Source of the DNA: Candidatus Micrarchaeota archaeon
GTDB lineage: Archaea > Micrarchaeota > Micrarchaeia > Anstonellales > Bilamarchaeaceae
Reading direction: 5' to 3'
NCBI GenBank assembly: GCA_018812715.1
Contig: JAHJCT010000017.1
Span: 204,019 to 268,018 of the forward strand
Length of the DNA: 64,000 bases
Shown: one piece after another, positions 1 through 64,000 of the stretch
Layout of the letters: every line of letters begins with the position of its first letter
How positions within the stretch are numbered: the first letter of the stretch is position 1
Notes under the pieces: model-generated
Databases searched by the model: none
Told to the model about the DNA's origin: nothing
The model's input: only the letters and a program-made list of their open reading frames with translations
Translations under genes and position numbers: made by a program

Positions 1-3000
1 CTGTTGATTCTTCTGGTTCATTTTCTCCTACCCAGCCTTCTAGTCTGCCATACATGTAATTGGCTGCAATCAACCATCCGGCATTTCTTGCCTGATCTTC
101 ATTCCAACCATAAAGATCGACGAACATTGTTGTCATATTCTGATACATTTCATCTGCTTCCTGCTCTACTACTCTGTATTCCCGAAGAAGATCGACTTCA
201 TTATATGCAACTGTTACTCCATACCCATATGTTTCATGTTCACTTGTTGGTACCTCATGCCTCCATCGTCCTCCTATTGTTGCCGGATAACCACCAATAA
301 GTCTTGCTTCCCATGAATGTGATAATGGATCTACGCGCATGCGCCTCCACATAAGTTCTCCGCTTCCATGTGCCCAATGAGTGTCCGTTACTCTTGCGGG
401 ATTTTCAGGATCTAATTCAACTGTCTGGGCTCCGCGATAGAATGCTGCATAAACATCTCTTTGTCTTCCACTTTGTAACAAGTTTGTCACTGCCATGCCA
501 GTTGCTTCTTCTATGTGTACAGGATCCATTGTACTTAGGTTTCTTACAAGCTCTCCAAAGAGAAGTGCTGAAACTGTATCTCCGTCATCTCCAGTTGGTA
601 TGGTAAATCCAACAGCAGCACCATCAAATCCAGCTGCTGCCGAATCTTCTGTGAGCATTTCACTTCCAACAAATCTTAATGAAGCAAGTATATTCTGCGT
701 ATTTACTCCCCCATAAAGGTAATTCATCAACTCTGCTTCTGTATTACGTCCAAATGCAAGCTGGTAAACATCTCCCTCTCCTGTTATGAAAAACAATCTG
801 CTTCTTATTTCTCCTTGTTCTTCCTGCAGTCTGTCTCTTGTTTGGTTTTCAATATCTTCCATTGTTATTCCATAACCTTCCAAAAGTGCATCTAATTCTT
901 CTTGTGCTGCTTCTCTGTCTTCTTCAGTTTCTCCATTTCTTGAAGTATCCAGAAGCGTATTTATATGCGAATAATTAACATCTTCAGGATTTTCGACCCC
1001 CATATCTGTTATATCATCTGATGTTAATCTCCATGTGGGAGGACCAAGAAGTTCTGGCACATAGGTACCTGCAACAAAGAAAAGCATATCTGTTCCGGAT
1101 TCTCTTGCTATCCTTTGGTATGACTCAAGCAGTCCATCTGTCCTCACAGCAGTTGTTACTTCCTCTCCTTCTACCATGCCTGTTGAACTTTCATAAGTAA
1201 ATTCTTCTCGTGCCCTGTGGATTCCTACTCCTTCTCCTCTTCTAAACGTATCAACAGGAACAAGTTGAAGTAAAGGAAGCGGGACTGGTCCAGTTAATGG
1301 ACTTGGAACACCTACTGCTTCTCCAGTATAATCGACCCTATGGCCACCAGTAACACTTTCTTCAGCTTCGGTTCTTTCTCCAGTATATTGCAGCTCCCAT
1401 CTTTCTCCGCCAGTGATGCCCCGTAATTGTCCTTCACCAAGAGCAGCACCACGTTCTGTAACACTTCCTTCTTCTCCTTCTACTGAGTAGTACATTCCTC
1501 CTTCGGCATTGCCACTTAACCAATAATCCTGATAATTCACTGGCATAGCTCCAAAGAGCTGGGTAATTCTTCTTATGATTGTAGATGAACCAAGTGCACC
1601 AATTCTATATCGTGCTGGCACGCCCATTCTGAACATTCTGTCGGTTGGAGGGCGTACTTGATCATACATGTTTGAGAATAATCCCATTGCACCTGAATCA
1701 AGTACATTCAATCCTAACATTGGTCCATTTGGCATTGTCACGCGTGGAAGCAAACTGAGTGGCTGTCCACTTTGTCCATAAAGTGTTGGCAATTGTTCTT
1801 CATCATATTGCCACCAGCCTGGTCTTTGTCTGTATAAAAATGGGCTAATGAAACCCTCATCAGTCATTGGCTCCGGAACCATACGCATTTCATCTTCTAA
1901 TCTATGATGATCAAATGTACTTGTAATTTCTGGAAGTTGTTCTCCAATTCGTCTAAATACTCCAAGGAAGTATTCTCTGTTTATTGCATTACTATACATC
2001 AGATATCTTTGACCTTCAGCATATCTTTGTGTAAACATTTGCCTGAATGCCGTCATTCCTGCAATCAGCGTCCGCTCATCCTGAGCAACTTCTAATAATG
2101 CTGGAAGAACATACAATAAATATGGGCCAACGAGATAAGGATCCCTGTGTGATATCACTAAAAGCGTGTTCATTAATTCTGTGGCTGCAGCTCTTTGGAA
2201 GGCTGATCCACTTCCAGAAATGCCCTCAAGAGCTATGCCCATATATACTGCATCTAATATTGTAAGTTCATTGCGTAATTGTTGAACATTCTCATCTGTA
2301 AATTCTCCTGTTTCAGGACTAAAACCAGTTTCATTTCTTTGTAATAGGTATTCAGTTTCCATACCTTCATAGAACGTTCTTCCGGCCCTTATCAATTGTC
2401 TTCCAGCATCTGTTTGGAAAAATCTGGCCAGTTCTTCTGGTGTAACCTCATCTTGTAAATAGTCTGGTATATCGATGTGATACTGCTGTCCAATGCGTGT
2501 AAGATTTTCTCTGAAAAGTTCAAGATTGAAATATTGATTGAAAAGATAGTTATTCTCTCCAAATTCTTGTCTGTATATGTTTACAGCCTGTTCAAAATTG
2601 GTTCCAAATTCATCACTGGGATTAGAGAATAGCAATGCATTTCTTAATCTTGCATATACGCCGGGCAATGTTCTTGCTACGTGGTCATAATTCTCCATAA
2701 AGTTTGCCCTTGTTGCCCCGGGACCCTCTTCAAATGCACTATAAAGTCTTTCCAGAGTTTCTTCAGGAATATTTTCAAGCTCACTTACTCTAGCGCTTGG
2801 TCTTTCCAAAAATCTCAATGCATTCATATTTTCATGTACAAGTGTTACAAGGTCCTCTCCATAAGCAACATTAAGCATCTGTATTCTTTCTTGGAATCTT
2901 TCATATTCTCTTGTTCCTTCTGCTGGTTCATTCAACCACACCGCATATATTGCTCCGAGTGCATAAAACAACTCTTCTCCTTGATTAAGATATGTTCTTG

Positions 3001-6000
3001 TCAAGACATCAATTGTTCTTGAATATGCAGATGAATATGCTGCCATAAGTTCTCCTCTTACATCTTCTGGCAGTTCCCTTACTTGATCTAGACCAACTTC
3101 TGATTCCAATAATGGTGCAAGATGTTCTCGTTGTGCTTCAACTGCAACTACGAACTCTTCTCCAAACAATTCAACCATTCTTGCCCTGTTTTCTTCTCCT
3201 TGTGGATTTACTAACGCACGGTGGCATCTGATTAAAATACTTGCAAAAAGAACATTTTCTCCTTGTCTTAAATCTTCTCTGGTTGTACCTGGGCTTTCTA
3301 AGAATTGTAAATGTGGCGCATGTGCTTCAACAAGCAATACGAATTCCTCTCCATAATTTCTGACCAAGTCTCTTCTGTTGCTTTCTTCCAAACCAGCATA
3401 TGTTCTTGTAAGTGCATTAAAGAATCCTCTTTCATTCATGCTTCCAACAAACTCGTATAGTTCAGGATCTGCCCCATGCAAAACACTTGCAACAATCTCT
3501 TCTACGACTGCCTGTTTTTCAGGTGTAAGACTTCCAAACCAATCTAACAATTCTCTTAACTCCTGACTGTCAACATCTACACTTACAGTTCCAATCGCTC
3601 CGGTTACCCTTGTTAAATCCCCACCAGTTTGCGCTACATGTATCAAGGAGTATGCCATTTCAACTGATCTGCGAAGTTCTTGCGGATTTAACATTGAGTC
3701 AGACAATGTTCTTTGCTCTTGCTCCAATCTCTCAAGTGATTCTGCATCGGATGTAAGTCTGGATCTTCTTACTATTTCTCTGTTTTGTATCTCCCACCTT
3801 CTTATACGCTCCAATAAAAGTGCCCTTGCTGGTTCAAGAACAGAATATTGCAATTGTCTTCTAATATCCCCAATGTCATTTGCAATAGTGTGGCTGCGTG
3901 ATTCTATTGCCCTACTCCCCTCGCCTTCGATAACTACTGTAGGTGCAGTTACCACTTCTCTTGATACCACTGGCCTTACAAATAATGTTCCAAGTGCATC
4001 TCTTGCATCGACAAGAGCAACTCCTCCTCTGTTAATCGATTGTCTTGCCCTAGCTAATGCTGCCACCAATTGTACTGGGCCATATGAGTAAATTCTTCCT
4101 GCCCTCAATTCTCTTGTAGTTTCATCAGTCCTTTCTTGCAAAGCTGTTTCTATGCTCTGGACATCCCCAGAGAGCCATTCTAATTCAGCGCGATTTGTTT
4201 CAACAAAACCAACAAGTTCTTCCCCATATCGACTAACAAGCCTGCTTCTGTCTGTGCTATTTTCGTAAATATCATGCAGTGCAATTGCAAATGTCCCATA
4301 GGTATATCCAATGTTTTGCTGTATTTGTGTAACAACAGCGTCTTCACTTCTTGTGCGCATACCTTCTTCTATTTGTTCTATTGGAAGTACTAACCAATGA
4401 AGATTTTCTATATTTGTTTCAACAAAATTAACAAACTCTTCCCCATATCTGCTAACTAGTTCTGCCCTTCTTTCCCTCATTGTTTGTACTTCACTATATG
4501 CTTGCGTGAGGACAGTGCCAGCATTATTACCATATCTGCTTATCAGAGCAGTTGCGAGCGGATCTGCTTCTTCTCCTCTGCGGGTTCTTGTTCTTCTTTC
4601 AAGTTCTCCTTGGGCATCAGCAGGACTCATGTCAGCAACCCATGAAAGCTGATCAAAATTTTCTTCAACTGTTTGCATTTCTTGAACAACGTTATGCCCT
4701 ATTGTTCCTTCTTGCACTAATCTTGCATTTCCTCTTATTCTCTCCTCACGCAAGGCACTATAAACTTCTATTAATGCAGCTCCCCTATTTTCAACATCTA
4801 TTTCCAGAAGTTGAAGTGCTAGTGTATCCTCAAACCCAACTCTTCTACTCAGTTCTCTTTCGGCTTGCGTTCCATCTCTCATTAACCAGTCAATTCTGCT
4901 ATTTTGTATTATTACATTGACAAGCTCAGGTCCATAGTCAGTTCTTAATCTGTCAAGATCTGGAGTTTCTCTTGCCAGTTCAGTATAAATATCTCTTATT
5001 GCAATCGGGAGAATGTTTCTGCCAAATCCTCTTATGATCGCTGCTAATGTTTCATCATTATTTAGTTCAGCCCTATATAATGCTTGGAATTCATTCCAGA
5101 ATGTCTCATTCTCCTCTATTGGTCTACCAAGGAATCTTCCATTGAGTATTCCTCTAAATTCATTGCTTGCCTGCTGACTTCCAGTTGCAATAACCTCATT
5201 CATTAATCTGATTGCATGTCCTGCTTGTCCTCTTGCAACAATGTCAAGTAATGGTCCAATTACCTGCTCGTTCATCTGCGTTATTTCTGTATCGCTAACA
5301 TCTCTCCTTAGTACATCGCGCATAAAGCGTTGAACATGCGCATCTACATCCTGTCTTGTACCAGTTATGGCAAGATTATATACTTCTCGAACTAGTGTTG
5401 CAAATTCGCCGGGCTCTATCCCACTCATAATTCTGTTATAATTCTGTGTTATACTTGCTAAACCAGATGCTGTATCATTGTATATTCTTTCACGAAACTG
5501 TTCTGTAAATGCATCTGTAAATTCATCACTTGTATTTGCATTCCATATTCTTACAAATTCATCTCTACTTGTTTGATCGCCAGTAAGTATGAAATTCCTA
5601 AGATGATCTATTGCTATTCTTGCCTGTTCTGCTGGCATGCTTGTTATAACTAATTGTGTAAGATTCTCTCCATATCGTGCAGAAAGTTCTTCTACTGCCG
5701 CTCTTTGCAATTCTTTTCTTACAGCATTATCAATGGTATATCCTTCTTCCATCAATGCTCTTACTCTTCCGACATCAGTATCTGCCCTTACTGCTGTGCT
5801 GGTTTCTACTCTTTCCCTTAATTCATCTACTGCATCATTATTAGGAATACTTCTTGCCAATCCAGCTCTTATATTATACAACGTATCGATGAAGTCAACC
5901 ATAACAACAGGTTCTAATGGCCTTCTATCCTCTCTATAAGCCTCTAAAAGAGCACTCACTTGCGGATCTTCTCTAACCCGTTCCATTTCTTCAGAAAAGT

Positions 6001-6349
6001 GAGCCATAAAAGTAGCATTTTCATTTAATGGAGCTCCTCTGAAATCTTCATTATATATTCTCCAAAACAAGTCTCGTTGTGATTCGTTTCCAGTGATTAC
6101 ATAATTCCTATAAGCGTCAGCAGCTTCAGTGCCTCTTTGCTGAAGATACGTGACGTCCTCTGCTTCAATACGTCCCTGTTCTGCCATAGCTTCATTACCC
6201 CCGAAGTAGTTTATATTGGTAACGGTACCTACGCCAATGCTTGCAGAGAGAAAATACTTCATCCATCTCGAACGCTTTACCCGATCAAGAATGCCTTCAC
6301 GGCGAATCGTCTCTCGCTGTTCGCTATAACAAAGTTTTGCTCCTGCCAT
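1..6349 (-). CDS. giant protein A, partial (>2116 aa; continues beyond window start), unknown function
   Basis: ATG at 6349 with an in-frame stop just upstream (6353-6355). The track shows no complete minus-strand ORF between 1 and 6421, consistent with one frame running off the edge. I hand-translated both ends: N-term MAGAKLCYSEQRETIRREGILDRVKRSRWMKYFLSASIGVGTVTNINYF, window end ...LYGWNEDQARNAGWLIAANYMYGRLEGWVGENEPEEST. At least 8 in-frame copies of an RYGEEFV-type motif. Confidence 0.8.
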   Translation of the reverse strand, partial: MAGAKLCYSEQRETIRREGILDRVKRSRWMKYFLSASIGVGTVTNINYFGGNEAMAEQGRIEAEDVTYLQQRGTEAADAYRNYVITGNESQRDLFWRIYNEDFRGAPLNENATFMAHFSEEMERVREDPQVSALLEAYREDRRPLEPVVMVDFIDTLYNIRAGLARSIPNNDAVDELRERVETSTAVRADTDVGRVRALMEEGYTIDNAVRKELQRAAVEELSARYGENLTQLVITSMPAEQARIAIDHLRNFILTGDQTSRDEFVRIWNANTSDEFTDAFTEQFRERIYNDTASGLASITQNYNRIMSGIEPGEFATLVREVYNLAITGTRQDVDAHVQRFMRDVLRRDVSDTEITQMNEQVIGPLLDIVARGQAGHAIRLMNEVIATGSQQASNEFRGILNGRFLGRPIEENETFWNEFQALYRAELNNDETLAAIIRGFGRNILPIAIRDIYTELARETPDLDRLRTDYGPELVNVIIQNSRIDWLMRDGTQAERELSRRVGFEDTLALQLLEIDVENRGAALIEVYSALREERIRGNARLVQEGTIGHNVVQEMQTVEENFDQLSWVADMSPADAQGELERRTRTRRGEEADPLATALISRYGNNAGTVLTQAYSEVQTMRERRAELVSRYGEEFVNFVETNIENLHWLVLPIEQIEEGMRTRSEDAVVTQIQQNIGYTYGTFAIALHDIYENSTDRSRLVSRYGEELVGFVETNRAELEWLSGDVQSIETALQERTDETTRELRAGRIYSYGPVQLVAALARARQSINRGGVALVDARDALGTLFVRPVVSREVVTAPTVVIEGEGSRAIESRSHTIANDIGDIRRQLQYSVLEPARALLLERIRRWEIQNREIVRRSRLTSDAESLERLEQEQRTLSDSMLNPQELRRSVEMAYSLIHVAQTGGDLTRVTGAIGTVSVDVDSQELRELLDWFGSLTPEKQAVVEEIVASVLHGADPELYEFVGSMNERGFFNALTRTYAGLEESNRRDLVRNYGEEFVLLVEAHAPHLQFLESPGTTREDLRQGENVLFASILIRCHRALVNPQGEENRARMVELFGEEFVVAVEAQREHLAPLLESEVGLDQVRELPEDVRGELMAAYSSAYSRTIDVLTRTYLNQGEELFYALGAIYAVWLNEPAEGTREYERFQERIQMLNVAYGEDLVTLVHENMNALRFLERPSARVSELENIPEETLERLYSAFEEGPGATRANFMENYDHVARTLPGVYARLRNALLFSNPSDEFGTNFEQAVNIYRQEFGENNYLFNQYFNLELFRENLTRIGQQYHIDIPDYLQDEVTPEELARFFQTDAGRQLIRAGRTFYEGMETEYLLQRNETGFSPETGEFTDENVQQLRNELTILDAVYMGIALEGISGSGSAFQRAAATELMNTLLVISHRDPYLVGPYLLYVLPALLEVAQDERTLIAGMTAFRQMFTQRYAEGQRYLMYSNAINREYFLGVFRRIGEQLPEITSTFDHHRLEDEMRMVPEPMTDEGFISPFLYRQRPGWWQYDEEQLPTLYGQSGQPLSLLPRVTMPNGPMLGLNVLDSGAMGLFSNMYDQVRPPTDRMFRMGVPARYRIGALGSSTIIRRITQLFGAMPVNYQDYWLSGNAEGGMYYSVEGEEGSVTERGAALGEGQLRGITGGERWELQYTGERTEAEESVTGGHRVDYTGEAVGVPSPLTGPVPLPLLQLVPVDTFRRGEGVGIHRAREEFTYESSTGMVEGEEVTTAVRTDGLLESYQRIARESGTDMLFFVAGTYVPELLGPPTWRLTSDDITDMGVENPEDVNYSHINTLLDTSRNGETEEDREAAQEELDALLEGYGITMEDIENQTRDRLQEEQGEIRSRLFFITGEGDVYQLAFGRNTEAELMNYLYGGVNTQNILASLRFVGSEMLTEDSAAAGFDGAAVGFTIPTGDDGDTVSALLFGELVRNLSTMDPVHIEEATGMAVTNLLQSGRQRDVYAAFYRGAQTVELDPENPARVTDTHWAHGSGELMWRRMRVDPLSHSWEARLIGGYPATIGGRWRHEVPTSEHETYGYGVTVAYNEVDLLREYRVVEQEADEMYQNMTTMFVDLYGWNEDQARNAGWLIAANYMYGRLEGWVGENEPEEST

Positions 6350-6421
6350 TGACTAACTACCTTTGTATTTATTGTGTTAAGAAAGCTTAAAAAGAGGTGT
6401 CACAATAAGGATTTTCAGGGA

Positions 6422-6688
6422 TTATCCTACCCCCAAAAATTTCTCATATTCTTTGTGGTCGCCAATAAAATAAAATTTCCGAGTTTTTATTCTTTCTTCT
6501 GAAACAAAAAGCACACGATATTGCCCGATCTCATCAACAAAGAATTCAAGACCATATTTTTCATGTCTAAAGCCATGCGTAGGGAATATTTTATATTTGT
6601 CTCTACGTTTCATAAATCTCTTTTGGATATCTGGCGGAAGCTTGTCAAAATAATTTTTCCAGGCTTCATCATATTCAAGGATGTACAT
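6422..6688 (-). CDS. RelE/ParE-family type II toxin-like protein
   Basis: 88 aa. The C-terminal pattern GQYRVLFVSEERIKTRKFYFIGDHKEY resembles the RelE/ParE core. It lies 9 nt downstream of a small partner ORF. Confidence 0.55.
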   Translation of the reverse strand: MYILEYDEAWKNYFDKLPPDIQKRFMKRRDKYKIFPTHGFRHEKYGLEFFVDEIGQYRVLFVSEERIKTRKFYFIGDHKEYEKFLGVG

Positions 6689-6697
6689 TTATCTCAT

Positions 6698-6922
6698 CTA
6701 TAAAAGATGTTGATATTTACCTGTAAATTCTTCATCGCCAATTGTTTTCCTTTTTCCTTTTTTTGCTTCTTCATGAAGTTCTTTAAGTACTTTTATTGCC
6801 TTTTTATCTTCAAGTGGCCTTACTCCCAACCTTTCATGAACTTCCTCTTCTAAGTAATTGATAATATCTCTGCATTTAAGTAGTTCTTCATACTCTTGCT
6901 TAGATATTTTGATATACTCCAT
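6698..6922 (-). CDS. putative antitoxin partner (74 aa, charged helical protein)
   Basis: Small ORF immediately upstream of the RelE-like gene on the same strand. No family recognised. Confidence 0.35.
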   Translation of the reverse strand: MEYIKISKQEYEELLKCRDIINYLEEEVHERLGVRPLEDKKAIKVLKELHEEAKKGKRKTIGDEEFTGKYQHLL

Positions 6923-6967
6923 TTTATTTCACAGTTATATTATGATTCAGCTCTTTAAAAATCATTA

Positions 6968-8533
6968 TCATTCTATTTGCAATACTCTTCTGCGCCTTGT
7001 CCCTTCATCTTGTGGTTGCGCTTCTGGCACTGTGACGTTTGGTATGCTCCTTGCCCAATCCCCAACAGTGGAAGTATGGTGATTCATTCTCCACGTATAA
7101 ACAGAAATAGCAGAAAGTGTTCTCATATCTATTATTCCATTAACATGAAGATCTGTTCGTGGAGTTCCTAATATGCTGTTATATAATAAGTTAAGATCTC
7201 CATTGAGGCTGTCAAACCATTCTTCATCTGTTCTAGTTGCTGAGAAATTTATGAATGCCTGCACTGCCCTTGCTACTAATCTTCTATCCGTGTCTGATGT
7301 GGTACTTCTTAAGCGTGTCGCTTCTCTTCCAACAGTTGCATATTCATCATGACTTTGTACAAATGCTAAAAACACCTCATCTTCATGCAGGTAGTCATTG
7401 AATATTCTCATAAAAGCATCATATACATCAGTTCTCTCTAATTCAGTTAATGCACTTTCTAAGGAATCGTATCCTTCCGGAAGAGTGCGCATGAGTGTTA
7501 TTATTGCCTCTGGCCTTCCCTGTTGCACTCCTTGATATAATTCAGTACTAAGATTGGCCCAATGGCTTTCAGCAAATTGTTGCAGTGGGGTTTGTCGTAC
7601 TTCGACTGCTAATACTTCTGTAGCTTGCCATACATCAATACTATCCTGGCTTACACCAGTTCCTGTTTCCAAATACCATCTTCTCAAATATAATGCAGCG
7701 GCTGTAAGTGTATCTGCATCCATTGCTACAGTACGGTATGTTCTGAGACTTTGCTCATTTCCAATTCTTGTATGAATCTCTGGTAATTGATCTATCTCTT
7801 GATGATATCTTGCATAATTTTCACGTGCTGCTTCAAATTCAAGAAGATAATACCGGGTAAAAGCAAGTGCTGTGTTTACCAAATTAGCATCTGCATTTAT
7901 CGCAAGTGTTGGGGGTTCTCCTTGTTCTGTCATATATGCCTGAAGCGCAGCATAATTCCCTCCTTCTCTTCCAGCAACAGATGAAAGGAATAATCTGAAT
8001 CTTGGTATTTGATAAAATTCATTGAAAATTGTAACTGCTGCTCCTCTTCTGTTTTCATCTGTAGAAAGAAATTGCTGAATGCGATCTCTGTTAGTGTGCA
8101 AGGTATTTACAGCATTCAATGCATCTGTGCTTCCTCTTGCTCTTAATTGCATTTGAATCCAATCAGTTGAAATTGTTGGTATTGGAGGTTGTTCTTCTAC
8201 TGTTTCTTCTCTTCTTTCTCGTCTGGGCCTTCTCTCACGCCTTGGTGCAGGTTCTTCTACAGCTGGTTCTTCTACTACAGGCTGAGGGTGCAGTTCTCCA
8301 TAAATACGTGTAGCTATTGCCGCTACATTTAATCCATCAATAGCATCAAAATCCTGATCTGCACATCTTCCGCTTGCCCAGTTTTTAGCGCGTCTCAGTT
8401 CTCCTTGCAGATCTTCAACGCTCATTTGATCGTTTACAGTTACTCCTGTGTTATACCTTCTTGCCTCTCCTTCTCCACCTGTACAAACTATTACTATCGT
8501 ATTATTTCGAAGCGTTACTCTGGCATCAACCAT
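6968..8533 (-). CDS. 521-aa Arg/Glu-rich, Lys-depleted protein of unknown function (giant-gene cluster member)
   Basis: ATG at 8533 shares one base with the TAA of the upstream 2854-aa gene (TAATG). PRRERRPRRERRE linker. Only one Lys by my count. The segment EDEVFLAFVQSHDEY resembles the repeat motif of protein A. Confidence 0.8.
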   Translation of the reverse strand: MVDARVTLRNNTIVIVCTGGEGEARRYNTGVTVNDQMSVEDLQGELRRAKNWASGRCADQDFDAIDGLNVAAIATRIYGELHPQPVVEEPAVEEPAPRRERRPRRERREETVEEQPPIPTISTDWIQMQLRARGSTDALNAVNTLHTNRDRIQQFLSTDENRRGAAVTIFNEFYQIPRFRLFLSSVAGREGGNYAALQAYMTEQGEPPTLAINADANLVNTALAFTRYYLLEFEAARENYARYHQEIDQLPEIHTRIGNEQSLRTYRTVAMDADTLTAAALYLRRWYLETGTGVSQDSIDVWQATEVLAVEVRQTPLQQFAESHWANLSTELYQGVQQGRPEAIITLMRTLPEGYDSLESALTELERTDVYDAFMRIFNDYLHEDEVFLAFVQSHDEYATVGREATRLRSTTSDTDRRLVARAVQAFINFSATRTDEEWFDSLNGDLNLLYNSILGTPRTDLHVNGIIDMRTLSAISVYTWRMNHHTSTVGDWARSIPNVTVPEAQPQDEGTRRRRVLQIE

Positions 8534-11500
8534 TAACGTTCCCCTCTTCTGCTAACATACTGCATGATATGATTACGCAGGCCATTTCTTGCAGTCCTTC
8601 TATCAACTTCTACACTTAAACCTTCTCCTTCACCACTTACAGTAAGTCCATATCCTTCACGTAATTGCATGTCTCTATCTATGGTGCTAGTAAGTAATCT
8701 GTACATCTCTGCTTTGATATCTGCTCTTACAACATCTCTTGCTCTTTCTCTTGTTTCAGCATCTTCTGAATTTATTTCAGGACCATATGCATTTACCATT
8801 GCCTGTGCATCCTCTGTTAATGTTCCATCATCGTTTCTAGCTTCAATCATTCTGTCTATTGTTCCATCCAACAATGGTGTTAATGTACTTTCTTCATTTG
8901 CATAAAATCTCTGTGCTTCAGGTGATAAAGTTGCTGGAGGTGCATGAACTTCTTCAACATCAATCTGATCCTCTCTTCTGGGAGTCATTACTTCAAATCC
9001 AGGCCGTCTAACATATTGTGCTTCAAATTCTTCTCCAACCGGCTCCACTGTTTCTTCTCTTGTTACAGTTCCTCTGCTTCTTTCTCTTTCTTCCCTGGCT
9101 TGTTCTTCAGCAGGTGTTGCTCCATCCCACCAGCCGTTTGATCTGTACACTGTAGCCCTGCGGTCTAGATATTCGTATATTTCAGTGTATCTTCCAGGTC
9201 CTGGGACAGTGCTATGTTGCGAAGCATCTTCTATTATTTCTAAAACATGCCCGCGGATATTGTCTCTGTGATCTAGCAGCCATCTCACAAAACCTAATCT
9301 TTCTTCATCTGATCTTTCTGCAATAAATGTAACTAAGTGTGCATTCTCAGGATCAAACAATCTTGGTTCCATATATCCAAGAACTGCTGAACCTACAAAG
9401 CCGCGTTGTCTTGCTGCTTCAACTGCTTCTCCTGGAGTTTCACTTTCTAATATTAATGCTGCAAGCTCTTGCGGATTTCCATAGATTGCGTCTCCTCCAA
9501 TAACTCTATTCTCTTCTCCGTATCTAATATCCTCAATATTAAATGCATTGAATGCAAGCAAGGCTTCATTATTTTCTCTATATTGATTGAGCAGTTGTTC
9601 ATATGTATCTCTGAATCCAGGATCAAGTGATGCCCTGACATCAAGCAATCCAAGGAATGAATTTTGTCTTATTCCTGTAACTGTTCCATCTTCTTCTATT
9701 ACTTCAATGTAAAGATTCTGTGATCTCAAATGTGCTTCAAGTACCTGATAGATATCTCTTTCACTAGTAACCTGTTGCCTTAATTCTGTTATCCTTCCTT
9801 CGCTTGTAAGATCATTCATTATATTATCTAAATATACACTGGGTATGTGTCCTCCTTGTACTGCTTCCCATAAGTAGGCAAATACATCTGTGTTTGAAGT
9901 AAGGAAATCTACTCTTTGTCCGCCTTCTCTTGTATATCTTCCGCTTTCCGCCTCCCCTTCACTGATCAAACCAGTATCTACACAGAATGCATCTGCAACT
10001 GCATCCCTGAAATCTATCACAAGTCCTCTTTCTCTCCATTGTGGTATACGCAGATCAAATAAATCCGTAATATCTACTTCTTCTTTTCTTTCTTGCGAAA
10101 GAATTCCTTGCACATCATCAACAGTCAATCCCCATGGTTCAAGGATTGCTGCAAGCTCTGCCTCTCTTCTATCTTCTGCATCTCCTCTCCTCATATCACT
10201 CAATAGATCATTTATGTCATCTAATCTTCCGCCCATCTCTCTTCCGTCAGCAACTATCTCTCCAAGTCTTCTTGGTTCTATTAGTATGTCTGTTCTTTGA
10301 AGCAATTGATTAAGATCTTCTACATTTCCAGGTCTCCTATCTCTACCTCTTGGAAGAGCATTGGGCATGTGGAAGAAGAATCGCCTCCCTTCTTCAGTTG
10401 CAAGCCATTCCAAATCTTCATCACTGGCTCCGGCACAAAGATTTCCAAAGTCTCTTTCGCATAGCCTTCTTCCTTCTTCAACTGATCCGGCACTATTAAG
10501 TGAATTGTACCATGGCAATAGAACATTATCCCACGCGTAATTTCCAATCACATACCAGGCTATAGCCTGCGGTATTAAGTAAGGAGAATTCCTTAATCCT
10601 GCTCTTATCCTCCCTCCCGGAACTGCATTTCTTATGGAATTAACAAATCTTCTTGCTCCCCAATTAGTGAGTGGTTCCCAATTGTTGAGAAATCTAAGAA
10701 TTCTCCATCCAATATTTATTGCATCGTCCCTTAATGGTCTTGTATCTCTTGCAAATACATCTGCAGCAGTGCTTGCTTGGTCTAAAACTTGATTTATTCT
10801 TGGTCTTAATGCATTTATTGCTGAAAATTCTTGTGCAAATGCCGGGTCTTGACTAATATTTCTTACAAAACCTTCTAACGGAGTTCTCATTTCTCTTGGC
10901 ACAAACTGTGGTTCTGCTCCTTCTACAGCTCTGCCTTGTTCCAATACATTCAATATCTCGTCTACAGTTCTATTATTTTGCACTGCATCTCTGTAAATCT
11001 CTGCAGCTTCCCTTCCATATCTTTCCCTTACTGCTCTTTCAACTTCAGGACTTCTCAGAATCTCAGTTAACACATCATTAACATTTCCACCTTGGGAACT
11101 ACGCTCAAGAAGAGTACGCCTAATTACATTTGTTACTGGTTCATCAGCTATTGGAATTTCTCTTATTCTTCCTTCCACACTGTTTTGAACTCCAGCCAAT
11201 TCGCGAACAAGCATCTGAGGCGGAATTATGTCACTACCTTCTAATCTAGGCAATAATGATGCTCTTTCCAGCGGCGTGTATTCAATTCCAAGCAATTCCT
11301 GTGTTCTTAAAAGCGGTGCCAATTCACCCCGTTGTGCTTCAATTGCCCTTATCATCACTTCTACATCATTTGCAGAAAATCCTTCACGTGCTTGCACTGC
11401 CATATAATCTTCAGGACTTATTCCAGCATTTCTTGCCCCGCTTTCAATTGTTCTTCCTGTTCTATTTAATATATCTCTAAGTACTGGATCTGTTTCAGCT

Positions 11501-14500
11501 AATGTTTCAAGTTGTGCCCTTACATTTGGCCTTGAGTATATGCGTCTTAATAAATTCCAATAGCCACTAGTCTCCCCTCTTGCCGTTTGTGCTGTGTCGT
11601 ATAAAGATTTCATGATATCTGCTATTCTCTGAGGACTAGAATTCAACAGGTTTTCAAGTTCTACTGCCTCTGTTCTTGCTGTTTGTGCTTCTTGCTCTGC
11701 AACCCTTATCTCTTCTGGTCTTGCCCCTCCTTCTCTAAGTTCTTCTACTCTGACTTCAAGTTCAGTAGCTCTTGTGCGTGCCCTACTTATTTCTAATTGT
11801 GCCAATTCAGGATCTAATACCATATCCAAAGTATTTCTAACTCCTTCGCCTGTTGTACTAAGTACTTCTTCAGCTTCAGGAAGTTCGGCCCTTGCATTTC
11901 TCTCTACTCTATCGCTTCTCCAATTTTGCCAGCGCTCTCTTCCAAATCTATACATTCGTTCAAAGCGTCCCCATCTTACTTCTGGTATTGGCCGAACTGG
12001 TCCACCACCTCCACCCTGGCCCCCACCAACGGTTGTATCAACAGGACCTATTCCTCCTTGTTGCACTCCTGGTGGCCTTGCTCCTCCCTCTTCAGCCATT
12101 GCTCTTACTTCAGGCATCTGCCTTATCATCATTGGACCTTCGCCTTCAACAAGATGAGGCCTGCGTGCCATTTCACTTGCAACAACATCTTCTATGTAAT
12201 AGTTGTAATCATTCACTGCCATTGCAACAGCTTCAGGTTCAAACATTGCTTCTATTTGTGATCTTGCATTTTCCAAAGCACGTTGTGAAAATGGAGTTGC
12301 TTCTCCAGTTTCAAAGTAATGCCTTACACTTGGATTCCTGATAAGTCCATCTATTATTTCTGCAACTTCAGGATTTTCTGCCCTTATATTCTCTAATGTT
12401 TGTTGTGCTGCAGCTCTATGAACTACATTTTCTCTTGCTGTTGTTCCTTCAGGTGTTAGCAATCCCTCAAGCAGCCAATCCAATCTTCCTGGCTGCAATG
12501 TTCCTGTGCTTTCAACTTCTGTTACTGGTCTTCCGCCTCTTGGCCCTGGCGTTGGAGGTTCTGGGCCTCTGAATATCATATCAATTACACTTGTCATATT
12601 TCCTCGTGCAAGTGGTGTCATTTCTCCTGTTACTAGGGCCTCTGGAACATGCATAAAGCTTGTATTTCCAATGCTGCCCGTCTCCATAAACTGCATTATT
12701 CTTCCTTGTACTTCCTCAGGCAGTGTTCTCAACCGTGCCTGTGCACCATCCCTTACAGTCGGGTCTTCACTTCTCAACTCTCTCATGAATTCAAACATTT
12801 CTTCTGGGGTTCGAAGTCTTTGTGCTTCTCTAACTGAAGGAATTTCATTAGGTTCTATTTCAATTGGAACCTCTCGCGGTTCCGGTGCCCTTATCTCTTC
12901 AGCTACAAGCTCAGTTTCTGTTCTTGCTTCTGTTGTTCCTCTTACTGGTCTGGCTCTCATAGCTTGCCATCCACGTGACCCTGCCATATGTGCCCATGGG
13001 AAAGCGGCCATTGCAGTTAGGAAAATTCCCTCCCGCATATTCCCTTCTGAAAAGGCATCAACTGCATGATATCCCATATATCCTGAGAAACCAACTCCAA
13101 TTCCAATGTTTGTATAATTAAGGGCTCTTACCACTTGTGTCATTCTAGTAGCATATGCAGTTCCTTGTGCAAACTGTGCTTCTGTACGTAAAACGCCTGC
13201 AAGTCCTCCGATACCCATAGTTGCTATTATCCCACCAAACATCAACCACGATGTCCAACTTGCTTCTCCTTGTACCCGGTATTCTGTAACTATCTGATCA
13301 AATGCCATAGTTGCAAAGAGCGACCCACCAAAAAGTTGTCCTCCAGGTACGAGACACGCTACAACCCCAACAGCAGTTAGTCCAACTGTAGTCCAAAATT
13401 GGTGGTCTGCTACTCGTTCCTGCATTCGATCTATGATTGCATTAGCATCATCAAATCTTCCCATGCCAACAAGGGCATATACATTGCCTTGATCGACAGC
13501 ATACTCTGCAAACATCTGGCTTCCTGAATCTGCAGGAATTGCGAATATTGATGCTTCAACAATTCTTGCACCATTCAAATCCAACTGCATTCTCTCTTGT
13601 GATCCAGACCCTCCTCTACCAAAGAGAATATAATGCATCGAATCTGTTTGCATTTCTCTGTAAGCATCCCAATAAGATCTATCTGGTTCGCTTCTCATAA
13701 ATTCTGCAAAATCTTCTGGGAAAAATATTGCCTCTCCTAATCGTTCTGCACCTTCAAGGAAGTTTTCAATACCTGTAGCAGTTAAATTCATCGCACTTCT
13801 TCCTTCATATGATGCCATAGCAGTTATCCTATGATCTATAGCAGCTTCATATGCTTCTTCAGCTTCCTGGAACCTTCCCTCCAAAATAAGATTTTGAGCT
13901 CTTTGCAAATCAGTATTACAATCTCTTAAATTATCTTCTGCTAAACTAAATCTATCTCCACCCCCAATTCTTATCATTCTTAGATATTCATCGTTTACTT
14001 CTATCTGCTGTCCTATCTGTGAATAAGCCATGGCTGCCCTGCTTTCTCCTTGCACTAATTCGAGCAGATAACTCATCACAGTTCCGCCTCTTAGCCCCTC
14101 TCCATATATTGGCAGATCATCTGTAGTATATTCTATCCCATCCATCTGTGTAAGCAGAGCATCTACTTCGGTAGAAAGATATATCACTTGCCTTAATCTT
14201 CCCATCTCAAGGTCTGATACTGCTCCAAATGTCTCTGGATGCTGTTCAATATAATCTGCCATTAAAGAAAGGCCATTGCTTGTTGTAGTAAATGCGCCTA
14301 CATCATGGCCATAATCCCATGCTGTTTGCCAAGCTCTTTCTCCTGTTGTTCCTCCTCCGCACATGTTTATGACATAAGCTCGGAATGCTTCAGTAAGTGC
14401 ATCATTTCCTTGCCTAAGTATTACTTCAGCATCTACTACTGTACTTCGTCTATGCACTCTTGTAGCAATTAATGACAATCGGTTCCAATATGTTTCACTT

Positions 14501-17097
14501 GCTTGTTCATATTCTCTTAAATTTCCACTAAAAGCCGCTTCTCTAAGTTCTTCAAGATCACTTCTTAAGCTATGCAATGGATAATCTCTGGCTATTGTTA
14601 AATCGCGCTCCCCATGACTTCTTTCATAACCTCTTATCTGTTCAGCAGTAACATATGCTGGAAATGTTCCATCCTCATTTCTTTCACCGAGTGGAATTTG
14701 TCCGGCTTCTACACCTTCTGCTATCGGCTCTCTTCCCCAGTAAATACCTGTTAATCTGTTATAATCAGCAATAAGCATTTCTGTTTGTACGATTCTTCTT
14801 GTTCCTCTATCAAACTGTTGTGCAGCTGCATAATGCTCTTCATCTGTTCCTGCATGCATTTCCATTTCTATTGCTTCAAGCATTATCCTTCTGCCTCTTC
14901 TGTATCCATATGGCACTTCTTCAGTTCCTTCTCGAATCATGCGTTCATGAGTAAATAGTTCATATCTCCAGCCTTCCTCTCTTCCTCCTTCAGCTGCACC
15001 ATAATAATCTCTTATATATTGCAGCAATAGATTTGCTCCCCGATAATCTCCAGCTTCGACTCTTTCTCTTACAATTCCTAATGCTTCATTTATTGTTGTT
15101 CTCCCAACTCCTCTTCTTTGTGCAAATGTCTCCAATCTGTTTGCTTCTGCTTCTATGTAAACTATCTGCGCTAAGTTGAAGCTTTCCATGAAGGCACCAT
15201 CATCACCTGGTTCGCCTTGTGCCATAGCCTGCAATTGTGTCTCCATTCCACTTAGGTGTATTGCATTTTCATCCGTAATTCTGGTGACTCTTCCATTGCT
15301 TACTACTCCAAGCCTTTGCACAGAATCAACATACATTGCAAGAAGTGTAAGTACTCTTGCTGCTTCTTGTGCATTCCCTTGTCTTGCAAGTTCTTCTGCA
15401 CGTTCAAGTGTTTGATTTACTATCCCTATCTGGAAAGTCATTCTTCTTGAACTCCAGTTTTCAATCAGTTCTCTGAATTGATCTGTTTCTCCTCTAACCT
15501 GGTGGTAAATCATTCCTATATTGAACTGCTCACTGGCATCTTCTCCTGCCATTTCACTTTGAAGTGCTTGTTCTATTGTTTCGCGTCCTTCCCAATCCCC
15601 CCAGCGATGCCCTTCATTTCTGTCATAATAAAATGAAATCATGTAAAGTAATCTTCTTGCTCCTTCGAAATCACCAAGCTTGAATCTTTCATCTGCAATG
15701 GCTGCTGCATTTCTGATAAGTTCTCTTCTCTCTTGCCCTCTTCTTCCTGTAATTGCTTGGAACCCTTCAATATCTACAAGCATGTGTGCCATGTCCATTT
15801 CAGTTGAATACTGTGCAAGCATTGATGAAGTAGGGCTTCTTCCTTCAATTATTATATTATATATTGTCTGATAACTCGGCAGATAATCTACTGCATGCCT
15901 ATCTAATTGTCTTGCAGACCGTTCAAGCAATCCTAAAGAAATGGCAAGTGCTGCAAGATTTCTATCTCCTCTTTGCAGTGCATCAAGTGCCTGTTGACCA
16001 TACCATTCCGGACTTTCTTCTGTTACTCTTCCTGTTCCACGTAAACTAGTAGCAATCATAGTCAGGTTTGCATCTCTTTCTTCTTCGCTTAATGGCATCT
16101 CTCTTCCAATTGTCATGAAATAGCTGGTTGTAATTCTTTCAAATTCCAACTGACCAATTATTTGTCCTTGTTCAAGTCTTCTGATTATTTCATCTAGTTC
16201 ATGCCTGAGATTTTCCATTTGCTGTCTCATCTGTTCATTTGTCTGTTGTTCTATTGCAAGTGCTATCTCATCTCTCCATTGGCTGAAGACTGTTGTGTTT
16301 ATCTCAGTCCATTGGTCCTTTATTGTTCCTATATTAGCTTCAAAAGACCAAAGCGATTGTCTATCTTCATGTTCCTGTTCACTAGTATACCCAATCCTTT
16401 GCCTCCCCTGGTTTCCTCTCTCCACTATAAAACCAAAGAGTGCATTTCTTTCCATTTCTACAGCTGAATTGTCGATATTGTAAATAGGAATATTCTCAAC
16501 GTACAATCTCCCTGCTTTTAGTACTGCCTCTGCTCTGCCGTGATTTGTTGTTGCAATATCTAATACAGAAGCTTCCAGGCTATCAAAAATAGTTTCAAGT
16601 GCATCTTCTGATTCCACGCCAGGAATCTGAATATTTTCAGGCATGCCCCCCGTTAGCATATGTAATTCTATATCAAATACATCTCCGACTGTTCTGAGCA
16701 TTGCCCTTGATCTTGTTATCATGTGGAATGATGCAGCAATGTTTCCTTCTCCACCAGTTGTTCTTGCATCATTTAATATCTGCTGAACTAAATCGAGTTC
16801 ATCCGTATACCTTTCTCCAAGTATTGGCAGTGCAGTTACTCTTAATCTCACTTGTTCCAATGTTTCTTCTGTTCTTTCTACTTCTGAATTAATGTATTCA
16901 ATAGTTGCATCATCAGGCCTGACAGTTAAGGTTCGCGCATGATCCTGGAGTGCACTAATCTCTCCAAGCACTTCATCCAATCCCTGTTCTAATTCTCTTC
17001 TTTGTTCATCCATTGCTTCTATTCTTGTTGGAATGATTGCAATTGGTAATCGTGTAATCTCCTCCTCTTCAGGTCTTTCTATTGTTGTTCCTCCCAT
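8533..17097 (-). CDS. giant protein B (2854 aa), unknown function, with a central multi-pass hydrophobic block and a conserved C-terminal domain
   Basis: Uninterrupted 8.5-kb ORF with ATG at 17097 and a strong SD. Helical TPR-like repeats (GDYRGANLLLQYIRDYY, GDFEGARRLLYMISFYY, GRFQEAEEAYEAAIDH). About 5 hydrophobic helices around aa 1235-1400. Trp-rich segment AIAWYVIGNYAWDNVLLPWY. C-terminal YRLLTS...YGLTVSGEGE domain shared with the 1463-aa protein. Confidence 0.9.
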   Translation of the reverse strand: MGGTTIERPEEEEITRLPIAIIPTRIEAMDEQRRELEQGLDEVLGEISALQDHARTLTVRPDDATIEYINSEVERTEETLEQVRLRVTALPILGERYTDELDLVQQILNDARTTGGEGNIAASFHMITRSRAMLRTVGDVFDIELHMLTGGMPENIQIPGVESEDALETIFDSLEASVLDIATTNHGRAEAVLKAGRLYVENIPIYNIDNSAVEMERNALFGFIVERGNQGRQRIGYTSEQEHEDRQSLWSFEANIGTIKDQWTEINTTVFSQWRDEIALAIEQQTNEQMRQQMENLRHELDEIIRRLEQGQIIGQLEFERITTSYFMTIGREMPLSEEERDANLTMIATSLRGTGRVTEESPEWYGQQALDALQRGDRNLAALAISLGLLERSARQLDRHAVDYLPSYQTIYNIIIEGRSPTSSMLAQYSTEMDMAHMLVDIEGFQAITGRRGQERRELIRNAAAIADERFKLGDFEGARRLLYMISFYYDRNEGHRWGDWEGRETIEQALQSEMAGEDASEQFNIGMIYHQVRGETDQFRELIENWSSRRMTFQIGIVNQTLERAEELARQGNAQEAARVLTLLAMYVDSVQRLGVVSNGRVTRITDENAIHLSGMETQLQAMAQGEPGDDGAFMESFNLAQIVYIEAEANRLETFAQRRGVGRTTINEALGIVRERVEAGDYRGANLLLQYIRDYYGAAEGGREEGWRYELFTHERMIREGTEEVPYGYRRGRRIMLEAIEMEMHAGTDEEHYAAAQQFDRGTRRIVQTEMLIADYNRLTGIYWGREPIAEGVEAGQIPLGERNEDGTFPAYVTAEQIRGYERSHGERDLTIARDYPLHSLRSDLEELREAAFSGNLREYEQASETYWNRLSLIATRVHRRSTVVDAEVILRQGNDALTEAFRAYVINMCGGGTTGERAWQTAWDYGHDVGAFTTTSNGLSLMADYIEQHPETFGAVSDLEMGRLRQVIYLSTEVDALLTQMDGIEYTTDDLPIYGEGLRGGTVMSYLLELVQGESRAAMAYSQIGQQIEVNDEYLRMIRIGGGDRFSLAEDNLRDCNTDLQRAQNLILEGRFQEAEEAYEAAIDHRITAMASYEGRSAMNLTATGIENFLEGAERLGEAIFFPEDFAEFMRSEPDRSYWDAYREMQTDSMHYILFGRGGSGSQERMQLDLNGARIVEASIFAIPADSGSQMFAEYAVDQGNVYALVGMGRFDDANAIIDRMQERVADHQFWTTVGLTAVGVVACLVPGGQLFGGSLFATMAFDQIVTEYRVQGEASWTSWLMFGGIIATMGIGGLAGVLRTEAQFAQGTAYATRMTQVVRALNYTNIGIGVGFSGYMGYHAVDAFSEGNMREGIFLTAMAAFPWAHMAGSRGWQAMRARPVRGTTEARTETELVAEEIRAPEPREVPIEIEPNEIPSVREAQRLRTPEEMFEFMRELRSEDPTVRDGAQARLRTLPEEVQGRIMQFMETGSIGNTSFMHVPEALVTGEMTPLARGNMTSVIDMIFRGPEPPTPGPRGGRPVTEVESTGTLQPGRLDWLLEGLLTPEGTTARENVVHRAAAQQTLENIRAENPEVAEIIDGLIRNPSVRHYFETGEATPFSQRALENARSQIEAMFEPEAVAMAVNDYNYYIEDVVASEMARRPHLVEGEGPMMIRQMPEVRAMAEEGGARPPGVQQGGIGPVDTTVGGGQGGGGGPVRPIPEVRWGRFERMYRFGRERWQNWRSDRVERNARAELPEAEEVLSTTGEGVRNTLDMVLDPELAQLEISRARTRATELEVRVEELREGGARPEEIRVAEQEAQTARTEAVELENLLNSSPQRIADIMKSLYDTAQTARGETSGYWNLLRRIYSRPNVRAQLETLAETDPVLRDILNRTGRTIESGARNAGISPEDYMAVQAREGFSANDVEVMIRAIEAQRGELAPLLRTQELLGIEYTPLERASLLPRLEGSDIIPPQMLVRELAGVQNSVEGRIREIPIADEPVTNVIRRTLLERSSQGGNVNDVLTEILRSPEVERAVRERYGREAAEIYRDAVQNNRTVDEILNVLEQGRAVEGAEPQFVPREMRTPLEGFVRNISQDPAFAQEFSAINALRPRINQVLDQASTAADVFARDTRPLRDDAINIGWRILRFLNNWEPLTNWGARRFVNSIRNAVPGGRIRAGLRNSPYLIPQAIAWYVIGNYAWDNVLLPWYNSLNSAGSVEEGRRLCERDFGNLCAGASDEDLEWLATEEGRRFFFHMPNALPRGRDRRPGNVEDLNQLLQRTDILIEPRRLGEIVADGREMGGRLDDINDLLSDMRRGDAEDRREAELAAILEPWGLTVDDVQGILSQERKEEVDITDLFDLRIPQWRERGLVIDFRDAVADAFCVDTGLISEGEAESGRYTREGGQRVDFLTSNTDVFAYLWEAVQGGHIPSVYLDNIMNDLTSEGRITELRQQVTSERDIYQVLEAHLRSQNLYIEVIEEDGTVTGIRQNSFLGLLDVRASLDPGFRDTYEQLLNQYRENNEALLAFNAFNIEDIRYGEENRVIGGDAIYGNPQELAALILESETPGEAVEAARQRGFVGSAVLGYMEPRLFDPENAHLVTFIAERSDEERLGFVRWLLDHRDNIRGHVLEIIEDASQHSTVPGPGRYTEIYEYLDRRATVYRSNGWWDGATPAEEQAREERERSRGTVTREETVEPVGEEFEAQYVRRPGFEVMTPRREDQIDVEEVHAPPATLSPEAQRFYANEESTLTPLLDGTIDRMIEARNDDGTLTEDAQAMVNAYGPEINSEDAETRERARDVVRADIKAEMYRLLTSTIDRDMQLREGYGLTVSGEGEGLSVEVDRRTARNGLRNHIMQYVSRRGER

Positions 17098-17101
17098 TTT
17101 T

Positions 17102-17108
17102 TCACCTC
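17102..17108 (-). promoter_or_regulatory. Shine-Dalgarno-like GAGGTGA upstream of the giant protein B start
   Basis: The minus strand reads GAGGTGAAAAAATG. The element overlaps the TGA of the preceding small ORF. Confidence 0.5.
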
Positions 17109-17421
17109 AAGTATATTCCTTACACATAAGTACAAAATCCTGCAGCCTCTCAAGTCTCGCCTTTTCATTATCTTTTCCTTTCACTGCTTTTTTCTGCCAT
17201 TCAACCAGCTCATCATGGAATTTTCTTATTTTTTCTATCTGTGGCTCCATACTCCTGCTTTTTACCTTTGAAGCCTCCCATTTTGCAAGGAATTTTTCTA
17301 TTACAGTAATAGTATGATTTACCCTGTTTATTGTATTTTTTTCAACAGAAGCAGCATCAGTCTTAACAGGTATTTTCTTCTTGGAGATTTTTTTCTTTTT
17401 TGAAGATTTTTTCTTAGCCAT
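17107..17421 (-). CDS. small Lys-rich protein (104 aa from the ATG), unknown function
   Basis: ATG at 17421 is preceded by AGGTG (the track start at 17430 is GTG). MAKKKSSKKKKISKKKIPVK N-terminus. Composition is typical of the host genome, unlike its giant neighbours. Confidence 0.5.
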   Translation of the reverse strand: MAKKKSSKKKKISKKKIPVKTDAASVEKNTINRVNHTITVIEKFLAKWEASKVKSRSMEPQIEKIRKFHDELVEWQKKAVKGKDNEKARLERLQDFVLMCKEYT

Positions 17422-17511
17422 CAGAAGCACCTAAAAATTTATGGCGCTCCAACTTTATAAATTTGTACTATTTCACATAGAATTAGAAAAATATTATAAA
17501 AAATAAAAGAA

Positions 17512-20500
17512 TTATTCATTTTCTCTGCCTACAAAGCTCAGAGTGTGTCTCTCTATGCCTCTTCTGGCTCTTCCCATATCTGTTATTTGAACAGCGAACT
17601 CTTCGCCTTCACCACTTACAGTGAGTCCATAGTCAGTACGGTGCTGTACGTCCCTTCGTATATCACTTGTAAGAAGTCTATACCACTCTGCTCTTATTGC
17701 CATTTCAGTTTGTTCTCTGTTCCCTTCAAATGCACTTCTTAGCAATTGACCGTCTTCTCCTTCATCAGTGAAGAGCCTTTCCAGGGTTCCGTCCAACATG
17801 CTGTTAAAGTCATTTTCAATAGTATAGAACTGTTGAGCCTCAGCGTTCAATTCTGTACCACTTCTCTCAGTTCCAGTTCCTCTAAATCTTTCTACTTCAT
17901 TGATGTATCCTGTATCAACAGCCCACTGTACACGAACACCTTGTGGATCTGAGAATGGATTATAGTCAGATACATTTCCACCATCTGCTTTGTGCCTTTG
18001 CAGTTCTTCAACAAATTCTTCAAGACGGTATCTGTTGAGTCTGTATCGTGCACCTCTGGTATCGACAAAGCTTGTCAGGAGCTCTCTTATATCCTGGTTT
18101 GTTGGCGCAAGAAGAGTGTATGCCATGCTATCTGAAATATCAAATTCAGAAAGTTCTCTTCTTAACTCCCTTCTTGCATATTGTTCAGAGGTATCTTCAA
18201 CCCATCCATTTGTTCTTGCAGTTGCCATTGCTTCATTGAATGTTTCTTCTAACATTACATCAGTTACAGGAACACGTCTTGTTTGCAATGTTTGTCCTTC
18301 CCCAGCTCTTGCTTGTGTTTTTTCTTCCCAAAGAGTAACAAATGCTTCTCTATTTTCTGGTTTGAGGTACTCGGTATGCTCTCCCCTTTCAGCCACTAAT
18401 GGAAGCATAAGTCTTCCTACTCTATCTCTTCCTTGTGCAAAGACAAAATCCACTAATCCAAGATCTGCTATATTATAATTATCCATTACTCTTTCTTGTT
18501 GCTCAGATACGAGGAATCCTCTTTCTACCCATTGCCTTGTATGTTCATTCATATAGTCATAGTCAACTGTTGCCCTCGTTCCCTCTTGTGCCATTAAATA
18601 ATCAACAAATTCATTTGTCATATTCCTGTTGAGTTTAAGGCCATCGGTTATCACAGTATATTCTACATCGATTATACAACAGAACTGATTTCCTGATTCC
18701 CATTCATCTTCAATTGCTAGTGGTTCCCAGTTTTCTACATCATCCATACTTTCAATACCAAGTTCTCTGCATGAATTAGGTATTACTAATCCCGGTGTTG
18801 CTGGAGGCCTTTCAACTGCTTCTCCTGTTCCCTCGGCTACTTCATTAGTTCCTTCAGCTACCTCGCCAGTTCCTTCTGCATTTTCTTCTCTAGGCGGAGG
18901 TTGTGCTCTAGAGGTAGAACCTGCACTTGTTTCCTGAGAACAATTAGCTATGTCATCATCATCCAGTTCGTTTACATCTCTAACATGTTTCAATGTTCTT
19001 CTCTCTTGGAAGAATGTAAGAACACCTTCATTATCATGTTCAACTTGATTATCCCTTAGCCAGTCTAATCTTTCCTCACCTGTAACTCCATATGCAGTTG
19101 TGTAATAACTATCCTCTCTTTCTGCAAGTCGTTCTGGAATGTCGTAACTATCATTTATCATTCTCTTATTTGAGAGCTCACCTTGCATCGGAGACCACCA
19201 TTCCCAAGGTGCTCGGTCGAAGTGGTTTCCAAAATGATTAAAGCTCCAACGCCATGGCATCGCATTCCATGAGAATGGATTGTACCAATGACCTGTAGTT
19301 GATGTACCAATGCGATAGGTCCAAGGTTTGTACCATGCTCCGTTTGGTGTTGTTGTCATCCATTCATTTGGTGATGTGAACCATGCAACACCAAAAGATC
19401 CTATCAAGTATGCTTTGAGTGCTCCTTTCCAAAGTCCCCTCAACCATCTCGGGTAATGTTGGTATGTGTGAGCCTTTCCTGTAATTGGATTTCTACCAAC
19501 AACTTGCTTATTCCAATTTCGTTTCTTAAGATCATCAACTGTTTCTCCAAAGCCCCAACTTGAAAGTCTTCTAAGACGCCCACCTCTAAAATTACCTTGT
19601 GACTTTCCTATCCATGCTTCGCTTGTAAATAATCTCCAGAACCATTTATCTTTGAACTTTTGCCATTTTCCTACAGTTACTTTTGGAGACGGATCCCAGC
19701 TTTCTTTTGTAGCTTCCCAGATCGTTCTTGCTATAACAAATTGACCTTGAGGTATTTCACCTAAGTTTTCAGCAGTTCTTTTATGAAGCATTTCAACTGA
19801 TTTTTCAGCTGCTTTTCCTAATGGCTTGGAATACTTATTTTCTATTTTTACCAGCATCTCTTCTAATGAAGCACGAGGATACTTTCTAGTTTCTATTGCC
19901 TTTACAACTGTCAGCATTCTTTTTCTTACTTCATCAGGCAATTCTGCTCCTTCTACTTTTGTTCTTAATGCAGTTGCTTTTGTATCAAATGCTTCAAGCT
20001 TATATCTGAAAAGTTCTTCGCTTTCACCTTTACCTTTTCGTTCTTGTATCACTGCATCATATTCTGCTTTAGTAATACTTCTTGCTCTAAGCAGTTCATC
20101 CAATTGTTCTGCAGTTTTTGTTCTCAATCCTTGTTCTGTTGAAGGAATACCAAACAATTGCTGGCAGTCGTCCATACGATCAAGAACTTTCTTTGTATCT
20201 TTCATCAATTCACTGATAACTGGATTGCCTAGCCACTCTCCTGCTCTATTTGGAAGTTCATGAATTAATTCTGTACTCACTTCTCTGCAGTCAAGCATAT
20301 GCTTTTTGAAGTTTTCAGAGTATGTCCGTACTACATTTTCAAATCTGCCATTTTCAGTTCCTTGTATTCCACCTAATTCTGCTGAAAGTGTATCAAATAT
20401 TTCTTTTGCTTGAGTATACTCGTCCTCTATTCTCGCCCCCCTAGCAGACAAACTCAGTCCACGGGTATTAAATTCACTAATTCGCTGTCTTGCAATTACT

Positions 20501-21903
20501 AATTCTTGTTCTGCAGTATCCTTCTCTTCAGTAGCTTTTCTTTCTGCATCCTCAATCTGTTTTTGTGTTGCTTTTGCCTTTCCTTCTGCAACAAGCTGTT
20601 TTAGTTTTACAACTTTATCATACTGTTCTGTTTTTTCTACAACAGTTGCTTCGGCTCGTTCAACCAGTCTCTCTGCATCTGCCCTTTCGTTTCTAAATTC
20701 TGAAATTTCGTCATCTATTGCATCTACTCTTGCTGCACTTTCTTCCATGACGCTTTCAGCAGCAGCTCTCCGTACCATCATGTCTTCAACAGTTTGTCGT
20801 TGGCTTGGTCTGCATGGTCCAAATCCTTCAACATCAACAAAATGACCTGTTCCTGGAATACCTAGCCCTTCAACTGTCTCATTTGTAGGTGTTAAAAGAA
20901 TTGCACGAACGAATTGCCTGAAATTATCTGCAGCCATATCTATTGCTATAGATGTTCTTGATTCAAGATAAGCATCCACATAACTTCCATCAAGTACACG
21001 ACGATTAGTTTCTTGAGTATTCTCCGAGTCCATGCTTCTGGTCCCAGAAAGTTGCTTTAAAACACTACCTATGAATTCTCCTTCTTTTCCTGGGCTGAGT
21101 CTTTGTGCGACATTTTCAAGAAATCTAAAGAATGCGTCTGGAGGTAACGCTACTCCTTCTGGCCATGTTTCATGAGTCCACAATGATTCATATAATTTAT
21201 CTCCCCTTTCATCTCTTACACAATTTCCTTGTTCATCTTCTTGCTCAATCGGATTCCCCTTATCATCTAATTTAAATCTAGATCCGATCATTTGCGAATA
21301 AATAATATCAATTCTATCAGCATCAAAATCTTCGACTCTTCCTTCACTTAACTCTTGAGCAAGTCTTTGCCTTACGGCATACATTCTTTCTGCATACGCA
21401 GTATCAAGTTCTTCAAGCGGTGTCGGCACCGTCGGTTTCTTCAACCCATCAATAAATTCTTTTCTGCATACAATCTCTCTTATAAGCATATCAAAGCCAG
21501 AACTTGTCCTGCCCTGTCCTCTTCGTATTGCATCTACCAATTCTAATGTAAATTTAGTCAAATACTCTGCATTTGCTGTATCAGCACCGCTTTGCGGGGT
21601 TCCTCCGGCACCATGCCGTGTATCTTTATCTTGCCCTCGTTCTCCTCTCAGTTCTTTTAATCTTTCTTCTTTAGCAAATTCAATTCTTGCGTCTTTATCT
21701 GCTCTTTTTCGAGCTTTATGATCTTTTCTTAATTCAGGACTTAATGCAGCCCCCAGAACGGGCACTCTCTCTGCCATATATTTGTAACTCTTTGCAGAGC
21801 GACTTTCTCCACCTCTTGCCCAATCAAATACTCTTTGCCTTATACCAGCTTTCTCAGCCTGTTTATCTCTTCCCTGAGCCCTATCTATAACACTACCCGT
21901 CAT
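17512..21903 (-). CDS. giant protein C (1463 aa), unknown function, with coiled-coil N-terminal part, extremely Trp-rich segment and conserved C-terminal domain
   Basis: ATG at 21903 with GGAGG 12 nt upstream. About 18 Trp in ~150 aa (KWQKFKDKWFWRLF...PWRWSFNHFGNHFDRAPWEWW). C-terminal AEWYRLLTSDIRRDVQHRTDYGLTVSGEGE matches protein B. Confidence 0.9.
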   Translation of the reverse strand: MTGSVIDRAQGRDKQAEKAGIRQRVFDWARGGESRSAKSYKYMAERVPVLGAALSPELRKDHKARKRADKDARIEFAKEERLKELRGERGQDKDTRHGAGGTPQSGADTANAEYLTKFTLELVDAIRRGQGRTSSGFDMLIREIVCRKEFIDGLKKPTVPTPLEELDTAYAERMYAVRQRLAQELSEGRVEDFDADRIDIIYSQMIGSRFKLDDKGNPIEQEDEQGNCVRDERGDKLYESLWTHETWPEGVALPPDAFFRFLENVAQRLSPGKEGEFIGSVLKQLSGTRSMDSENTQETNRRVLDGSYVDAYLESRTSIAIDMAADNFRQFVRAILLTPTNETVEGLGIPGTGHFVDVEGFGPCRPSQRQTVEDMMVRRAAAESVMEESAARVDAIDDEISEFRNERADAERLVERAEATVVEKTEQYDKVVKLKQLVAEGKAKATQKQIEDAERKATEEKDTAEQELVIARQRISEFNTRGLSLSARGARIEDEYTQAKEIFDTLSAELGGIQGTENGRFENVVRTYSENFKKHMLDCREVSTELIHELPNRAGEWLGNPVISELMKDTKKVLDRMDDCQQLFGIPSTEQGLRTKTAEQLDELLRARSITKAEYDAVIQERKGKGESEELFRYKLEAFDTKATALRTKVEGAELPDEVRKRMLTVVKAIETRKYPRASLEEMLVKIENKYSKPLGKAAEKSVEMLHKRTAENLGEIPQGQFVIARTIWEATKESWDPSPKVTVGKWQKFKDKWFWRLFTSEAWIGKSQGNFRGGRLRRLSSWGFGETVDDLKKRNWNKQVVGRNPITGKAHTYQHYPRWLRGLWKGALKAYLIGSFGVAWFTSPNEWMTTTPNGAWYKPWTYRIGTSTTGHWYNPFSWNAMPWRWSFNHFGNHFDRAPWEWWSPMQGELSNKRMINDSYDIPERLAEREDSYYTTAYGVTGEERLDWLRDNQVEHDNEGVLTFFQERRTLKHVRDVNELDDDDIANCSQETSAGSTSRAQPPPREENAEGTGEVAEGTNEVAEGTGEAVERPPATPGLVIPNSCRELGIESMDDVENWEPLAIEDEWESGNQFCCIIDVEYTVITDGLKLNRNMTNEFVDYLMAQEGTRATVDYDYMNEHTRQWVERGFLVSEQQERVMDNYNIADLGLVDFVFAQGRDRVGRLMLPLVAERGEHTEYLKPENREAFVTLWEEKTQARAGEGQTLQTRRVPVTDVMLEETFNEAMATARTNGWVEDTSEQYARRELRRELSEFDISDSMAYTLLAPTNQDIRELLTSFVDTRGARYRLNRYRLEEFVEELQRHKADGGNVSDYNPFSDPQGVRVQWAVDTGYINEVERFRGTGTERSGTELNAEAQQFYTIENDFNSMLDGTLERLFTDEGEDGQLLRSAFEGNREQTEMAIRAEWYRLLTSDIRRDVQHRTDYGLTVSGEGEEFAVQITDMGRARRGIERHTLSFVGRENE
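18820..18882 (-). repeat. three tandem 21-bp units encoding (V)AEGTxE heptads inside giant protein C
   Basis: Plus-strand units ttctcctgttccctcggctac / ttcattagttccttcagctac / ctcgccagttccttctgcatt. Protein reads AEGTGEVAEGTNEVAEGTGEA. Confidence 0.7.
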
Positions 21904-21990
21904 TTTTTCTAAGCCTCCAGTTATTACATTAAATAGTAAATAATGTGGCTAAAACTCTTTAAAAAAGTATGTTTCAGTGGTTTTACATGG

Positions 21991-22413
21991 TTATAATCTT
22001 TCCTTAACTAGCTCAACGAATTTCTTTGCATTTTCTAATGCCTTTTCTGCTTCTTCTTTTCCTACACTATCTGATTCTCCATATACGACGTCATGCCGTC
22101 TTACTCGATACCGATTAAATGTATTTGCTAATCCGATCGACTCTGCTGGAAAGACTGCTGCACAGAATTGAACTACCGCGAGATGATGGGCCTCTGATAC
22201 TGGCATATATCCTTTATACGTCATCAAAGCCCTACCAGCAGATAGCATAGCATTATACGCTATTGCCAGTGCCCAATCATAATTCTTATTTTTCAAATTA
22301 TCTGATGCTACCCTCAGGTCTCTTTCTGCCATCAATAGTATCTCTTTAGCTTTTTCTCTATCGCTTTCCACTTTTCTTACTAAATCCTTCTTTAACAATT
22401 CTGCTAAATTCAT
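21991..22413 (-). CDS. HEPN domain protein (toxin half of a HEPN/MNT pair)
   Basis: All-helical 141 aa from the ATG at 22413 (the track start at 22428 is TTG). Rx4-6H-like motif RYRVRRH. Located downstream of, and overlapping, a nucleotidyltransferase gene. Confidence 0.6.
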   Translation of the reverse strand: MNLAELLKKDLVRKVESDREKAKEILLMAERDLRVASDNLKNKNYDWALAIAYNAMLSAGRALMTYKGYMPVSEAHHLAVVQFCAAVFPAESIGLANTFNRYRVRRHDVVYGESDSVGKEEAEKALENAKKFVELVKERL

Positions 22414-22966
22414 CCTTCTCACCAACAAGCCAAATGATTTTTTTCTTTAAAATATTAGTCAAAAATGAACCTTTCTTTTTTATTTTTTCTTCGAAATCTT
22501 TCTCACTCCATAAAATGAAATTTATTGCTTTTTCATGTTCTTTTTGTATTTCAAATATTCTATTTGCAAGAGTTTCATCATTCACATCTCCAATAACTAG
22601 GATATCTATATCACTATGTTTTTTCTCCTGTTCTCTGGCGCTACTGCCAAAAATAAAGGCATATTTTATTCTACCAGTTGCTTGCAAAACACTCTGTAAT
22701 TTGAAAATTACGCCCTCTGTTTTTTGGTAAAGTTTTTTTAGATCATGTAAAAACGGACATGCTTTGTTTAAATTGAATGCGAGCTGATTCCCTCTTTTTT
22801 CTTTTAGTAATATGTTTAACTCTGTCAATATCTCAAGTTCTCGTTTTGCTTCATAAGGTGAAACTCCAGCTCTTCTTGCAATTTCTCTAAGATGAAGCCC
22901 GTCTTCAAATAATACAATCCCAAGAACTTTTACTTCAGCCTTTGAACGCAATAATCTCTCTAACAT
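22358..22966 (-). CDS. wHTH plus minimal nucleotidyltransferase (MNT) domain protein
   Basis: N-terminal ArsR-like wHTH (LHLREIARRAGVSPYEAKRELEIL). NTase signature FGSSAREQEKKHSDIDILVIGD (GS...DxD). Confidence 0.7.
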   Translation of the reverse strand: MLERLLRSKAEVKVLGIVLFEDGLHLREIARRAGVSPYEAKRELEILTELNILLKEKRGNQLAFNLNKACPFLHDLKKLYQKTEGVIFKLQSVLQATGRIKYAFIFGSSAREQEKKHSDIDILVIGDVNDETLANRIFEIQKEHEKAINFILWSEKDFEEKIKKKGSFLTNILKKKIIWLVGEKDEFSRIVKEGFSKKSGKR

Positions 22967-23006
22967 GTTATACTAAATAAAACAATTGTTATTTTAAATT
23001 TAACAC

Positions 23007-24365
23007 TTACTCAACGATCCGATTTACTATCTTAACTGGATCAAAGGCTTCTAAATCCTCATACCGTTGCCCAATACCAACATAGAGCACAGGTATGTCA
23101 GTCGTTTTATTTATAGAGAGCATTGTTCCGCCTTTAGGGTCACAATCTAATTTAGTTAGTATTATCCCATCAATCCCAATTTCCTTGTTAAATGTTTGAA
23201 TCTGCTCTATTATTGCATTACCAGCAATACTCTCTCCAATATACACTTTAATTTCAGGTTGAATAATTCGATTCATTTTCTTTATTTCATTTATCAGGCT
23301 TATGTTGGTATCTTGTCTTCCTGCAGTGTCTATAAGCACTGCATCAATACCGCGTGCTTTTGCATAATTCATTGCATCATAAGCAACAGAAGTAGGGTCA
23401 CTTCCATATTCTCTTTTTATCATCTTCACTCCGAGCCTGTCAGCATGAATCTCCATTTGTTCAATTGCAGCAGCCCTGAATGTATCTGCTGCAGCAAACA
23501 CAACTTTCTGATCATTTTCCATTAATAATCTTGCAACCTTGCCGATAGTCGTTGTTTTTCCAGCTCCATTAATTCCAAGAAACATTATTTTTACAGGTTT
23601 TTCAGATACTTTTACCTTTTCTACAATGTCAAAGATTCTTTCATTTGTTATCATCTGAATCAATGTTTCTCTGATAGTATTGCTCACAAAAGCATGGAGT
23701 TCTTCTTTCTTTATTTTTGCGCCAACAAGTCTCTCAGTTAATTCTAGTCTTATAGCTTCTGCAACAGATAATTCAACATCTGATTCGAGAAGTTCAAGCT
23801 CTAAATTTTCTAATAATTCTTTTACATCTCCTTCGGTTATTTCTACTTCACGAATTACAAAGCTCTTTATTTTACTAATTGCACCAAGTTTGATTCTTTC
23901 TTTTTCTTCTACTTTTGGTGGAGGTTCTTCTTTCTTTTCTTGTTGTTCGATTATCTTCTCTTTAGGTTCGACTACTTTTGGTTCTTCTTTTTTCTTTTCT
24001 GGTTTTTTTGGAATAACCCTTTCAATTACTTTCTCTATTATTGGTTTTTCTTTAACTAAAACTGGCTCTTCCTTTGGTATTTCTTCTTTAGGTTCGATTT
24101 TTTTAGCTTCAGTAACTATTTCAACAGTTTTCTTTGGTGCTTCTTTTTTCTTTTCAGATTTTTTAGGGAGTGATTTTTCTTCTACCTTTTGAGGTTCTTT
24201 TTTTGGTAGAACTTTTTTCTTTTCAATTTTTTTCTCAGAAATCTTTTCCTGTTTTTCTTTCTTTTCAGGGGCAATCTTTTCTTCTATTTCTTTAGGTGGG
24301 AGGTCTTCTTTTTTTGTAAGTTTATCTACAAAACCAGTGATTTTTTTCTTTAAAAAATCAAACAT
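23007..24365 (-). CDS. ftsY: signal recognition particle receptor FtsY
   Basis: SRP54-type GTPase motifs GINGAGKTTTIGK, DTAGRQ, TKLD. Long Lys/Glu-rich N-terminal region. Confidence 0.9.
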   Translation of the reverse strand: MFDFLKKKITGFVDKLTKKEDLPPKEIEEKIAPEKKEKQEKISEKKIEKKKVLPKKEPQKVEEKSLPKKSEKKKEAPKKTVEIVTEAKKIEPKEEIPKEEPVLVKEKPIIEKVIERVIPKKPEKKKEEPKVVEPKEKIIEQQEKKEEPPPKVEEKERIKLGAISKIKSFVIREVEITEGDVKELLENLELELLESDVELSVAEAIRLELTERLVGAKIKKEELHAFVSNTIRETLIQMITNERIFDIVEKVKVSEKPVKIMFLGINGAGKTTTIGKVARLLMENDQKVVFAAADTFRAAAIEQMEIHADRLGVKMIKREYGSDPTSVAYDAMNYAKARGIDAVLIDTAGRQDTNISLINEIKKMNRIIQPEIKVYIGESIAGNAIIEQIQTFNKEIGIDGIILTKLDCDPKGGTMLSINKTTDIPVLYVGIGQRYEDLEAFDPVKIVNRIVE

Positions 24366-24396
24366 AGAAACTTTGACCTCTTGCTAGATGAAATAA

Positions 24397-24855
24397 TCAG
24401 ATGTAATCCTCTCTTATATTACTATCTACGCGTTCACTTAGTTCTGCTTCATTTTGTATTTGTCTCATTTCTACTGCAGTGGTATGAAGTTTTGTTGTTA
24501 TTTTGTTGAATTCCTCTGTTAATCTTTCTACTGCTTTTTTTGTTGCCTCTATTCTTTTTTCAATTTCTGTGATGGCACTTTCCCTATCCATCTCTGCCAT
24601 ATATTGTGCCCCTATCGGAACAAGGATTTTTGTTTCGCTGATGGCGCTTTTTATCATAGCGCCGCCGCCTATCGGAACAAGAACTGATTTCTCCTTTGGT
24701 TCTTCTTTGATGTTCTCTATTGTAGTAAGTGCGTTTGTCAAATCTACAGTTGTTAATCCTATTCTTTCCGTTTCACGTTTTATTAATGCGATCTGTTCTT
24801 TGTATACTGCAAGTTCATAATTCAGTTGAGCTACTCTTTCTTCTATTGATGCCAT
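24397..24855 (-). CDS. pfdA: prefoldin alpha subunit
   Basis: Coiled coil, beta hairpins (VLVPIGGGAMIKSAI, ILVPIGAQYMAEMD), coiled coil. Conserved position between LX and ftsY. Confidence 0.8.
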   Translation of the reverse strand: MASIEERVAQLNYELAVYKEQIALIKRETERIGLTTVDLTNALTTIENIKEEPKEKSVLVPIGGGAMIKSAISETKILVPIGAQYMAEMDRESAITEIEKRIEATKKAVERLTEEFNKITTKLHTTAVEMRQIQNEAELSERVDSNIREDYI

Positions 24856-24856
24856 A

Positions 24857-25030
24857 TTATCCCTTTTCTATCTTCTCTATCTTAATATTATTCCTTTTCA
24901 CTCCATTTTCAGAACCAAAGAGTGCATAAACTCTTTCCGTTGCCGCTTTTTCGGTTTGGGCATCTACTGTTTTTGCAAATGTCCGCCTTTCTTTTCCAAG
25001 CATTAATGTTCCACTGATGGTAAACTCCAT
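24857..25030 (-). CDS. rplX: 50S ribosomal protein LX (57 aa; below the ORF-track cutoff)
   Basis: My translation is MEFTISGTLMLGKERRTFAKTVDAQTEKAATERVYALFGSENGVKRNNIKIEKIEKG. This fits the LX pattern and the conserved archaeal order L39e-L31e-aIF6-LX-PfdA-FtsY. Confidence 0.7.
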   Translation of the reverse strand: MEFTISGTLMLGKERRTFAKTVDAQTEKAATERVYALFGSENGVKRNNIKIEKIEKG

Positions 25031-25039
25031 GTTTTCACC

Positions 25040-25699
25040 TCATTTTATTAAACCCAGGGCCTCTTCAAGCCTTCCAAGTTCAAATGCTGTTGTGTGCTCT
25101 CCAGCCACATAACCATTCTTATTAACAATAATCCCATAAGATACAAATCCAGTTCCTGTGTTTACTGTTCCTTTACTTCCATATACTTTCAATGCGTCTT
25201 TCAATACTGCCATTTCATTTTCATTGCTTTTGTAATGTGCTAGGAATCCAGTATTTGTTGCTATACACGCACTTCCAACTGTACTATGCCCAGCGACTGT
25301 TGTAGGCACTAATTCAACTCCAAGTACCTCTTCCATCTCTTTAATCTCTTTTTTACTTATATTCGGATTGATTATGCCTCCCTTATCATTTACTGCTATA
25401 TTATTGCCATGTGCGTTATACCTCTCCGATGATATATACGTATTAAGTCCACATTTTTTTAGTGCATCCACTTCTTTTTCGTTTACAATATTTGGCAGAA
25501 TAATACCATTGGAGTTTATTGCAGTATAGATACCAAGAAGGTTTGAATCTGCAATTGTAGTCTTTATTATCTCAGTCTTTAGGTTACTCTCTATCGCTTC
25601 ATCAAGCTTCTTCATGCTGTCAACCGGCAGCATGGTTATTTTGTCATTTGTTTTGATAAACATCCCTATCCAAGGATTTCCAAAGTATGTAGTCCTCAT
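25040..25699 (-). CDS. eif6: translation initiation factor 6 (aIF6)
   Basis: 219 aa. The start MRTTYFGNPWIGMF and the pentein-repeat pattern are typical of eIF6. ATGA overlap with L31e. Confidence 0.85.
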   Translation of the reverse strand: MRTTYFGNPWIGMFIKTNDKITMLPVDSMKKLDEAIESNLKTEIIKTTIADSNLLGIYTAINSNGIILPNIVNEKEVDALKKCGLNTYISSERYNAHGNNIAVNDKGGIINPNISKKEIKEMEEVLGVELVPTTVAGHSTVGSACIATNTGFLAHYKSNENEMAVLKDALKVYGSKGTVNTGTGFVSYGIIVNKNGYVAGEHTTAFELGRLEEALGLIK

Positions 25700-26169
25700 T
25701 TCTTTTCCTCAACTTTTTCCTTCTTTTCAGGTTCCTTTGTTTTTTCCTCTACTTTCTTCGGTTCAGCCTTCTCTTCTTTCTTTGATTCTACTTTCTCCTT
25801 TGGCTTTTCTTCGACCTTCTTTGTTTCTATCTTCTCGTCAATCTTCTTTTCTTCCTTTTTAGGTTCAGCCTTCTCTTCGGATTTCTTTTCCTTAGGTTTT
25901 TCCTTCGGCACTTCATCTGAGAGATATGCATTTATCGTGCCATCCTCTTTGATGACTCTTATTTTGATTTTTCTTGGTGGTTTTTGTATGCTCCTTTCCC
26001 ATAAACTTTTGTTCAATGCTTCACTGATTAGTATCCTTTCTCCAGTAGCTTTCATATGCTTTGAAATAAATTCTCTGAGCAATTTTACTGCCTTCGGAAC
26101 ACGCTTATTTCTAGGGACCTCAAATGCATCTCCAAGCGGAACAGTGTAGATTCTTTCCAGTTTCACCAT
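25696..26169 (-). CDS. rpl31e: 50S ribosomal protein L31e with a ~70-aa Lys/Glu-rich C-terminal extension
   Basis: ERIYTVPLGDAF...PRNKRVPKAVKLLREF core. ATG at 26169 (the track start at 26178 is GTG). Confidence 0.85.
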   Translation of the reverse strand: MVKLERIYTVPLGDAFEVPRNKRVPKAVKLLREFISKHMKATGERILISEALNKSLWERSIQKPPRKIKIRVIKEDGTINAYLSDEVPKEKPKEKKSEEKAEPKKEEKKIDEKIETKKVEEKPKEKVESKKEEKAEPKKVEEKTKEPEKKEKVEEKK

Positions 26170-26178
26170 AAAAATCAC

Positions 26179-26337
26179 CTAATCTTCTATTCGGAGTTTG
26201 TCTGTCCTCCAATTTCTATTTCTTTTATTCTGTGTAACCTTTCTTTTGGTCCTGAGCATTACAAATGCAGGTATTCTCCTTATCTTTCTCTTTTCTTTAG
26301 CGAGTCTCATCTTCTTTGTCAATCCTTTCTTACTCAT
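26179..26337 (-). CDS. rpl39e: 50S ribosomal protein L39e (52 aa; below the ORF-track cutoff)
   Basis: My translation is MSKKGLTKKMRLAKEKRKIRRIPAFVMLRTKRKVTQNKRNRNWRTDKLRIED. Confidence 0.85.
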   Translation of the reverse strand: MSKKGLTKKMRLAKEKRKIRRIPAFVMLRTKRKVTQNKRNRNWRTDKLRIED

Positions 26338-26342
26338 AATGA

Positions 26343-26630
26343 TCACTTCCGCTGAAATTTTATTGTAGATTCTCTTTCAGTCTGTTCTTTTATTACAGTT
26401 AAAAGCGAGAGCAACTCACTTTCGCTTATTTTGCGACCCATTCTTTTGAACAACATAAGAGCATTTTTTGCAGCAGTAAGATAAAGCTCTTTATTAGCCA
26501 ACGAAACGTTTATGAGACGTTCATAGGCAGATTCATCAAGAGCATATCTCAAAGTTGCTTTCAATTGCTCTTCAGCTTTTTTTGCTTCAAACTTTTTCTT
26601 TTTTATATCTTCGACTTCTTCGTCGTCCAT
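26343..26630 (-). CDS. PDCD5/TFAR19-like DNA-binding protein
   Basis: Charged N-terminal helix followed by the ...ERLINVSLANKELYL...SESELLSLLTVI pattern. Conserved neighbour of S19e. ATG at 26630 lies 1 nt after the S19e stop. Confidence 0.6.
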   Translation of the reverse strand: MDDEEVEDIKKKKFEAKKAEEQLKATLRYALDESAYERLINVSLANKELYLTAAKNALMLFKRMGRKISESELLSLLTVIKEQTERESTIKFQRK

Positions 26631-26631
26631 C

Positions 26632-27039
26632 TTAAACGCTCTCTTTAGCAGCCTCATCTAAGAGCTTTCTTCCATTGGCAGAAACCTTTCTCCCGCTTTT
26701 TTCCTTGACTAGCAAACCTGCTTTCTCAAGCTCCTGCATAGCTTTTCTTATAATAGAACCGCCAGCAGGGCTATGTCTCGCTGGTTTTACTCCGCGTCTT
26801 TTTCTACCGCCATAGTGCCTTCTGAGTCTTTGTACGCCGACACTATCATTCACATATGCCTGTCTCAAAATTGAAGCACATCTGAAATACCAGAAATCTG
26901 GGTCTTGTGGCGGCCTCTCTGCTTGCGCCCCTGTTTTCACTAACCCTACGAATGCAGGCTTTGGAATCTTCATTTCCTTCAGCTTTTTAGCTGTAATTTC
27001 TATGAGCTTATTCGGCTCAACATCAAATGCTGTAACCAT
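26632..27039 (-). CDS. rps19e: 30S ribosomal protein S19e
   Basis: PDFWYFRCASILRQAY and GGSIIRKAMQELEKAGL motifs. Confidence 0.9.
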   Translation of the reverse strand: MVTAFDVEPNKLIEITAKKLKEMKIPKPAFVGLVKTGAQAERPPQDPDFWYFRCASILRQAYVNDSVGVQRLRRHYGGRKRRGVKPARHSPAGGSIIRKAMQELEKAGLLVKEKSGRKVSANGRKLLDEAAKESV

Positions 27040-27121
27040 CTGTACACCTCAACTGTTGCAACCCATGATACTAAATGTAAAAATTGGATACTTCTAACGT
27101 TAAGATACATAAGTAATAATA

Positions 27122-27493
27122 TTAAAAGATATCCTTTATCCCCAAGGACCGGCAACAATCCATTATATCGCTTTCAAGTGGGCTAAATCTTCCAAATATC
27201 GTGCGTTCTTCACTTTTATGCGCCCCAACCACTAATCTTGGTCTTTCTATTAACATATCTCTATTTGCATCAACTAATTCTCTAAATACCCTGATTCTCC
27301 TAGTTGCCGTTTCACCATCCAAATCTTTTGGTATACTAACTCCTAATTCAATACAGCCAAAGGCGTTCGTTATCTTTACTATGCCTAACTTCTGTAATTC
27401 TTCTTGTGAGAAATCTCTTAATGGAATTTTCTTTTTCTTTGCTAATATATACACATAATTCAGTGCTAGAGACCGATAACTGCCATTAGTCAT
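27122..27493 (-). CDS. hypothetical protein (about 124 aa; start uncertain, 27493 or 27511)
   Basis: ORF divergent from fibrillarin. No family recognised. Confidence 0.35.
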   Translation of the reverse strand: MTNGSYRSLALNYVYILAKKKKIPLRDFSQEELQKLGIVKITNAFGCIELGVSIPKDLDGETATRRIRVFRELVDANRDMLIERPRLVVGAHKSEERTIFGRFSPLESDIMDCCRSLGIKDIF

Positions 27494-27563
27494 TTTTGTG
27501 TTACTTTGCATAGATAGACATGATATTCTCAACTTATTAAAAAATATGCGCTTCTATCTCTAT

Positions 27564-28220
27564 ATGATGAAACCTATTCTTAACGGAGTTTATCAAATAG
27601 ACAATTCCCTGGCCACTCTTAGTGCTGATCCTGGTCGTAAAGTATACAATGAAAGATTAATCAAAAAAGAAGGCAAGGAATATCGCCTATGGGATGCCTT
27701 TCGCAGCAAACTTGCAGCTGCTCTAAAAAAAGGGCTGAAAACCTTCCCATTCAACAAAAACAGCAAAGTCCTTTATCTTGGCGCTTCTTATGGCACAACT
27801 GTTTCTCATCTTTCAGATATTCTAGAAGATGGTGAAATCTACGCTGTTGAATTTGCCCCTCAGTGTATGCATGATCTGATTGAACTTGCAGAGAGAAGAG
27901 AAAATATAATTCCAATACATGGAGATGCAAGAAAACCAGACCAATATGAAGAAGTTGGCGAAGTTGATATTATCTATCAAGATGTTGCGCAGCCAGACCA
28001 AGATGATATTCTGCTAAAAAACGCCAAAGTCTTTCTCAAAAAAGATGGCATTGCGATGTTTTGTATAAAAAGCCAGAGTATAGATGTTACTAAGGATCCA
28101 AAAGAAATTTTTGAAATGGTGATAAGCAATTTGGAAAAAGATTTCGAAGTCCTAGAGAAAATAAAATTAGATCCATTTGATAAGGACCATCTTTTCCTTG
28201 TTTTGAAATATCTTGGTTAA
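27564..28220 (+). CDS. flpA: fibrillarin-like rRNA/tRNA 2'-O-methyltransferase
   Basis: YRLWDAFRSKLAAA, VLYLGASYGTTVSHLSD, DVAQPDQ motifs. ATG at 27564 chosen over the upstream track start. No Nop5 gene is adjacent. Confidence 0.9.
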   Translation: MMKPILNGVYQIDNSLATLSADPGRKVYNERLIKKEGKEYRLWDAFRSKLAAALKKGLKTFPFNKNSKVLYLGASYGTTVSHLSDILEDGEIYAVEFAPQCMHDLIELAERRENIIPIHGDARKPDQYEEVGEVDIIYQDVAQPDQDDILLKNAKVFLKKDGIAMFCIKSQSIDVTKDPKEIFEMVISNLEKDFEVLEKIKLDPFDKDHLFLVLKYLG

Positions 28221-28260
28221 ACCTCATTTATACATCTTTAAAAACATTTTCAGCTTAATT

Positions 28261-28995
28261 ATGCTAATGGATCTTCTAGAACGCCTCAAGTCAAATACTA
28301 CTCTTTACCCACCAATGCAACCTTTCACATCTCCTGATCATCATCTTACTGTTTCTTCAGTATTAGCGCACTGCCAAAGATTAGCTGGCGGTCTTGCGTG
28401 GTTAGAAGATATGATGAATGCACCGCATCTGTTTGCATTTTTTGGAGGTGCTGTTTATGTTCCAAATCACACACCAAAAGATGTAGATGTTCTTTTTTTC
28501 TGTGCTGACGGCCCTAATCACATGAGTGTTTTTCCACCTAAATTTATCCATTTTCAAAAAATCTATGAAAATGAACACACATTTGGAATCAGTATCAATT
28601 GCTGGAAGTTTCTTGTTGCGCATGCGCTTCTGATTCATCCAACCATTCCTCCGGATTTTGTTCTAAAAAGAATTGAACAAGGCAGAGATATGATTCGTGC
28701 AAGTCCATTTTTTAATGGTGGAATTGGAGATCTTCTTCTTTATGGAGCATTCAAAGAACATGAAGATTTTTTTGATATAAAATGGAGCGAGGTTGACGGT
28801 GCAACTATGATGAATAAAAGCATTACACTTGCAGAACTCCATACTCAAATTAAGAGACAAATGTGTGGTATGGAAGATCATGAAATTATGACATTAACTA
28901 AAGCTGCCATGAGAAGGATGCGAGTAAATAATAAGAAAAGAGAAGCATTAGGAAAAAGATTTTTTCAAGAATTAAGAAAATTACAATTTCAATAA
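28261..28995 (+). CDS. hypothetical protein with a possible Pol-beta-fold nucleotidyltransferase motif
   Basis: FFGGAVYVPNHTPKDVDVLFF fits hG[GS]x9-13DhDh. ATG at 28261 (the track start at 28213 is TTG). Confidence 0.35.
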   Translation: MLMDLLERLKSNTTLYPPMQPFTSPDHHLTVSSVLAHCQRLAGGLAWLEDMMNAPHLFAFFGGAVYVPNHTPKDVDVLFFCADGPNHMSVFPPKFIHFQKIYENEHTFGISINCWKFLVAHALLIHPTIPPDFVLKRIEQGRDMIRASPFFNGGIGDLLLYGAFKEHEDFFDIKWSEVDGATMMNKSITLAELHTQIKRQMCGMEDHEIMTLTKAAMRRMRVNNKKREALGKRFFQELRKLQFQ

Positions 28996-29400
28996 GTTCA
29001 ATCCTGTTTTTTCATCTTTTTCTCTTTTGATTTTTGTTTTGAATTGGATTATTGCAATCTCACAGGTAGGACTAATTACTGCCCTTACCAAATGCCCGCC
29101 ATAAGAAGTGAAATCAGCATTAGCAACAATAATATGTGCATGTACCAGTGGTTCATCATCGAGCAGCGTTACATTGCCATTCAATGAAACAATCTCAAAC
29201 ATACCCTCTGTTATTTTTGAGTTATACTTTTTCTCTTTAGTGTCAAAATGGGCGATTTCAATTTCTCTTGTTGCACCTATCCCGCTAAATATTGCATTTT
29301 CAATATTTTCTTTTTTACAGATGCGAGTAAGCATCTCCATTATTTCTTCTCCTTCATCAAGACGCAGTACAATCTCATGTTTGCCTTTTTTATATCTCAT
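28981..29400 (-). CDS. PPC (DUF296) domain protein
   Basis: About 139 aa. The pattern GIGATREIEIAHFD...EIVSLNGNV...HAHIIVA...GGHL is typical of PPC/DUF296. TAATG coupling to pyrI. Confidence 0.5.
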   Translation of the reverse strand: MRYKKGKHEIVLRLDEGEEIMEMLTRICKKENIENAIFSGIGATREIEIAHFDTKEKKYNSKITEGMFEIVSLNGNVTLLDDEPLVHAHIIVANADFTSYGGHLVRAVISPTCEIAIIQFKTKIKREKDEKTGLNLLKL

Positions 29401-29831
29401 TATACTAGCTCCTCTGCTTCTACTAGTTTTTCACAATATCCACATCTATAATTCCCATCCTCCATCTTAAATCTATTTTCTGTTTCTTCGCTATTTGTTA
29501 TGCAATTTGGATTTGGGCATTTACCTGCTCCTTTTAGTTCAGCAGGGAGCTCAACTCTAAATTTCTTTTCTACTTTTTCATTTTGTATAATATTTATTGT
29601 GGCTCCGGGAGAGATCAAAGCAATAATATTTGCAGCTTCATCACCAACAATTTTTCCCTCAATCTTTACAATATCCTTTGTTCCTCCTTTCTTACTTGGA
29701 ACATGCATCATCAGTGCTACTCTGTGCGGGTAATCCTCCCCTATTTTCAAAACTTCAAGAACCCTTCCTCCTTTTCCTGCTTTTATGTGGTCTACTACAG
29801 TTCCCATTTCAATTGTATCTACCTTTAGCAT
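29400..29831 (-). CDS. pyrI: aspartate carbamoyltransferase regulatory chain
   Basis: GTVVDHI N-domain and zinc domain CPNPNCITN...YRCGYCEK. Confidence 0.9.
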   Translation of the reverse strand: MLKVDTIEMGTVVDHIKAGKGGRVLEVLKIGEDYPHRVALMMHVPSKKGGTKDIVKIEGKIVGDEAANIIALISPGATINIIQNEKVEKKFRVELPAELKGAGKCPNPNCITNSEETENRFKMEDGNYRCGYCEKLVEAEELV

Positions 29832-29835
29832 GTTA

Positions 29836-30723
29836 TCACCTTAGAAGATATTCAAGAACAGCCATTCTCAACGGTATGCCGTAATGCGCCTGTTCGAAGT
29901 ATTTTGCCTGTGGCATTTCATCAATAGAACTCTCTATTTCATTTATTTTAGGAAGTGGATGAAGTATTGCCAGGTCTTCCTTTGCATCTTTTAGATCTGC
30001 TTTTTTCACTCTGAACTCTTCCTGAACTCGTTGTGCTTCATATGGGTCAGCAAATCTTTCTGCTTGTATCCTACAAACATACAACACATCTGCATCAGAG
30101 TAATTTGGTGTATTATCTATCTTTACATTCAATCCAAACTTCTTATTTACTTCATCTAAATATCGGGGATCCATCTCAAGTCCTTTAGGAGAAACAAGTG
30201 TAATGTTTGCATTAAACATTGCAAGTCCATAAACTAGTGATCTCATGGTTCTTGCGTGTTTCATGTCTCCGAGCAAAGTAACGTTCAATCCTTTTATCCT
30301 TCCCTTACTTTTTCTTATTGAAAATAAATCAATCAGCGTTTGTGTTGGATGTTGGTTTCCTCCATCTCCCCCATTTACAACCGGTTTATTACTTACACTT
30401 GCAGCAAGCCTCGCAGAACCTTCTTTTGGGTGTCTTACTGCTAAAGCATCAGCATATCCAGTCACAGTCTTTATAGTGTCAACAAAACTTTCGCCTTTTT
30501 TCAAAGAGCTGCTTTCAGGCAAAAAATCCAATATTTCCATCCCGCATCTCATTGCAGCCGATTGAAAGGATAATTTTGTTCTTGTAGATGGTTCAAAAAA
30601 TAATGTTGCCAGTATTTTTCCCTTCAGATCAACTTCGTGTTCCTTGTTATGTATTTTTTCCGTTGTGTCAAGAATGGCCTCTATATCTTTCAGTCCAACA
30701 TCTCTTATAGAAATTAGATCCAT
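29836..30723 (-). CDS. pyrB: aspartate carbamoyltransferase catalytic chain
   Basis: FFEPSTRTKLSF, HPTQ and HPLP motifs. ATG at 30723 is preferred over the track start at 30783. Confidence 0.9.
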   Translation of the reverse strand: MDLISIRDVGLKDIEAILDTTEKIHNKEHEVDLKGKILATLFFEPSTRTKLSFQSAAMRCGMEILDFLPESSSLKKGESFVDTIKTVTGYADALAVRHPKEGSARLAASVSNKPVVNGGDGGNQHPTQTLIDLFSIRKSKGRIKGLNVTLLGDMKHARTMRSLVYGLAMFNANITLVSPKGLEMDPRYLDEVNKKFGLNVKIDNTPNYSDADVLYVCRIQAERFADPYEAQRVQEEFRVKKADLKDAKEDLAILHPLPKINEIESSIDEMPQAKYFEQAHYGIPLRMAVLEYLLR

Positions 30724-30796
30724 ATAAGCACCATAGACTATTGAGAATATAGTTTTATATACCGCTACCAACCCATAATTCATATAAATCTAACGT

Positions 30797-33700
30797 ATGT
30801 CATCTATACGATGCGCTATGAGTAGATCGTTGTTATTACTGGTTCTAAGTGTATTATTGCTCTCAAGTTTTGCTTTTGCTGCAACTCTTGAAGTTACTAC
30901 AGGCACAAGTTGTGTTGGTTCTCCTGATGGAACATTCACAACGATCCAGGCTGCAATAAATAACGCATCTACTGGTGATGTAGTAATTGTGTGTGATGGC
31001 ACGTATACAGAAAATGTTGAAGTGAACACATCGATAAACCTATCAGGTGAAACTCCTGATGTTACTGTTGTAGCTTTCAATGATACATTACCTGCAATTA
31101 CTACTTATGCCAGCAATGTTAACATTACTAATTTTACTGTTACTGGTGCAGATGGCATTGGTGATTATTCATGCGGATTATTAGTAGGCCGAGTATTAAC
31201 TGGCAAATTTCCTGATACTGAAAATGTTACTGTCTATAATGTAATAGCAGAAGATAATGATAATGGATTTTGTGTTTATGATGATACTGTTTCTTTGGTT
31301 GGTCTTGTAAATGTAACAGCAGATGGAAATGATATCGGCATTTTTCTAACATCATTGTCTACTACTTATGGTCCAAATTATGTGTTTGTAATTAATTCTA
31401 CCATGACTGACAACGCAGTTGGATTAAAGCTCTATAGAACTAATTATACATTTGTATATAACAACACATTTTATGCCAACAATCGTGATGCGGGCCATTT
31501 CGATATTTCAGGTGGATTTGGCGTATGGTCACAATCGCATGTAAGAAATCTTGATTTCATGTATAATAATATCTCTGAGAATGATGCTGGTTTTCTTGCT
31601 GGCTGTGATTGGCCTTGTATAACTCTTGGAGAACACCTGGCTGATGCAAGAATAGCTTTCAATAATTTCACTGATAATGTAATGTTGTCACTTGTAATGG
31701 ATCAGGATCATATTGATCCGTCTTCTCCTATAAATGTCACTGGAAATCGTTTTACTGGCGATACATTATTCCATTTTGTTACAGATGATATGTACAATCT
31801 TACTGTAGCTGATAATTATTTCAGCGATGCTGTAGCCTGTATTGGTTTTGGCTTTACCTCAGGACCGGTAGATATTTTTTCGAACTACATAACTGATTGC
31901 CAGGTTGGAATGGCTTTCTTAGAGCTTGAAGAAAATACATTGTTTGTGTATGACAATGAACTTGTTAACAATTACTTCAATTTTGGTGTTCTTTCAGCCT
32001 TTGGAAGCGGATATATCCAGAATATATCTACTAACAATACAGTTGATGGCAAGCCAATCTATTACTTTGTCAATGGGACCACTGGAGATGGAAATACTAA
32101 TTTCAATCCTGTTCCTGCAGATGCCGGATATGTGGCTTTAATTCTTACAAATAATTCAAGAGTTGAAAATCTCTTATTAGAACATAATATTAACGGGTTA
32201 GTTGCTCTCGAGTCAGTCAATGTCACTGTTGATAATGTAAGCATGGTGACTAATTTTTGGGGGGCATTCCTGGGAACAGTTAATTCTACTTATAGTAATG
32301 TAGAAATTAGCGACTGTAATAATCCTGTTATCACCCCATACCTGTCAACATATCTTGGTTATTTCATGTGCGGTTTGATTACAGCAGCATTCAACAATAC
32401 GTACAATAATTTTTCAATCTATGACCAGGAGGAGTGTTATCTTCTTGCAATGAATGCAACTGGATATCAAGGTTGGGCCCCTGGTTGGGGAGATACGATC
32501 TACGCAAACAACTTCACCATCGGTTATACTGAAACCACTGGTCTTATCAATTACAGATACTTTGAAATTCACGGCGGCGGATCAAGTACAATGAACCTCA
32601 CATGGCTTGTCCCAAAAGATCTTTCATTATTTAATGCAACAGTTTTACTAGATGACTTTATTGTCTTGATAAACGACTCTGATCCTGCAGTTGAACCTTA
32701 TTTCGAAAACCCGGCGAATGTTACATTATTGGGGGCTGGCTGTCCTTTGACATATTACAATGTAACTGGTTTCCCAACAACTGAAGCAGCCATACTCACA
32801 GCCGCAACAGAATTTACTCCAAATATCATCTCAGCTTGTAATGGCGGGCTAACAACCTTTGAAGTTCCTGGATTTACTGGCTATTTTGTTGCTGGACCAG
32901 AAGATGATGAAGATGATGGGGAGAATCAGATATCATTAGATTATGAAAGACTGGAATGTCCAGAAAATGGAGTTTTATTAACTGCAACTCGTGGCAATAC
33001 GGTTCTTTCTAATGTTGAATTTAGAGTTTTATTCAATAGTTTATTCTATGATCTTATTCCATCTGCACCTGGAGAGTATCAACTTATGCTAACTGCAGAA
33101 GGGGATTATGATATTACTGCAAGAAAGAGCAGTTACAACGATGACAGCGTTTCATTTACTTTTGAACTCTGTGAAGTAGATGAAACACATTTAGCGTGTG
33201 TGAATTCTGCATGTGTTAGAGTGAGTGGTGCTGGTGAAAACCTCTGTTCCTCAAGTGCAGATTGTGAAGAAACCCCAGTATACGAATGCTATTCAGATGG
33301 CGATTGCGATGATGCATACTTCTGTGATATTCCAGCAGGACAAATCGGAGGAACATGCGAACCAGTAACTGGCGAATGCGGCTATCCACAAAATCATACC
33401 TGGGTGCAATATGAATGTGGCAATGAAGTGGGATGTCAGCCATGCCCAGAAGGAGAAGTTTGCGTAAATCATGTATGTGCTGAAAGATTACTTACTGGTC
33501 CTGAAACCGGCTTTGTAGGAGACAATGTAACACTCAATGGAAAAGAAAACGGTGGGCCGTGTGCACTTTGTGATGTTGTCATACTTAATCCTGTGGGCGA
33601 AACCCTCTACGGCAAAACAAATACTAATGGTGATCTTAATCTTCCGTTAACTATGAAAGGAAATTATTCCATTGGTCTTCTTGCTCCAGATGGTGCAATC

Positions 33701-33862
33701 GTATCAACAATAATTGTTGAAGCACTTCCAAAGGCCCAACCTTCAGAACCATCAAAACCAACACAAGAAATGCCACCTGACTATACCTGGCTTTGGTTCT
33801 TGATTTTACTCCTGATATTGGCAGCAGCATTCTTCTATTTGAGAAAAAGAGGCAAAAAATGA
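30797..33862 (+). CDS. large surface protein: signal peptide, right-handed parallel beta-helix (PbH1/NosD-like) repeats, beta-sandwich, Cys-rich module, C-terminal TM anchor
   Basis: N-term MSRSLLLLVLSVLLLSSFAFA (start 30797 or 30818). TIQAAINNASTGDVVIVCDGTYTENVEV start of the beta-helix. Many NxS/T sequons. C-terminal WLWFLILLLILAAAFFYLRKRGKK. Confidence 0.8.
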   Translation: MSSIRCAMSRSLLLLVLSVLLLSSFAFAATLEVTTGTSCVGSPDGTFTTIQAAINNASTGDVVIVCDGTYTENVEVNTSINLSGETPDVTVVAFNDTLPAITTYASNVNITNFTVTGADGIGDYSCGLLVGRVLTGKFPDTENVTVYNVIAEDNDNGFCVYDDTVSLVGLVNVTADGNDIGIFLTSLSTTYGPNYVFVINSTMTDNAVGLKLYRTNYTFVYNNTFYANNRDAGHFDISGGFGVWSQSHVRNLDFMYNNISENDAGFLAGCDWPCITLGEHLADARIAFNNFTDNVMLSLVMDQDHIDPSSPINVTGNRFTGDTLFHFVTDDMYNLTVADNYFSDAVACIGFGFTSGPVDIFSNYITDCQVGMAFLELEENTLFVYDNELVNNYFNFGVLSAFGSGYIQNISTNNTVDGKPIYYFVNGTTGDGNTNFNPVPADAGYVALILTNNSRVENLLLEHNINGLVALESVNVTVDNVSMVTNFWGAFLGTVNSTYSNVEISDCNNPVITPYLSTYLGYFMCGLITAAFNNTYNNFSIYDQEECYLLAMNATGYQGWAPGWGDTIYANNFTIGYTETTGLINYRYFEIHGGGSSTMNLTWLVPKDLSLFNATVLLDDFIVLINDSDPAVEPYFENPANVTLLGAGCPLTYYNVTGFPTTEAAILTAATEFTPNIISACNGGLTTFEVPGFTGYFVAGPEDDEDDGENQISLDYERLECPENGVLLTATRGNTVLSNVEFRVLFNSLFYDLIPSAPGEYQLMLTAEGDYDITARKSSYNDDSVSFTFELCEVDETHLACVNSACVRVSGAGENLCSSSADCEETPVYECYSDGDCDDAYFCDIPAGQIGGTCEPVTGECGYPQNHTWVQYECGNEVGCQPCPEGEVCVNHVCAERLLTGPETGFVGDNVTLNGKENGGPCALCDVVILNPVGETLYGKTNTNGDLNLPLTMKGNYSIGLLAPDGAIVSTIIVEALPKAQPSEPSKPTQEMPPDYTWLWFLILLLILAAAFFYLRKRGKK

Positions 33863-34425
33863 AGCTTGTAGTTATTGAGGGTATAGACGGCTGCGGGAAG
33901 GAGACTCAGATAAAACTCCTAAAAGAAAAGTTCCCTAACGCAGTTGTATTCAAATACCCAACGAAACGCTATTCTTTACTCAATGACTATCTTGAAAAAA
34001 AAGCTGAATTAAACCCAAAAGCCCTTTTCCTTTTATTTCTCTCAGATATAGCCAATGAGCAGAAAAAAGTAAAAAAAACCCTTGAAGATGACAAACTTGT
34101 AATTCTGGATCGCTATGTTTTCTCAACTATTGCCTATGAAATTAATGGCATCTCTTACAAACAAGGAAAAAAAATTGTCGAAGATTGTGATTTTCTAAAA
34201 CCCGACATGGTTCTTCTCCTTGATATAACCTCAGAAACTTCACAAAGTCGTAAGAAAAAGCAAAAACAGCTCGATCGTTATGAAGAAAATGCAGAATACC
34301 TCGAACAAGTAAGATCAAATTTTTTGAAACTCTCTGAAGAAAGGTTTTTAACACCTAATTGGCACAGAATTGACGCTAGCAAGGATATAAATTCAATCCA
34401 TGCAGAAATAATGAAACTTCTTTAG
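33859..34425 (+). CDS. tmk: thymidylate kinase
   Basis: MKLVVIEGIDGCGKETQ P-loop and DRY motif (LDRYVFS). ATGA overlap with the upstream surface-protein gene. Confidence 0.85.
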   Translation: MKLVVIEGIDGCGKETQIKLLKEKFPNAVVFKYPTKRYSLLNDYLEKKAELNPKALFLLFLSDIANEQKKVKKTLEDDKLVILDRYVFSTIAYEINGISYKQGKKIVEDCDFLKPDMVLLLDITSETSQSRKKKQKQLDRYEENAEYLEQVRSNFLKLSEERFLTPNWHRIDASKDINSIHAEIMKLL

Positions 34426-34609
34426 CTGCGTTCGTCTAGTCCGGCCAAGGATAGTGGACTTTCACAAACTTTTTGAAAAACAGCAAAGAACTTTGTTCTT
34501 TGTGCCCCATGAAAACCATTCGGTTTTCATTCGGGAAGTTTGATCAAAAACCAAATCTCGAAAAGTTTGAAGAACTCCATTGACCTGGGTTCGAATCCCA
34601 GACGCAGCA
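34425..34609 (+). tRNA. tRNA-Glu(UUC) interrupted by a 110-nt intron at the canonical 37/38 position
   Basis: Acceptor GCUGCGU/ACGCAGC+A. D-loop AGUCCGGCCAA typical of tRNA-Glu. Anticodon arm GUGGA-CUUUCAC-UCCAU after splicing. T-arm CUGGG-UUCGAAU-CCCAG. Exons 34425-34464 and 34575-34609. A T-run follows. Confidence 0.85.
34465..34574 (+). other. tRNA intron with canonical helix-bulge-helix-bulge-helix splice motif
   Basis: 3-nt bulges CAC and AAC are separated by 4 bp (CUUU/GAAG). These are flanked by the anticodon stem and an 8-bp intron helix AAACUUUU/AAAAGUUU. Internal hairpins are CAAAGAAC-UUU-GUUCUUUG and AUGAAAACC-AUU-CGGUUUUCAU. Confidence 0.75.
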
Positions 34610-34707
34610 TTTTTTCTTGAATAGCAGATGCCATTCACCAATATGTAATTTGCTCAAAAAATAACCGTACCAAACTATTTATAGCGTAAGGGCATATCTT
34701 TGAAACA

Positions 34708-35181
34708 ATGAAGGCCATACTTTTCGAGCCGAAATACCAGAAAGCAGTGCTTGAACTGAACGAACTTGCATTGAAACGATCGAAATACATAGGAAAAACA
34801 GTGGACTCTAACTGGCACGATGATCTCGTAAAAATAAAGGAATTATATTTGGATAATAATGGTGCTTTTTTGCTATGGCTTGTTGGTGACAAGCTAATAG
34901 GAATGGGTGGTCTTCTCAAAGTTGATACAAATACCGCCAATATCAAGAGAATAAGGGTACATCCAGATTACCAGCATAAAGGATTATCTAGCGAAATTTT
35001 AGCAGAACTGGAAAAGAGAGCGAGGGTGCTTGGTTATAATCGACTAATCACAAACGTTGCTAAAGGCAACATCCCTGCAGAAAAAATGTTTCTTAAAGCT
35101 AATTTCAAACCAGTTGAAGAAAAACATTTCTTTTCTGTACTCTGCACTGTTTTTGAAAAAAAGTGCGAAGTACTTTATTAA
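34708..35181 (+). CDS. GNAT family N-acetyltransferase
   Basis: IRVHPDYQHKGLSSEILAELEKRA (R/QxxGxG/A-type acetyl-CoA motif). TTTATA box about 27 nt upstream of the ATG. Confidence 0.75.
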   Translation: MKAILFEPKYQKAVLELNELALKRSKYIGKTVDSNWHDDLVKIKELYLDNNGAFLLWLVGDKLIGMGGLLKVDTNTANIKRIRVHPDYQHKGLSSEILAELEKRARVLGYNRLITNVAKGNIPAEKMFLKANFKPVEEKHFFSVLCTVFEKKCEVLY

Positions 35182-35207
35182 CCTGGCGTTGAATCCCAGA
35201 ACTGCAA
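35181..35207 (+). repeat. degenerate copy of the tRNA-Glu 3' end (T-arm/acceptor)
   Basis: acctggcgttgaatcccagaactgcaa compared with the tRNA acctgggttcgaatcccagacgcagca. The blocks acctgg and gaatcccaga are identical at the same spacing (17 of the first 20 nt match). Confidence 0.45.
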
Positions 35208-35269
35208 TCCGTTTAGGATTTGCTGAATACAAACACAGTATTATATTAAACAAACCCATATTTTTGATT

Positions 35270-36175
35270 ATGCGAATTTTTCTTTTCCTTTTCTTAATTT
35301 CTCTTACATTTGCAGCAAATGTAACTCCATTTCTTAATTTAGAATTAGAAACTAGTTGTCCAGGCAATTTCCTCAACATAACAACCATCTTATCTAATGG
35401 TACAGCGGCAGCAGATGTAGAACTTCGACTTGTACGTCATATTCCCTATCAAGGCCTTCGTGCTATTCAACATACTAATGAAAATGGGACAGCATCTGTA
35501 GAATTAACAAACACAGGTGAATATCGTATCTACATTGAAAACAGCGATTACTACAATAGTGATACATTTGTAGAGTTCAATTACTCTGAGATGTGTCCTC
35601 TTCCTCCTCCAGAAGAGTTTAATCTCTCTATTGAAGTAAATTGCAATGCCAGCATCCTCAAAATAACTGCAAGTAAAGATGGAATCCCATTGGAAAATGT
35701 TTTCATAAACACACAGAATTGGTCTTCTCTCACCGGAACTACTGGAACTGTTTTCTTTCTGCTTGAAGAAGGTTGGACTTTGATACGTGCAAATAAATCT
35801 GGATATGTTTACAAAGAATCAATTATAAACATAGTTTGCACACCGCCAGAATGCATTACAGATGAGAATTGCACCTATAATCAATATTGCTTCAATGAGA
35901 GTTGCATCAATCTCACTGGTGTATGTGGCTATCCAGAAAATCATTCATGGATTGGATATGAGTGCTGTGAAGATGGGGGTTGTGAAATGAATTTTGTATG
36001 TCTGAATAACAGCTGCATTTCATTGCCTCCACAGCCTGAAAATATAAACAATGTTTCCCTAAACCAAACTGTCTCTCAAGAAGAACCTGCAGAACCCCCC
36101 TGTATTGCGGCATTATTGCTACTATTTATTTTGCTATTGACCACTTTATTGAACTACGTTCAATATGCGCCTTGA
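35270..36175 (+). CDS. secreted/anchored glycoprotein-like protein: signal peptide, beta-sandwich domains, Cys-rich module, C-terminal hydrophobic anchor
   Basis: MRIFLFLFLISLTFAANV signal peptide (the track N-terminal extension from 35057 overlaps the GNAT gene). About 16 NxS/T sequons. CGYPENHSWIGYECC module. C-terminal PCIAALLLLFILLLTTLL. Confidence 0.7.
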   Translation: MRIFLFLFLISLTFAANVTPFLNLELETSCPGNFLNITTILSNGTAAADVELRLVRHIPYQGLRAIQHTNENGTASVELTNTGEYRIYIENSDYYNSDTFVEFNYSEMCPLPPPEEFNLSIEVNCNASILKITASKDGIPLENVFINTQNWSSLTGTTGTVFFLLEEGWTLIRANKSGYVYKESIINIVCTPPECITDENCTYNQYCFNESCINLTGVCGYPENHSWIGYECCEDGGCEMNFVCLNNSCISLPPQPENINNVSLNQTVSQEEPAEPPCIAALLLLFILLLTTLLNYVQYAP

Positions 36176-36251
36176 ACTTTGTTCAAGTGCGACCCATTTA
36201 CTTTTGCCATTAGAATAACATAAATCAGAAGTAATTGGAGTGGGCTTTCTG

Positions 36252-36296
36252 CTTGAAAATAAATTTTCAAGATCAGCCAACTTTGCATAAGCAAAG
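36252..36296. terminator. two AT-rich perfect hairpins between convergent transcription units
   Basis: cttgaaaat-aa-attttcaag (36252-36271) and ctttgc-ataa-gcaaag (36281-36296), bracketed by the direct repeat agtgggctttc (36239-36249 and 36295-36305). Confidence 0.35.
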
Positions 36297-36548
36297 TGGG
36301 CTTTCCAGTTAGCCTTGACATGAATATAAGGAGCCAATATCCGCTACTCAATCCTGGATCTTATAAGCACGGAACGATACATTTAGGGCTGCTTCTTCCG
36401 ATCTGACCCGGTTCATATATAATCCCGCCACATAAGGCAGGACGTCAACGCTTAAGATACTGGGCATACATCCACGGCAAAACGCCCCAGACCTTCGAGT
36501 CGCCTAAGGGGATTTGCGATGCCGGGACCCCTAGCCCCGCTCTAGCCC
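36290..36548 (-). ncRNA. signal recognition particle RNA (7S/SRP RNA); 3' end uncertain (36235-36330)
   Basis: ORF-free GC-rich island. The minus strand starts GGGCUAGAGCGGGGCUAGGGGUCCC with two 5' hairpins. It has a helix-6-like UCCUGCC-UUAUGU-GGCGGGA. It has the helix-8 signature CCGGGUCAGAUCGGAAGAAGCAGCCC (compare the universal GGUCAGGUCCGGAAGGAAGCAGCC). Confidence 0.7.
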
Positions 36549-36569
36549 ATTATTATAACGAAATTCTCC

Positions 36570-36578
36570 TTTTTAAAA
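36570..36578 (-). promoter_or_regulatory. TATA-box-like TTTTAAAAA 22-30 nt upstream of the SRP RNA 5' end
   Basis: The position matches the archaeal box A spacing. It lies inside the end of the Bud32 gene. Confidence 0.4.
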
Positions 36579-37115
36579 CGCATACCTAACTCTTTTTTCT
36601 ACATTTTTAACTCGTTTCAATATGCCTTTGGCTTTAGAATAAGATTCATATCCTTTGATGAAACTTTCTTTTTCAGAGATTGCCCTTAACATAGTAAAAA
36701 CATCAACTGCTTTATCTTCAATATCATTAGAAACAAATCCTAATCCAAAATCTATGACAAACATTTCTCCATCAACAAAAAGATTTGCCGGGGTGTAATC
36801 ACCATGAATGATATCTGATGTATGTAATTTAGCAAGCAGCTCTCCCGCTTCTTTTGCTTCTTCATTATTCATCTCAGGTCTTTTCCCTGCAATAAAACTC
36901 ATTGTTATGGCAAATTCCTCTACTTCAAGAACTGTTGGGCATGCGACCCCTGCAATCTTTGCTTTATGCAAAAGCCTTGCCTCTCCGCGCGTTCTTTCTC
37001 TTCTTAATTTTTCATCTAAATTCTTATCTCTGTAAGCTTTTGCGATTCTCTCTTTAATCACTACTGGCTTTCCTAAAAGACTAGTTTTATGCAATACTGC
37101 TTCAGCACCCCTCAT
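36573..37115 (-). CDS. bud32: Bud32-type (KEOPS) serine/threonine kinase
   Basis: Small RIO-like kinase: VVIKERIAKAYR, IIHGDYTPANLFV, VIDFGLG. ATG at 37115 (the track start is TTG). Confidence 0.75.
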   Translation of the reverse strand: MRGAEAVLHKTSLLGKPVVIKERIAKAYRDKNLDEKLRRERTRGEARLLHKAKIAGVACPTVLEVEEFAITMSFIAGKRPEMNNEEAKEAGELLAKLHTSDIIHGDYTPANLFVDGEMFVIDFGLGFVSNDIEDKAVDVFTMLRAISEKESFIKGYESYSKAKGILKRVKNVEKRVRYAF

Positions 37116-37119
37116 CTTT

Positions 37120-37851
37120 TCACCCAAAAGCCAATTTAGAGAAAATTAGTACAATGACTAATAGTATAGCCCAATTTAGAACCATTGCAGGGCTTATGAA
37201 TATCCATCCCAAAGCCAATACTACTAATGTTATTGCAGTCCAAACAAGCCTGCTCCATCTAAATATCTTACTTCCATCCAATGGAAATGCCGGTATAGTA
37301 TTGAAGAGTGCCAGCAAAAGATTAATTGCAGCACCGAACTGCCATACTTTGAATACACCGTTACTTATTCCAAGTCCTCCAAATCCATCTCCTAATCCAA
37401 CTAAGAATGAAAAGTATTGATTCACTGGAGCAATCAATTCAAGACCGAGGAAAAAGAAAAATAACAAAACATTTAGCACCGGGCCAGCAATTGATATAAT
37501 GCCATTTTGTCTGACGGTTATCCTGTTTGAATAAATATAAACTGCACCAGGAGCTGCAAAAAGCAGACCAAAAAGAGACATCAGCAACATCAGCACTAAT
37601 CCTTGGGTCCACATTTTGAATTTTGCCTTTGCTCCATACATTATGGCAACAAGCTTATGGGCCATTTCATGTAATACAAATCCGCTTCCAATCGTCACCA
37701 TTAAAGGTGCCATGAAAACGAAAAATTCTACTGGATACTTCAACATTCCACCAATTTCTGCGAATACTAATCCTAATGCAAATGAAATAGCCACTACACT
37801 GATGATTATTTCTATTGCCTCATCTGCTTCTATCGAAAATATCCTATGCAA
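37120..37851 (-). CDS. membrane zinc metalloprotease (M50/site-2-protease-like)
   Basis: Polytopic membrane protein with HEMAH inside a TM helix. Apparent TTG start directly after the upstream stop codon. Confidence 0.55.
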   Translation of the reverse strand: MHRIFSIEADEAIEIIISVVAISFALGLVFAEIGGMLKYPVEFFVFMAPLMVTIGSGFVLHEMAHKLVAIMYGAKAKFKMWTQGLVLMLLMSLFGLLFAAPGAVYIYSNRITVRQNGIISIAGPVLNVLLFFFFLGLELIAPVNQYFSFLVGLGDGFGGLGISNGVFKVWQFGAAINLLLALFNTIPAFPLDGSKIFRWSRLVWTAITLVVLALGWIFISPAMVLNWAILLVIVLIFSKLAFG

Positions 37852-38232
37852 TCAATCAACCAACTTTTCTTCGTAAATAATACGAATTTTTGCAGGAGTT
37901 ATAAGTCCCGTATAACTTTCTATAATTCCTAATACCTCAGTTCCATTATTAAGTGTTATCTTTATCTGGTCATTTTTTCTTCCATTCGCAGCTGCCTTCC
38001 CAACCCTCCCTATAATTCCAGGAAGGGCCGAATCTGTGACAACTGCTACCTTATCTCCTGATTTTACTCCTCTAACATCGGGATATAATGCTGTTGCTCC
38101 TATCGAAATAACAGTGCTAATTGCAAATATCTTGAGCGTAGTAATGATAGTAATTTCTGGCAGCAACCCGAACGCTAACAATGAAATGCAAATAGAAATT
38201 AACATCAATTTGAAGAACATCGCAATTCTCAT
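37852..38232 (-). CDS. membrane protein (2 TM helices plus a small beta-rich domain), unknown function
   Basis: Hydrophobic N-terminal half. ATG at 38232 or 38244. Confidence 0.45.
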   Translation of the reverse strand: MRIAMFFKLMLISICISLLAFGLLPEITIITTLKIFAISTVISIGATALYPDVRGVKSGDKVAVVTDSALPGIIGRVGKAAANGRKNDQIKITLNNGTEVLGIIESYTGLITPAKIRIIYEEKLVD

Positions 38233-38236
38233 TGTT

Positions 38237-40384
38237 TCACCCATACATAGTAGATGCCGTAGTTTTGAATTTCTTCACACTCTCAACATCCTCTTTCTTA
38301 ATACTTGGCACTATTGATTTGAACGAGAGTTCGAAGTGCCTTGTTTCAACCTTTTTTGCCCCTTCCCTTATGGCAGCCATTCCAGCTTCTCTTACAAGAT
38401 TTTCTATATCTGCACCAGTGTAGCCATCTGTAAGTTTTGTCAAATCTTTGAGATTTACATCATTACTAAGCGGCATATTTCTGACTGCTATTTTGAATAT
38501 ACTGAGTCTTGCTGCTTCATCTGGTGCCTTTATTTCTATAAATCTATCAAATCTTCCTGGCCGCATAAGTGCTGGATCAAGAATATCTGGTCTATTTGTT
38601 GCAGCGATAACTACAACATTTTTGAGGCTCCTTAAACCATCCATCTCAGTAAGTAATGTGTCAACTATTCTTTCAGTTACTAATGCGCCCCCCTCACCAT
38701 ATCCAGTTCTTCTCACAGCAACTGCATCCATCTCATCTATGAACAATACGCATGGTGCTGCCATTCGTGCTTTTTTGAAAAGTTCTCTTACTGTTCTTTC
38801 AGATTCTCCAACATACTTAGACAACACCTGTGCCCCGCTTATTGATATGAAATTGGCTTCGGTTTCATTAGCTACGGCCTTAGCAAGTAGTGTTTTTCCT
38901 GTTCCCGGTGGACCGTACATTAAGATACCTTTAATCGGTCTGATACCCATTTTTTCAAACATTTCGGGCATTTTCAATGGCAATTCTACTGCTTCTTGAA
39001 TCTCTCTTTTCACTTCTTCAAGACCTCCGATATCCTCCCATTTGACTGATGGCCTTTCAACAAAGACCTCACGAAGTGCAGATGGTTGTATCTCATGCAT
39101 TGCATTGAAGAAATCATCTCGCGTTACTTTTATGCTTTCAAGTAATTGTGGAGAAAGATTTTCCTCATCCATATTTATACTTGGAAGAATCCTCCTCAGT
39201 GCTTTTATTGCAGCTTCTTTTGTAAGCAGAGCAAGATCAGCACCAGTATAACCATGAGTAACATTTGCCATTTCTATGATCTTAAAGTTTTCTTCAAGTG
39301 GCATGCATCTTACATGGATATTCAATATCTCCTCTCTTCCTTTTTTGTCTGGTACTCCTATTTCAATTTCCCTGTCAAATCTACCCGGCCGCCTCAATGC
39401 CGGATCCAATGAATCTGGCCTATTAGTAGCCCCAATTACTATTACCTCCCCTCTCACTCTTAGGCCATCCATGGTGGTAAGCAATTGTGATACCATTCTT
39501 TTTTCTACTTCACCAACAACCTCTTCACGTTTTGGGGCTATGGCATCTATCTCGTCTATGAAAATTATGGATGGTGCAGTTTCTTGTGCCTCTGCAAACA
39601 ATTTACGCAGTCTTTCTTCACTCTCTCCGACATATTTGCTTATTATTTCTGGCCCACCAACATAGAAGAAATTTGCATCACTTTCATTAGCCACGGCTTT
39701 AGCAAGTAATGTTTTTCCTGTTCCTGGAGAACCATGAAGCAGAATTCCCTTTGGTGGTTCTATTCCCAAACGCTCGAATAATTCCGGATGCCTCAAAGGA
39801 AGTTCAATCATCTCACGCACTTTTTGTATGGTGTCCTTTAAGCCGCCAACATCATCATAGGTAATATTCGGTATATTCTTCATCTCTTTAATCGGTTCTT
39901 TGTTTATATGTACTTCAGTATCTTCGCTTATCACTACTGGCCCTTGCGGGAAGACCTGGGCTACTATTAATGGTATAGAAGTTCCGAAAATACCAACAGG
40001 AAGTAGATTTCCTTTGAGTACTGCTTTGCCAATCAATCTTTTCTTTACATATTGGTCAAATCCTACTGAATATCTTACACTTTCCTGAGGCGCAAGAACA
40101 ATCTTTTTCGCATTTTTCACCTGTATTGGTTCTACTCTTATCCGTTCGCCAAGTCCAATACTGAGGTTTTGCCGCAGAATTCCATCTATTCTTATCATAT
40201 CTAATCCTTCGTCATCTTGGTGGGCCTGCCAAACGATAGCAAGTGCAGATTTTTTTCCAGTCAGTTTGATGATATCTCCAGTAGAGACTCCCAATTGACT
40301 TTTTGCTTTGGAGTCAACCCTTGCAATTCCTCTTCCGATATCATTCTGGAATGCTTCAGCAATTTTTAGTGATATCCCAGCCAT
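38237..40384 (-). CDS. cdc48: CDC48/VCP-like AAA+ ATPase
   Basis: N-domain plus two AAA modules (GSPGTGKTLLAKAVA and GPPGTGKTLLAKAVA; DEID/DEMD Walker B). Confidence 0.9.
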   Translation of the reverse strand: MAGISLKIAEAFQNDIGRGIARVDSKAKSQLGVSTGDIIKLTGKKSALAIVWQAHQDDEGLDMIRIDGILRQNLSIGLGERIRVEPIQVKNAKKIVLAPQESVRYSVGFDQYVKKRLIGKAVLKGNLLPVGIFGTSIPLIVAQVFPQGPVVISEDTEVHINKEPIKEMKNIPNITYDDVGGLKDTIQKVREMIELPLRHPELFERLGIEPPKGILLHGSPGTGKTLLAKAVANESDANFFYVGGPEIISKYVGESEERLRKLFAEAQETAPSIIFIDEIDAIAPKREEVVGEVEKRMVSQLLTTMDGLRVRGEVIVIGATNRPDSLDPALRRPGRFDREIEIGVPDKKGREEILNIHVRCMPLEENFKIIEMANVTHGYTGADLALLTKEAAIKALRRILPSINMDEENLSPQLLESIKVTRDDFFNAMHEIQPSALREVFVERPSVKWEDIGGLEEVKREIQEAVELPLKMPEMFEKMGIRPIKGILMYGPPGTGKTLLAKAVANETEANFISISGAQVLSKYVGESERTVRELFKKARMAAPCVLFIDEMDAVAVRRTGYGEGGALVTERIVDTLLTEMDGLRSLKNVVVIAATNRPDILDPALMRPGRFDRFIEIKAPDEAARLSIFKIAVRNMPLSNDVNLKDLTKLTDGYTGADIENLVREAGMAAIREGAKKVETRHFELSFKSIVPSIKKEDVESVKKFKTTASTMYG

Positions 40385-40387
40385 TTT

Positions 40388-41359
40388 CTAACCTCTAATA
40401 AAAACTTGACCTTTTTTCTCCTCTATTTTAACTGCGATTCTAGTATTTATTAAAGTTCCTCTTTTAAGTTCCACGACGGTAGAAAGGGCAATATCATCAG
40501 CCACTTTAATTCCCAAGAACTTAAGGGCATTTTTACGATTTAAAGAAACAGTTTTGTTATTTACATCCACTGAGAGCATTTCATCTTTGCATGTTAGCTC
40601 TTTCACTGTCCCAATAAGCATATTCTCTTTTCTTCTTGTCTTTATTCTTGAGGAGTGATCAAGAGTTATGTCTCCTTTATTGACATGCCCACCTTCAATC
40701 AAAATCTCATCACCTTCTTTGAGCTTTTCTCCCCTCTCAACATTTTCACATATCACAACCCTTCGTTCTGTTTTTCCATTTGATATCATGAATGAGAATC
40801 CCATCGAGCTTCGCCCATCTCTTACAAATTTGTCATATCTTTCAATCTTGCTTATAATTCCCTTCAGATGTACTATCTCATCATCTTCCAGCTCATCTAA
40901 TTCAGAAAATGGGGACTTTTTCTCAATCGTCAACTTTCCGCTATACCCAAAATGAAGTTCTCCTGATTTTTCATATACTCCATTTACATTAATCTCATCA
41001 TTCACTCTAACGCTCTTTACTAATTCGGTATCTTTGTTCCAAAATACCAACGGCATCTCCCCAGTTTCATCTTTCACTTCTACAACCTGCGAGCATTTTC
41101 CTGAGGGGTAAGTTACTAGTGGCCAGATCTTTTTTACATGTGCTCTAAAAGCCATTTTTCTGATTCCTTTGGGTGCCTCACCAAGTTTGTAGGTCTCTTC
41201 CTTTTGTTTAAGTATGTCCCTTTCCTTTGCTATTAATCTTACTGCAACTTCTCGAGTAAGCAGGCCATGAAACGATGCAATTTTTTGTTTTATCAACTGC
41301 TCTAATTCGTCTTTTTCAATTAATTTGAGCAGTTCCCCCTCCATGTCCATGAAAAGCAT
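40388..41359 (-). CDS. multi-OB-fold protein, RPA/SSB-like (tentative)
   Basis: Repeated pattern ...V.D.TGE.PLVFW......V.V.DEI.V.G... is suggestive of OB folds. ATG at 41359. Confidence 0.4.
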   Translation of the reverse strand: MLFMDMEGELLKLIEKDELEQLIKQKIASFHGLLTREVAVRLIAKERDILKQKEETYKLGEAPKGIRKMAFRAHVKKIWPLVTYPSGKCSQVVEVKDETGEMPLVFWNKDTELVKSVRVNDEINVNGVYEKSGELHFGYSGKLTIEKKSPFSELDELEDDEIVHLKGIISKIERYDKFVRDGRSSMGFSFMISNGKTERRVVICENVERGEKLKEGDEILIEGGHVNKGDITLDHSSRIKTRRKENMLIGTVKELTCKDEMLSVDVNNKTVSLNRKNALKFLGIKVADDIALSTVVELKRGTLINTRIAVKIEEKKGQVFIRG

Positions 41360-41400
41360 TTGCACCCAAATAATTTAAACGTAAATGACTATTTTCATAC

Positions 41401-42369
41401 ATGCGAAAAATGTCAAATCTAGAGTATTCATTTATAGTCAAAGAACTTTCTTCTTTACTTGGTAAGCACTTCTCAAAAATACGCAAAATGAACGAGGATA
41501 CCTATCGTATGAAAATAGGAAACATTGAAATTCTTTGTCAATTAGGCGTCCGCATCCACAAAACTAAATATATAGAAGAACCAGAACCACATGACAAATT
41601 TGTACAAAAATTAGAAAAAGAACTTGTAAATGCAAAGCTTCTCTCAATAGAACAACTAAACAACGATCGCATTATTTCATTCAATTTTGATAAAGGAAAT
41701 CTAGTTTTTGAAATGTTTGGAAAAGGCAACATTATCCTGTTGAAAGATGAAAAAATCATCTGTGCTTATAAAAATGAAAAATGGGCAGACAGGGAAATTA
41801 AGGTTGGCCTTGGTTACTCCCCACCAAAGAAGCCTTCAGATGAAATCGAAGTTTCAGATCGATATATCATAGTATCATTGACAAAACTTCCTCTGGGAAA
41901 GGAGTATGCACTTGAAGTACTGGCAAGATTGGGAATAGATGAAAAAACACCTGGAAACAAACTTAACACAGAACAACTTTCTAAACTTGAAAAAGAAATT
42001 GAAAAAATCAAAAAAAGCTGCCAGCCCTGCATGTTCATTCAAGATGGAAGACCATTTGATTTCTCACTTACAGAACTATCCTCTTATTCAACCCACGAAT
42101 CTAAGAAATTCCAATCTCTCAGTGAGGCAATTGATGAGTTTTATTATGCACGTGAAGCACCAAATGAACAACTTGAAAAACTGAAAAAAAGACTAGAAAA
42201 ACAGAAAGAAAGATTGGAATCTTTGAAAGGGGAAGAAAAAGAAAATCGGCAGAAAGGCGATCTGATATATGAAAATTACAGTAAAGTAGAAGAAAGTATA
42301 AAAGCTGCCAAAGCGGATAAAATTAAAAATTTAAATAAAAAAGAAAAATCAGTTGAAACCGACCTTTAG
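41401..42369 (+). CDS. NFACT-N (FbpA/Rqc2 N-terminal) domain protein with coiled-coil tail; short form
   Basis: N-term LEYSFIVKELSSLLGKHFSKI...RIISFNFDKGNLVFEMFGKGNIILL matches the NFACT-N pattern. At 322 aa it appears to lack the C-terminal half of typical archaeal homologues. Confidence 0.5.
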   Translation: MRKMSNLEYSFIVKELSSLLGKHFSKIRKMNEDTYRMKIGNIEILCQLGVRIHKTKYIEEPEPHDKFVQKLEKELVNAKLLSIEQLNNDRIISFNFDKGNLVFEMFGKGNIILLKDEKIICAYKNEKWADREIKVGLGYSPPKKPSDEIEVSDRYIIVSLTKLPLGKEYALEVLARLGIDEKTPGNKLNTEQLSKLEKEIEKIKKSCQPCMFIQDGRPFDFSLTELSSYSTHESKKFQSLSEAIDEFYYAREAPNEQLEKLKKRLEKQKERLESLKGEEKENRQKGDLIYENYSKVEESIKAAKADKIKNLNKKEKSVETDL

Positions 42370-42773
42370 TATACTGATTCATTAGCCAATAAATTATCCT
42401 TCAGAATCAGTGCTGTTTTTCTTGGGTTGTCCACCATCAATGACAGTACTGTTGTTTTACCATCTTTAGAAATCATGTGGACATTTTGTATATTCACTCC
42501 CTCTTTTGACAGTGAACTAGTTATTCTGTTTAATTCTCCTGGTTTGTCGTCAAGTTTTACTACAACTGAATTAAGTTCTTCAACCTTGAATCCTGCGGAT
42601 TCAAGTACTTCTTTTCCTTTTTCTGCATCGGAAAGAGTCAAAGTAATAATTCCTTTTCCTGAAATGACATCAGCACTTATCGATTCAATATTTACTTTTT
42701 CTTTTGCTAAGACATATGAAATATCTGCCAAAAGACCTACTTTATCATTTGATACTATAGTTATAGTTCTCAT
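42366..42773 (-). CDS. tandem ACT domain protein
   Basis: Two DKVGLLADIS / DKPGELNRITS beta-alpha-beta-beta-alpha-beta units. ATG at 42773. Confidence 0.65.
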   Translation of the reverse strand: MRTITIVSNDKVGLLADISYVLAKEKVNIESISADVISGKGIITLTLSDAEKGKEVLESAGFKVEELNSVVVKLDDKPGELNRITSSLSKEGVNIQNVHMISKDGKTTVLSLMVDNPRKTALILKDNLLANESVY

Positions 42774-42784
42774 ACAACCACCTC

Positions 42785-43081
42785 TCACAATCTATAAATT
42801 TGGACATAAGGAATTTTATTTATATACATAATTTCTTCTTTATCTATTATATCCATAGAAATAGCAATACTTACACATCTACTCCCAACTAAATTAGCAG
42901 AATCAAATTCTTTTAAAGCACTTTTAACGTCGTCATCTCCTGCTCTTTCTCCAATGTAAAATGCCCTATGCCTGTCAAGATCCATATACACAGTTCCATC
43001 ATCAAGAACCTTTCCAATTAGTTCTTTATCACAAATAGCAACTATGCGTCCTGTTTGAGTTTCGTGTATCTTCAAATACAT
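42785..43081 (-). CDS. DUF424 family protein
   Basis: MYLKIHETQTGRIVAICDKELIGKVL...FYIGE pattern. Confidence 0.5.
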   Translation of the reverse strand: MYLKIHETQTGRIVAICDKELIGKVLDDGTVYMDLDRHRAFYIGERAGDDDVKSALKEFDSANLVGSRCVSIAISMDIIDKEEIMYINKIPYVQIYRL

Positions 43082-43103
43082 AAAAAATTCTATATGTTAA
43101 TCT

Positions 43104-44213
43104 TTATCTGCTTTTGCAATAGTGCAAAGCCAATGCTTTATATGCATCTTTCCATTCTTTGATGCTTTTCATTCCTACATGTTCATTGGATCGATGAATT
43201 ACTTTGTTACCATTTTCATCATAACCAGTTGGTCCCATGCTAATAGTCGGAATGTTTTTCTCTGTGAAAAAATGCCCGTCACAGCCGCCCAATTTAATTC
43301 TAAGCTCTAACTTCCTTTCAAGTACTCTCTCTGCTACTTCTTTTGCATTTACAACTAATTCGTGATCTGGAGCAGTATACATTCCCTTAATCTTCATACT
43401 TATTTCAACTTTTGATTTTTCATCCATGAGACTCTCAAGATACTTCACAACGTTTTCCATATCTTCATTCACTGGCACTCTAATATCAAGTCCAAAGTAA
43501 CACTCTTCAGGTATTACATTGATTGTTTCTCCACCTCTGAAAAGTCCAATATTGCATGTTTTTAGATTAACTGATTCATCTCTAGTTGCTTTCAATATCA
43601 GTATTTTATCTTCAGCTATTTTGTTGATGATACGAATTGCTCTAAGAACAGCACTATCACCTGCATAAAGGCGTGACCCGTGTGCTCGTTTTCCAAATGT
43701 TTTTACATCTGCCCGAACAAGGCCTTTGTGCGCATATGCAATTCCTTCTCCACTTGGTTCCCCAATTACCATTCTTTTTGCATACAATCCTCTTTCTATA
43801 AGAGTCCTTGTTCCATGCTCTCCTCCTTTTTCTTCATCCCCAACAACCTGCAGAATTACCTTTCTCGAAAGATCCTCTTCAGCAAGTTCTAAGTATGCTA
43901 CAAGCATAGCTGCTAATCCGCCTTTCATATCAGTGGCTCCTAACCCGTAAAGCTCTCCACCTTTTATCACAGGTTCAAGCGGATCCGTTTCCCACCCAGT
44001 TCCTGGCGGCACAGTGTCATAATGTCCATTAAATCCTATCTCTGCCTCCCCTTCTCCAATGGTAGCATGTATATTCTTCACACCATTTGATTCAATTATT
44101 GACATTTCTATTCCAGATGTTTCAAGAAGTTCCTTTATGTAGAAAAACGGCCCATCTGCTCCATCATAACTTTTAAGCGCTATAAGGTCTTGAGTTATTT
44201 TTACTGGATCCAT
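43104..44213 (-). CDS. M20 family metallopeptidase (ArgE/DapE/LysK-like deacylase)
   Basis: GHYDTVPPG and GLGATDMKGGLAAM motifs. The ATG shares one base with the upstream TGA (TGATG). Confidence 0.75.
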   Translation of the reverse strand: MDPVKITQDLIALKSYDGADGPFFYIKELLETSGIEMSIIESNGVKNIHATIGEGEAEIGFNGHYDTVPPGTGWETDPLEPVIKGGELYGLGATDMKGGLAAMLVAYLELAEEDLSRKVILQVVGDEEKGGEHGTRTLIERGLYAKRMVIGEPSGEGIAYAHKGLVRADVKTFGKRAHGSRLYAGDSAVLRAIRIINKIAEDKILILKATRDESVNLKTCNIGLFRGGETINVIPEECYFGLDIRVPVNEDMENVVKYLESLMDEKSKVEISMKIKGMYTAPDHELVVNAKEVAERVLERKLELRIKLGGCDGHFFTEKNIPTISMGPTGYDENGNKVIHRSNEHVGMKSIKEWKDAYKALALHYCKSR

Positions 44214-44869
44214 CAAATCAAACCTGCAATAGAATTCAATATCAAAATGCCAAACATACTAACTACTACAAAGAAAAGAAAAATATTTGCTAATTTCATA
44301 AGTTCGAATACATCTTCTACTGATTTCTTTGTTTGCCCCAGTGTTTCTCTTTGGGATTGTACTCCGTCTTTTATATCGCCGATGTCTTCTCCCAATTCAT
44401 TTACTGTTGTTTTTTGCTCTTCAAATGCGGATACTGTTTCATTTAATTCCTGTGCCGATTCTTTTAATGATTCTGCAGCTTCCATATACTCTTCTTCAGG
44501 CATATCTACTCCAAGGCCTTCAATTCCAGATAATATCTCGCCAGTGCTGTTCAATGCATCTGCAGTTGATTGCAGCCCTTCTGAAAGTGGTTCTATCGAT
44601 TCCTGAAGAGATTCAAGTGCAGTGTCAGTAGAATTTAGCCCGCCTTCCAATGTTTCAAGTGTTTCTTCCATTTCAATCATATTTTGTCTTGCTTCTTCAA
44701 GATTGTTCAAAAGAGAGTTTTTGGTTTTGTCCATTGCATCGTTTATGATGAATACCAATACCAACAAGATAAAGCAACCTATAAATGCAATCGCCAATGA
44801 TGCTGCACGAAGAGGTTTTTTCAAATGTTCTAGTTTGAATTCATCCTCTTCAGATTTCTTTTTGGCCAT
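44213..44869 (-). CDS. membrane protein with two TM helices flanking a coiled-coil ectodomain, unknown function
   Basis: TM at aa ~20-45 and C-terminal FLFFVVVSMFGILILNSIAGL. Confidence 0.5.
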   Translation of the reverse strand: MAKKKSEEDEFKLEHLKKPLRAASLAIAFIGCFILLVLVFIINDAMDKTKNSLLNNLEEARQNMIEMEETLETLEGGLNSTDTALESLQESIEPLSEGLQSTADALNSTGEILSGIEGLGVDMPEEEYMEAAESLKESAQELNETVSAFEEQKTTVNELGEDIGDIKDGVQSQRETLGQTKKSVEDVFELMKLANIFLFFVVVSMFGILILNSIAGLI

Positions 44870-44927
44870 AGTTCTATCACTACATCTTTATTCTTAAAAT
44901 TTTGTTTTATTTTTTAGTTAAAAGTAT

Positions 44928-45039
44928 AATGCAGGAGGCGCTTGAATCGAGCTTCATTACAGTCAGTTTTTTGCCTCACTTTTCAAGGATCAGTTTTTTG
45001 GTTCTTTTTTCCTAAAAAAGAACAATGCAGGAGGAAGGA
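44928..45039 (+). repeat. direct repeat copy 1 (core 44951-45039) flanking the VapBC cassette
   Basis: The 89-bp core is 88/89 identical to 45812-45900. It contains a perfect 10-bp hairpin gttctttttt-cct-aaaaaagaac and starts and ends with AATGCAGGAGG. Confidence 0.85.
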
Positions 45040-45087
45040 CATTCGTAATTAGTACAGTGCAGACCCCCGAAATCTCGAGGACAGAGT

Positions 45088-45507
45088 TTATAACTTCTGC
45101 CCCAGCATTTCAATGAGTTCTTTTGTTGTGAGAACCTTTACCCCTTTCTGTTTCTTGAAGTGTTTATCATCACTCCAAATAGGAGCTTTGGTTGCCAAAG
45201 CTGCCGCAATGAACGGGACATCAGCTGAATCTATTTTTTCCATTATCCCCTTTGCTTCTCCCATGTATATAACAATTATTTTATCGTCTAGAATAGTCAT
45301 TTTTGAAAAAAGCTTGTTCAGAATCATCTCGAGATCTGTTTCTGATATTTTTGCTTTCTTGAGAATCTCCTTCTTATGATTGCCTAGTTCTTCCATTGAA
45401 AAGCCAATCGTAATGAGTTCTCCATCGAAATGGGTGATGATTTTCCTGGAAACCCCATCTCGCACTAGGGCAGCGATGATTCTGTTGGTATCTACAACAA
45501 GCCTCAT
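45088..45507 (-). CDS. vapC: PIN domain ribonuclease (VapC-like toxin)
   Basis: MRLVVDTNRIIAAL start and a late SDDKHF acidic motif. 4-nt overlap with the upstream antitoxin gene. Confidence 0.7.
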   Translation of the reverse strand: MRLVVDTNRIIAALVRDGVSRKIITHFDGELITIGFSMEELGNHKKEILKKAKISETDLEMILNKLFSKMTILDDKIIVIYMGEAKGIMEKIDSADVPFIAAALATKAPIWSDDKHFKKQKGVKVLTTKELIEMLGQKL

Positions 45508-45725
45508 TTTGAGAACCTTTTTCTCATTTTAGCTTTTACGTCATGGCCTATTCTCTCGGCATCTTCTTCAGTCATCTTACTGTTCTTCAGAACTTCGTCC
45601 ATCCAATGCAGCTCTCTAATTTTCTTCTCGAAAGCCTGTCTGGCCACGTCGCTCCATTTGAGCTCTGAATGGGCAATCATCTCTTTGTAGAGTTCTTCTG
45701 GAATCGAAAGCGTCATGTTAACCAT
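45504..45725 (-). CDS. vapB: VapB-like antitoxin (RHH-type N-terminus)
   Basis: MTLSIPEELYKEM beta-strand/helix start. Coupled to the PIN gene. Confidence 0.5.
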   Translation of the reverse strand: MVNMTLSIPEELYKEMIAHSELKWSDVARQAFEKKIRELHWMDEVLKNSKMTEEDAERIGHDVKAKMRKRFSK

Positions 45726-45786
45726 AATCTCACCTATTTGTATTATGTGCTAACACATATTTAAAGCTTTGCTACAAAAATGAGAA

Positions 45787-45900
45787 AATGCAAGAAAGGC
45801 ACTCGAAGCAAGCTTCATTACAGTCAGTTTTTTGCCTCACTTTTCAAGAATCAGTTTTTTGGTTCTTTTTTCCTAAAAAAGAACAATGCAGGAGGAAGGA
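45787..45900 (+). repeat. direct repeat copy 2 (core 45812-45900)
   Basis: See copy 1. The upstream extension is more diverged (aatgcaagaaaggcactcgaagca versus aatgcaggaggcgcttgaatcga). Confidence 0.85.
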
Positions 45901-46177
45901 TTGACGGCACTATTTTAGAGCACCAGTTTTTGGTGCAGCTTTCTAAAAAGGTGCATTCGAACCTTCGAAGGCGCGTAGCCCATGTGCCTTTTAGTAAAAG
46001 GCACCCCAAAACGGGGAGTTACATGTTAAGCCAGCAGATTTCCCAAACCGCAATTGGAAAAGGAAAATAACGCGACTATTTACGACCTTGTTTGTTGTTC
46101 CTCAGGCCTTTTTCCAGGGTTTTTGGCCGTGGAATGGCAGAGGTCAAAAGGCCCCTTGAGTCTGCCACGTTTGACCG
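45901..46177 (-). ncRNA. candidate structured ncRNA of unknown class (strand and ends uncertain)
   Basis: Locally GC-rich and has no credible ORF. Perfect hairpins at 45920-45936, 45984-46004, 46004-46016 and 46105-46128. Two interleaved perfect 7-bp helices at 46135-46176 suggest a pseudoknot. A promoter-like repeat lies immediately upstream on the minus strand. Confidence 0.3.
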
Positions 46178-46241
46178 CTTCGCTACTCCTGCAGAAACTT
46201 TCCTTAGATGAAACAATTGTTAAAGTTTCATCAAACTTCCT
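46178..46241. repeat. 64-bp perfect direct repeat, copy a
   Basis: cttcgctactcctgcagaaactttccttagatgaaacaattgttaaagtttcatcaaacttcct is identical to 46295-46358. Contains the 8-bp inverted repeat gatgaaac/gtttcatc. Confidence 0.9.
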
Positions 46242-46294
46242 GAGTTTTCCTCAGGATTGGAGTTGCGAATCGTGAACGGATTGCCGTTCAGGTA

Positions 46295-46358
46295 CTTCGC
46301 TACTCCTGCAGAAACTTTCCTTAGATGAAACAATTGTTAAAGTTTCATCAAACTTCCT
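46295..46358. repeat. 64-bp perfect direct repeat, copy b (period 117 bp)
   Basis: Identical to copy a. The 53-bp spacer carries two perfect 6-bp hairpins (cctgag-ttttc-ctcagg and gaacgg-attg-ccgttc). Confidence 0.9.
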
Positions 46359-46373
46359 AAGAAAAAATAAAAG
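46359..46373 (-). terminator. oligo-T stretch after the ferredoxin gene
   Basis: The minus strand reads CTTTTATTTTTTCTT directly after the stop codon. Confidence 0.4.
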
Positions 46374-46646
46374 TTAATACTCTACAACCACCTTGCCTTT
46401 CTTTATCTTGCATTGGCAAAGCAATCTTTCATCAGAACTTCCACCAAAAATCTCCAAACCTGCCTTTTCTGTTTCATTGGCCGGTTCAAGATTCTCCATT
46501 CCTTCAAGAACTTTCACTTTGCATGATCCGCAAGTTCCTGCTTTACATGCAAAAAGAATAGAACACTTTCCTTCTAGTTCAACAAGTGATGAACCATCGG
46601 GAACTTCAATTTTTTTTCCTTCATTTTTGATTTCTACAGTTGCCAT
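46374..46646 (-). CDS. 2Fe-2S ferredoxin-like protein
   Basis: CKAGTCGSCKV...C Cys spacing (Cx4Cx2C...C) in a 90-aa beta-grasp-sized protein. Confidence 0.7.
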   Translation of the reverse strand: MATVEIKNEGKKIEVPDGSSLVELEGKCSILFACKAGTCGSCKVKVLEGMENLEPANETEKAGLEIFGGSSDERLLCQCKIKKGKVVVEY

Positions 46647-46658
46647 AAAATCACACCA

Positions 46659-47240
46659 TCATTTTCTTGCGAAAACAAGATAAGCTGTATGCATAAGACC
46701 AAAATGCTTGGGTCTGAATCCTCGCTCTCTTGCCTCATATTCTCTTACAATTCCTTCTATTGTAAACACTTCACTAAAAACCCCTTCAGCAGCAATATGG
46801 AGTGCTTTTGCCTGTTCTGCATGCAAACAATGTGCTGCCAAATATCCATTCTTCTTCAGTGCCTTGTCTGCCATTTCAACTACTTTTTCTGCTTCTGCTA
46901 TATCACAAAAAACAAGATCCCAGGACCCATCGTTTTCATCTATTCCCTCCAGTACATCTTTATGCCTGAAAGTAACATTTTTCAATCCGCTGCGCTCAAC
47001 ATTTTTCTGTGCAAGGGCTAAAAATTCATCTCGTTTCTCATAACTTACGACTTCTTTAACAATATTGGCCAGTTGGACTGTCATAAAGCCTGTCCCTGAA
47101 CCAAGTTCAATTACTTTTGATTCTTTGCCAATGCCAGTATACCCAATTATCAATCCTGCATCCTTTGGTTGTGTTACTGCTGGGCCTCCTCTTTTCAATT
47201 TTGTCAATAATGCAGGAAAATGAAATTCAGTTTTCTTCAT
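46659..47240 (-). CDS. trmI: SAM-dependent tRNA (adenine-N1) methyltransferase, TrmI/Gcd14-like
   Basis: VIELGSGTGFMT motif I and a C-terminal ...RPKHFGLMHTAYLVFARK typical of TrmI. Confidence 0.65.
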   Translation of the reverse strand: MKKTEFHFPALLTKLKRGGPAVTQPKDAGLIIGYTGIGKESKVIELGSGTGFMTVQLANIVKEVVSYEKRDEFLALAQKNVERSGLKNVTFRHKDVLEGIDENDGSWDLVFCDIAEAEKVVEMADKALKKNGYLAAHCLHAEQAKALHIAAEGVFSEVFTIEGIVREYEARERGFRPKHFGLMHTAYLVFARK

Positions 47241-47287
47241 AGAAACTTTCCTCCGGCCATTCTCATGTTAAAGTTTCATCAAACTTC
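47241..47287. repeat. third, partial copy of the 64-bp repeat in the trmI 5' region
   Basis: agaaactttcct and gttaaagtttcatcaaacttc are identical to the repeat with the same 14-nt spacing, and only the central 14 nt differ. On the minus strand it abuts the trmI ATG. Confidence 0.7.
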
Positions 47288-47294
47288 TTAAGGT

Positions 47295-47732
47295 TTACTC
47301 CTTGAGTTTTTCTTTAAATTCTACTAATTTTTGCCTTAGTTCTGGATCACTTATTGCAAGTATTTCAATAGCCAGAATAGCCGCATTCTTTCCATTATTG
47401 ATTCCAACACTTGCAACTGGAACATTGGGTGGCATTTGGGCAATGGAAAGCAATGAATCAAGTCCTCCAAGGGCAGCATCAATAGGAACGCCTATAACTG
47501 GTTTTATTGTCTTTGATGCAACAACTCCTGGGAGTGCTGCACTCAGACCTGCAATTGCTATAAACACATCAGCAGTACTTTCTTTTACAAGCATTTCAAC
47601 TTTCTCTGGATTTCTGTGTGCAGATGCAACCTCAGATCTGTAAGATACTCCGAAAGCACTCAGCACACCCTCTACCTTTGTTACTATCTCCTCGTCGCTC
47701 TTGCTCCCGCTTAAAATAAGTACTTTTTCCAT
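47295..47732 (-). CDS. purE: PurE (N5-CAIR mutase / AIR carboxylase catalytic subunit)
   Basis: ILSGSKSD, ASAHRNP and AGLSAALPGVVAS motifs. Confidence 0.85.
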   Translation of the reverse strand: MEKVLILSGSKSDEEIVTKVEGVLSAFGVSYRSEVASAHRNPEKVEMLVKESTADVFIAIAGLSAALPGVVASKTIKPVIGVPIDAALGGLDSLLSIAQMPPNVPVASVGINNGKNAAILAIEILAISDPELRQKLVEFKEKLKE

Positions 47733-47781
47733 ACTAACGTCTTATGCTAAACTCTTTAAAAACATTGAACAGAGTCTCTTT

Positions 47782-48093
47782 ATGGTAAAAGTGCTTTCCT
47801 TGAAAAAAAGATACATTGCCTTTGAGCTCCGCGGAAAAGAAATGAATGAAAAGGAACTCAAACATGCCATTTATACAGAGGCACTCACATTCTTTGGTGA
47901 ATATGGCCTTTCTTATGCGGCGCTTAAACTAATTGAGTATAATCCAGTAACAAAAAGAGGAATACTTCGATGCGAAAGGGATTACAAAGACAAAGTTCTT
48001 GGTTTTTTAGCACTTTCTGAAATTCGTTTAGTGGCTCTAAAATCAAGCGGAACTCTCAAGAGCTTAGAAAGTACGCTTTCTTCTATCCATTGA
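47782..48093 (+). CDS. rnp2: RNase P protein component 2 (Pop5/Rpp14 family)
   Basis: KKRYIAFEL...FGEYG...GILRCERDYKDKV...SSGTLKS pattern. ATG at 47782. Confidence 0.6.
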   Translation: MVKVLSLKKRYIAFELRGKEMNEKELKHAIYTEALTFFGEYGLSYAALKLIEYNPVTKRGILRCERDYKDKVLGFLALSEIRLVALKSSGTLKSLESTLSSIH

Positions 48094-48374
48094 ATATATT
48101 CAGTATTGCCCCCCTCAACATCTATCTTCAATATTTCAGCTACTTTATATGGGTGATTCTGTTTGATGTACATCTCCAGTTGCTTGTATGCTTTTTCAGT
48201 TGTTTTTATCACAAGGAGGTATTCTGGACGTTTCTCTATTTTCCCTTTCCATTTGTAAATTGAATTTTCAACCTTGATCACATTAACACACGCAGCGAGT
48301 TCCTTTTCAACTAAATTCGTTGCTACTTCTTCTGCTTTTTCCTTATCCGGATATGCTGAAAGAACAATCTTCAT
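47982..48374 (-). CDS. cutA: CutA1 divalent-cation tolerance protein with a ~30-aa C-terminal extension
   Basis: ELAACVNV...YKWKGKIE...EYLLVIKT...HPYKVAEI pattern. The tail overlaps the 3' end of the Pop5 gene. Confidence 0.7.
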   Translation of the reverse strand: MKIVLSAYPDKEKAEEVATNLVEKELAACVNVIKVENSIYKWKGKIEKRPEYLLVIKTTEKAYKQLEMYIKQNHPYKVAEILKIDVEGGNTEYIQWIEESVLSKLLRVPLDFRATKRISESAKKPRTLSL

Positions 48375-48375
48375 A

Positions 48376-49566
48376 TTACCCCTTTTTCTTGAAAACAATC
48401 TCAACAACATCTCTGTGCTTTAGCACATGCTCCTTTCCAATTACCTGTTTTTTCTTTACATCTATTGCTTTGATGAAACCATTTCCTATATCGCTATGCA
48501 ATCTGAATGCAAAATCAATTGCAGTGGTGCCTGGTGGCATTAAATAGCAATCAGGGATCACATTTCCCTGCGAATCTTCTAGTTTTCCTACCCCGCCAGG
48601 AAAAACAGCTATATACTGAAGGAAATCAAATACGGCCGCATTCAAGCATTTTTGTACTCCTGTTCCGTTGCATTTATCACACACATTTTTCAATATCCCA
48701 AGTGCCTTTTTTTGCTGTTCATCTGCTTTTTTTATCTCAAATGTTTCATCGCCTGGGAGATAAGATACATACTCGTGCTTAGCAGCTTCTTTCAGGGCTA
48801 TCTCAGCTTCTGAAGAACATGGGATAATAAGATAATCTGGAAATTCTTTTTTCAATTTCTGATAATTGCCCCATCCATGCGGAAGATCACACTTATTTGC
48901 TGCGATTATTGTTGGTTTTCCCATATGCCTTAATTTTTTTGCAAGTGCCATCTTTTCTTCTTCTGTCCATTCTTCCAGGGCCTTCTCCTCGAGATTAAGG
49001 CTTTTCAATACTCTCCCAACTATCTCTCTATTCATGCCAAGCCCACTAAACTGTTCGGTAAGTGCATCTTCATTTTTGCCTTTGTGCTTTGCTTCTTTTT
49101 CTAGTTTTTTCCAATTCCTATCTAGAATTCCCTTTATCCAGAAATCAAGTTCTTCTTCAAGAAATCTTACATCATTACATGGATCGTAGCTGCCTGCAGA
49201 AACTTTCTCACCCACTTCATTTGTGGATCCGCTTGCATCAACAATATGAACGAGCACATCTGCCTGTCTCAAATCATCAAGAAATTTATTTCCTAGTCCT
49301 TTTCCTTCATGTGCTCCTGGTACTAGGCCAGCTACATCCAGAAGTTCAACCGGAACGAATCTTCTAGAATCTATACAATAACCAGCTCTTGGATTGCATT
49401 TCTTTCCAAATTCCTTATCTACACATTCTACTTCAACATAAGCCATCGCATGATTTGGTTTTATTGTAGTAAAAGGACGTGGCGATCGCTCTACAGTTGC
49501 AGATGTTGCTGCCATGAAAAATGTACTTTTCCCCGTACTAGGTTTGCCAACAATTCCAATAAGCAT
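48376..49566 (-). CDS. Obg-family GTPase (YchF/Ygr210-like) with C-terminal TGS domain
   Basis: [16 protein letters not shown]1 motif, DVAGLV G3, NKCD G4, and a TGS-like C-terminus. Confidence 0.8.
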
Positions 49567-49596
49567 GATTAATCACTTTGTCATTTTCTTTTATAA

Positions 49597-50739
49597 TTAC
49601 TTCTTCAAAACCACAATACTCTCTCTTGTTTTTATTTTCTGTGGTTTTACATCTGCTATTCTTTCTGCACCAATGATTATTTCTGCTTCAAAGCCAATCC
49701 TCTCCCCTATCTCAGCAAGAATCTCATCAACAAGCACATGTGTCTGATGTATTACTGAATTGGAAACAATTATGTGTGTGCTTCCCCCATCCTGCAAAAC
49801 TCGGTACATTTCAGCTATTGACTGTTCCATATCTTTGAAATACGTGCCTATTATTGGAATCCTATATCCTATTTCTCCAACTTCTGGGGGCATTTCTTGG
49901 ACATCCATTTTCTTTCCAATAAATGATCTCACTGCGCGCATTCTCGTTTCTTCAGCCTCTGCTTTGCTCATATGCAATAAGCTCAATTCAAGTCCATAAA
50001 TTTTGGAATAATCTATGTTGTTTAAATATGGTGGGGAAGTTACAACCAAATCAACGCTTTCTTCAGGTAAATCCAGCCCTCTTGCATCACCTAAGAAAAC
50101 TTGCGGAACTGGTTCAAGTGCTTCGTTTTGTTCCAAATCCTCCAGTATTTTTTTCACTTTTCTTTTGAATATTTCTTTTGCAGGAAGCGCTCTCTTTCTT
50201 CGTGTTATTTTCAAAACTCCGCCATCCTTTACAATGATACTTGCCTGAGGAAGAATAGATAATAATGCTAAGAGCAAAAGATCACGTCCTTTCCCTTCCT
50301 CCTGCTCTATTGCATTCCGCAATGCCAGAATTTGATTGTAATTCCTTTTTGGGAATGCAGCACGGGCATCAAACAACTCAAACTCCCAACGTAGGGGACG
50401 CACGCCCTCTTCTGGTTTTATCTTTGTTGCTAAAAATGATTTAACGGATTCAATATCTTCTTTACTATAATTCTCGGTTTTTGTTTTTGAAATAAAAACT
50501 GCAAGAGAAGAAGCATCAACACCAACGGATTCAATTCCCCCCTGTTTTGCAGTTAATAACGTTGTCCCAACTCCACAAAAGGGATCTAGGATTATTTTTG
50601 GTTTTGAATTTCCAATTGCATATTCGACTATCTCCGGAGCAAATCCTTCTTTATACCAAAACCAGTTATGTGTTGGTTTACTCTTGGAATATTCAAAGGT
50701 CATATACTTTCCAAGATCATAATTTTGTTTGATTTTCAT
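49597..50739 (-). CDS. N6-adenine/N4-cytosine-type methyltransferase (SPPY motif), orphan; start uncertain (50739 or 50703)
   Basis: LDPFCGVGTT (motif I) and VVTSPPYLNNIDYSK (motif IV) are about 180 aa apart. No restriction endonuclease is recognisable nearby. Confidence 0.6.
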   Translation of the reverse strand: MKIKQNYDLGKYMTFEYSKSKPTHNWFWYKEGFAPEIVEYAIGNSKPKIILDPFCGVGTTLLTAKQGGIESVGVDASSLAVFISKTKTENYSKEDIESVKSFLATKIKPEEGVRPLRWEFELFDARAAFPKRNYNQILALRNAIEQEEGKGRDLLLLALLSILPQASIIVKDGGVLKITRRKRALPAKEIFKRKVKKILEDLEQNEALEPVPQVFLGDARGLDLPEESVDLVVTSPPYLNNIDYSKIYGLELSLLHMSKAEAEETRMRAVRSFIGKKMDVQEMPPEVGEIGYRIPIIGTYFKDMEQSIAEMYRVLQDGGSTHIIVSNSVIHQTHVLVDEILAEIGERIGFEAEIIIGAERIADVKPQKIKTRESIVVLKK

Positions 50740-51133
50740 TTCTTTTTCCTCGTTTTGCACCTTCTTTTGATAATTCATCTGCTTCGTTGTTTTTCTCACG
50801 TGGTATATGTTCAAAATGTACCTTAAGACCTTTACAAAGTTCATCTATTCTTTTTTTGAGTGGTTTCAATTTCAGATCTTTTACTTTATACTCATTATTT
50901 AATTGTCTAATCACAAGTTGACTATCACTTTTGATGTGTACCTCGCGTTCTCCCATCTGGTGAGCAGTTTCAAGTGCTTTAATCACTGCAGTATACTCAG
51001 CTATATTATTTGTCCCATTCCCTAAATACTCACTCAATTCTTCTACACATATCCCTTCACGATAAATTACAATGCCAATTCCCATAGGGCCGGGGTTTCC
51101 TAGCGAGGCTCCATCAGTATAAATTATCAGCAT
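50717..51133 (-). CDS. rnhA: ribonuclease HI
   Basis: IIYTDGASLGNPG, NNIAEYTAVIKALE, SDSQLVI and NNEADELS motifs (DEDD). Confidence 0.8.
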   Translation of the reverse strand: MLIIYTDGASLGNPGPMGIGIVIYREGICVEELSEYLGNGTNNIAEYTAVIKALETAHQMGEREVHIKSDSQLVIRQLNNEYKVKDLKLKPLKKRIDELCKGLKVHFEHIPREKNNEADELSKEGAKRGKRNENQTKL

Positions 51134-51183
51134 ATCTTAACCTTGCCTCATGCTTTTTATAATCTTTGTCGTTAGGTGTTCAC

Positions 51184-51633
51184 ATGTCATATTCCTTCAA
51201 TCCTTACCCCGTGGTTGGAGCAGTTCGAGCCGCTGTTATAGCAGCACTTTTCTCAATTTTCTTGTTATTTGTAACATTCTTTCTTGGCCCATGGACATTC
51301 ATTATTATCATTCTCGTTTGGGCATTGACCCTACTAAGAATAGTATCTGTATTCTTAATGGCCAAATATCAAGTTTTAACCTTAGAGAAAAATAGCATAA
51401 CTTATAGGGTTGGCGTTTTTTCTCATAGCAGCGTTGTTCTTCCTTATCAAAAAATCACAGAAGCAAGTTACAGTCAGGGCTTTATTCAACGTATTTTTGG
51501 GGTTGGAACGTTAAGATTAGATAGTGCGGGGGGCTCTCAAGTTGCTATTTATGTACAGGATGTTCGTCATGTCGATGTCCAAAAGACACTTCGTGAAATA
51601 GATGAGAAAGGTGGCAAGGTAGATACTAAATGA
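51184..51633 (+). CDS. membrane protein with bacterial PH (bPH_2/DUF304) domain
   Basis: Two TM helices followed by ...LPYQKITEASYSQGFIQRIFGVGTLRLDSAGG. ATG at 51184 is preceded by AGGTG. Confidence 0.55.
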   Translation: MSYSFNPYPVVGAVRAAVIAALFSIFLLFVTFFLGPWTFIIIILVWALTLLRIVSVFLMAKYQVLTLEKNSITYRVGVFSHSSVVLPYQKITEASYSQGFIQRIFGVGTLRLDSAGGSQVAIYVQDVRHVDVQKTLREIDEKGGKVDTK

Positions 51634-52112
51634 AATTCGATACGGATTATCTTGTAATTAATGATCGATCTCTTATACTTAAACTCCGTAGCCTTGGGGC
51701 AGGCGTAGAAGAAGGAGATGAAACAAAAATAACCTATCTTGAAGCTGCCTATTTTGCAGATCGTGGAGTACTTCCAGCAGATAAAGAAAAACTCCTGAAA
51801 CACGTTAAGGAAGACTTTGCAAAAGAAAAATATATTGTTATAAAGTACCTCAGAGACCAAGGCTATATCATTCGGCCAAGCCTTGATGGAAGTGGTTATC
51901 TTCGCCTCCATAGAAAAGGATATCGCCCTGGTGAAGATAAAACTTATTATCTGATTAAAGTAGTTCCAAAAGACTGGAAATGCAGCTCAGAATCCCTTTT
52001 GCCTTCTTTGGAAACCGCAGGAAAATTACGTAAGGAACTCGCTATCGCGATTGTTGATCCAGAATATGACAAACCTTTGTTTATAAAATTCGGAAGAATG
52101 AATTTTGATTGA
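51630..52112 (+). CDS. endA: tRNA-splicing endonuclease family protein, probably a non-catalytic (structural) subunit
   Basis: LEAAYFADRGVL, KYLRDQGYIIRPS, GYLRLHRKG, YYLIKVV and AGKLRKELAIAIVD align with the EndA C-terminal domain. The catalytic Tyr and His positions appear to be His and Thr. Confidence 0.6.
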   Translation: MKFDTDYLVINDRSLILKLRSLGAGVEEGDETKITYLEAAYFADRGVLPADKEKLLKHVKEDFAKEKYIVIKYLRDQGYIIRPSLDGSGYLRLHRKGYRPGEDKTYYLIKVVPKDWKCSSESLLPSLETAGKLRKELAIAIVDPEYDKPLFIKFGRMNFD

Positions 52113-52147
52113 TATACTTATAAGGAGTTCACTTACAAATAATTTTT

Positions 52148-53647
52148 ATGGAACTTGGAACTATCATAGTTACAGATGGGACTCCTTCTACTACTGATTT
52201 TTCATTTGTCCTTAAAAATCCTGTAAAAAAAGGCCAGTATGTTCAAGTAAAAAACAATGATGATATTCTTTTTGGTTATATTTCTGAAATAACAAAAGCA
52301 AATAGATATTTTGAACGTGCTGAAAGCGTAGCAGAATTTGAAAAATATTCTGGCATGGAATCATTTCCTTCAAGTTCATGGGAATATGTGCTTGCAACTG
52401 TGAAAGTTCTTGGAGTTTTTAAGGATAACCAATTTCAAAGGGCATTCGTTCCACCATCTCCAGGGATCCAAGTATTCAATGCAGATAACAATGTTCTTCA
52501 CACTTTCTTAGGATTTGATAAAAACGGCCTTCATCTTGGCTCTATTGAACATCATGATGTTCCTGCAAAATTATCCATGACCAGGTTATTCCAGAAGCAC
52601 ATGGCCATTCTTGCAATGAGTGGTGCAGGAAAATCACATTTAGCAAGTGTGCTTCTCGAAGAAATACTTGAACGTAAAAAAGAGGATGGTCGTATTGCAG
52701 TTATCTTAATCGATATCCACGGAGAATATATAGGTTTTGCCCACGATCCAGTGTTTGGATCAAAAACTGAAGTAATTGATGGCAAAGATATCGCAATTCC
52801 ACTCAAGAAAATAAGTCCGGAACTTATCATGGGGTGGTTACCTAATCTTTCCTCACCCCAAAAGGATGTACTACGTCATGCACTTTTAACTCTGAAAAAA
52901 GAGAAAAAAGATGCTACAGGTTATAATTTCAAAGAACTTATAGAAAAAATCGATGCTTCTGATATTTCCAGAGATGAAGTAAAACGTGCACTTAAACGCA
53001 GCCTAAGCGAACTTAGAAGATACCGATTCGTCTCCAAAAAAACAGAAAAACCTCATCTACTATCAGATATTAAACCAGGAAAACTCATGATTCTTGATTT
53101 CAGCACAATAGATTCTCTTAGAAAAAAACAAATCTTAGTATCTCTAATAGCACGAAGACTTTTCAATCTCAGAAAGAAAAATAAAATTCCTCCATTTTTG
53201 CTTCTTATTGAAGAGGCCCATAATTTTGCAAGAGAAAAAGCCGAAGCCAGTGAGGCAGTCTCAAGAAGCATAATTGAAACAATTGCGCGTGAAGGGAGGA
53301 AATTTGGGGCATCACTATGCCTGATAAGCCAGAGACCAGTAAATCTTAGTACTACTGCCTTAAGTCAATGCAATACTCACATAATTCTCAGGGTTACAAA
53401 TCCAAATGATCTTGATCACATTCAAATGAGTTCGGAGGGGATAGATTCAAGAGTAGCAAGAAGTATAACTGGTCTTAAAGTAGGAGAAGCAATAGTAGTT
53501 GGGTCAGCTGTCAATTACCCTGTTTTTATCAGCGTAAGAGATAGAAAATCAGAAAAAAGAGAAAAAGGTGCACCTCTCCATACCCAAGCTATTGACTTCG
53601 AAGAAAAACAAGAAAAAAAGGAAAAGGCGGTTGAAGCCTTCATCTAA
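52148..53647 (+). CDS. HerA-like (DUF87) P-loop ATPase
   Basis: N-terminal barrel-like region, Walker A AMSGAGKSHL, Walker B LLLIEEAH, and RKFGASLCLISQRP. Confidence 0.7.
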   Translation: MELGTIIVTDGTPSTTDFSFVLKNPVKKGQYVQVKNNDDILFGYISEITKANRYFERAESVAEFEKYSGMESFPSSSWEYVLATVKVLGVFKDNQFQRAFVPPSPGIQVFNADNNVLHTFLGFDKNGLHLGSIEHHDVPAKLSMTRLFQKHMAILAMSGAGKSHLASVLLEEILERKKEDGRIAVILIDIHGEYIGFAHDPVFGSKTEVIDGKDIAIPLKKISPELIMGWLPNLSSPQKDVLRHALLTLKKEKKDATGYNFKELIEKIDASDISRDEVKRALKRSLSELRRYRFVSKKTEKPHLLSDIKPGKLMILDFSTIDSLRKKQILVSLIARRLFNLRKKNKIPPFLLLIEEAHNFAREKAEASEAVSRSIIETIAREGRKFGASLCLISQRPVNLSTTALSQCNTHIILRVTNPNDLDHIQMSSEGIDSRVARSITGLKVGEAIVVGSAVNYPVFISVRDRKSEKREKGAPLHTQAIDFEEKQEKKEKAVEAFI

Positions 53648-53679
53648 CACTTTTTAATTCTTAATGCGGATATAGAATC

Positions 53680-54486
53680 ATGCTCAGAAGATTGTTCGTC
53701 GTATCTCTTATTTTGCTTTCATTAACGTTTTCCATCGCTATTGTTTCTCCAGTTAATGCTGATGTAGACGAAAGTGATATCATTGATCTTGGTATTATCG
53801 GTCCAGGCCAGACAATTTATGTACAAATTGATCCTATTGTTAGTAGCGGTGGAACCCACGGTATTGGGGGCACCTATGATATGGCTGTTGCAGAAAACCT
53901 TCCTGAAGGCTGGGAATCAAGTGAAAGTAAGCTCTACCAAAACCCTCTCCAGGTTACTATTACAGCCGATCCAGATACCCCTGAAGGCAATTATAGTGTA
54001 AGAATAAATGTCATTGACGAATTCAATGGTGAAAATCTTGGGAATGTTAGTTTTATCCTAAGGGTTCAAGTCACCTGGGATGTTCTAGATTTTGAAGTTA
54101 CTCCAATCAGCCAAACAGTTGGTCCTGGCCAACCTGCTGTTTTTGATATAACCATCAAAAATAAAGCATCCACAAGTGATGCCTTTCAAGTAAGTGCCGA
54201 AGGTGCTAGAAGATGGGAATTTACAAAGCCTGTTTTCGTACCTGCCAAAAGCTCAAGAACTATTTCTTACGAAATTGTAGGTACTGAAGAGGAGAATTAT
54301 GCTGCAACTATTAAAATTGTCTCTCTTGCAAGCAGCAACATTGCAGACGAAGAAAACGTAACTCTTTCTATTGAATCTAACCTGCTAGGTGATTATAAAG
54401 CAACAAACAATGGAGCCATTGTTTTCCCTATATTTGAGCTTCCTATTTATTCCTTAGCTGGTTTACTCTCCAACTTCTTCGGATAG
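53680..54486 (+). CDS. secreted protein with two Ig-like (CARDB/NEW3-like) domains and a C-terminal hydrophobic tail
   Basis: Signal peptide MLRRLFVVSLILLSLTFSIAIVSPVNA. PEGNYSVRINV and PAVFDITIKNKAS patterns. Confidence 0.45.
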   Translation: MLRRLFVVSLILLSLTFSIAIVSPVNADVDESDIIDLGIIGPGQTIYVQIDPIVSSGGTHGIGGTYDMAVAENLPEGWESSESKLYQNPLQVTITADPDTPEGNYSVRINVIDEFNGENLGNVSFILRVQVTWDVLDFEVTPISQTVGPGQPAVFDITIKNKASTSDAFQVSAEGARRWEFTKPVFVPAKSSRTISYEIVGTEEENYAATIKIVSLASSNIADEENVTLSIESNLLGDYKATNNGAIVFPIFELPIYSLAGLLSNFFG

Positions 54487-54519
54487 TTCTTTTAAATTAA
54501 ATCAAACAATCTATCCTCA

Positions 54520-56028
54520 ATGACGAGAAGAGAGGCTATAGATTATATCATAGACAGACTCATTGCTGGAGAGGAGGATCTAGGGCAAATAAAACGCGAA
54601 GCAGGAAACAAATTCAAGATCTCATCAATGATAACAAATCCAGAGATTCTTGCACAGTTTCCAGCTTCAAAACTCACTTCAAAAATAAAAGATATGCTGA
54701 TAAAAAAACCAACAAAAACCATCTCAGGAGTCACACCTGTTGCTGTAATGATAAAGCCTCAAGATTCTTGCAAATATGCCTGCATTTACTGCCCATTTAC
54801 AGGGCTTGCTGCAAAAAGTTATCTAGGTTATGAGCCTGCTGCTTTACGGGGAAGAAATTTCTCTTTTGATCCTTACATGCAAGTTTCAAGCAGAGCAGAG
54901 CAATTTGAAACGGGTGGCCATGCAACTGATAAATGCGAAGTCATAATCATGGGTGGCACATTCCTAGGTATGGACAAAAACTACAAAGAATATTTCATAA
55001 AAGGCGTTTATGAGGGCCTTAATGGAAAGAGATCTCATACGCTTCAGCATGCAATCAAAACAAATGAAACAGCAAAACACCGGGTAATTGGCCTTACAAT
55101 TGAAACCAGACCAGATATGTGCTCTCAATACATAGATGAAATGCTTTCTTATGGCGCTACGCGTGTAGAATTAGGAGTACAGCATGCTGATGATGAAATC
55201 TATAAAATCATAAATCGTGGGCATACAACTGCTGATGTCATAAGTGCAACAAGAGATCTGAAAGATGCAGCATTCAAGGTTCTTTATCACATCATGCCTG
55301 GCCTTCCTGGTTCTAATATGAAAAAAGATATTGCTTTTGTAAAAAAACTCTTTAATGATAAGAATTTCAGGCCAGACATGCTCAAGATATACCCTACTCT
55401 TGTTGTGGGTGGCACTGTCTTACAAAAATGGGCTGAAGAAGGTAAATACAATCCATACACTACAGAAGAGGCGGCAGAAGTAATCTCTGAATTCTACCGT
55501 TATATCCCCAAATATGTTAGGGTAATGCGCATCCAAAGAGACATTCCTGCTGGCAGAATAAATTCAGGTGTAAGAAAAAGTAATCTAAGAGAGCTTGTAG
55601 AAGCAAAACTTAGAGAAAAAGGCATCATTCCGCAGGAAATACGTTATAGGGAAGTAAAAAGAAAACACATCAAACTTGCTGATTTTGAACTAAAAAGATT
55701 AGATTACGAAGCAAGTCAAGGTAAGGAAATTTTCTTATCATATGAAAATGAAAATCTTATTGCAGGGTTTCTAAGATTAAGGTTTCCTCAAGAAACTTCA
55801 GTTGCATTTGTAAGAGAATTGCATGTTTACGGTTCTGAAGTTCCAATAAGTGGAAATGGGAAAGTCCAGCACAAAGGTTTTGGCTCAAAATTATTACAAG
55901 AAGCTGAAGAAATAGCAAAAGAAAATGGAAAAGAAAAAATGCTAATTATTAGCGGCGTGGGTGTAAGGCCATATTACTCAAAATACGGCTATTCATTTTC
56001 AGGATCTTACATGTGTAGGAACCTATGA
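54520..56028 (+). CDS. elp3: Elp3-like radical SAM/GNAT tRNA uridine(34) modification enzyme
   Basis: CKYACIYCP radical-SAM cluster motif and a C-terminal GNAT domain (HKGFGSKLLQEAE). Confidence 0.85.
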   Translation: MTRREAIDYIIDRLIAGEEDLGQIKREAGNKFKISSMITNPEILAQFPASKLTSKIKDMLIKKPTKTISGVTPVAVMIKPQDSCKYACIYCPFTGLAAKSYLGYEPAALRGRNFSFDPYMQVSSRAEQFETGGHATDKCEVIIMGGTFLGMDKNYKEYFIKGVYEGLNGKRSHTLQHAIKTNETAKHRVIGLTIETRPDMCSQYIDEMLSYGATRVELGVQHADDEIYKIINRGHTTADVISATRDLKDAAFKVLYHIMPGLPGSNMKKDIAFVKKLFNDKNFRPDMLKIYPTLVVGGTVLQKWAEEGKYNPYTTEEAAEVISEFYRYIPKYVRVMRIQRDIPAGRINSGVRKSNLRELVEAKLREKGIIPQEIRYREVKRKHIKLADFELKRLDYEASQGKEIFLSYENENLIAGFLRLRFPQETSVAFVRELHVYGSEVPISGNGKVQHKGFGSKLLQEAEEIAKENGKEKMLIISGVGVRPYYSKYGYSFSGSYMCRNL

Positions 56029-56030
56029 AA

Positions 56031-56456
56031 TCAGTCTGGAGGGCTGAAACACATTGATAAGAACATTCTTGAAAACATATAGTCATTTCTAATATCATCT
56101 CTTGTTTCCCATCCTTGAGAAAATGCATACCTTGCTTCATCTTTAAATGTTCTATACGCATCGAATACAAGTGTCATTATGGTGTGCACTTGGGCATCAA
56201 ATCCTTCGCGGTCACCACTTTCTCCATAAGTAGTTAAATCATCCATTGCATCACTGAGTGCATCTCTTTTATCTTGCAGTGATTGCGGAGGAGTCGAATA
56301 GTAACCTTGGGCAGTCGCCAATAAATTATCTGCAGAATTATACCAACAATATATGTTACCATATTTATTATTCATATAATCGTCTTCAAATAATGGCTTT
56401 GCAAATCCAACACTTGCAAGCAAAAGTATCCCTAAAATAATGAATTTTTTCATCAT
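56031..56456 (-). CDS. small secreted protein (141 aa), unknown function
   Basis: MMKKFIILGILLLASVGFA signal peptide. The ATG lies 2 nt after the stop of the upstream beta-helix gene. Confidence 0.5.
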   Translation of the reverse strand: MMKKFIILGILLLASVGFAKPLFEDDYMNNKYGNIYCWYNSADNLLATAQGYYSTPPQSLQDKRDALSDAMDDLTTYGESGDREGFDAQVHTIMTLVFDAYRTFKDEARYAFSQGWETRDDIRNDYMFSRMFLSMCFSPPD

Positions 56457-56458
56457 AC

Positions 56459-59400
56459 TCACCTCTTTTTTCCTCTTCTTGAAAGCACTAAGTATGCTAC
56501 TCCCACAACTACGGCCAATACTAAAAATAGTGTTATGCATGGGAACTCTTCTTCTTGTTGCGTTGCTTTATCTGTTTCAATACTTTCTTCAGGAGCAAGT
56601 GATTCTCCAATTGCACCCATTGCTTGTATTGCATATTCTTTTGCTGCTTTATAATCGCCAGCTTCAAATGCCTCTTCAGCCAGTGCATAATATTCCAGGG
56701 CAGCTGTAACATTTTTGCCAGCTTCCTCAGCAGCATTAATCGCAGCACTTGCATCATCAAGTGCATCTTGTGCTTCTTCCTGTGTTACCTCTTCAGGAGG
56801 TAATTCTTCAGGTGGTTGTTCCTCCTCAATTATACATCCATTACTGGTGCAAACTTCCCCTTCAGCACAATCTTCATCATTGCAGCATTCATATGGAACG
56901 CATTCATGATTCTGCACGACTCCACACTCACATTCAACAGCAACACAAGCTCCCCCAATACATTCTTTTGTTGTAGGACAATCCGAATTTTCTGTACAAC
57001 CTACTGGTTCTTCTTCACATAGTGTGTAATGGATCACATACGGATTAGCATAATCATACCCAGCTTTGCTCAGATAAGCTCTGTATGTAGCAGTTGCTGG
57101 CATATCAAACGTTATCTCCCCATTACTGTTGGTGTATTTTGTTGCTATTACTCCTACAAACGGAGTATATTGCGTGAGTTTTATCTCAACATTAGTTACG
57201 GGACTTCCACTGTTTGTTATAGTGAATTCAACACCATCACAATCTGTTTCTGTTGTTACGCTCAATTGTTTTAGAGCTTCATCACCGCCACTATCTGTGC
57301 TTCCACTTGCAGTATACCCTGAAAATCCAGCAACTTCAAATGTTGCTGTTCCTCCTGCACATGATGAAGAAGCTGGCGTGAATGTTGTTCCGCTTAGAAT
57401 ATCAAGTCTTGTCAATGGGAATCCTGCTGCTTCATAAAATACTAAATTGTCACAACCGCCTGCGTATACACTCACTTCAGCTCCGGTGTTTAGTTCGTCT
57501 ACATCTATGTCACTATCATTTAGAGAAACAAAATTGCGTTCTAGTAAAAGATTATCCTCATTTGCATCCGTACCGGTAAGCATTACTGTGGGCCATAGGA
57601 CACCTTGAGTTTCACTGTAACCCATCCAAAGATCAGTTGCAGATACTGTACCACGAACTATTATCCAAGAATCATCATTGCCATAAATCATGAAGTTGTC
57701 GAGTGTTACAATTCCGCCATTGGCACCAAATCCATAGACTCCTGTTGAATGATCGTGTGATGTACAGTCAGTAACTGTTGCACTGGTCCCCTCAAAGTAA
57801 TAACCCCGTGCTCCATCATTGTATGCTTCATCATCTACTAGTAATGCATTGTCACTATCTACAATAGAAAATCCTTCCCATTGATTATTGTAAGACATCG
57901 TTTCTGTGATGTTTGCGTTATCTACATCATAGAGATAAATCCCCCCCCAAGAGTCATAAACTTCCGTATCGTTTATTATAAGATTCTGAAAGCCATTTCC
58001 TTGTATCCCATATTGATTCCATCCATATCCGTTTGAGTATAACGTTTCTCTCTGGAGTTCATTATCGTATGAGTTTACCAACCAATAACCTGAGCCCCCA
58101 TTATCATAGATCGTATTCCCTGAGAAGTACCCGTCATCAGTAAATTGAAGGCGTAGTCCTCTGAAATCATTATCATAAATTTCGTTATCAGTTACTCTTA
58201 CATTATCAGCATTGTAAAGATATATCCCCTCATCACCGTTTTCAAATATATAATTTGGATCCATAACAGCAAAAGCAGAATCAGTAATATCTATCCCACT
58301 ACCATTATTATTTCCTATTTCATTATCATTGATGGTTACAAAATCAGTCGATACTATTGTTATTCCGCTGCCTATGCCAGTCACAAATCCGTTCCCTGAA
58401 ATATTATTATTGATTATATCACTTGTATCGCCATTGAAGATACGAATACCATCACCGCCATTGAAGATAATGTCGTTTTCTTCTATCAAACTTGGATATA
58501 CTTGAAGGAAATAAATACCGTTATCCGTACTACCTAATATTGTGTTATTCGTAACATTAATGTTTGTTGTTGGGTCGGCATACACTCCATAATAGTTGCC
58601 ACCTATTAAATTATCATGAATATCAATGGCATCAGAATCTTCGATGTATACACCTGCAGCCAAGAAATCATCATTTGAAGTAATACTATTGTCATATACT
58701 TCTACATTTGTTGCTTCTGTTATATACAAACCATTACTATTCCCCATAATATTATTTTCATATACTAAAGAATCATCACACCAAATATCAAGCCGTATTC
58801 CATCATCAGGATTATCATAGATATAATTATTGCTTATATTTACTCCATATGACCAGTATAAGTAAATACCATCATCACCGTTACCATAGATCGTATTATT
58901 AGTAATTATAGCATAATCTAGATACTCACCATATATTCCATCTTGTAATCCATTGTCGTGAATACTGTTGTTATCAAACACTAAGTCAGGATTACTACCC
59001 CAAGCAGATACATGTACCTCAATACCATTATTTGTATTATCATATACCTCATTATCTCGGAATGTTACTGTATCTAAATCATACGCCATTATTGCAAACA
59101 TATCATTCTGATAGACCTCATTATCCTCTATAAGTGCATCAGTTACCATTTCAAGATATAATCCAGCATAATCATTACCCTCTATAACATTAGATATAAC
59201 TTCCACACTACTTCCATCTTCAATATCAAGACCAACATAATTGTCAGTGAAATTATTATCAAAAATATAATCATCCGAACCAGCTAGATACACCCCCCAT
59301 ACAACATTGCCAGTAAACTCACTTCCCACTATATTTATATCGTCACCAGTGATGTATACCCCAGATCCATCATGATTCTCGAATGTAGAACTTTCTATTG

Positions 59401-60028
59401 TAACATTGTCAATCTGCGCAAGCTGAATTCCACCTAAAATATCTCTCGCAGCAATCCCAGATAGTGCTGTTCCTGGGGGGCTTACTCCAATAACACTACT
59501 AAACAACGTATTATTTACAATTAATCCGCTTGTTGGTACATTACTATAAGTTATTTGATCTCCATAGCCAGGAGAAAGACCAGTGTAATACAGTTCACTA
59601 TCTTCAATTGTTACGTTTGTTGCCCCATCTACAAAAATATTACCAACATCATTTCTTCCAACAGCCCATCCAAAGTCGTAAATATTACAGTTTCTAATAG
59701 TTACATTATCCATTCCTGGCGCTATATAAATTCCGATTTCCCCCATGCTTAGAGGGCCTAAACTGCTTCCATAAATGGGCATTGCATTACAGTCTATAAT
59801 CACATCAGAAGTCCAAACCTCCATACATGTGCGGCCAACTGGACTACCAGAAAAAGTTCCATCATATGACATTGGTAGTCCGTTACCTATGTACTCTCCA
59901 GGAGTAACTATCAGTATAGTTCCTGTTGGAGCACCACAATCAAGTCCCGTGCCAGGACCAAATGCTGTTAGAGCAAAACTCAAACCACCAATTAAGAAAA
60001 GTATCAGAATAATGATGTTGGCTTTCAT
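56459..60028 (-). CDS. giant surface protein (1189 aa): signal peptide, more than 20 parallel beta-helix (PbH1) repeats, beta-sandwich, Cys-rich module, acidic linker, C-terminal TM anchor
   Basis: MKANIIILILFLIGGLSFALTA signal peptide. Repeated NxIxxNxxxGI units (ITNNTIYGNGDDGIYLY, ISNNYIYDNPDDGIRLD...). C-terminal FPCITLFLVLAVVVGVAYLVLSRRGKKR. Confidence 0.85.
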   Translation of the reverse strand: MKANIIILILFLIGGLSFALTAFGPGTGLDCGAPTGTILIVTPGEYIGNGLPMSYDGTFSGSPVGRTCMEVWTSDVIIDCNAMPIYGSSLGPLSMGEIGIYIAPGMDNVTIRNCNIYDFGWAVGRNDVGNIFVDGATNVTIEDSELYYTGLSPGYGDQITYSNVPTSGLIVNNTLFSSVIGVSPPGTALSGIAARDILGGIQLAQIDNVTIESSTFENHDGSGVYITGDDINIVGSEFTGNVVWGVYLAGSDDYIFDNNFTDNYVGLDIEDGSSVEVISNVIEGNDYAGLYLEMVTDALIEDNEVYQNDMFAIMAYDLDTVTFRDNEVYDNTNNGIEVHVSAWGSNPDLVFDNNSIHDNGLQDGIYGEYLDYAIITNNTIYGNGDDGIYLYWSYGVNISNNYIYDNPDDGIRLDIWCDDSLVYENNIMGNSNGLYITEATNVEVYDNSITSNDDFLAAGVYIEDSDAIDIHDNLIGGNYYGVYADPTTNINVTNNTILGSTDNGIYFLQVYPSLIEENDIIFNGGDGIRIFNGDTSDIINNNISGNGFVTGIGSGITIVSTDFVTINDNEIGNNNGSGIDITDSAFAVMDPNYIFENGDEGIYLYNADNVRVTDNEIYDNDFRGLRLQFTDDGYFSGNTIYDNGGSGYWLVNSYDNELQRETLYSNGYGWNQYGIQGNGFQNLIINDTEVYDSWGGIYLYDVDNANITETMSYNNQWEGFSIVDSDNALLVDDEAYNDGARGYYFEGTSATVTDCTSHDHSTGVYGFGANGGIVTLDNFMIYGNDDSWIIVRGTVSATDLWMGYSETQGVLWPTVMLTGTDANEDNLLLERNFVSLNDSDIDVDELNTGAEVSVYAGGCDNLVFYEAAGFPLTRLDILSGTTFTPASSSCAGGTATFEVAGFSGYTASGSTDSGGDEALKQLSVTTETDCDGVEFTITNSGSPVTNVEIKLTQYTPFVGVIATKYTNSNGEITFDMPATATYRAYLSKAGYDYANPYVIHYTLCEEEPVGCTENSDCPTTKECIGGACVAVECECGVVQNHECVPYECCNDEDCAEGEVCTSNGCIIEEEQPPEELPPEEVTQEEAQDALDDASAAINAAEEAGKNVTAALEYYALAEEAFEAGDYKAAKEYAIQAMGAIGESLAPEESIETDKATQQEEEFPCITLFLVLAVVVGVAYLVLSRRGKKR

Positions 60029-60061
60029 GCCTTAGTAACTAACTTAAGTTTTTTAAATCTC

Positions 60062-60853
60062 TCAGACATTCACTGAAAGCCTTTCCTCATCATTAAATTC
60101 CTTAAGTAATTCATCCTGCTCTTTCAATAGATTAAGGTAAGCGCCTTGGAATTCTTCAAAGTCTTTTTCTTCTTCTTCACTGAATTTTTTTACATACCGC
60201 ACTGCATTCATAAGCTGGATCTTTGTATTAACTTCCTTCATTTTCTCAAGATTCTCTCTTAGCTTCTCTTTTGTATTTAGGTCTACCCAAACACTTTTAG
60301 TGGCCAGTTCTATACATTCTTCGTTCTTACTGTCATTAGGGACAAGCATTCCCTCTTGAATATCGCAGCCTATCCCACATCTTCTCATAAATCTAACTAA
60401 ATTCTTTGCAACTTTTTCTTCAAGAGTTATTGAAATATTGTTCTCTACAGCCCCTAATTTCACTGCATCCGAAACTGCTGTTTTTTCATCTTTCAGCATT
60501 GAAATAATTACAGAAAGCTTTGCAATTTCAAGGCGGTTTTTGTAATTTTTCTTTATTATTTCCCCTCGTTCACAAAGTATATCAAATGCCTCGCCAGTTT
60601 TATTAGTAATCCCATCTTTGATTTCTTCTGCTGAAAATTCGCTTAGTTTCCCAGTCATATCATCTAATTTATTCTGATTAGGACAAACAATCTCTACTTT
60701 TGCCGTTTTTCTTTGCAATTCAGTTACTCTTTGATTAATGATCTCTAATTCTTCATCACACTCTCCATCTAATATCGCTTTCTTGAACTCAAACTCTGCC
60801 TTTTTTTTGTTTAGCTCTATTAGGTTTGCGATATCCTTTACGTTGATTTCCAT
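60062..60853 (-). CDS. hypothetical coiled-coil protein (263 aa)
   Basis: Long ORF with no family recognised. Its first 65 nt overlap the upstream protease gene. Confidence 0.45.
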   Translation of the reverse strand: MEINVKDIANLIELNKKKAEFEFKKAILDGECDEELEIINQRVTELQRKTAKVEIVCPNQNKLDDMTGKLSEFSAEEIKDGITNKTGEAFDILCERGEIIKKNYKNRLEIAKLSVIISMLKDEKTAVSDAVKLGAVENNISITLEEKVAKNLVRFMRRCGIGCDIQEGMLVPNDSKNEECIELATKSVWVDLNTKEKLRENLEKMKEVNTKIQLMNAVRYVKKFSEEEEKDFEEFQGAYLNLLKEQDELLKEFNDEERLSVNV

Positions 60854-62477
60854 ATGTTCTCATTATTAGAACGATGATAATAAATAAAAATAGTAATACC
60901 ACTACACCAGCAAGAAATACAACATCAACACTCTCTTCTTCTGTCTTCTCAACTACTAATTCTGCCTTCATTTCTTCTGTTGCCTGTTCCAATCCTTTAG
61001 CAAACTTAATTGTTCTATATGCTGCATCGTATTCATTCATTTCATAAAGAAAAACGGCATGGGAGTGGTATATCTCCCCCCAAAGCGAATCGTATTCTTC
61101 CTCTAAAAGCGGTTCAATATCATCCATTTCTCCACTTAAGATCTCAGCATCTGCTTCTTCCATTGCTATTACATAGACTGCATCAAATATTGCTGCTCCA
61201 TAATTGCCCTGTTCATATGATTTTTCTGCAATAGCCAATCTATTTTGTGTATCTAATGCTGTTATCCCAACCTCGCTGGCTTCTGCAATTTTGTCCTCTG
61301 CTAATCCCTCCCAACTGCTTTCATTTATGGCATTTCCTCCTTCTGGTGCTGCTGCAGTAAGTTCTTTTGCAACATTGCACCAAGCTTTTGCATATAATAA
61401 CTCATGGTATACTACAAATTCTTCATCTGTTAGAAGATCATCTAGTGTATTAGTTTTATTCCATCTATCATATGCCCACGCCTGCCTTAAATCTGAGCCA
61501 ACTACCCACTCAAAATTTTCATTTGTTACATTTGGTCGAGTTATTCCAGTAAGGCAAATTCCTATTTCCCCTTTCTTGCGTGATAAATCTGCTTTTCCTT
61601 TTATGATAGCTGCAACTGTTGAAATGTCCATATAATTAAGAAATGCCTCATTTGCCGCACTGAAAACATAGCCATCATCCATCAGGCTTTCTTGTCTTTG
61701 TATCTCATTCTCAAAAAATTCCTTTATCGCAGTAGTTTCATTATCCTCTACACTGATCGATACAAGCACCTCTTCCTCAAAATAGACCATTTTCTCAGCT
61801 ATAGGAATAAATGCCTCTAATTTTGAAGTATCATAGGCAGGAAGTTCAGGTATCTCACGCTTTTTTGCACTAAATGGTTCCTGTACTATTGTTTCATTAT
61901 CCATCATGAATCCTATAACATCTTCAATCCGATCTACTTCAAGTACTGTAATCTTGTCCTCAAGATTTTTCAGAAGAAGTGTTTCATATAAATTGCCCTG
62001 TGGCGCTATGAAGTATGTTGCGCCCTTTGCAGCTGCACCTTTTACCTTTTCATAAACGCCACCAACAGCGCCGACGTTTCCCCCGCCATCTATACTTCCA
62101 GTTATTATTGTATCATTTCTCATGGTTTTATTTTCTAATAAGGCATATGCCATTACAGTAAATGCGGCCCCTCCACTCGGCCCTTCAATATAACTGGTTG
62201 GATAATCATGGCCAAATGTAAATAAGATGCTACATCTTGTCTGTTTTCCTGATAATAAATAGGCGTAACTTACAGCTTCAATTATTGATTGTTGTGTCAT
62301 CAGACCTGTTGTTGGATATACTGTTGAATATACATTTCCATTTCCGGGTATTAACTCCACACTTACATTTATGAGTCCGCCATCAGTACCTATTACTGCT
62401 GGGACATACTGTGATATTTCACCTTCACATGCAAACGATAATGTGGCAAAAACTAACAGGAGGAAAACAATTCTCAT
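60789..62477 (-). CDS. membrane-anchored Lon-type (S16) serine protease domain protein with helical TPR-like region
   Basis: Signal peptide MRIVFLLLVFATLSFA. GPSGGAAFTVMAYALL (catalytic Ser) and GGVYEKVKGAAAKGATYFIAP (Lys) motifs. C-terminal TM helix plus basic tail. Confidence 0.6.
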   Translation of the reverse strand: MRIVFLLLVFATLSFACEGEISQYVPAVIGTDGGLINVSVELIPGNGNVYSTVYPTTGLMTQQSIIEAVSYAYLLSGKQTRCSILFTFGHDYPTSYIEGPSGGAAFTVMAYALLENKTMRNDTIITGSIDGGGNVGAVGGVYEKVKGAAAKGATYFIAPQGNLYETLLLKNLEDKITVLEVDRIEDVIGFMMDNETIVQEPFSAKKREIPELPAYDTSKLEAFIPIAEKMVYFEEEVLVSISVEDNETTAIKEFFENEIQRQESLMDDGYVFSAANEAFLNYMDISTVAAIIKGKADLSRKKGEIGICLTGITRPNVTNENFEWVVGSDLRQAWAYDRWNKTNTLDDLLTDEEFVVYHELLYAKAWCNVAKELTAAAPEGGNAINESSWEGLAEDKIAEASEVGITALDTQNRLAIAEKSYEQGNYGAAIFDAVYVIAMEEADAEILSGEMDDIEPLLEEEYDSLWGEIYHSHAVFLYEMNEYDAAYRTIKFAKGLEQATEEMKAELVVEKTEEESVDVVFLAGVVVLLFLFIIIVLIMRTYGNQRKGYRKPNRAKQKKGRV

Positions 62478-62529
62478 GAATTTTTCACTCGTGTTATATT
62501 AATAAACATGTTCATTAACAATAATTCTA

Positions 62530-62961
62530 GTGAATCAACAACTAGAGCGCAAGCTTGAAAACCTTAGAAAAAGTATACGGAAGCTGGATAGTGCAATTGT
62601 TACATATACAGACAGTATAGACGATGCATTTCTTCTAAGAATCTGTCGTGATGAACTTGGTGAAAAAGCAATTGCAGTAACCATATGTCCTGATGATTAC
62701 CTAGAAACTGAACTTTCTATTACTGAAAGTGTAACCAAGGTTCTAGGAATAAAACATATAGTTACTAAAAAATCTCAACTCAAGAAGCTTGCAACACGTA
62801 TGAATATTCAGAATATACTAGTTGGCATAAGTAAAGGTAATCCAGCATCACTTATTATTGGTGTGAAGTGCCCTCTTCTTGAATGCGGACTTACCAAAGC
62901 AGAGATAGAGTTCTTGGCAAAAGAATTAGGTGTTGATAAATTAAAAAAGAAAAAATATTAA
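62530..62961 (+). CDS. PP-loop ATP-pyrophosphatase-like protein (LarE/ThiI-like fold) with a degenerate P-loop
   Basis: The N-terminal coiled helix and the VTYTDSIDDAFLL segment occupy the position of the SGGxDS motif. GTG start. Confidence 0.4.
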   Translation: MNQQLERKLENLRKSIRKLDSAIVTYTDSIDDAFLLRICRDELGEKAIAVTICPDDYLETELSITESVTKVLGIKHIVTKKSQLKKLATRMNIQNILVGISKGNPASLIIGVKCPLLECGLTKAEIEFLAKELGVDKLKKKKY

Positions 62962-63521
62962 GCAATTTTTTTGAATGCAAGTGTTCCTTTTTCTGTTCTA
63001 TGAAATTCATAATCTTCTGAAAGAAATAATTTCTCTAATTGACTCCCAGCCTCTCTTATATACTCAGAAATATTCCCTTTTGGCAGATCTTCATAAAGAT
63101 AGCTTATTACATACTTGAATTCTGATTCTGTAGCTTCTTTCTCTCTTTCTTTCAATAATATTCTTCTGATGCCCCTTCCTTCGTAAGCCAGCAGGACTGC
63201 TGGATCTTCTAGATAAAGTGCATTAGGATCGCCATGCATAATTATCATCTTTTCAGCATCTAACCTGGCTGGCCATGATAATCCCACGCCAATGAGCATG
63301 CGGTTAACAGTTGCTCCAAAGCTTTTTTCATAATCCACTATACTTTTTACTTCTGCCTCTGTAACATCAAATGCGCATTTTCTCATAACTTTTACACATT
63401 CTTCAATATCTTCTTCTCCAAGCCTTTTTACCTCTACTTCTTCCTCATCTAGGAGATGGATGAATTTAGGTTTGAATTTTTCTTCCTCCTCATCTTTCTT
63501 CTCTTGTTTGAATGATTCCAT
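62958..63521 (-). CDS. GNAT-like acetyltransferase (tentative) with acidic N-terminus
   Basis: LLAYEGRGIRRILL resembles the R/QxxGxG/A motif. Confidence 0.4.
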   Translation of the reverse strand: MESFKQEKKDEEEEKFKPKFIHLLDEEEVEVKRLGEEDIEECVKVMRKCAFDVTEAEVKSIVDYEKSFGATVNRMLIGVGLSWPARLDAEKMIIMHGDPNALYLEDPAVLLAYEGRGIRRILLKEREKEATESEFKYVISYLYEDLPKGNISEYIREAGSQLEKLFLSEDYEFHRTEKGTLAFKKIA

Positions 63522-63527
63522 AATTTC

Positions 63528-63863
63528 TCACACGAGACGCACATTACATGCTGGACAACGTGTATACATTGTATCCATTTTATATCCACATCTAGGGCAT
63601 ACATAATAAGTTTTTTTCGCTCTTTGCAATTCTGCCTCAAAATCATATCTGCACTGTCTGCATCTCTGTATATCTAATTCGTTCAATGTGTTGCATTTAG
63701 GACATTTTCTACGAAACATGCTCTTTATACGTACGCCGCATTTAGGGCAGCGTTCCATGCTTAAATTAACTGTTTCACTACAACTTGGACATTTCCTTGG
63801 CGGTCCTTTGGATACTGGTTTGCTACCTTTGAACAAGCCACTAAGAAAATCTCCTAATCCCAT
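63528..63863 (-). CDS. triple zinc-ribbon protein
   Basis: Three CxxC...CxxC pairs (CPSC..CPKC, CPKC..CRQC, CPRC..CPAC). Confidence 0.6.
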   Translation of the reverse strand: MGLGDFLSGLFKGSKPVSKGPPRKCPSCSETVNLSMERCPKCGVRIKSMFRRKCPKCNTLNELDIQRCRQCRYDFEAELQRAKKTYYVCPRCGYKMDTMYTRCPACNVRLV

Positions 63864-63867
63864 ATTA

Positions 63868-64000
63868 TCAACTGTATGAACATTCTATTGTGTAATCTCG
63901 TATTGGTGATTGTTGGAGGCCACAGAACGTACTAATCTCTCCAATTTGTGAGGTGGTACTTCCAAATCCACAATCTACGTTTTCATAGCCGCTTTTTGGG
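63868..64000 (-). CDS. 3' end of an unidentified gene entering from the right edge (partial)
   Basis: One frame is open from the window edge to the TGA at 63868-63870 (…GYENVDCGFGSTTSQIGEISTFCGLQQSPIRDYTIECSYS), 4 nt before the next ATG. Confidence 0.25.
   Translation of the reverse strand, partial: PKSGYENVDCGFGSTTSQIGEISTFCGLQQSPIRDYTIECSYS

Follow-up and report, generated by a model that had tools for sequence, protein, structure and literature searches.

Host attachment and uptake in DPANN archaea are an open question, and we know of no molecular machinery for either in Micrarchaeota. Reportedly, the SPEARE proteins of Nanohaloarchaeum antarcticus join serine protease, adhesion, and restriction-endonuclease domains in one giant protein. 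Large murein-transglycosylase proteins occur in Woese-/Pacearchaeota (PMC8204110), and a Micrarchaeon in culture needs cell contact and lipids from its host (PMC8975820). Here, we report a cluster of five genes from the metagenome-assembled genome of a small-genome archaeon that NCBI lists as Candidatus Micrarchaeota, encoding protein C, a small basic protein, protein B, a mid-sized protein (mid), and protein A.

The cluster resembles SPEARE and other giant DPANN surface proteins in that both are very large, lineage specific, predicted to be membrane associated or exported, and found in small-genome, host-dependent archaea, with a part in host attachment that is proposed, not proven. They are unrelated in sequence and in domains: the described giants are single multidomain proteins with recognizable protease, adhesion, nuclease, or transglycosylase domains, whereas the cluster is a conserved multigene arrangement of four unrelated families in which Pfam detected none of these. 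A SPEARE-type protein was rejected as an identity, as Pfam found no protease, nuclease, or adhesion domain. No relation of the cluster to any known system is detectable, and its novelty lies in its families, not in a demonstrated new mechanism.

Gene cluster and conservation

The window (the whole stretch of 64,000 nucleotides that was analyzed, JAHJCT010000017.1:204019-268018) holds giant co-directional open reading frames on the minus strand of positions 1 to 21,990, as originally predicted, with ~96% of that span coding; all features below lie on this strand. C (KKB44_03070; 17512..21903; 1463 aa, 168 kDa, pI 5.1), B (KKB44_03060; 8533..17097; 2854 aa, 322 kDa, pI 4.7; homologues P0002-P0004), and mid (6968..8533; 521 aa, pI 5.0) were found as proposed, with a small frame at 17107-17430 whose start is most likely the ATG at 17421 (104 aa, pI 10.0; 17107..17421), given the N termini of its homologues. 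Gene A (KKB44_03040; 2..6349) stays open for 2117 codons between its ATG at 6349 and the edge of the window, which leaves the N-terminal 2116 of 2824 residues inside. The remainder (residues 2117-2824, including the true C terminus) was recovered beyond the window, and the full-length protein (321 kDa, pI 4.6) is a 100% match to P0005. Together, the five genes take up ~23 kb of a genome probably near 1 Mb (an estimate; the contig is 302 kb), and their products come to ~0.9 MDa.

The signals first read in the DNA are also there: B and mid share a TAATG stop/start overlap, GAGGTGA stands 5 nt ahead of the B ATG, between the small-frame stop codon and B, and TATA-like AT-rich boxes precede the small frame, C, and A. 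NCBI annotates the three giants as hypothetical proteins. Frameshift or chimerism was considered, and the frames are real, since independent assemblies contain homologues that are full length and collinear; the genes are co-directional, and each lacks a recognizable family, as had been claimed.

The multigene arrangement was checked for conservation and recurs across Micrarchaeota. Independent assemblies show the wider order FtsY–C–small–B–mid–A–Trm56–PGM, with synteny at at least 10 independent loci, and B–mid–A is retained in most of 11 species-representative genomes. The cluster proteins are full length and collinear at 28-50% identity (FtsY, 60%), and divergent lineages carry the cluster at one chromosomal site, between FtsY and Trm56. 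Judged from these genomes, the cluster is Micrarchaeota specific and vertically inherited. A profile of the B C-terminal domain matched ~69 cluster representatives among 1.84 billion, and the named matches were all Micrarchaeota hypothetical proteins.

This distribution bears on the idea of a mobile-element or virus remnant or cargo (tape-measure-like or virion) or a polymorphic toxin/effector system, which we regard as highly improbable and already largely refuted. Giant genes of unassigned function would suit it, as would the window's two toxin-antitoxin-type pairs, which adjoin the cluster or fall within it; those pairs are missing from homologous loci, however, and the FtsY–Trm56 position persists across divergent lineages. 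A viral structural or tape-measure protein or mobile cargo was rejected on this conserved chromosomal synteny and on the lack of a significant PHROG match. In addition, tblastn of the cluster against 50,697 phage records gave no match, an IMG/VR scan found no such locus, and a BFVD fold search returned no match (best E, 0.33). The C termini are conserved, not polymorphic, with no toxin or immunity domain.

Protein families

None of the five proteins has a significant match in Pfam, NCBIfam, PHROGs, PADLOC, or PDB sequences, and the profile searches (Pfam and PDB sequences) gave no confident match to a characterized family. Walker A and HExxH motifs, which the original prediction had not seen, are indeed absent from all five, as is CxxC. 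An SMC-like or coiled-coil ATPase was rejected because no Walker A and no SMC/AAA Pfam match was found among them. A giant adhesin (RTX, Ig-like, cadherin, or beta-helix) had no Pfam/NCBIfam match above E 0.008 and was likewise rejected; the repeats of A are a family-specific 60-aa helical unit, not a recognized adhesin repeat.

A, B, and C had been taken for paralogues over their C-terminal ~750 aa, which proved wrong. Homology joins only B and C and is confined to the final ~110-135 residues (BLASTP, 40% identity, E 4e-17; hhalign, 98.9% probability, E 2e-17, 109 columns), a terminal domain at residues 2724-2851 of B (8545..8928) and 1352-1461 of C (17521..17850). C-family proteins match the B profile in this terminal part only; a collinear extension of the match with the originally proposed PQWRERG/RQWVERG anchor was not significant (E 0.02-0.04), and neither B nor C has significant similarity to A. 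The L.WL anchor, once read as a sign of paralogy, recurs in A's own 60-aa repeat, a unit that B and C lack. In place of one paralogous family, A, B, C, and mid form four unrelated families, with the ~110-aa terminal domain alone linking B and C.

The homologues of A (n = 11) share 40-57% identity with it over ~2750-3030 aa. Every A-family member carries the 60-aa repeat (consensus RLxxxYGEEFVxxVExxxxxLxWL; 8-10 copies in A; hhalign between A repeat blocks, 92-99.6% probability), and B, C, and mid carry none (regex and repeat HMM). Six copies fall at residues ~450-1198 (2756..5002) and two more at residues 2293-2441, outside the window.

Full-length homologues of C include a 1380-aa protein of locus L001 and P0067, P0070, P0072, P0075, and P0081. 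Conservation within the B family is highest in the C-terminal domain (residues 2233-2854; 8536..10401), predicted to be mostly alpha-helical; these 622 aa were confidently modeled and had no solved structural neighbor.

Homologues of mid (553-833 aa) are invariably encoded between B and A, and about half of the relatives have an intact SGNH/GDSL domain (six: L001, L005, L012, L014, L015, and L018). In these long forms, PF13472 (Lipase_GDSL_2) matches with scores that pass the Pfam gathering threshold (E 1e-13 to 5e-20), and the insert retains the catalytic blocks GDS, Gly, Asn (GxN), and DxxH. The nearest solved structures are the Bacteroides GDSL-like acylhydrolases 4iyj and 4ppy, acetyl xylan esterases. 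Unlike other SGNH/GDSL hydrolases, the insert is housed in a nonhomologous ~550-aa protein. The window's mid is a short form with no PF13472 match, and alignment to its homologues shows that the whole SGNH domain is missing, so esterase activity is not essential to the system. The small basic protein combines a Lys-rich tail with a helical domain that ends in RLxDFVxxCxxY(S/T); L001, L002, and L003 each encode a conserved copy immediately upstream of B (~50% identity).

Predicted topology and function

The original prediction of membrane association is supported by the hydrophobic helices of B and C and by the signal-peptide-like N terminus of A, a predicted topology read from hydropathy and charge counts only. 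Residues 1234-1375 of B (12973..13398) hold a cluster of hydrophobic helices that appears in Kyte-Doolittle (KD) scans of all B-family members, is conserved in the alignment, and contains 3-5 putative transmembrane helices, with K+R enriched after the last (mean hydropathy and flanking-charge statistics). A Trp/aromatic-rich amphipathic helix (residues 2162-2184; 10546..10614; mean KD, 0.44), located in the B-family alignment and preceded by an Arg-rich stretch (upstream K+R, 3.0 versus D+E, 0.6), may be a further membrane helix of B. In C, the hydrophobic helix at residues 831-851 (19351..19413; mean KD, 0.79; upstream K+R, 3.1 versus D+E, 0.4), conserved within the Trp-rich block 740-910 of the C-family alignment, is a putative single membrane anchor, and we infer its insertion. 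Hydrophobicity is only moderate (KD 0.4-0.8) in helices H2, H4, and H6 of B and in the C helix.

Comparison of A-family N termini, including upstream extensions in loci L001-L017, gave a common signal-peptide-like layout, which in A covers residues 1-56 (6182..6349): the n-region is basic, the hydrophobic stretch is rich in G, A, and T, and the motif NxNxxGGNxAMA is conserved before (Q/E)P, with putative cleavage after AMA. The n-region, h-region, and small -3/-1 residues of a Sec signal are present and conserved; the c-region is unusually long, with ~13 residues from the hydrophobic stretch to the AMA site, exceeding typical Sec signals. B and C lack Sec signal peptides, as had been stated, and so do mid and the small protein; large parts of these four may therefore be cytoplasmic.

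That lack of signal peptides favors a mainly cytoplasmic, membrane-tethered complex (a cytoskeleton-like, division, or membrane-shaping scaffold) with B as membrane anchor and the hydrophobic segment of A an uncleaved anchor or unused. Helical-repeat and coiled-coil-like stretches dominate A 60-1500, B 1-1230, and C 380-720, and the small protein is as basic as nucleic-acid- or membrane-binding cytoplasmic proteins, both of which fit. We nonetheless think such a complex quite unlikely: all five proteins lack an NTPase motif, the conserved AMA-(Q/E)P that follows the hydrophobic stretch of A resembles a signal-peptidase site, and extracytoplasmic enzymes are the more typical setting for an SGNH esterase insert.

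Tentatively, we read the cluster as encoding one large, membrane-anchored envelope complex of ~0.9 MDa, with a possible role in host contact. B would be held in the cytoplasmic membrane by its 3-5 hydrophobic helices and C by its one helix, with N-terminal parts, long and helical or coiled-coil, on the cytoplasmic side and C-terminal parts possibly outside the cell; the ~110-aa domain ending both could serve them jointly for docking or assembly. The signal-like segment would export A, which would then be held at the surface, its helical repeats forming an extended stalk and its beta-rich C-terminal modules touching a partner or host cell at its envelope. These contact modules are conjecture, since the AlphaFold model of the C-terminal 985 aa of A is poor (pLDDT 50). 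Mid would be an accessory subunit, to which many lineages have added an SGNH esterase, probably to remove O-acetyl or acyl groups from a surface glycan or lipid. The dedicated apparatus that the original prediction suggested gains support from the synteny conserved at no fewer than 10 independent loci in Micrarchaeota, and it would be built of unrelated families, not of one paralogous family; the roles first suggested for it (cell-cell or host contact, envelope scaffold, or effector system) are still proposals.

The same topology signals would serve equally for a structural envelope scaffold with no part in host contact (an anchoring system, sheath, or second surface layer), with A as outer layer protein and B and C as membrane stalks, as in two-component S-layers. 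Like the SlaA/SlaB-type S-layer of Sulfolobales, the cluster pairs, by prediction, an exported acidic outer protein with a membrane-anchored partner encoded by adjacent genes. A and B are acidic (pI 4.6-4.7) with few cysteines, as S-layer proteins are, and the locus has a housekeeping neighborhood and vertical inheritance. S-layer proteins are usually 40-200 kDa; at ~320 kDa, A and B lie far above that range. The cluster proteins are 3-8 times larger than those of two-component S-layers, with five genes versus two, and no S-layer profile in Pfam or NCBIfam matches A, B, or C, on which grounds an archaeal S-layer protein was rejected as an identity. They also diverge faster than FtsY (28-44% versus 60% identity). 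Early cryo-EM of Micrarchaeota reportedly showed two surrounding layers (discussed in bioRxiv 10.1101/2021.04.28.441871), which would suit a scaffold; the S-layer protein identified in Micrarchaeum (SLP_Mh; 101 kDa, with recognized S-layer domains) is, however, distinct from the cluster proteins. On balance, we judge a scaffold of this kind unlikely.

Our preferred host-contact complex has a bolder form, a Micrarchaeota-specific trans-envelope nanomachine of the same mass and novel folds that would bridge to the host and take up host material such as lipids, as a counterpart of the DPANN host-interaction apparatus; we offer it as speculation that is rather unlikely to hold in full. Bridge-like lipid transfer proteins (VPS13, TamB, and AsmA) share giant size with the cluster, a possible membrane-to-membrane role where the organism needs foreign lipids, and perhaps the beta-rich C-terminal half of A (in the pLDDT 50 model). 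Their Pfam profiles (Chorein_N, AsmA, and TamB) gave no match, and Foldseek with the low-confidence A model gave no significant one (best, microsomal triglyceride transfer protein; E 0.024, TM 0.08); the comparison is a lead only.

The cluster is a concrete, testable candidate for Micrarchaeota host-interaction machinery, combining a giant predicted to be exported with others predicted to be membrane anchored, in an order and position kept across divergent Micrarchaeota. Should the host-contact idea prove wrong, the cluster still adds protein families and folds that are new and clearly under selection, from a phylum that has had little study.

Toxin-antitoxin-type insert

A two-gene toxin-antitoxin insert (6422-6922) had been overlooked in the original prediction. 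Its 74-aa frame (6698..6922), directly upstream of the toxin gene, is a putative antitoxin by position only and had no match in a PADLOC search. The 88-aa RelE-like toxin gene (6422..6688; PHROG phrog_1213, E 3.6e-5) is inserted between mid and A, is not at this position in loci L001-L007, and, by comparison of the loci, is outside the conserved cluster.

Co-directional minus-strand genes together account for about 96% of window positions 1 to 21,990, where giant ORFs had been predicted. An ORF listing gave C (1463 aa) at 17512 to 21903, small (a basic protein of 107 aa counted from a GTG) at 17107 to 17430, B (2854 aa) at 8533 to 17097, and mid (521 aa) at 6968 to 8533; frame inspection added A, a frame of 2117 codons open from the window edge to an ATG at 6349. 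Judged from homologue N termini, small is most likely 104 aa long, starting at the ATG at 17421. Full-length A has 2824 aa, of which residues 1 to 2116 lie inside the window. A, B, and C are identical to the NCBI hypothetical proteins KKB44_03040, KKB44_03060, and KKB44_03070 (Candidatus Micrarchaeota archaeon MAG, 301,896-bp contig), and the neighbors are archaeal housekeeping genes (FtsY, CDC48, HerA, ELP3, and an Obg-like GTPase). The junction signals read in the original prediction were all present: a TAATG stop/start between B and mid (cgtTAATGgtt), GAGGTGA five bases ahead of the B ATG, and AT-rich TATA-like boxes ahead of small, C, and A. A motif scan of all cluster products returned no Walker A or HExxH motif, as had been noted by eye, and no CxxC motif.

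Frameshift or chimera artifacts were excluded because full-length, collinear homologues occur in independent NCBI, JGI, ENA, and Logan assemblies. Conservation of the multigene arrangement had been proposed as a check, and the order was kept on contigs encoding homologues: FtsY, C-like (1380 aa), small basic (103 to 147 aa), B-like (2900 to 3260 aa), mid (553 to 833 aa), and A-like (2790 to 2880 aa), followed on the opposite strand by a small ORF, Trm56, and phosphoglucomutase. The giant-gene cluster is real, and its conservation makes the finding more solid than one sequence could. Scanning one genome for each GTDB species gave 11 loci, the majority with titles of Micrarchaeota or Micrarchaeia (including Ca. 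Bilamarchaeum), one titled “Candidatus ainarchaeum sp.,” and two titled only “archaeon.” The B-mid-A adjacency was kept wherever upstream sequence was present, except at two loci (L011, 3 to 3692; L017, 1 to 3921), where a different ORF of >1200 aa precedes A. This ORF matched none of the B, mid, or C profiles and no Pfam family; in L017 it includes a YGDAFV repeat motif like those of A. The cluster takes a divergent form at L019 (1420 to 8656 and 15582 to 16916), with an apparently split B (716 + 1099 aa), then a mid-like 573-aa gene, and an A-like N terminus about 7 kb beyond, past unrelated genes. One possible paralogue in the A family is encoded downstream of the cluster genes in a MAG of Ca. 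Bilamarchaeum (L012, 14167 to 19260, minus strand): this 1698-aa protein resembles A weakly (E, 1e-12) and shares its N-terminal signal-like motif, with NQAMA preceding EP.

Among 1.84 billion cluster representatives, 69 matched a profile of the last 755 aa of B (HMMER; E ≤ 1e-3), and all named ones were Micrarchaeota hypothetical proteins. Between the window and one homologous locus (L001), identity was 60% for FtsY, 50% for small, 44% for A, 35% for mid, 34% for B, and 28% for C; the cluster proteins, full length and collinear despite this divergence, therefore diverge faster than the housekeeping gene.

Two toxin-antitoxin (TA)-type pairs interrupt this arrangement in the window. Between mid and A lie a RelE-like toxin gene (88 aa; 6422 to 6688, minus strand; PHROG phrog_1213; E, 3.6e-5) and, adjoining it upstream, a putative antitoxin ORF (74 aa; 6698 to 6922, minus strand), both overlooked in the original prediction; homologous loci have no such pair. 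Between FtsY and C lies an MNT/HEPN-like pair (21991 to 22966, minus strand), in which a nucleotidyltransferase (PF18765/PF01909) overlaps an ORF of 145 aa with a match to PDC-M05B, a PADLOC candidate-defense family (E, 2e-16); at L001, the C-like gene directly follows FtsY, with no gene between. Both pairs are lineage-specific insertions. That the cluster itself is mobile-element or toxin cargo is largely refuted and highly improbable: 50,697 phage records yielded no tblastn match to A or B, an IMG/VR scan found no locus, and the best hit of a B model (residues 2233 to 2854) in a Foldseek search of predicted viral structures had an E value of 0.33. A viral or mobile origin was accordingly rejected.

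The proposed paralogy of A, B, and C across the C-terminal ~750 aa failed, and a shared terminal domain held for B and C only. BLASTP matched B to C over just the last ~130 aa (40% identity; E, 4e-17) and A to B over one stretch of 49 aa (E, 8e-4). Profile-profile comparison of family alignments paired B 2691 to 2850 with C 1323 to 1460 (97% probability), and deeper alignments (14 B-like and 7 C-like sequences) raised this to 98.9% (E, 2e-17; 109 columns); paralogy of the three outside the terminal domain was rejected in both comparisons, and A was not significantly similar to B, C, or mid. The B C-terminal profile likewise matched C and five further C-family proteins at the terminal domain only. 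Of the sequence anchors cited for the paralogy, the collinear B/C stretch with PQWRERG/RQWVERG was not significant (E, 0.02 to 0.04), and L.WL recurs inside a ~60-aa helical repeat of A (RLxxxYGEEFVxxVExxxxxLxWL), present in 8 to 10 copies in every A-family member, the HMM of which had zero matches in B, C, or mid. In architecture, B and C do agree on one point: each has a conserved hydrophobic helix, rich in aromatic residues, that precedes the terminal domain by several hundred residues.

A (321 kDa; pI 4.6) begins, in a comparison of A-family N termini with upstream extensions included, with an Arg/Lys-rich region, a G/A/T-rich hydrophobic stretch of 12 to 22 residues, and a conserved motif, (S/T)N(L/I)NxxG(G/P)NxAMA, immediately followed by QP (EQ in the window). 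Arranged in this way, these elements would form a cleavable signal peptide, if one with an unusually long c-region. Helical repeats extend to about residue 1500, followed by a Pro/Gly-rich segment and beta-rich regions with two further repeats between; profile-profile comparison found no internal duplication in the beta-rich parts. B (322 kDa) contains, in residues 1 to 1230, six or more helical units of ~100 aa; a conserved group of five hydrophobic helices (1234 to 1375; three strongly hydrophobic, with K+R enriched after the last); a long helical region; an Arg-flanked aromatic helix at 2162 to 2184; and a conserved C-terminal domain at 2233 to 2854. C (168 kDa) is coiled-coil-like in its N-terminal half, carries a conserved hydrophobic helix in a Trp-rich block (831 to 851; K/R-rich upstream flank), and ends in the terminal domain common with B. 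Besides helical domains, mid has a linker rich in Pro and Arg and, at its N terminus, a conserved beta-hairpin-like motif. In six relatives (787 to 833 aa; one cut copy, 662 aa), it contains an SGNH/GDSL hydrolase insert that exceeds the gathering threshold of Pfam (E, 1e-13 to 5e-20), with GDS, GxN, and DxxH blocks kept; among solved structures, the insert is closest to Bacteroides GDSL-like acylhydrolases and acetyl xylan esterases, and by alignment the whole insert is missing from the window copy. Small is very basic (pI 10.0), with a Lys-rich tail.

Confident profile hits to a characterized family were not obtained: searches of Pfam, NCBIfam, PHROGs, and PADLOC, and of PDB sequences with single proteins and family profiles, returned nothing significant for A, B, C, mid, or small, and Pfam returned nothing for four divergent B-like relatives and three other giant ORFs of related loci. 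AlphaFold2 modeled B 2233 to 2854 (19 sequences) as mostly alpha-helical (mean pLDDT, 86; pTM, 0.64), a predicted fold that on present evidence has no solved structural neighbor. The model of A 1840 to 2824 (9 sequences; mean pLDDT, 50) was confident in the helical-repeat part alone and too poor for an informative Foldseek search against PDB (best E, 0.024). Literature searches on giant or large Micrarchaeota proteins returned no description of these families, and the published Micrarchaeum S-layer protein (101 kDa) is unrelated. The cluster is categorically new in the sense of lying outside every known family testable.

Three arguments favor a single, physically associated envelope complex over four separate proteins: a putatively exported A is encoded with putatively membrane-anchored B and C sharing a terminal domain and with an often esterase-bearing accessory, the genes are co-directional and translationally coupled, and their order is strictly conserved. 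B and C would anchor the complex in the membrane; if their late helices span it, the C-terminal parts of both may be extracellular and dock A, which would extend from the surface. A mainly cytoplasmic scaffold, tethered to the membrane, is unlikely, and a purely structural envelope scaffold only slightly less so. For the envelope complex, a role in host contact or uptake is the most attractive function, if a tentative one, since a cultured Micrarchaeon requires host contact and host lipids (PMC8975820). The remaining probability falls to something else. The cluster is a strong, testable candidate for a DPANN cell-surface machine; these lineages commonly encode giant hypothetical proteins, which counts against the weight of the finding.

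Elsewhere in the window, right-handed beta-helix/NosD repeats occur in a 1189-aa protein (56459 to 60028, minus strand; 7 Beta_helix stretches; E, 2e-88) and a 1021-aa protein (30797 to 33862, plus strand), both probably surface proteins unrelated to the cluster. ARAGORN found no tRNA genes in the whole 64 kb. The signal recognition particle (SRP) RNA at 36296 to 36550 (minus strand) scored best with the Rfam bacterial large SRP model (RF01854; 65 bits against a gathering score of 60), ahead of the archaeal SRP models. The plus strand shows strong, uniform negative skew across positions 1 to 30000 in both GC (about -0.2 to -0.29) and AT, which fits purine-rich coding strands in a long run of minus-strand genes.

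Follow-up and report, generated by a model that had tools for sequence, protein, structure and literature searches.

Introduction

Lysine deserts, that is, long stretches of protein free of lysine (Lys), have been described in components of the ubiquitin–proteasome system and in pupylating Actinobacteria, where they were interpreted as a means to escape Lys-directed tagging (Kampmeyer et al. 2023, PMC10169902; Szulc et al. 2023, PMC10665810); the latter study nowhere contains the word "archaea". They usually cover 150 to a few hundred residues of cytoplasmic or nuclear proteins, are conserved in evolution, keep their arginines (Arg), and are accompanied by a known tagging system. Lys is also replaced, by Arg, His, and Gln, in high-alkaline proteases and cellulases. 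In alkaline-adapted proteins of this kind, acidic residues decrease as well, and the shifts are modest and linked to an alkaline environment. In AB toxins, the catalytic chains combine extreme Lys depletion with normal Arg content in the moiety that enters the cell, and the partner chains are normal in Lys. Ricin A, cholera toxin A1, and pertussis toxin S1 have been cited as Lys-poor members of this group (PMC10665810).

Little is known of the ways in which DPANN archaea attach to their hosts and exploit them, and most of their giant proteins are unannotated. The SPEARE proteins of Nanohaloarchaeota are giant symbiont proteins that contain protease, adhesion, and restriction-endonuclease domains. 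Giant genes of Omnitrophota represent a further case of giant symbiont proteins (bioRxiv 10.1101/2023.11.21.568195).

Here, we analyzed a stretch of 64,000 nucleotides (hereafter, the window) from a Candidatus Micrarchaeota genome, which contains a cluster coding for three nearly Lys-free proteins, named A, mid, and B. Like the known lysine deserts, they have long, evolutionarily conserved Lys-free stretches in which Arg is kept; they differ from them in that the depletion extends over 6,199 residues of three proteins, occurs in a DPANN archaeon, and is switched on and off among close relatives. The resemblance to AB toxins lies in the combination of Lys-poor, Arg-keeping chains with Lys-normal partners, here protein C (4.9% Lys) and a small protein (22% Lys). 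However, A, mid, and B are 10–100 times larger, their translocation is hypothetical, no toxin or enzyme domain was found in them, and their target would be archaeal rather than a eukaryotic host. The direction of change in Lys-free mid (Lys down; Arg, His, and Gln up) resembles that of alkaline-adapted enzymes, but the purge in A, mid, and B is near-total and bimodal and has no obvious tie to habitat. With the giant proteins of DPANN and CPR organisms they share a length of several thousand residues, an origin in ultra-small symbionts, the frequent presence of membrane segments, and a proposed role in host contact. Those giants have recognizable protease, adhesion, nuclease, or glycan-degrading domains, whereas A, B, and C are without known domains, and Pfam searches of these three found none of the SPEARE type (serine protease, adhesion, or restriction endonuclease).

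Our literature searches returned no description of this cluster, nor of lysine avoidance in DPANN archaea or in the giant proteins of DPANN and CPR symbionts. The all-or-nothing purge of Lys is a sequence-only marker that singles out one conserved three-protein module under strong and specific selection, and it extends the idea of the lysine desert to archaea on an about ten-fold larger scale.

Organization of the Gene Cluster

In Candidatus Micrarchaeota, the cluster, with the gene order C-small-B-mid-A, is found between FtsY and Trm56, at a chromosomal site that is conserved (table 1). The same order, FtsY-C-small-B-mid-A-(about 140 aa)-Trm56, was found in distant Micrarchaeota, adjoining ribosomal-protein genes, and the cluster was neither patchy in location nor bordered by mobility genes. 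Two small ORFs lie between mid and A in the window; they appear RelE-like by eye, and Pfam gave no support for this reading. In addition, toxin–antitoxin-like pairs were noticed inside and beside the cluster. The inserted small ORFs are Lys-rich, and the toxin–antitoxin-like insertions are specific to this window.

Table 1. Positions of the cluster genes and of selected features within the window
Feature	Position	Strand	Remarks
Protein A, N-terminal 2116 of 2824 aa	2..6349	-	Continues beyond the left end of the window; full form = P0108, KKB44_03040; 5 Lys
Signal-peptide-like N-terminus of A	6179..6349	-	Basic n-region MAGAKLCYSEQRETIRREGILDRVKRSRWMK, hydrophobic segment YFLSASIGVGTV
Lys945 codon (AAA) of A, context SLTPEKQAVVEE	3515..3517	-	Invariant, 11/11 aligned A homologues
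mid, 521 aa, 1 Lys (K50)	6968..8533	-	Start codon overlaps the B stop (TAATG)
Protein B, 2854 aa, P0001, KKB44_03060	8533..17097	-	6 Lys, 295 Arg
Central part of B, aa ~1232–1375, with 4–5 hydrophobic, transmembrane-like helices that are conserved	12973..13404	-	
Lys2338 codon (AAA) of B, context QERKEEVDITD	10084..10086	-	Kept in 3/4 aligned B homologues
Small basic protein, 107 aa, 22% Lys, MAKKKSSKKKK…	17107..17430	-	9 nt upstream of B
Protein C, 1463 aa, 4.9% Lys	17512..21903	-	Hydrophobic Trp-rich segment at ~aa 826–850

Extent of Lysine Depletion

When recounted with full-length A, the three proteins together contain 12 Lys in 6,199 aa: 5 in A (2,824 aa), 1 in mid (521 aa), and 6 in B (2,854 aa). 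The Lys residues of B are at positions 194, 260, 473, 1830, 2338, and 2795, with a longest Lys-to-Lys gap of 1,356 aa (K473 to K1830), and its Arg residues number 295. A single Lys, K50 (context RRAKNW), was found in mid, compared with 53 Arg. The in-window part of A has 199 Arg and 5 Lys, a number that stays at 5 in the full form (P0108), and beyond the leader only 2 Lys occur in ~2,770 aa. For the three proteins within the window, the ratio of Lys to Arg is 12/547. Both A and B contain lysine deserts, for which a Lys-free stretch has to span 150 aa or more, or no less than 50% of the sequence.

The 28 other genes of the window, used as background, contain 10.5% Lys and 5.0% Arg. Given this background, the binomial probability of 12 Lys in 6,199 aa is ~1e-273; it is 5e-17 when the secreted beta-helix proteins, with 1.1% Lys, are taken as reference. 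Nearby proteins are rich in Lys (FtsY, 15.9%; L31e, 24.4%; the 107-aa ORF, 22.4%), and C is set apart from A, mid, and B in that it is not Lys-free (4.9% overall). Gln is more frequent in the giant proteins than in the background (4.7% vs. 2.3%), the sum of Lys and Arg is lower (12.8% vs. 16.3%), and Cys is likewise low. The counts for B and the 521-aa protein agree with those of a preliminary description of this DNA, all six Lys contexts of B being identical. That description had also judged A to be as Lys-poor as B from parts of its sequence, the neighbors to be dominated by Lys, and many of the Arg codons to be AGA or AGG (80–84% in the giant genes vs. 74% in the background); each of these points was confirmed, and the effect is stronger than first described.

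Level at Which Lysine Is Avoided

AAA and AAG make up 12 of the 5,492 codons in frame 1 of the giant genes and occur several hundred times in frames 2 and 3. The synonymous codon usage of these genes equals that of the rest of the window, all two-fold codon families lying within 0.08 of the background and the AGR fraction of Arg codons being 0.74–0.84, compared with 0.74. GC3 is 0.24–0.25 in the giant genes and 0.28 in the background. The slightly higher GC content of the giant genes (0.41 vs. 0.37) is due to their amino-acid content. Considering that AAA and AAG are abundant out of frame and that synonymous usage matches, we exclude both a GC effect and a recent transfer. The avoidance targets the amino acid, and selection would act on the finished protein rather than on DNA or translation.

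The slight excess in GC is what would speak for a foreign origin, from a recent Lys-poor halophile or high-GC donor, or for an artefact of base composition. Both are refuted by codon usage and by the conserved synteny with FtsY, ribosomal-protein genes, and Trm56, and we give this explanation next to no credence. The preliminary description had proposed acquisition from a Lys-poor, halophile-like lineage, a proposal that is not supported: codon usage and GC3 show no deviation from the rest of the window, the site is syntenic in distant Micrarchaeota, and the Asp content is close to that of the background (5.4% vs. 5.0%), in contrast to the Asp-rich, very acidic signature of halophiles. Its remark that the pattern is not simply a GC effect was right, as Lys-free loci span GC contents of 38–67%, Lys-normal ones 51–60%. 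One of the Lys-normal relatives originates from JGI metagenome 3300017971, which we take to be hypersaline lake sediment.

Distribution of the Lysine-Free State among Relatives

To describe the two Lys states, we compared the orthologous loci. A, mid, and B are jointly Lys-free (0.1–0.9% Lys) in eight loci, in which the neighboring proteins have 4–16% Lys, and jointly Lys-normal in four others (L002, L004, L009, and L010). The desert is common to the orthologues of the eight loci; the remaining four, like the greater part of the wider mid family, are Lys-normal. This family comprises 98 representative clusters, of which the 89 with at least 300 aa were scored for Lys. Its Lys content is bimodal: less than 0.5% in 18 of the 89, 0.5–4% in 3, and at least 4% in 68. 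On a neighbor-joining tree of the mid family, built with Lys recoded as Arg, 10 changes of Lys state were counted (6–11 over bootstraps), compared with 14 for random labels. Thus, the Lys-free state has been gained or lost repeatedly, with at least six state changes in the mid family. Both states are present among Danish (MFD) genomes, and the L005 relative belongs to a MAG series from Oskarshamn groundwater, presumably of near neutral pH.

The difference between Lys-free and Lys-normal mid proteins is one of composition only. Lys-free ones differ by −9.3 in Lys, +5.9 in Arg, +1.6 in Gln, +1.6 in Ala, +1.3 in Thr, and +0.6 in His; among the acidic residues, Glu differs by −0.9 (P = 0.1) and Asp is unchanged. 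Among the Lys residues of A, K945 alone is invariant across the 11 aligned homologues, both Lys-free and Lys-normal. Outside the leader of A, K945, and K2338 of B, residual Lys residues are shared only within subclades. The Lys-normal orthologues have the same invariant Lys plus 150–200 others. No residue conserved solely in the Lys-free state, as might be expected of a catalytic site, was found in B or mid. Natural pairs of Lys-free and Lys-normal orthologues are now available for experiments, and comparison of the two kinds of lineages and their hosts may allow comparative genomics to ask which Lys-directed agent these proteins meet.

Predicted Location of the Proteins

Protein A begins with a signal-peptide-like leader, whose basic n-region holds three of the five Lys of A and which is followed by a conserved "NINxxGxNxAMAE/QP" motif. 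Lys makes up ~10–12% of the n-region and 0.13% of the remainder. As an internal control, the cytoplasmic n-region of the Lys-free A orthologues contains 14 Lys in 142 aa and the remainder 18 in 13,895 aa (Fisher's test, 2e-20), and 3–6 Lys codons are retained among the first 32 codons. No signal peptide was found in mid or B. A, mid, and B show no enrichment of N-glycosylation sequons (z of about 0.3–0.5; one beta-helix protein reaches z = 5.7), and the three proteins are rich in Glu and Arg and helical, unlike typical archaeal surface proteins.

Because mid and B are without a signal peptide and the hydrophobic helices of B number four or five, the location has to be judged by the leader of A, which suggests that A, mid, and B most likely act outside their own cytoplasm, at the cell surface, in contact with the host, or inside it. 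Adaptation to extracellular exposure, as had been proposed earlier, agrees in part with these features: the leader of A with its Lys-keeping n-region and the low Cys content fit, and the absence of signal peptides from mid and B and of sequon enrichment does not. The secreted Lon-like protein of the window contains 5.4% Lys; therefore, not every exported protein is purged. Furthermore, the C-terminal 130 aa of B are homologous to the C-terminus of C. The N-terminal ~860 aa of C are Lys-normal, and its C-terminal ~600 aa, with 7 Lys, are Lys-poor in this lineage only. Despite this homology with B, the C-terminal domain of C is Lys-normal in L005, L008, and L012, and location alone may therefore not decide the Lys state. 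The Lys pattern of C was also considered as a marker of membrane topology and was rejected, since the C-terminus is Lys-normal in other Lys-free lineages.

Possible Causes of Lysine Avoidance

The explanation that we tentatively prefer, though at slightly less than even odds, is that proteins which are exported or exposed to the host experience strong selection against Lys at each site, by which they would escape a putative Lys-directed, single-hit hazard. It starts from a depletion that is conserved, bimodal, repeatedly switched, and located at the protein level, and adds to it a probable extracytoplasmic site of action. A, mid, and B would form a co-transcribed, translationally coupled, and vertically inherited cluster specific to Micrarchaeota, from which purifying selection would remove every dispensable Lys, mainly in favor of Arg and also of Gln, Thr, and Ala. 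Outside the cell, a Lys-directed attack of which one hit is enough would disable the proteins; candidate hazards are cleavage by a Lys-specific protease and a covalent attack on Lys side chains, which would be tagged or cross-linked. Where the putative threat is absent, the constraint would be gone, and mutation would quickly bring back 5–10% Lys. Evasion of Lys-directed modification or proteolysis had been raised in the preliminary description, and it provides the best fit to the all-or-nothing, repeatedly switching pattern. A search of the 64-kb window, including its remaining 42 kb, did not bring such an agent to light: a protease specific for Lys, a ubiquitin-like system, and a cross-linking enzyme were not found. 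The window encodes CDC48, a GNAT, and the Lon-like protein, but has no ubiquitin-like, E1, or JAMM genes.

It is conceivable, though doubtful, that A, mid, and B are a host-contact or penetrating apparatus exposed to a Lys-directed host defense, for example tagging by a ubiquitin-like system followed by removal through the proteasome, or a surface protease specific for Lys. Switches of Lys state would then record host switches in an arms race between archaea, and the invariant Lys of A and the largely conserved Lys of B may be the required site for catalysis, cross-linking, or processing. If so, the lysine-less strategy of toxins would for the first time have a counterpart that one prokaryote uses against another.

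These retained residues could also be the object of the purge. If the complex had a Lys chemistry of its own, such as cross-linking of the isopeptide or transglutaminase-like kind, or a Lys-specific protease that processes it at the one conserved Lys, all other Lys might be removed so that the intended site alone reacts. K945 and K2338, the doubled Gln content, and the Lys-rich small partner and Lys-normal C encoded alongside are consistent with such self-protection, but the Lys-normal orthologues tolerate their 150–200 other Lys beside the same invariant one, no catalytic-type residue is specific to the Lys-free state in B or mid, and protease, transglutaminase, and sortase-like domains were not detected with Pfam, NCBIfam, PHROGs, or PADLOC, which makes it unlikely. 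Physicochemical adaptation of exported proteins seems quite unlikely as well, whether to high pH, at which Lys is uncharged and Arg charged, or through the use of Arg for stability or for binding of membranes or phosphate. Admittedly, the loss of Lys with gains in Arg, Gln, and His resembles that of alkaline-adapted secreted enzymes, and the sum of Lys and Arg is still fairly high. However, ~0.2% Lys and strict bimodality far exceed the modest shifts of such enzymes, and Arg, Gln, and Thr are the single-step codon neighbors of Lys. The presumably near-neutral source of L005, the coexistence of both states among the Danish genomes, and the Lys content of the secreted Lon-like protein also argue against this adaptation.

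Lineages unable to make Lys might economize on it in those very large proteins that the cell loses. Biosynthesis of Lys does vary among Micrarchaeota orders (PMC12892359), and the recyclable parts, namely the leader peptide and the cytoplasmic partners, retain Lys. On the other hand, one residue saved in ~6,000 is, per site, a negligible advantage, the more so when symbiont populations are small, and 363 AGA codons could therefore not be maintained against G-to-A mutation in an AT-rich genome. Such an economy predicts graded shifts, whereas a bimodal distribution was observed (0.2% vs. 5–20%), and it should deplete the whole message, leaders included, whereas the n-region of A has ~10–12% Lys and the small ORF 22%; we consider it improbable. 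A cause at the level of translation, by which giant genes would avoid Lys codons to stay translatable when tRNA-Lys is scarce or cleaved, is disfavored and, in our judgment, very improbable. Stalling would hit giant ORFs hardest, and toxin–antitoxin-like pairs occur within and beside the cluster, but Lys-free lineages keep 3–6 Lys codons at the very start of A, the ORF located 9 nt upstream of B is the Lys-rich one, and the toxin–antitoxin-like insertions are limited to this window.

Features of the Individual Proteins

Searches of Pfam, NCBIfam, PHROGs, and PADLOC gave no match for any of the five proteins of this window listed in table 1, and PDB profile searches with the B and A alignments returned noise only (E at least 0.058). 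A, mid, B, and C are proteins without known domain or fold. Units of roughly 100 aa with the motif "YGEEFV..VE.N...L.FL" are repeated in A, and the AF2 model of its residues 1480–2116 has a pLDDT of only 38.9. TPR-like helical motifs ("G-D/N-x-x-x-A-x-x-L-L") recur, by eye, in the N-terminal half of B. The small protein is conserved (49–66% identity) and Lys-rich in every locus examined, with 11–22% Lys in four aligned loci and 9–13% in two further ones.

According to its AF2 model, mid consists of an N-terminal beta/alpha domain (residues 1–81), a disordered linker of Arg, Pro, and Glu (85–116), and an all-alpha domain (120–500). An N-terminal Cys of mid (IVCTGG) was considered as a catalytic residue and rejected, because this Cys is not conserved. 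In favor of the explanation preferred here, an esterase domain of the GDSL/SGNH kind is present in many mid orthologues; such domains are typical of enzymes acting on envelopes or lipids.

Lysine Depletion in a Giant-Gene Cluster

A tight minus-strand gene cluster of Candidatus Micrarchaeota archaeon, encoding the proteins C, small, B, mid, and A, fills the left third of the window (see table). B corresponds to NCBI KKB44_03060 on a contig of 301,896 bp, and full-length A to KKB44_03040. Upstream of C lie, in that order, a HEPN/nucleotidyltransferase pair, FtsY, prefoldin, eIF6, L31e, a dsDNA-binding protein, and S19e. A 9-nt gap separates the small gene's stop codon from the start of B, which is preceded by a GGTGA motif, and the mid start codon overlaps the B stop codon (TAATG). 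This layout suggests translational coupling between B and mid, and a common operon for the small gene and B.

Features discussed in the text and their positions
Feature	Locus	Position	Strand	Size
C	window	17512..21903	minus	1463 aa
Trp/aromatic-rich segment of C (aa ~740-910)	window	19300..19500	minus	
Small basic protein	window	17107..17430	minus	107 aa
B	window	8533..17097	minus	2854 aa
mid	window	6968..8533	minus	521 aa
A (start codon at 6349, runs off left end)	window	2..6349	minus	2824 aa (full length)
Two ORFs in mid–A gap	window	6422..6688; 6698..6922	minus	88 aa; 74 aa
HEPN and MNT-type nucleotidyltransferase pair	window	21991..22428; 22358..22966	minus	
Beta-helix protein	window	30794..33859	plus	1022 aa
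SRP RNA gene	window	36296..36550	minus	
NosD/beta-helix protein	window	56462..60031	minus	1190 aa
Lon_C protein	window	60792..62498	minus	569 aa
mid orthologue with GDSL/SGNH domain	L001	18722..21220		
mid orthologue with GDSL/SGNH domain	L005	9986..12397		
mid orthologues with GDSL/SGNH domain	P0010-P0013			
Three genes between mid and A	L005	12439..14510	opposite	
B gene in three overlapping ORFs	L008	856..9608		175, 420, 2370 aa

A recount bore out the preliminary description, which had reported six Lys in B, in the same sequence contexts, and a single one in mid: B contains 6 Lys versus 295 Arg and mid 1 Lys versus 53 Arg. The depletion claimed for A extends over its full 2824 aa (5 Lys), and the neighboring proteins are Lys-rich as stated, with 10.5% Lys and 5.0% Arg over the 28 other genes of the window. 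At this background frequency, 12 Lys among the 6,199 residues of A, mid, and B have a binomial probability of ~1e-273, and of 5e-17 even against the 1.1% Lys of secreted beta-helix proteins. The giants gain R (+5.0 percentage points), Q (+2.4), T (+2.2), A (+1.9), and G (+1.7) relative to the background, and Cys amounts to 0.2% versus 0.9%. With 4.9% Lys, C is not Lys-free; it is Lys-poor only in its C-terminal ~600 aa, and only in the window's lineage.

The 618-bp mid–A gap holds two small Lys-rich ORFs, which are missing from other loci and look like a toxin–antitoxin pair inserted into the giant-gene operon; the 88-aa product is RelE/ParE-type toxin-like by eye and has no Pfam match. The HEPN/MNT-type pair between C and FtsY is not found in the syntenic locus L001.

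Base Composition and Origin

AAA and AAG make up only 12 of 5,492 in-frame codons, but are found hundreds of times in the two remaining frames of these genes; thus, the avoidance targets the amino acid and not the DNA word. GC3 is 0.24–0.25 in the giant genes versus 0.28 in the background, all two-fold codon families match the background, and AGA/AGG make up 0.74–0.84 of Arg codons versus 0.74. The giant genes are therefore native, and the slightly raised GC of the cluster region stems from its amino acid content. These results agree with the earlier view that no simple GC effect is at work. On the other hand, acquisition from a foreign Lys-poor lineage, which had also been proposed, conflicts with the background-like GC3 and synonymous codon usage and with the gene order conserved in relatives.

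Conservation and Switching of the Lysine State

Only three other B homologues were detected among 5.8 billion proteins, all in the same gene order. Locus L001 (GC 66%) reads S19e … FtsY, C, small, B, mid, A, and in further loci a ~140-aa gene and then Trm56 follow the cluster; all named sources are Micrarchaeota. Two states were observed. In the Lys-free loci (window, L001/L007, L003, L005, L006, L008, L011, and L012; GC 38–67%), A, mid, and B contain 0.0–0.9% Lys and the flanking genes 4–16%. In the Lys-normal loci (L002, L004, L009, and L010; GC 51–60%; homology verified for the L004 ORFs), A, mid, and B are jointly Lys-normal in each (3.9–11.3%). The small protein is Lys-rich (9–22%) at every locus examined, and 12 of the 13 A homologues found are Lys-free.

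A mid profile search against 1.84 billion representatives yielded 98 clusters. Among the 89 clusters of at least 300 aa, Lys content is bimodal (<0.5% in 18, 0.5–4% in 3, and ≥4%, reaching 21%, in 68). A neighbor-joining tree built with K and R merged shows the Lys-free state in five or more clades and has Lys-normal members sitting inside Lys-free clades; parsimony gave 10 state changes (6–11 over 30 bootstraps) versus 14 with random labels. Lys depletion is thus conserved and behaves as a switch. Mid proteins of both states differ in composition only (Lys-free minus Lys-normal: K -9.3, R +5.9, Q +1.6, A +1.6, T +1.3, H +0.6), and no state-specific conserved residues were found in mid or B. 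The closest relatives of the window's cluster, L002 and L009, have 5–10% Lys along whole proteins; in both, the constraint lapsed and Lys came back.

In the Lys-free L005 lineage, three opposite-strand Lys-normal genes are inserted between mid and A, implying that the operon can be interrupted. The B gene of L008, a genome closely related to the window's, is broken up into three ORFs, reflecting either assembly-error frameshifts or a decaying gene.

Residual Lysines and Protein Features

A opens with a segment resembling a signal peptide, which all orthologues conserve and which consists of a basic n-region, a hydrophobic stretch, and the motif NINxxGxNxAMAQP; this leader is probably cleaved. 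The n-region holds about half of all Lys in Lys-free A orthologues (3 of 5 in the window's organism, 6 of 8 in L011). Pooling five Lys-free orthologues, 14 Lys fall within 142 aa of n-region versus 18 in the remaining 13,895 aa (Fisher, 2e-20). Among the few Lys outside the leader, K945 of A is invariant in 11 of 11 aligned homologues and K2338 of B is conserved in three of four. Lys is thus tolerated on the cytoplasmic leader of A and purged elsewhere, save at sites where it is presumably indispensable.

Pfam, NCBIfam, PHROGs, and PADLOC returned no match for A, mid, B, C, or the small protein, and neither did PDB profile searches with alignments of A and B. B has 4–5 conserved hydrophobic helices mid-protein, and its last 130 aa are homologous to those of C. 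A contains repeated YGEEFV units, and its C-terminal part is beta-rich. Internal tblastn cross-matches delineate at least five A repeats of ~100 aa (R..LV..YGEEFV..VE.N...L.FL), both mid-protein (aa ~600–1200) and near the C-terminus (~2290–2450). Several tested mid orthologues carry an inserted mid-protein GDSL/SGNH esterase domain of ~250 aa (Pfam PF13472, E = 1e-17), which is absent from the window's mid and does not follow Lys state. Directly after its sole hydrophobic helix, C contains a very Trp/aromatic-rich, low-charge segment (…WYKPWTYRIGTSTTGHWYNPFSWNAMPWRWSFNHF…).

Possible Cause of the Lysine Purge

The favored but tentative explanation, to which we give somewhat less than an even chance, is that A, mid, and B were purged by a Lys-directed single-hit hazard encountered after export. 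A single lysine would then be enough for protein loss, perhaps through cleavage by a Lys-specific protease, covalent tagging, or cross-linking, and the Lys-normal C and Lys-rich small protein would be parts staying inside. Holding ~360 AGA codons against AGA to AAA mutation in an AT-rich genome requires appreciable per-site selection; a single-hit hazard fits both this and the return of Lys along whole proteins where the constraint lapsed. The A leader, as a control, speaks against a cause in the cytoplasm or in translation and favors a hazard met after export; translation with tRNA-Lys in short supply is accordingly very improbable. However, B and mid lack signal peptides, the composition of A, mid, and B looks cytoplasmic, and the C-terminal domain of C, homologous to that of B, is Lys-normal in some Lys-free lineages. 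The lack of N-glycosylation sequon enrichment in A, mid, and B is a further weak point of the post-export reading.

Self-protection or a designated lysine seems unlikely as the cause, and physico-chemical or alkaline adaptation slightly more so. Lysine economy in auxotrophs, which would be in line with the different lysine synthesis of Micrarchaeota orders (PMC12892359), is a little more doubtful again. Foreign origin or a GC effect, given the native codon usage and in-frame avoidance, is scarcely credible.

The nearest concepts are the lysine deserts of ubiquitin-system proteins and pupylating Actinobacteria (PMC10665810, PMC10169902) and the Lys-poor A chains of AB toxins, whose signature A, mid, and B share. 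Unlike these, the present case spans thousands of residues in three proteins, belongs to a DPANN archaeon, evolves on and off, and has no identified tagging system or toxin domain. In the literature searched, neither the C–small–B–mid–A cluster nor any avoidance of lysine by DPANN archaea is described. The selective signal on these uncharacterized giant proteins is robust and very strong, and can be converted directly into comparative-genomic and experimental tests.

Other Genes in the Window

Lys is lacking between residues 4 and 920 of the secreted 1190-aa NosD/beta-helix protein and gathers close to its C-terminal end. In the other beta-helix protein, 13 of 1022 aa are Lys, and N-glycosylation sequons are in strong excess (34 observed, 14 expected). 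The 569-aa protein combines a Lon_C (S16) protease domain with a segment resembling a signal peptide at its N-terminus, and is thus apparently an exported Lon-like protease; with 5.4% Lys, it lies outside the lysine purge. The SRP RNA gene, despite its archaeal origin, finds its best Rfam match in the bacterial large SRP model (65 bits).

Follow-up and report, generated by a model that had tools for sequence, protein, structure and literature searches.

Two giant proteins of a micrarchaeon, B and C, were found to end in copies of one C-terminal domain, which appears to represent a new family with no described relative and no solved fold. Both are encoded on the minus strand of the window, the whole 64,000-nucleotide stretch of Candidatus Micrarchaeota DNA analysed here, B (2,854 aa) at 8533..17097 and C (1,463 aa) at 17512..21903. 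The domain is terminal, has a confidently predicted fold, lies in a syntenic gene cluster of a single archaeal lineage and has no relatives in the libraries searched. Working from sequence, we infer a docking function: the domain may be a shared protein–protein module that joins or co-attaches B and C outside the cell, a tentative reading to which we give a little less than an even chance.

The shared domain and its family

The copy in B spans 8536..8928 on the minus strand (residues 2724–2854) and scored 123 bits against the family HMM; the paralogous copy in C, at 17515..17850 (minus strand, residues 1352–1463), scored 117 bits. BLASTP aligned the two over 131 columns with 40% identity and a 19-residue indel (77 bits, E=2e-17), and MAFFT gave 46% identity, a similarity well beyond chance. 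The first-pass annotation had placed both proteins correctly, including their lengths and the peptides quoted from them, and the module that it described is indeed shared, but its term ‘near-identical’ does not fit these identities. In a six-frame translation of the window, a two-sequence HMM matched these two copies only. The giants had also been called otherwise diverged, in agreement with a profile–profile probability below 2% for the 700–800 residues upstream of the domain in B-type versus C-type proteins. Upstream of the domain there were weak collinear hints (B 2324–2411 vs C 1095–1193, BLAST E=0.035/0.001), and outside the domain B and C share no significant homology. A short similarity was seen between protein A of the same cluster and B (A 1797–1845 vs B 2295–2340, E=3e-4).

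An exhaustive profile search (hmmsearch) over 1.84 billion proteins returned 39 matches at E≤1e-3, 22 of them at E≤1e-10, and gave 37 credible carriers including B and C. With 35 further representative proteins in hand, and the carriers belonging to a conserved Micrarchaeota operon, the similarity is not confined to two genes, and the idea of a module on the C-termini of otherwise unrelated giants was borne out. Members, B and C among them, are recognized by a common profile (motifs LSxEAxxFY, AI[KR]AE[IV]YR[LF]LTS and [YW]G[IL]TVSGxG) located close to, or exactly at, the C-terminus of a giant from the cluster. Nearly all carriers are proteins of 1,100–3,260 aa that have the domain at their extreme C-terminus; it ends at most 13 residues from the C-terminus in 22 of the 24 long carriers, with a median of 4 residues after it, and tails of 29–43 residues occur. 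The carriers comprise two types, B-type proteins of ~2,800 aa with several membrane helices and C-type proteins of ~1,300 aa with a single one, and both types were present in five genomes, that of the window and L006, L007, L008 and L009. Only Micrarchaeota, Micrarchaeia and Bilamarchaeum were named as organisms on the carrier records; as far as labelled records show, the domain is restricted to Micrarchaeota. The complete 314-aa gene P0004, directly after FtsY, consists of two tandem copies, and P0003 has one internal and one terminal copy.

In an NJ tree the B-type and C-type domains fell mostly into separate clades and were not grouped by genome, suggesting that the split is old and that both copies have been kept. 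Domain identity between B and C was 0.363 within genomes versus 0.330 between genomes, with 6 of 120 permutations reaching the observed mean; this same-genome similarity is borderline (n=5, about 0.05), and the P0007/P0024 pair was among the least similar.

The domain had at first been matched to no named domain, and the libraries agreed: none of 35 domain sequences had a Pfam match at E≤0.01, NCBIfam had no match for B or C, and the PDB was negative as well, as were all three libraries for A. A word-indexed protein search proved uninformative for this family, since it returned nothing with a two-copy profile, only the fragment P0033 with a 35-copy profile, and neither B nor C themselves; the exhaustive search decided. 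Viral scans with protein patterns of the domain gave no match, and a degenerate DNA pattern for YGLTVSGEGE had 0 matches in viral contigs. Three JGI metagenome contigs that matched this DNA pattern were rejected as chance, the serine position differing and the sequence being unrelated. The sole match of a GTDB genome scan with two-copy patterns, in Frigoribacterium, was a chance LSPEAQRFY with no similarity beyond it.

Predicted fold and cell location

The domain was modelled by AF2 from 35 sequences with high confidence (pLDDT 95.6, pTM 0.88) as seven helical segments and one β-hairpin. In the B domain, LSPEAQRFY at the N-terminus is followed by a helical bundle, the β-hairpin, a C-terminal helix and a short basic tail, RRGER; RRRQ and RSRSKR are further arginine-rich tails on the domain. 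The hairpin carries the [YW]G[IL]TVSGxG motif, which reads YGLTVSGEGE both in B (8623..8652, minus strand, residues 2816–2825; strands E97–100 and E107–110 of the model) and in C (17602..17631, minus strand, residues 1425–1434). The conserved helix motif IKAEMYRLLTS of B (8686..8718, minus strand) contains K2795, one of only two lysines recurrently kept in the otherwise lysine-free B-type proteins. Ahead of the B domain lies a low-complexity linker that includes the B-type motif RRPGFE (8929..9009, minus strand), and the 40 residues upstream of the domain are low in complexity, with a hydrophobic fraction of 0.17 versus 0.27 in the domain. In a hydropathy scan the final 130 residues of both B and C were free of hydrophobic segments. 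Invariant polar residues are absent, F10 and G101 being the only positions conserved at ≥90%, and the domain is therefore read as non-catalytic; a catalytic role was rejected, the Ser, His and Asp that might have served in catalysis being variable. The conserved D-x3-DG loop was not accepted as an EF-hand or dockerin loop, since the alignment, read directly, misfitted the pattern and Pfam was negative.

The giants had been described as lacking N-terminal signal peptides, and both B and C are indeed without a hydrophobic segment at the N-terminus. C is made up of a lysine-rich N-terminal ~820 aa, one predicted membrane helix and a lysine-poor C-terminal ~600 aa that ends in the domain. Its sole conserved hydrophobic segment, LWKGALKAYLIGSFGVAWFTS (19372..19434, minus strand, residues 824–844), is preceded by basic residues and forms the border between the two halves; in the window's C and 6 orthologues, lysine content flips from rich to poor exactly there. 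The single membrane segment with basic residues before it, the lysine switch, and the conserved cysteines in the C-terminal half of C-type proteins point to an outside location for C. B has a predicted cluster of 4–5 membrane helices in the hydropathy scan (12979..13395, minus strand, residues 1235–1373) and a further hydrophobic segment at residues 2173–2189, and for its topology the positive-inside rule and the lysine pattern yield no single consistent picture. For the domain itself we infer an extracytoplasmic location.

A, B and a 521-aa protein encoded between them were observed to be almost lysine-free (5 K in 2,824 aa, 6 K in 2,854 aa and 1 K, respectively), with neighbouring housekeeping proteins at 8–24% K, so that long K-free regions stand in a normal proteome, as in a lysine desert. 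Lysine deserts have been described in proteins that escape ubiquitin- or Pup-dependent degradation (PMC10665810). As in those, long stretches of A, B and the 521-aa protein are purged of lysine, the domain itself excepted; unlike in those, the purge covers entire proteins of ~2,800 aa, which belong to an archaeon and are probably exported. Within the window, no lysine-directed tagging or degradation system was found. In keeping with an outside location for the lysine-poor half of C, the surface proteins of this genome that have signal peptides are also poor in lysine, only their cytoplasmic tails being rich in it. The outer half of C retains its lysines in L008 and L009, so lysine depletion is no general marker of location. 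An mRNA-level cause of lysine-codon avoidance, such as a lysine-codon-specific mRNA interferase, was rejected because only some regions within one ORF are purged: lysines persist in the N-terminal tail of A and in the N-terminal half of C. Halophily was likewise dismissed as the source of the acidic, lysine-poor composition, the housekeeping proteins being lysine-rich and near neutral.

The conserved gene cluster

Six contigs were found to share the gene order FtsY, C, a ~105-aa basic protein, B, a 521-aa or ~806-aa GDSL-lipase protein, and A. The conserved, lysine-rich basic protein between C and B (~104 aa in the window; 17107..17421, minus strand) was present in every cluster examined save the contig fragment of P0019, which cannot be read with certainty. 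The start of the 521-aa protein (6968..8533, minus strand) and the stop codon of B overlap; at this position other Micrarchaeota encode ~806-aa GDSL-lipase proteins, to whose N-terminal part the 521-aa protein is homologous. The GDSL-lipase protein is in the cluster of the L007, L008 and P0034 contigs, and the positional ~806-aa protein of L009 has no lipase match on record. Protein A, an A-type giant, is cut by the window edge (1..6346, minus strand); the homologue search gave its full length as 2,824 aa (P0040). The first-pass annotation had raised the possibility that A ends with the same domain and that an ATPase gene accompanies it. Neither was found: full-length A and 13 orthologues are without the domain, as are the 521/806-aa proteins, and the conserved cluster in the six contigs has no transporter, ATPase or sortase gene.

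Proposed docking role and alternative readings

A sorting, secretion or anchoring tag had originally been suggested beside a docking or oligomerization domain. The domain is folded, sits on a linker, has no hydrophobic anchor and occurs in tandem and internal copies, features that favour docking or binding over a sorting tag; the tag half of the suggestion thus fits poorly, and docking seems the better half. In the docking reading, the flexible low-complexity linker would tether an independently folding domain to the ends of two different giant membrane proteins, and the domain, acting on the extracytoplasmic side, would join B to C at their distal ends or attach both to a common partner, helping to assemble a multi-giant envelope apparatus. 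The tandem P0004 and the two-copy P0003 suggest, by Rosetta-stone logic, that two copies may work together. Against docking, the sequence signature would be no different for a domain whose ligand is not a protein. The closest functional analogy appears to lie with the dockerin–cohesin pairs of cellulosomes and the docking domains of NRPS/PKS, small linker-borne terminal modules that assemble very large separate proteins. Our domain has no sequence or fold relation to these modules, no cohesin-like partner was identified, and the same domain type is on both giants; in Pfam, all 35 copies were negative for dockerin (PF00404) and SLH (PF00395).

It is possible, though doubtful, that the domain is instead an adhesive or anchoring tip that binds a non-self ligand, for instance the organism's S-layer, a cell-envelope polymer or the host surface, and so fixes the distal ends of the giants. 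It ends a flexible linker, probably outside the cell, and a GDSL-lipase protein is found in three of the clusters, both consistent with such a tip. So is the lifestyle of cultivated Micrarchaeota, which are host-attached and have an S-layer, the envelope of ARM-1 bearing a 21-nm barrel-like docking platform whose composition is unknown (PMC11329633; bioRxiv 10.1101/2021.04.28.441871). However, a tip that binds the host would be expected to evolve fast, and conservation in the domain equals that elsewhere in the giants (32–38% vs 30–44%), with no similarity to known carbohydrate-binding or S-layer-binding modules. We regard it as unlikely that dedicated machinery recognizes the domain as a C-terminal signal for export or sorting, as with the T9SS CTD or the T1SS signal. 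Such a signal would account for the exit of giants without N-terminal signal peptides and for the almost invariably extreme C-terminal position; B is also almost lysine-free throughout, as is the exported part of A, so that its own route out of the cell needs explaining. Yet A and the 521/806-aa proteins are equally lysine-free without the domain, the membrane helix of C can already serve as a signal anchor, and internal or tandem copies and tails of 29–43 residues do not suit a terminal signal. Nor do the six contigs offer a transporter, ATPase or sortase gene in the cluster, or the domain a hydrophobic segment or a match to known sorting-signal models. The T9SS CTD (Por_Secre_tail, ~80–100 residues, Bacteroidota) is similar in being a folded C-terminal domain on large unrelated surface proteins of one phylum; it is a β-sandwich on proteins with an N-terminal Sec signal, and is read and cleaved off by the T9SS. 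Our domain, by contrast, is mainly helical and archaeal, is not matched by the family HMMs, and comes with neither the Sec signal nor T9SS genes nearby. A T1SS/RTX signal is unstructured and follows GGxGxD nonapeptide repeats; here, the terminus is confidently folded, the Pfam search gave no RTX or HemolysinCabind repeats, and the cluster in six contigs has no ABC transporter or membrane-fusion genes. PGF-CTERM/archaeosortase and LPXTG signals share the C-terminal position on surface proteins, but are short and tripartite with a membrane helix and a basic tail, whereas the Micrarchaeota domain is soluble, folded and ~115–130 residues long with no hydrophobic helix; the hydropathy scan and NCBIfam were negative for them.

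A cytoplasmic regulatory or nucleic-acid-binding end-domain, with RNA, DNA or the 104-aa protein as the ligand of its Arg-rich tail and basic helix, appears very unlikely to us. The arginine-rich tails, the cytoplasm-like, lysine-rich composition of that conserved partner and the inconsistent topology cues of B speak for it. The idea that the shared domain has no function and results from a recent duplication or gene conversion between the neighbouring genes has been refuted, save for a possible short, old conversion tract in the hairpin. The window's B–C pair is the most similar of all B–C comparisons (0.46 vs a mean of 0.29), and the DNA of the two copies is identical at 24 of 25 nucleotides in one stretch, an identity already reported, with its second coordinate one base off, and confirmed at 8628–8652 and 17607–17631. 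By chance, no 24/25 identity is expected between the copies. This stretch encodes the invariant peptide YGLTVSGE and nothing beyond, and the same codon is used at 27 of 51 identical-residue positions across the domain versus 24.6 expected, no synonymous-codon excess; in the hairpin alone 8 of 10 codons are identical (P=0.019, for a stretch picked post hoc). The DNA identity is thus explained by an invariant peptide plus codon bias and not by recent gene conversion, against which the 35 further carriers, the five genomes with both protein types and the mostly separate clades also argue.

Micrarchaeota are obligate symbionts with genomes of ~1 Mb, and we know of no molecules established as mediating their contact with the host. 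Clustered giant surface-protein genes in small genomes are reportedly also found in the SPEARE proteins of Nanohaloarchaea. Apilactobacillus kunkeei likewise has consecutive giant surface-protein genes, Giant1–5, in a small genome (PMC12863079). As in these systems, to which a role in cell–cell contact has been ascribed, successive genes longer than 2,500 codons occupy a few per cent of the reduced genome of a symbiont; the Giant1–5 and SPEARE giants, however, have recognizable adhesin, β-solenoid or enzyme domains, no Pfam, NCBIfam or PDB entry is matched by A, B or C, and B and C also have internal membrane helices. Going beyond docking as such, the domain might be the coupling element of a five-gene giant-protein apparatus of ~25 kb (C, the ~105-aa basic protein, B, the 521-aa or lipase-fused protein, and A) that is conserved in Micrarchaeota and builds the host-contact structure of these symbionts, for example the ARM-1 barrel seen by cryo-ET, although we hold this to be rather unlikely. 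The exported components of such an apparatus would have been purged of lysine, and the lone lysine kept in the domain of lysine-free B-types, in the IKAE motif, would be functionally required.

A, B and C together amount to about 7,100 codons (21 kb) and would fill roughly 2% of a ~1-Mb genome. A conserved operon is defined here, in which the domain is the sole module linking two giants, and the lysine purge offers a compositional signal for finding exported or host-exposed proteins in Micrarchaeota genomes. With its confident model and clear motifs, the domain is suitable for expression, crystallization, use as bait and antibody labelling for cryo-ET in co-cultures, so that the means by which a micrarchaeon stays attached to its host can be put to the test.

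The C-terminal domain common to proteins B and C

The giant proteins B and C have one region in common, residues 2724-2854 of B and 1352-1463 of C. BLASTP aligned the two with 40% identity over 131 columns (one 19-residue gap, E=2e-17) and MAFFT with 46%, so the similarity reported in the first-pass annotation is real and significant, but its description as near-identical was overstated. The peptides and coordinates quoted there were correct, and the 24/25-nt DNA identity was present at 8628-8652 and 17607-17631, where it codes for YGLTVSGE. Across the whole domain the same codon was used at 27 of 51 identical residues, against 24.6 expected from codon usage; in the hairpin stretch, which was selected post hoc, 8 of 10 codons were identical (P=0.019). 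The codon comparison gave no sign of recent gene conversion between the two domains, and the possibility that the likeness is an artefact of such an event is essentially excluded. A profile search of the six-frame translation found no third copy in the window.

Outside the domain the two proteins showed no significant relationship, only weak collinear hints of similarity, and profile-profile comparison put the probability of homology in the 700-800 residues upstream below 2%. Among orthologues, identity of the domain to the window protein was 32-38%, about equal to that of the rest of the giants; the domain stands out solely as the one segment common to both protein types.

An AlphaFold2 model from a 35-sequence alignment (pLDDT 95.6, pTM 0.88) predicted a helical bundle, which includes the conserved helix AI[KR]AE[IV]YR[LF]LTS and is preceded by a short helix at the N-terminus (LSxEAxxFY); after the bundle come a β-hairpin ([YW]G[IL]TVSGxG...V.V), a long helix at the C-terminal end and a short tail rich in arginine. 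None of the 35 domain copies matched Pfam, and B and C had no NCBIfam match. The best hit of the domain profile to PDB sequences had E=0.39, and the best Foldseek hit of the model to the PDB had E=0.83; the predicted fold is a confident one and is unmatched among solved structures. The 40 residues upstream are rich in A/P/Q/S/T/G, as expected for a flexible tether. Judged from the alignment, which has no invariant polar residue and is variable at the Ser/His/Asp-like candidate positions, a catalytic role seems unlikely.

Carriers of the domain and the conserved gene cluster

The domain was not confined to these two genes. Searched exhaustively with hmmsearch, 1.84 billion cluster representatives yielded 39 matching proteins at E<=1e-3, 22 of them at E<=1e-10; two (P0038 and P0039) were rejected as repeat-driven false positives, leaving 37 credible carriers including B and C. 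These were B-type giants (2,355-3,258 aa), C-type proteins (~1,000-1,770 aa) and short fragments at contig edges. In 22/24 long carriers no more than 13 residues followed the domain (median 4), the other two having tails of 29 and 43 residues. One carrier (P0003) had an internal as well as a terminal copy, and P0004, a complete gene (314 aa) lying immediately downstream of FtsY, consisted of two tandem copies. The only organism names on carriers or A-type orthologues were Candidatus Micrarchaeota, Micrarchaeia and Bilamarchaeum, a member of Micrarchaeia. The domain is thus a real family without a described match, and is phylum-specific as far as labelled records show.

In a neighbour-joining tree, B-type and C-type domains fell mostly into separate clades and were not grouped by genome, indicating that the split is older than the sampled diversity. 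Similarity was 0.363 for same-genome B-C pairs versus 0.330 for cross-genome pairs (6/120 permutations reached the observed mean, n=5), at most a weak hint of co-evolution.

On the minus strand of the window, FtsY (23007-24365) comes first, followed by a HEPN/MNT-type nucleotidyltransferase gene pair (21991-22428 and 22358-22966), C (1463 aa, 17512-21903), a 104-aa basic protein (17107-17421), B (2854 aa, 8533-17097), a 521-aa protein (6968-8533), two small lysine-rich ORFs of 88 and 74 aa (6422-6688 and 6698-6922) and A (from 6346 to past the window edge). A HEPN/nucleotidyltransferase-like pair also lies near the cluster on the P0034 contig. The 88- and 74-aa ORFs resemble a toxin-antitoxin pair in size and arrangement; they had no Pfam match, and equivalents were missing at that site in the other contigs. 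The giant genes adjoin archaeal genes for S19e, L39e, L31e, eIF-6, LX, prefoldin, FtsY, fibrillarin, CDC48, Elp3 and HerA. A contig differing at a single position over 24,392 nt occurs in the Logan assembly of SRR2540949, a run that is cited in a paper on biofilms of the deep terrestrial subsurface. Although the genome is archaeal, an SRP RNA elsewhere in the window (36296-36550, minus strand) was best matched by the bacterial large SRP model RF01854 (65.2 bits, barely over the gathering score of 60), ahead of the archaeal one. GC and AT skews were strongly negative across most of the window, and near zero or slightly positive only at ~30-36 kb and 52-56 kb, where genes lie on the plus strand.

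The order FtsY, C-type, ~93-113-aa basic protein, B-type, 521-536-aa or 805-822-aa protein, A-type recurred in five further contigs (L006, L007, L008, L009 and that of P0034), except that the small gene follows B in L007 and A lies a few kb off on the opposite strand in the P0034 contig. A sixth, that of P0019, was partial (small gene, B, 536-aa protein, A). Among the first five, G+C ranged from 42% to 62% where DNA could be read. The cluster sits beside the r-protein/prefoldin/FtsY block in the window (1-24365) and in L006, L007, L008 and L009, and wherever both C-type and B-type proteins were readable (five genomes), each carried the domain. None of the five cluster proteins (C, ~105-aa, B, 521/~806-aa, A) had a match in Pfam, NCBIfam or PDB. 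The 104-aa protein, the best conserved, is 23% lysine, starts MAKKK... and carries the motifs PVKTD..SVE, FLAKW and RLQDFV. The ~806-822-aa proteins have an N-terminal part homologous to the 521-aa protein and occupy its place in the operon; in L007 (27667-28478), L008 (17068-19488) and the P0034 contigs they contain a GDSL-lipase domain, with none on record in L009. That the cluster includes a lipid-active enzyme is of note, given that these symbionts are thought to be host-dependent.

Protein A, raised earlier as a possible third carrier, does not end with the domain: the full-length protein (P0040) finishes ...WWFGLYGRIEW, and A and 13 orthologues all lacked a profile match (best 12.7 bits). 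The A-type giants (P0040, P0041-P0052) have a basic N-terminal tail, a weakly hydrophobic segment, a repeated internal motif (YGEEFV..VE....L.WL) and, at the C-terminal end, a β-rich region with a conserved final aromatic motif (...RPEYL..W...GWW.M.[YH]G.I.W).

Lysine content and placement of the domain

Lysine was nearly purged from A (5/2824 aa; 1-6346), the 521-aa protein (one; 6968-8533), B (6/2854; 8533-17097) and the C-terminal half of C (17512-19371), all on the minus strand; arginine was ~10% in A, B and the 521-aa protein. Housekeeping proteins elsewhere in the window had 8-24% lysine. Most orthologues were likewise lysine-poor at G+C of 39% to 62%, with a few lineages retaining lysine (P0007/P0024, P0034, P0042, P0048). 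Two lysines, K2338 and K2795 of B, recurred in otherwise lysine-free B-type proteins, and the 104-aa protein stayed lysine-rich in lineages with lysine-free giants.

C-type proteins have a single conserved hydrophobic segment (C 824-844) with basic residues ahead of it, and in C and six orthologues lysine dropped exactly there, from 10-26 per 200 residues before it to 0-6 in its bin and 0-3 beyond. Two surface proteins of acidic, NosD-like β-helix type (1021 aa, 30797-33862, plus strand; 1189 aa, 56459-60028, minus strand), each with a signal peptide and a C-terminal membrane anchor followed by a KK-rich cytoplasmic tail, had ~1% each of lysine and arginine in their exposed parts. In A-type proteins the remaining lysines clustered in the N-terminal tail, ahead of the hydrophobic segment (5, 25 and 31 in P0040; 6/8 in P0041). 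From these patterns we infer that C has its C-terminal half, including the domain, outside the cytoplasm. The lysine rule is not universal: in L008 and L009, lysine is retained by C in its outer half but purged from B, A and the 806-aa protein. A cytoplasmic role for the domain appears quite improbable. The outer half of C-type proteins is cysteine-poor apart from a conserved set of four (C-x8-10-C ... CC), which lies at residues 987-1080 of C (window 18664-18945). B contains a C-x8-C pair (residues 2213-2221). Disulfide bonding or metal coordination by these cysteines is possible.

Candidate functions of the domain

The first-pass annotation had offered a sorting, secretion or anchoring tag and a docking or oligomerisation domain as readings. 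The tag is now disfavoured and a shared interaction module favoured, because the domain is predicted to be folded on a linker with no hydrophobic anchor, occurs occasionally in tandem or internally, and is absent from the lysine-purged A and 521/806-aa proteins, and because the conserved cluster holds no transporter or sortase gene. An export signal, although the position at the extreme C-terminus would suit it, is accordingly a minor and rather doubtful rival. The main rival is that the domain forms an envelope- or host-binding tip, which would also be compatible with an extracytoplasmic location and is possible, if on the unlikely side. Our tentative preference is for a docking module that pairs B with C or attaches both to a common partner.

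Neither the cluster nor the domain was found described in the literature. A cryo-electron tomography study of a micrarchaeal co-culture describes a barrel-like docking platform, 21 nm in size and of unknown composition, in the symbiont envelope (PMC11329633), and a link between it and the domain or cluster is speculation. The domain marks two subunits of a conserved, entirely unannotated giant-protein operon. Shared terminal modules on giant envelope proteins have known analogues; the family and the apparatus are new.
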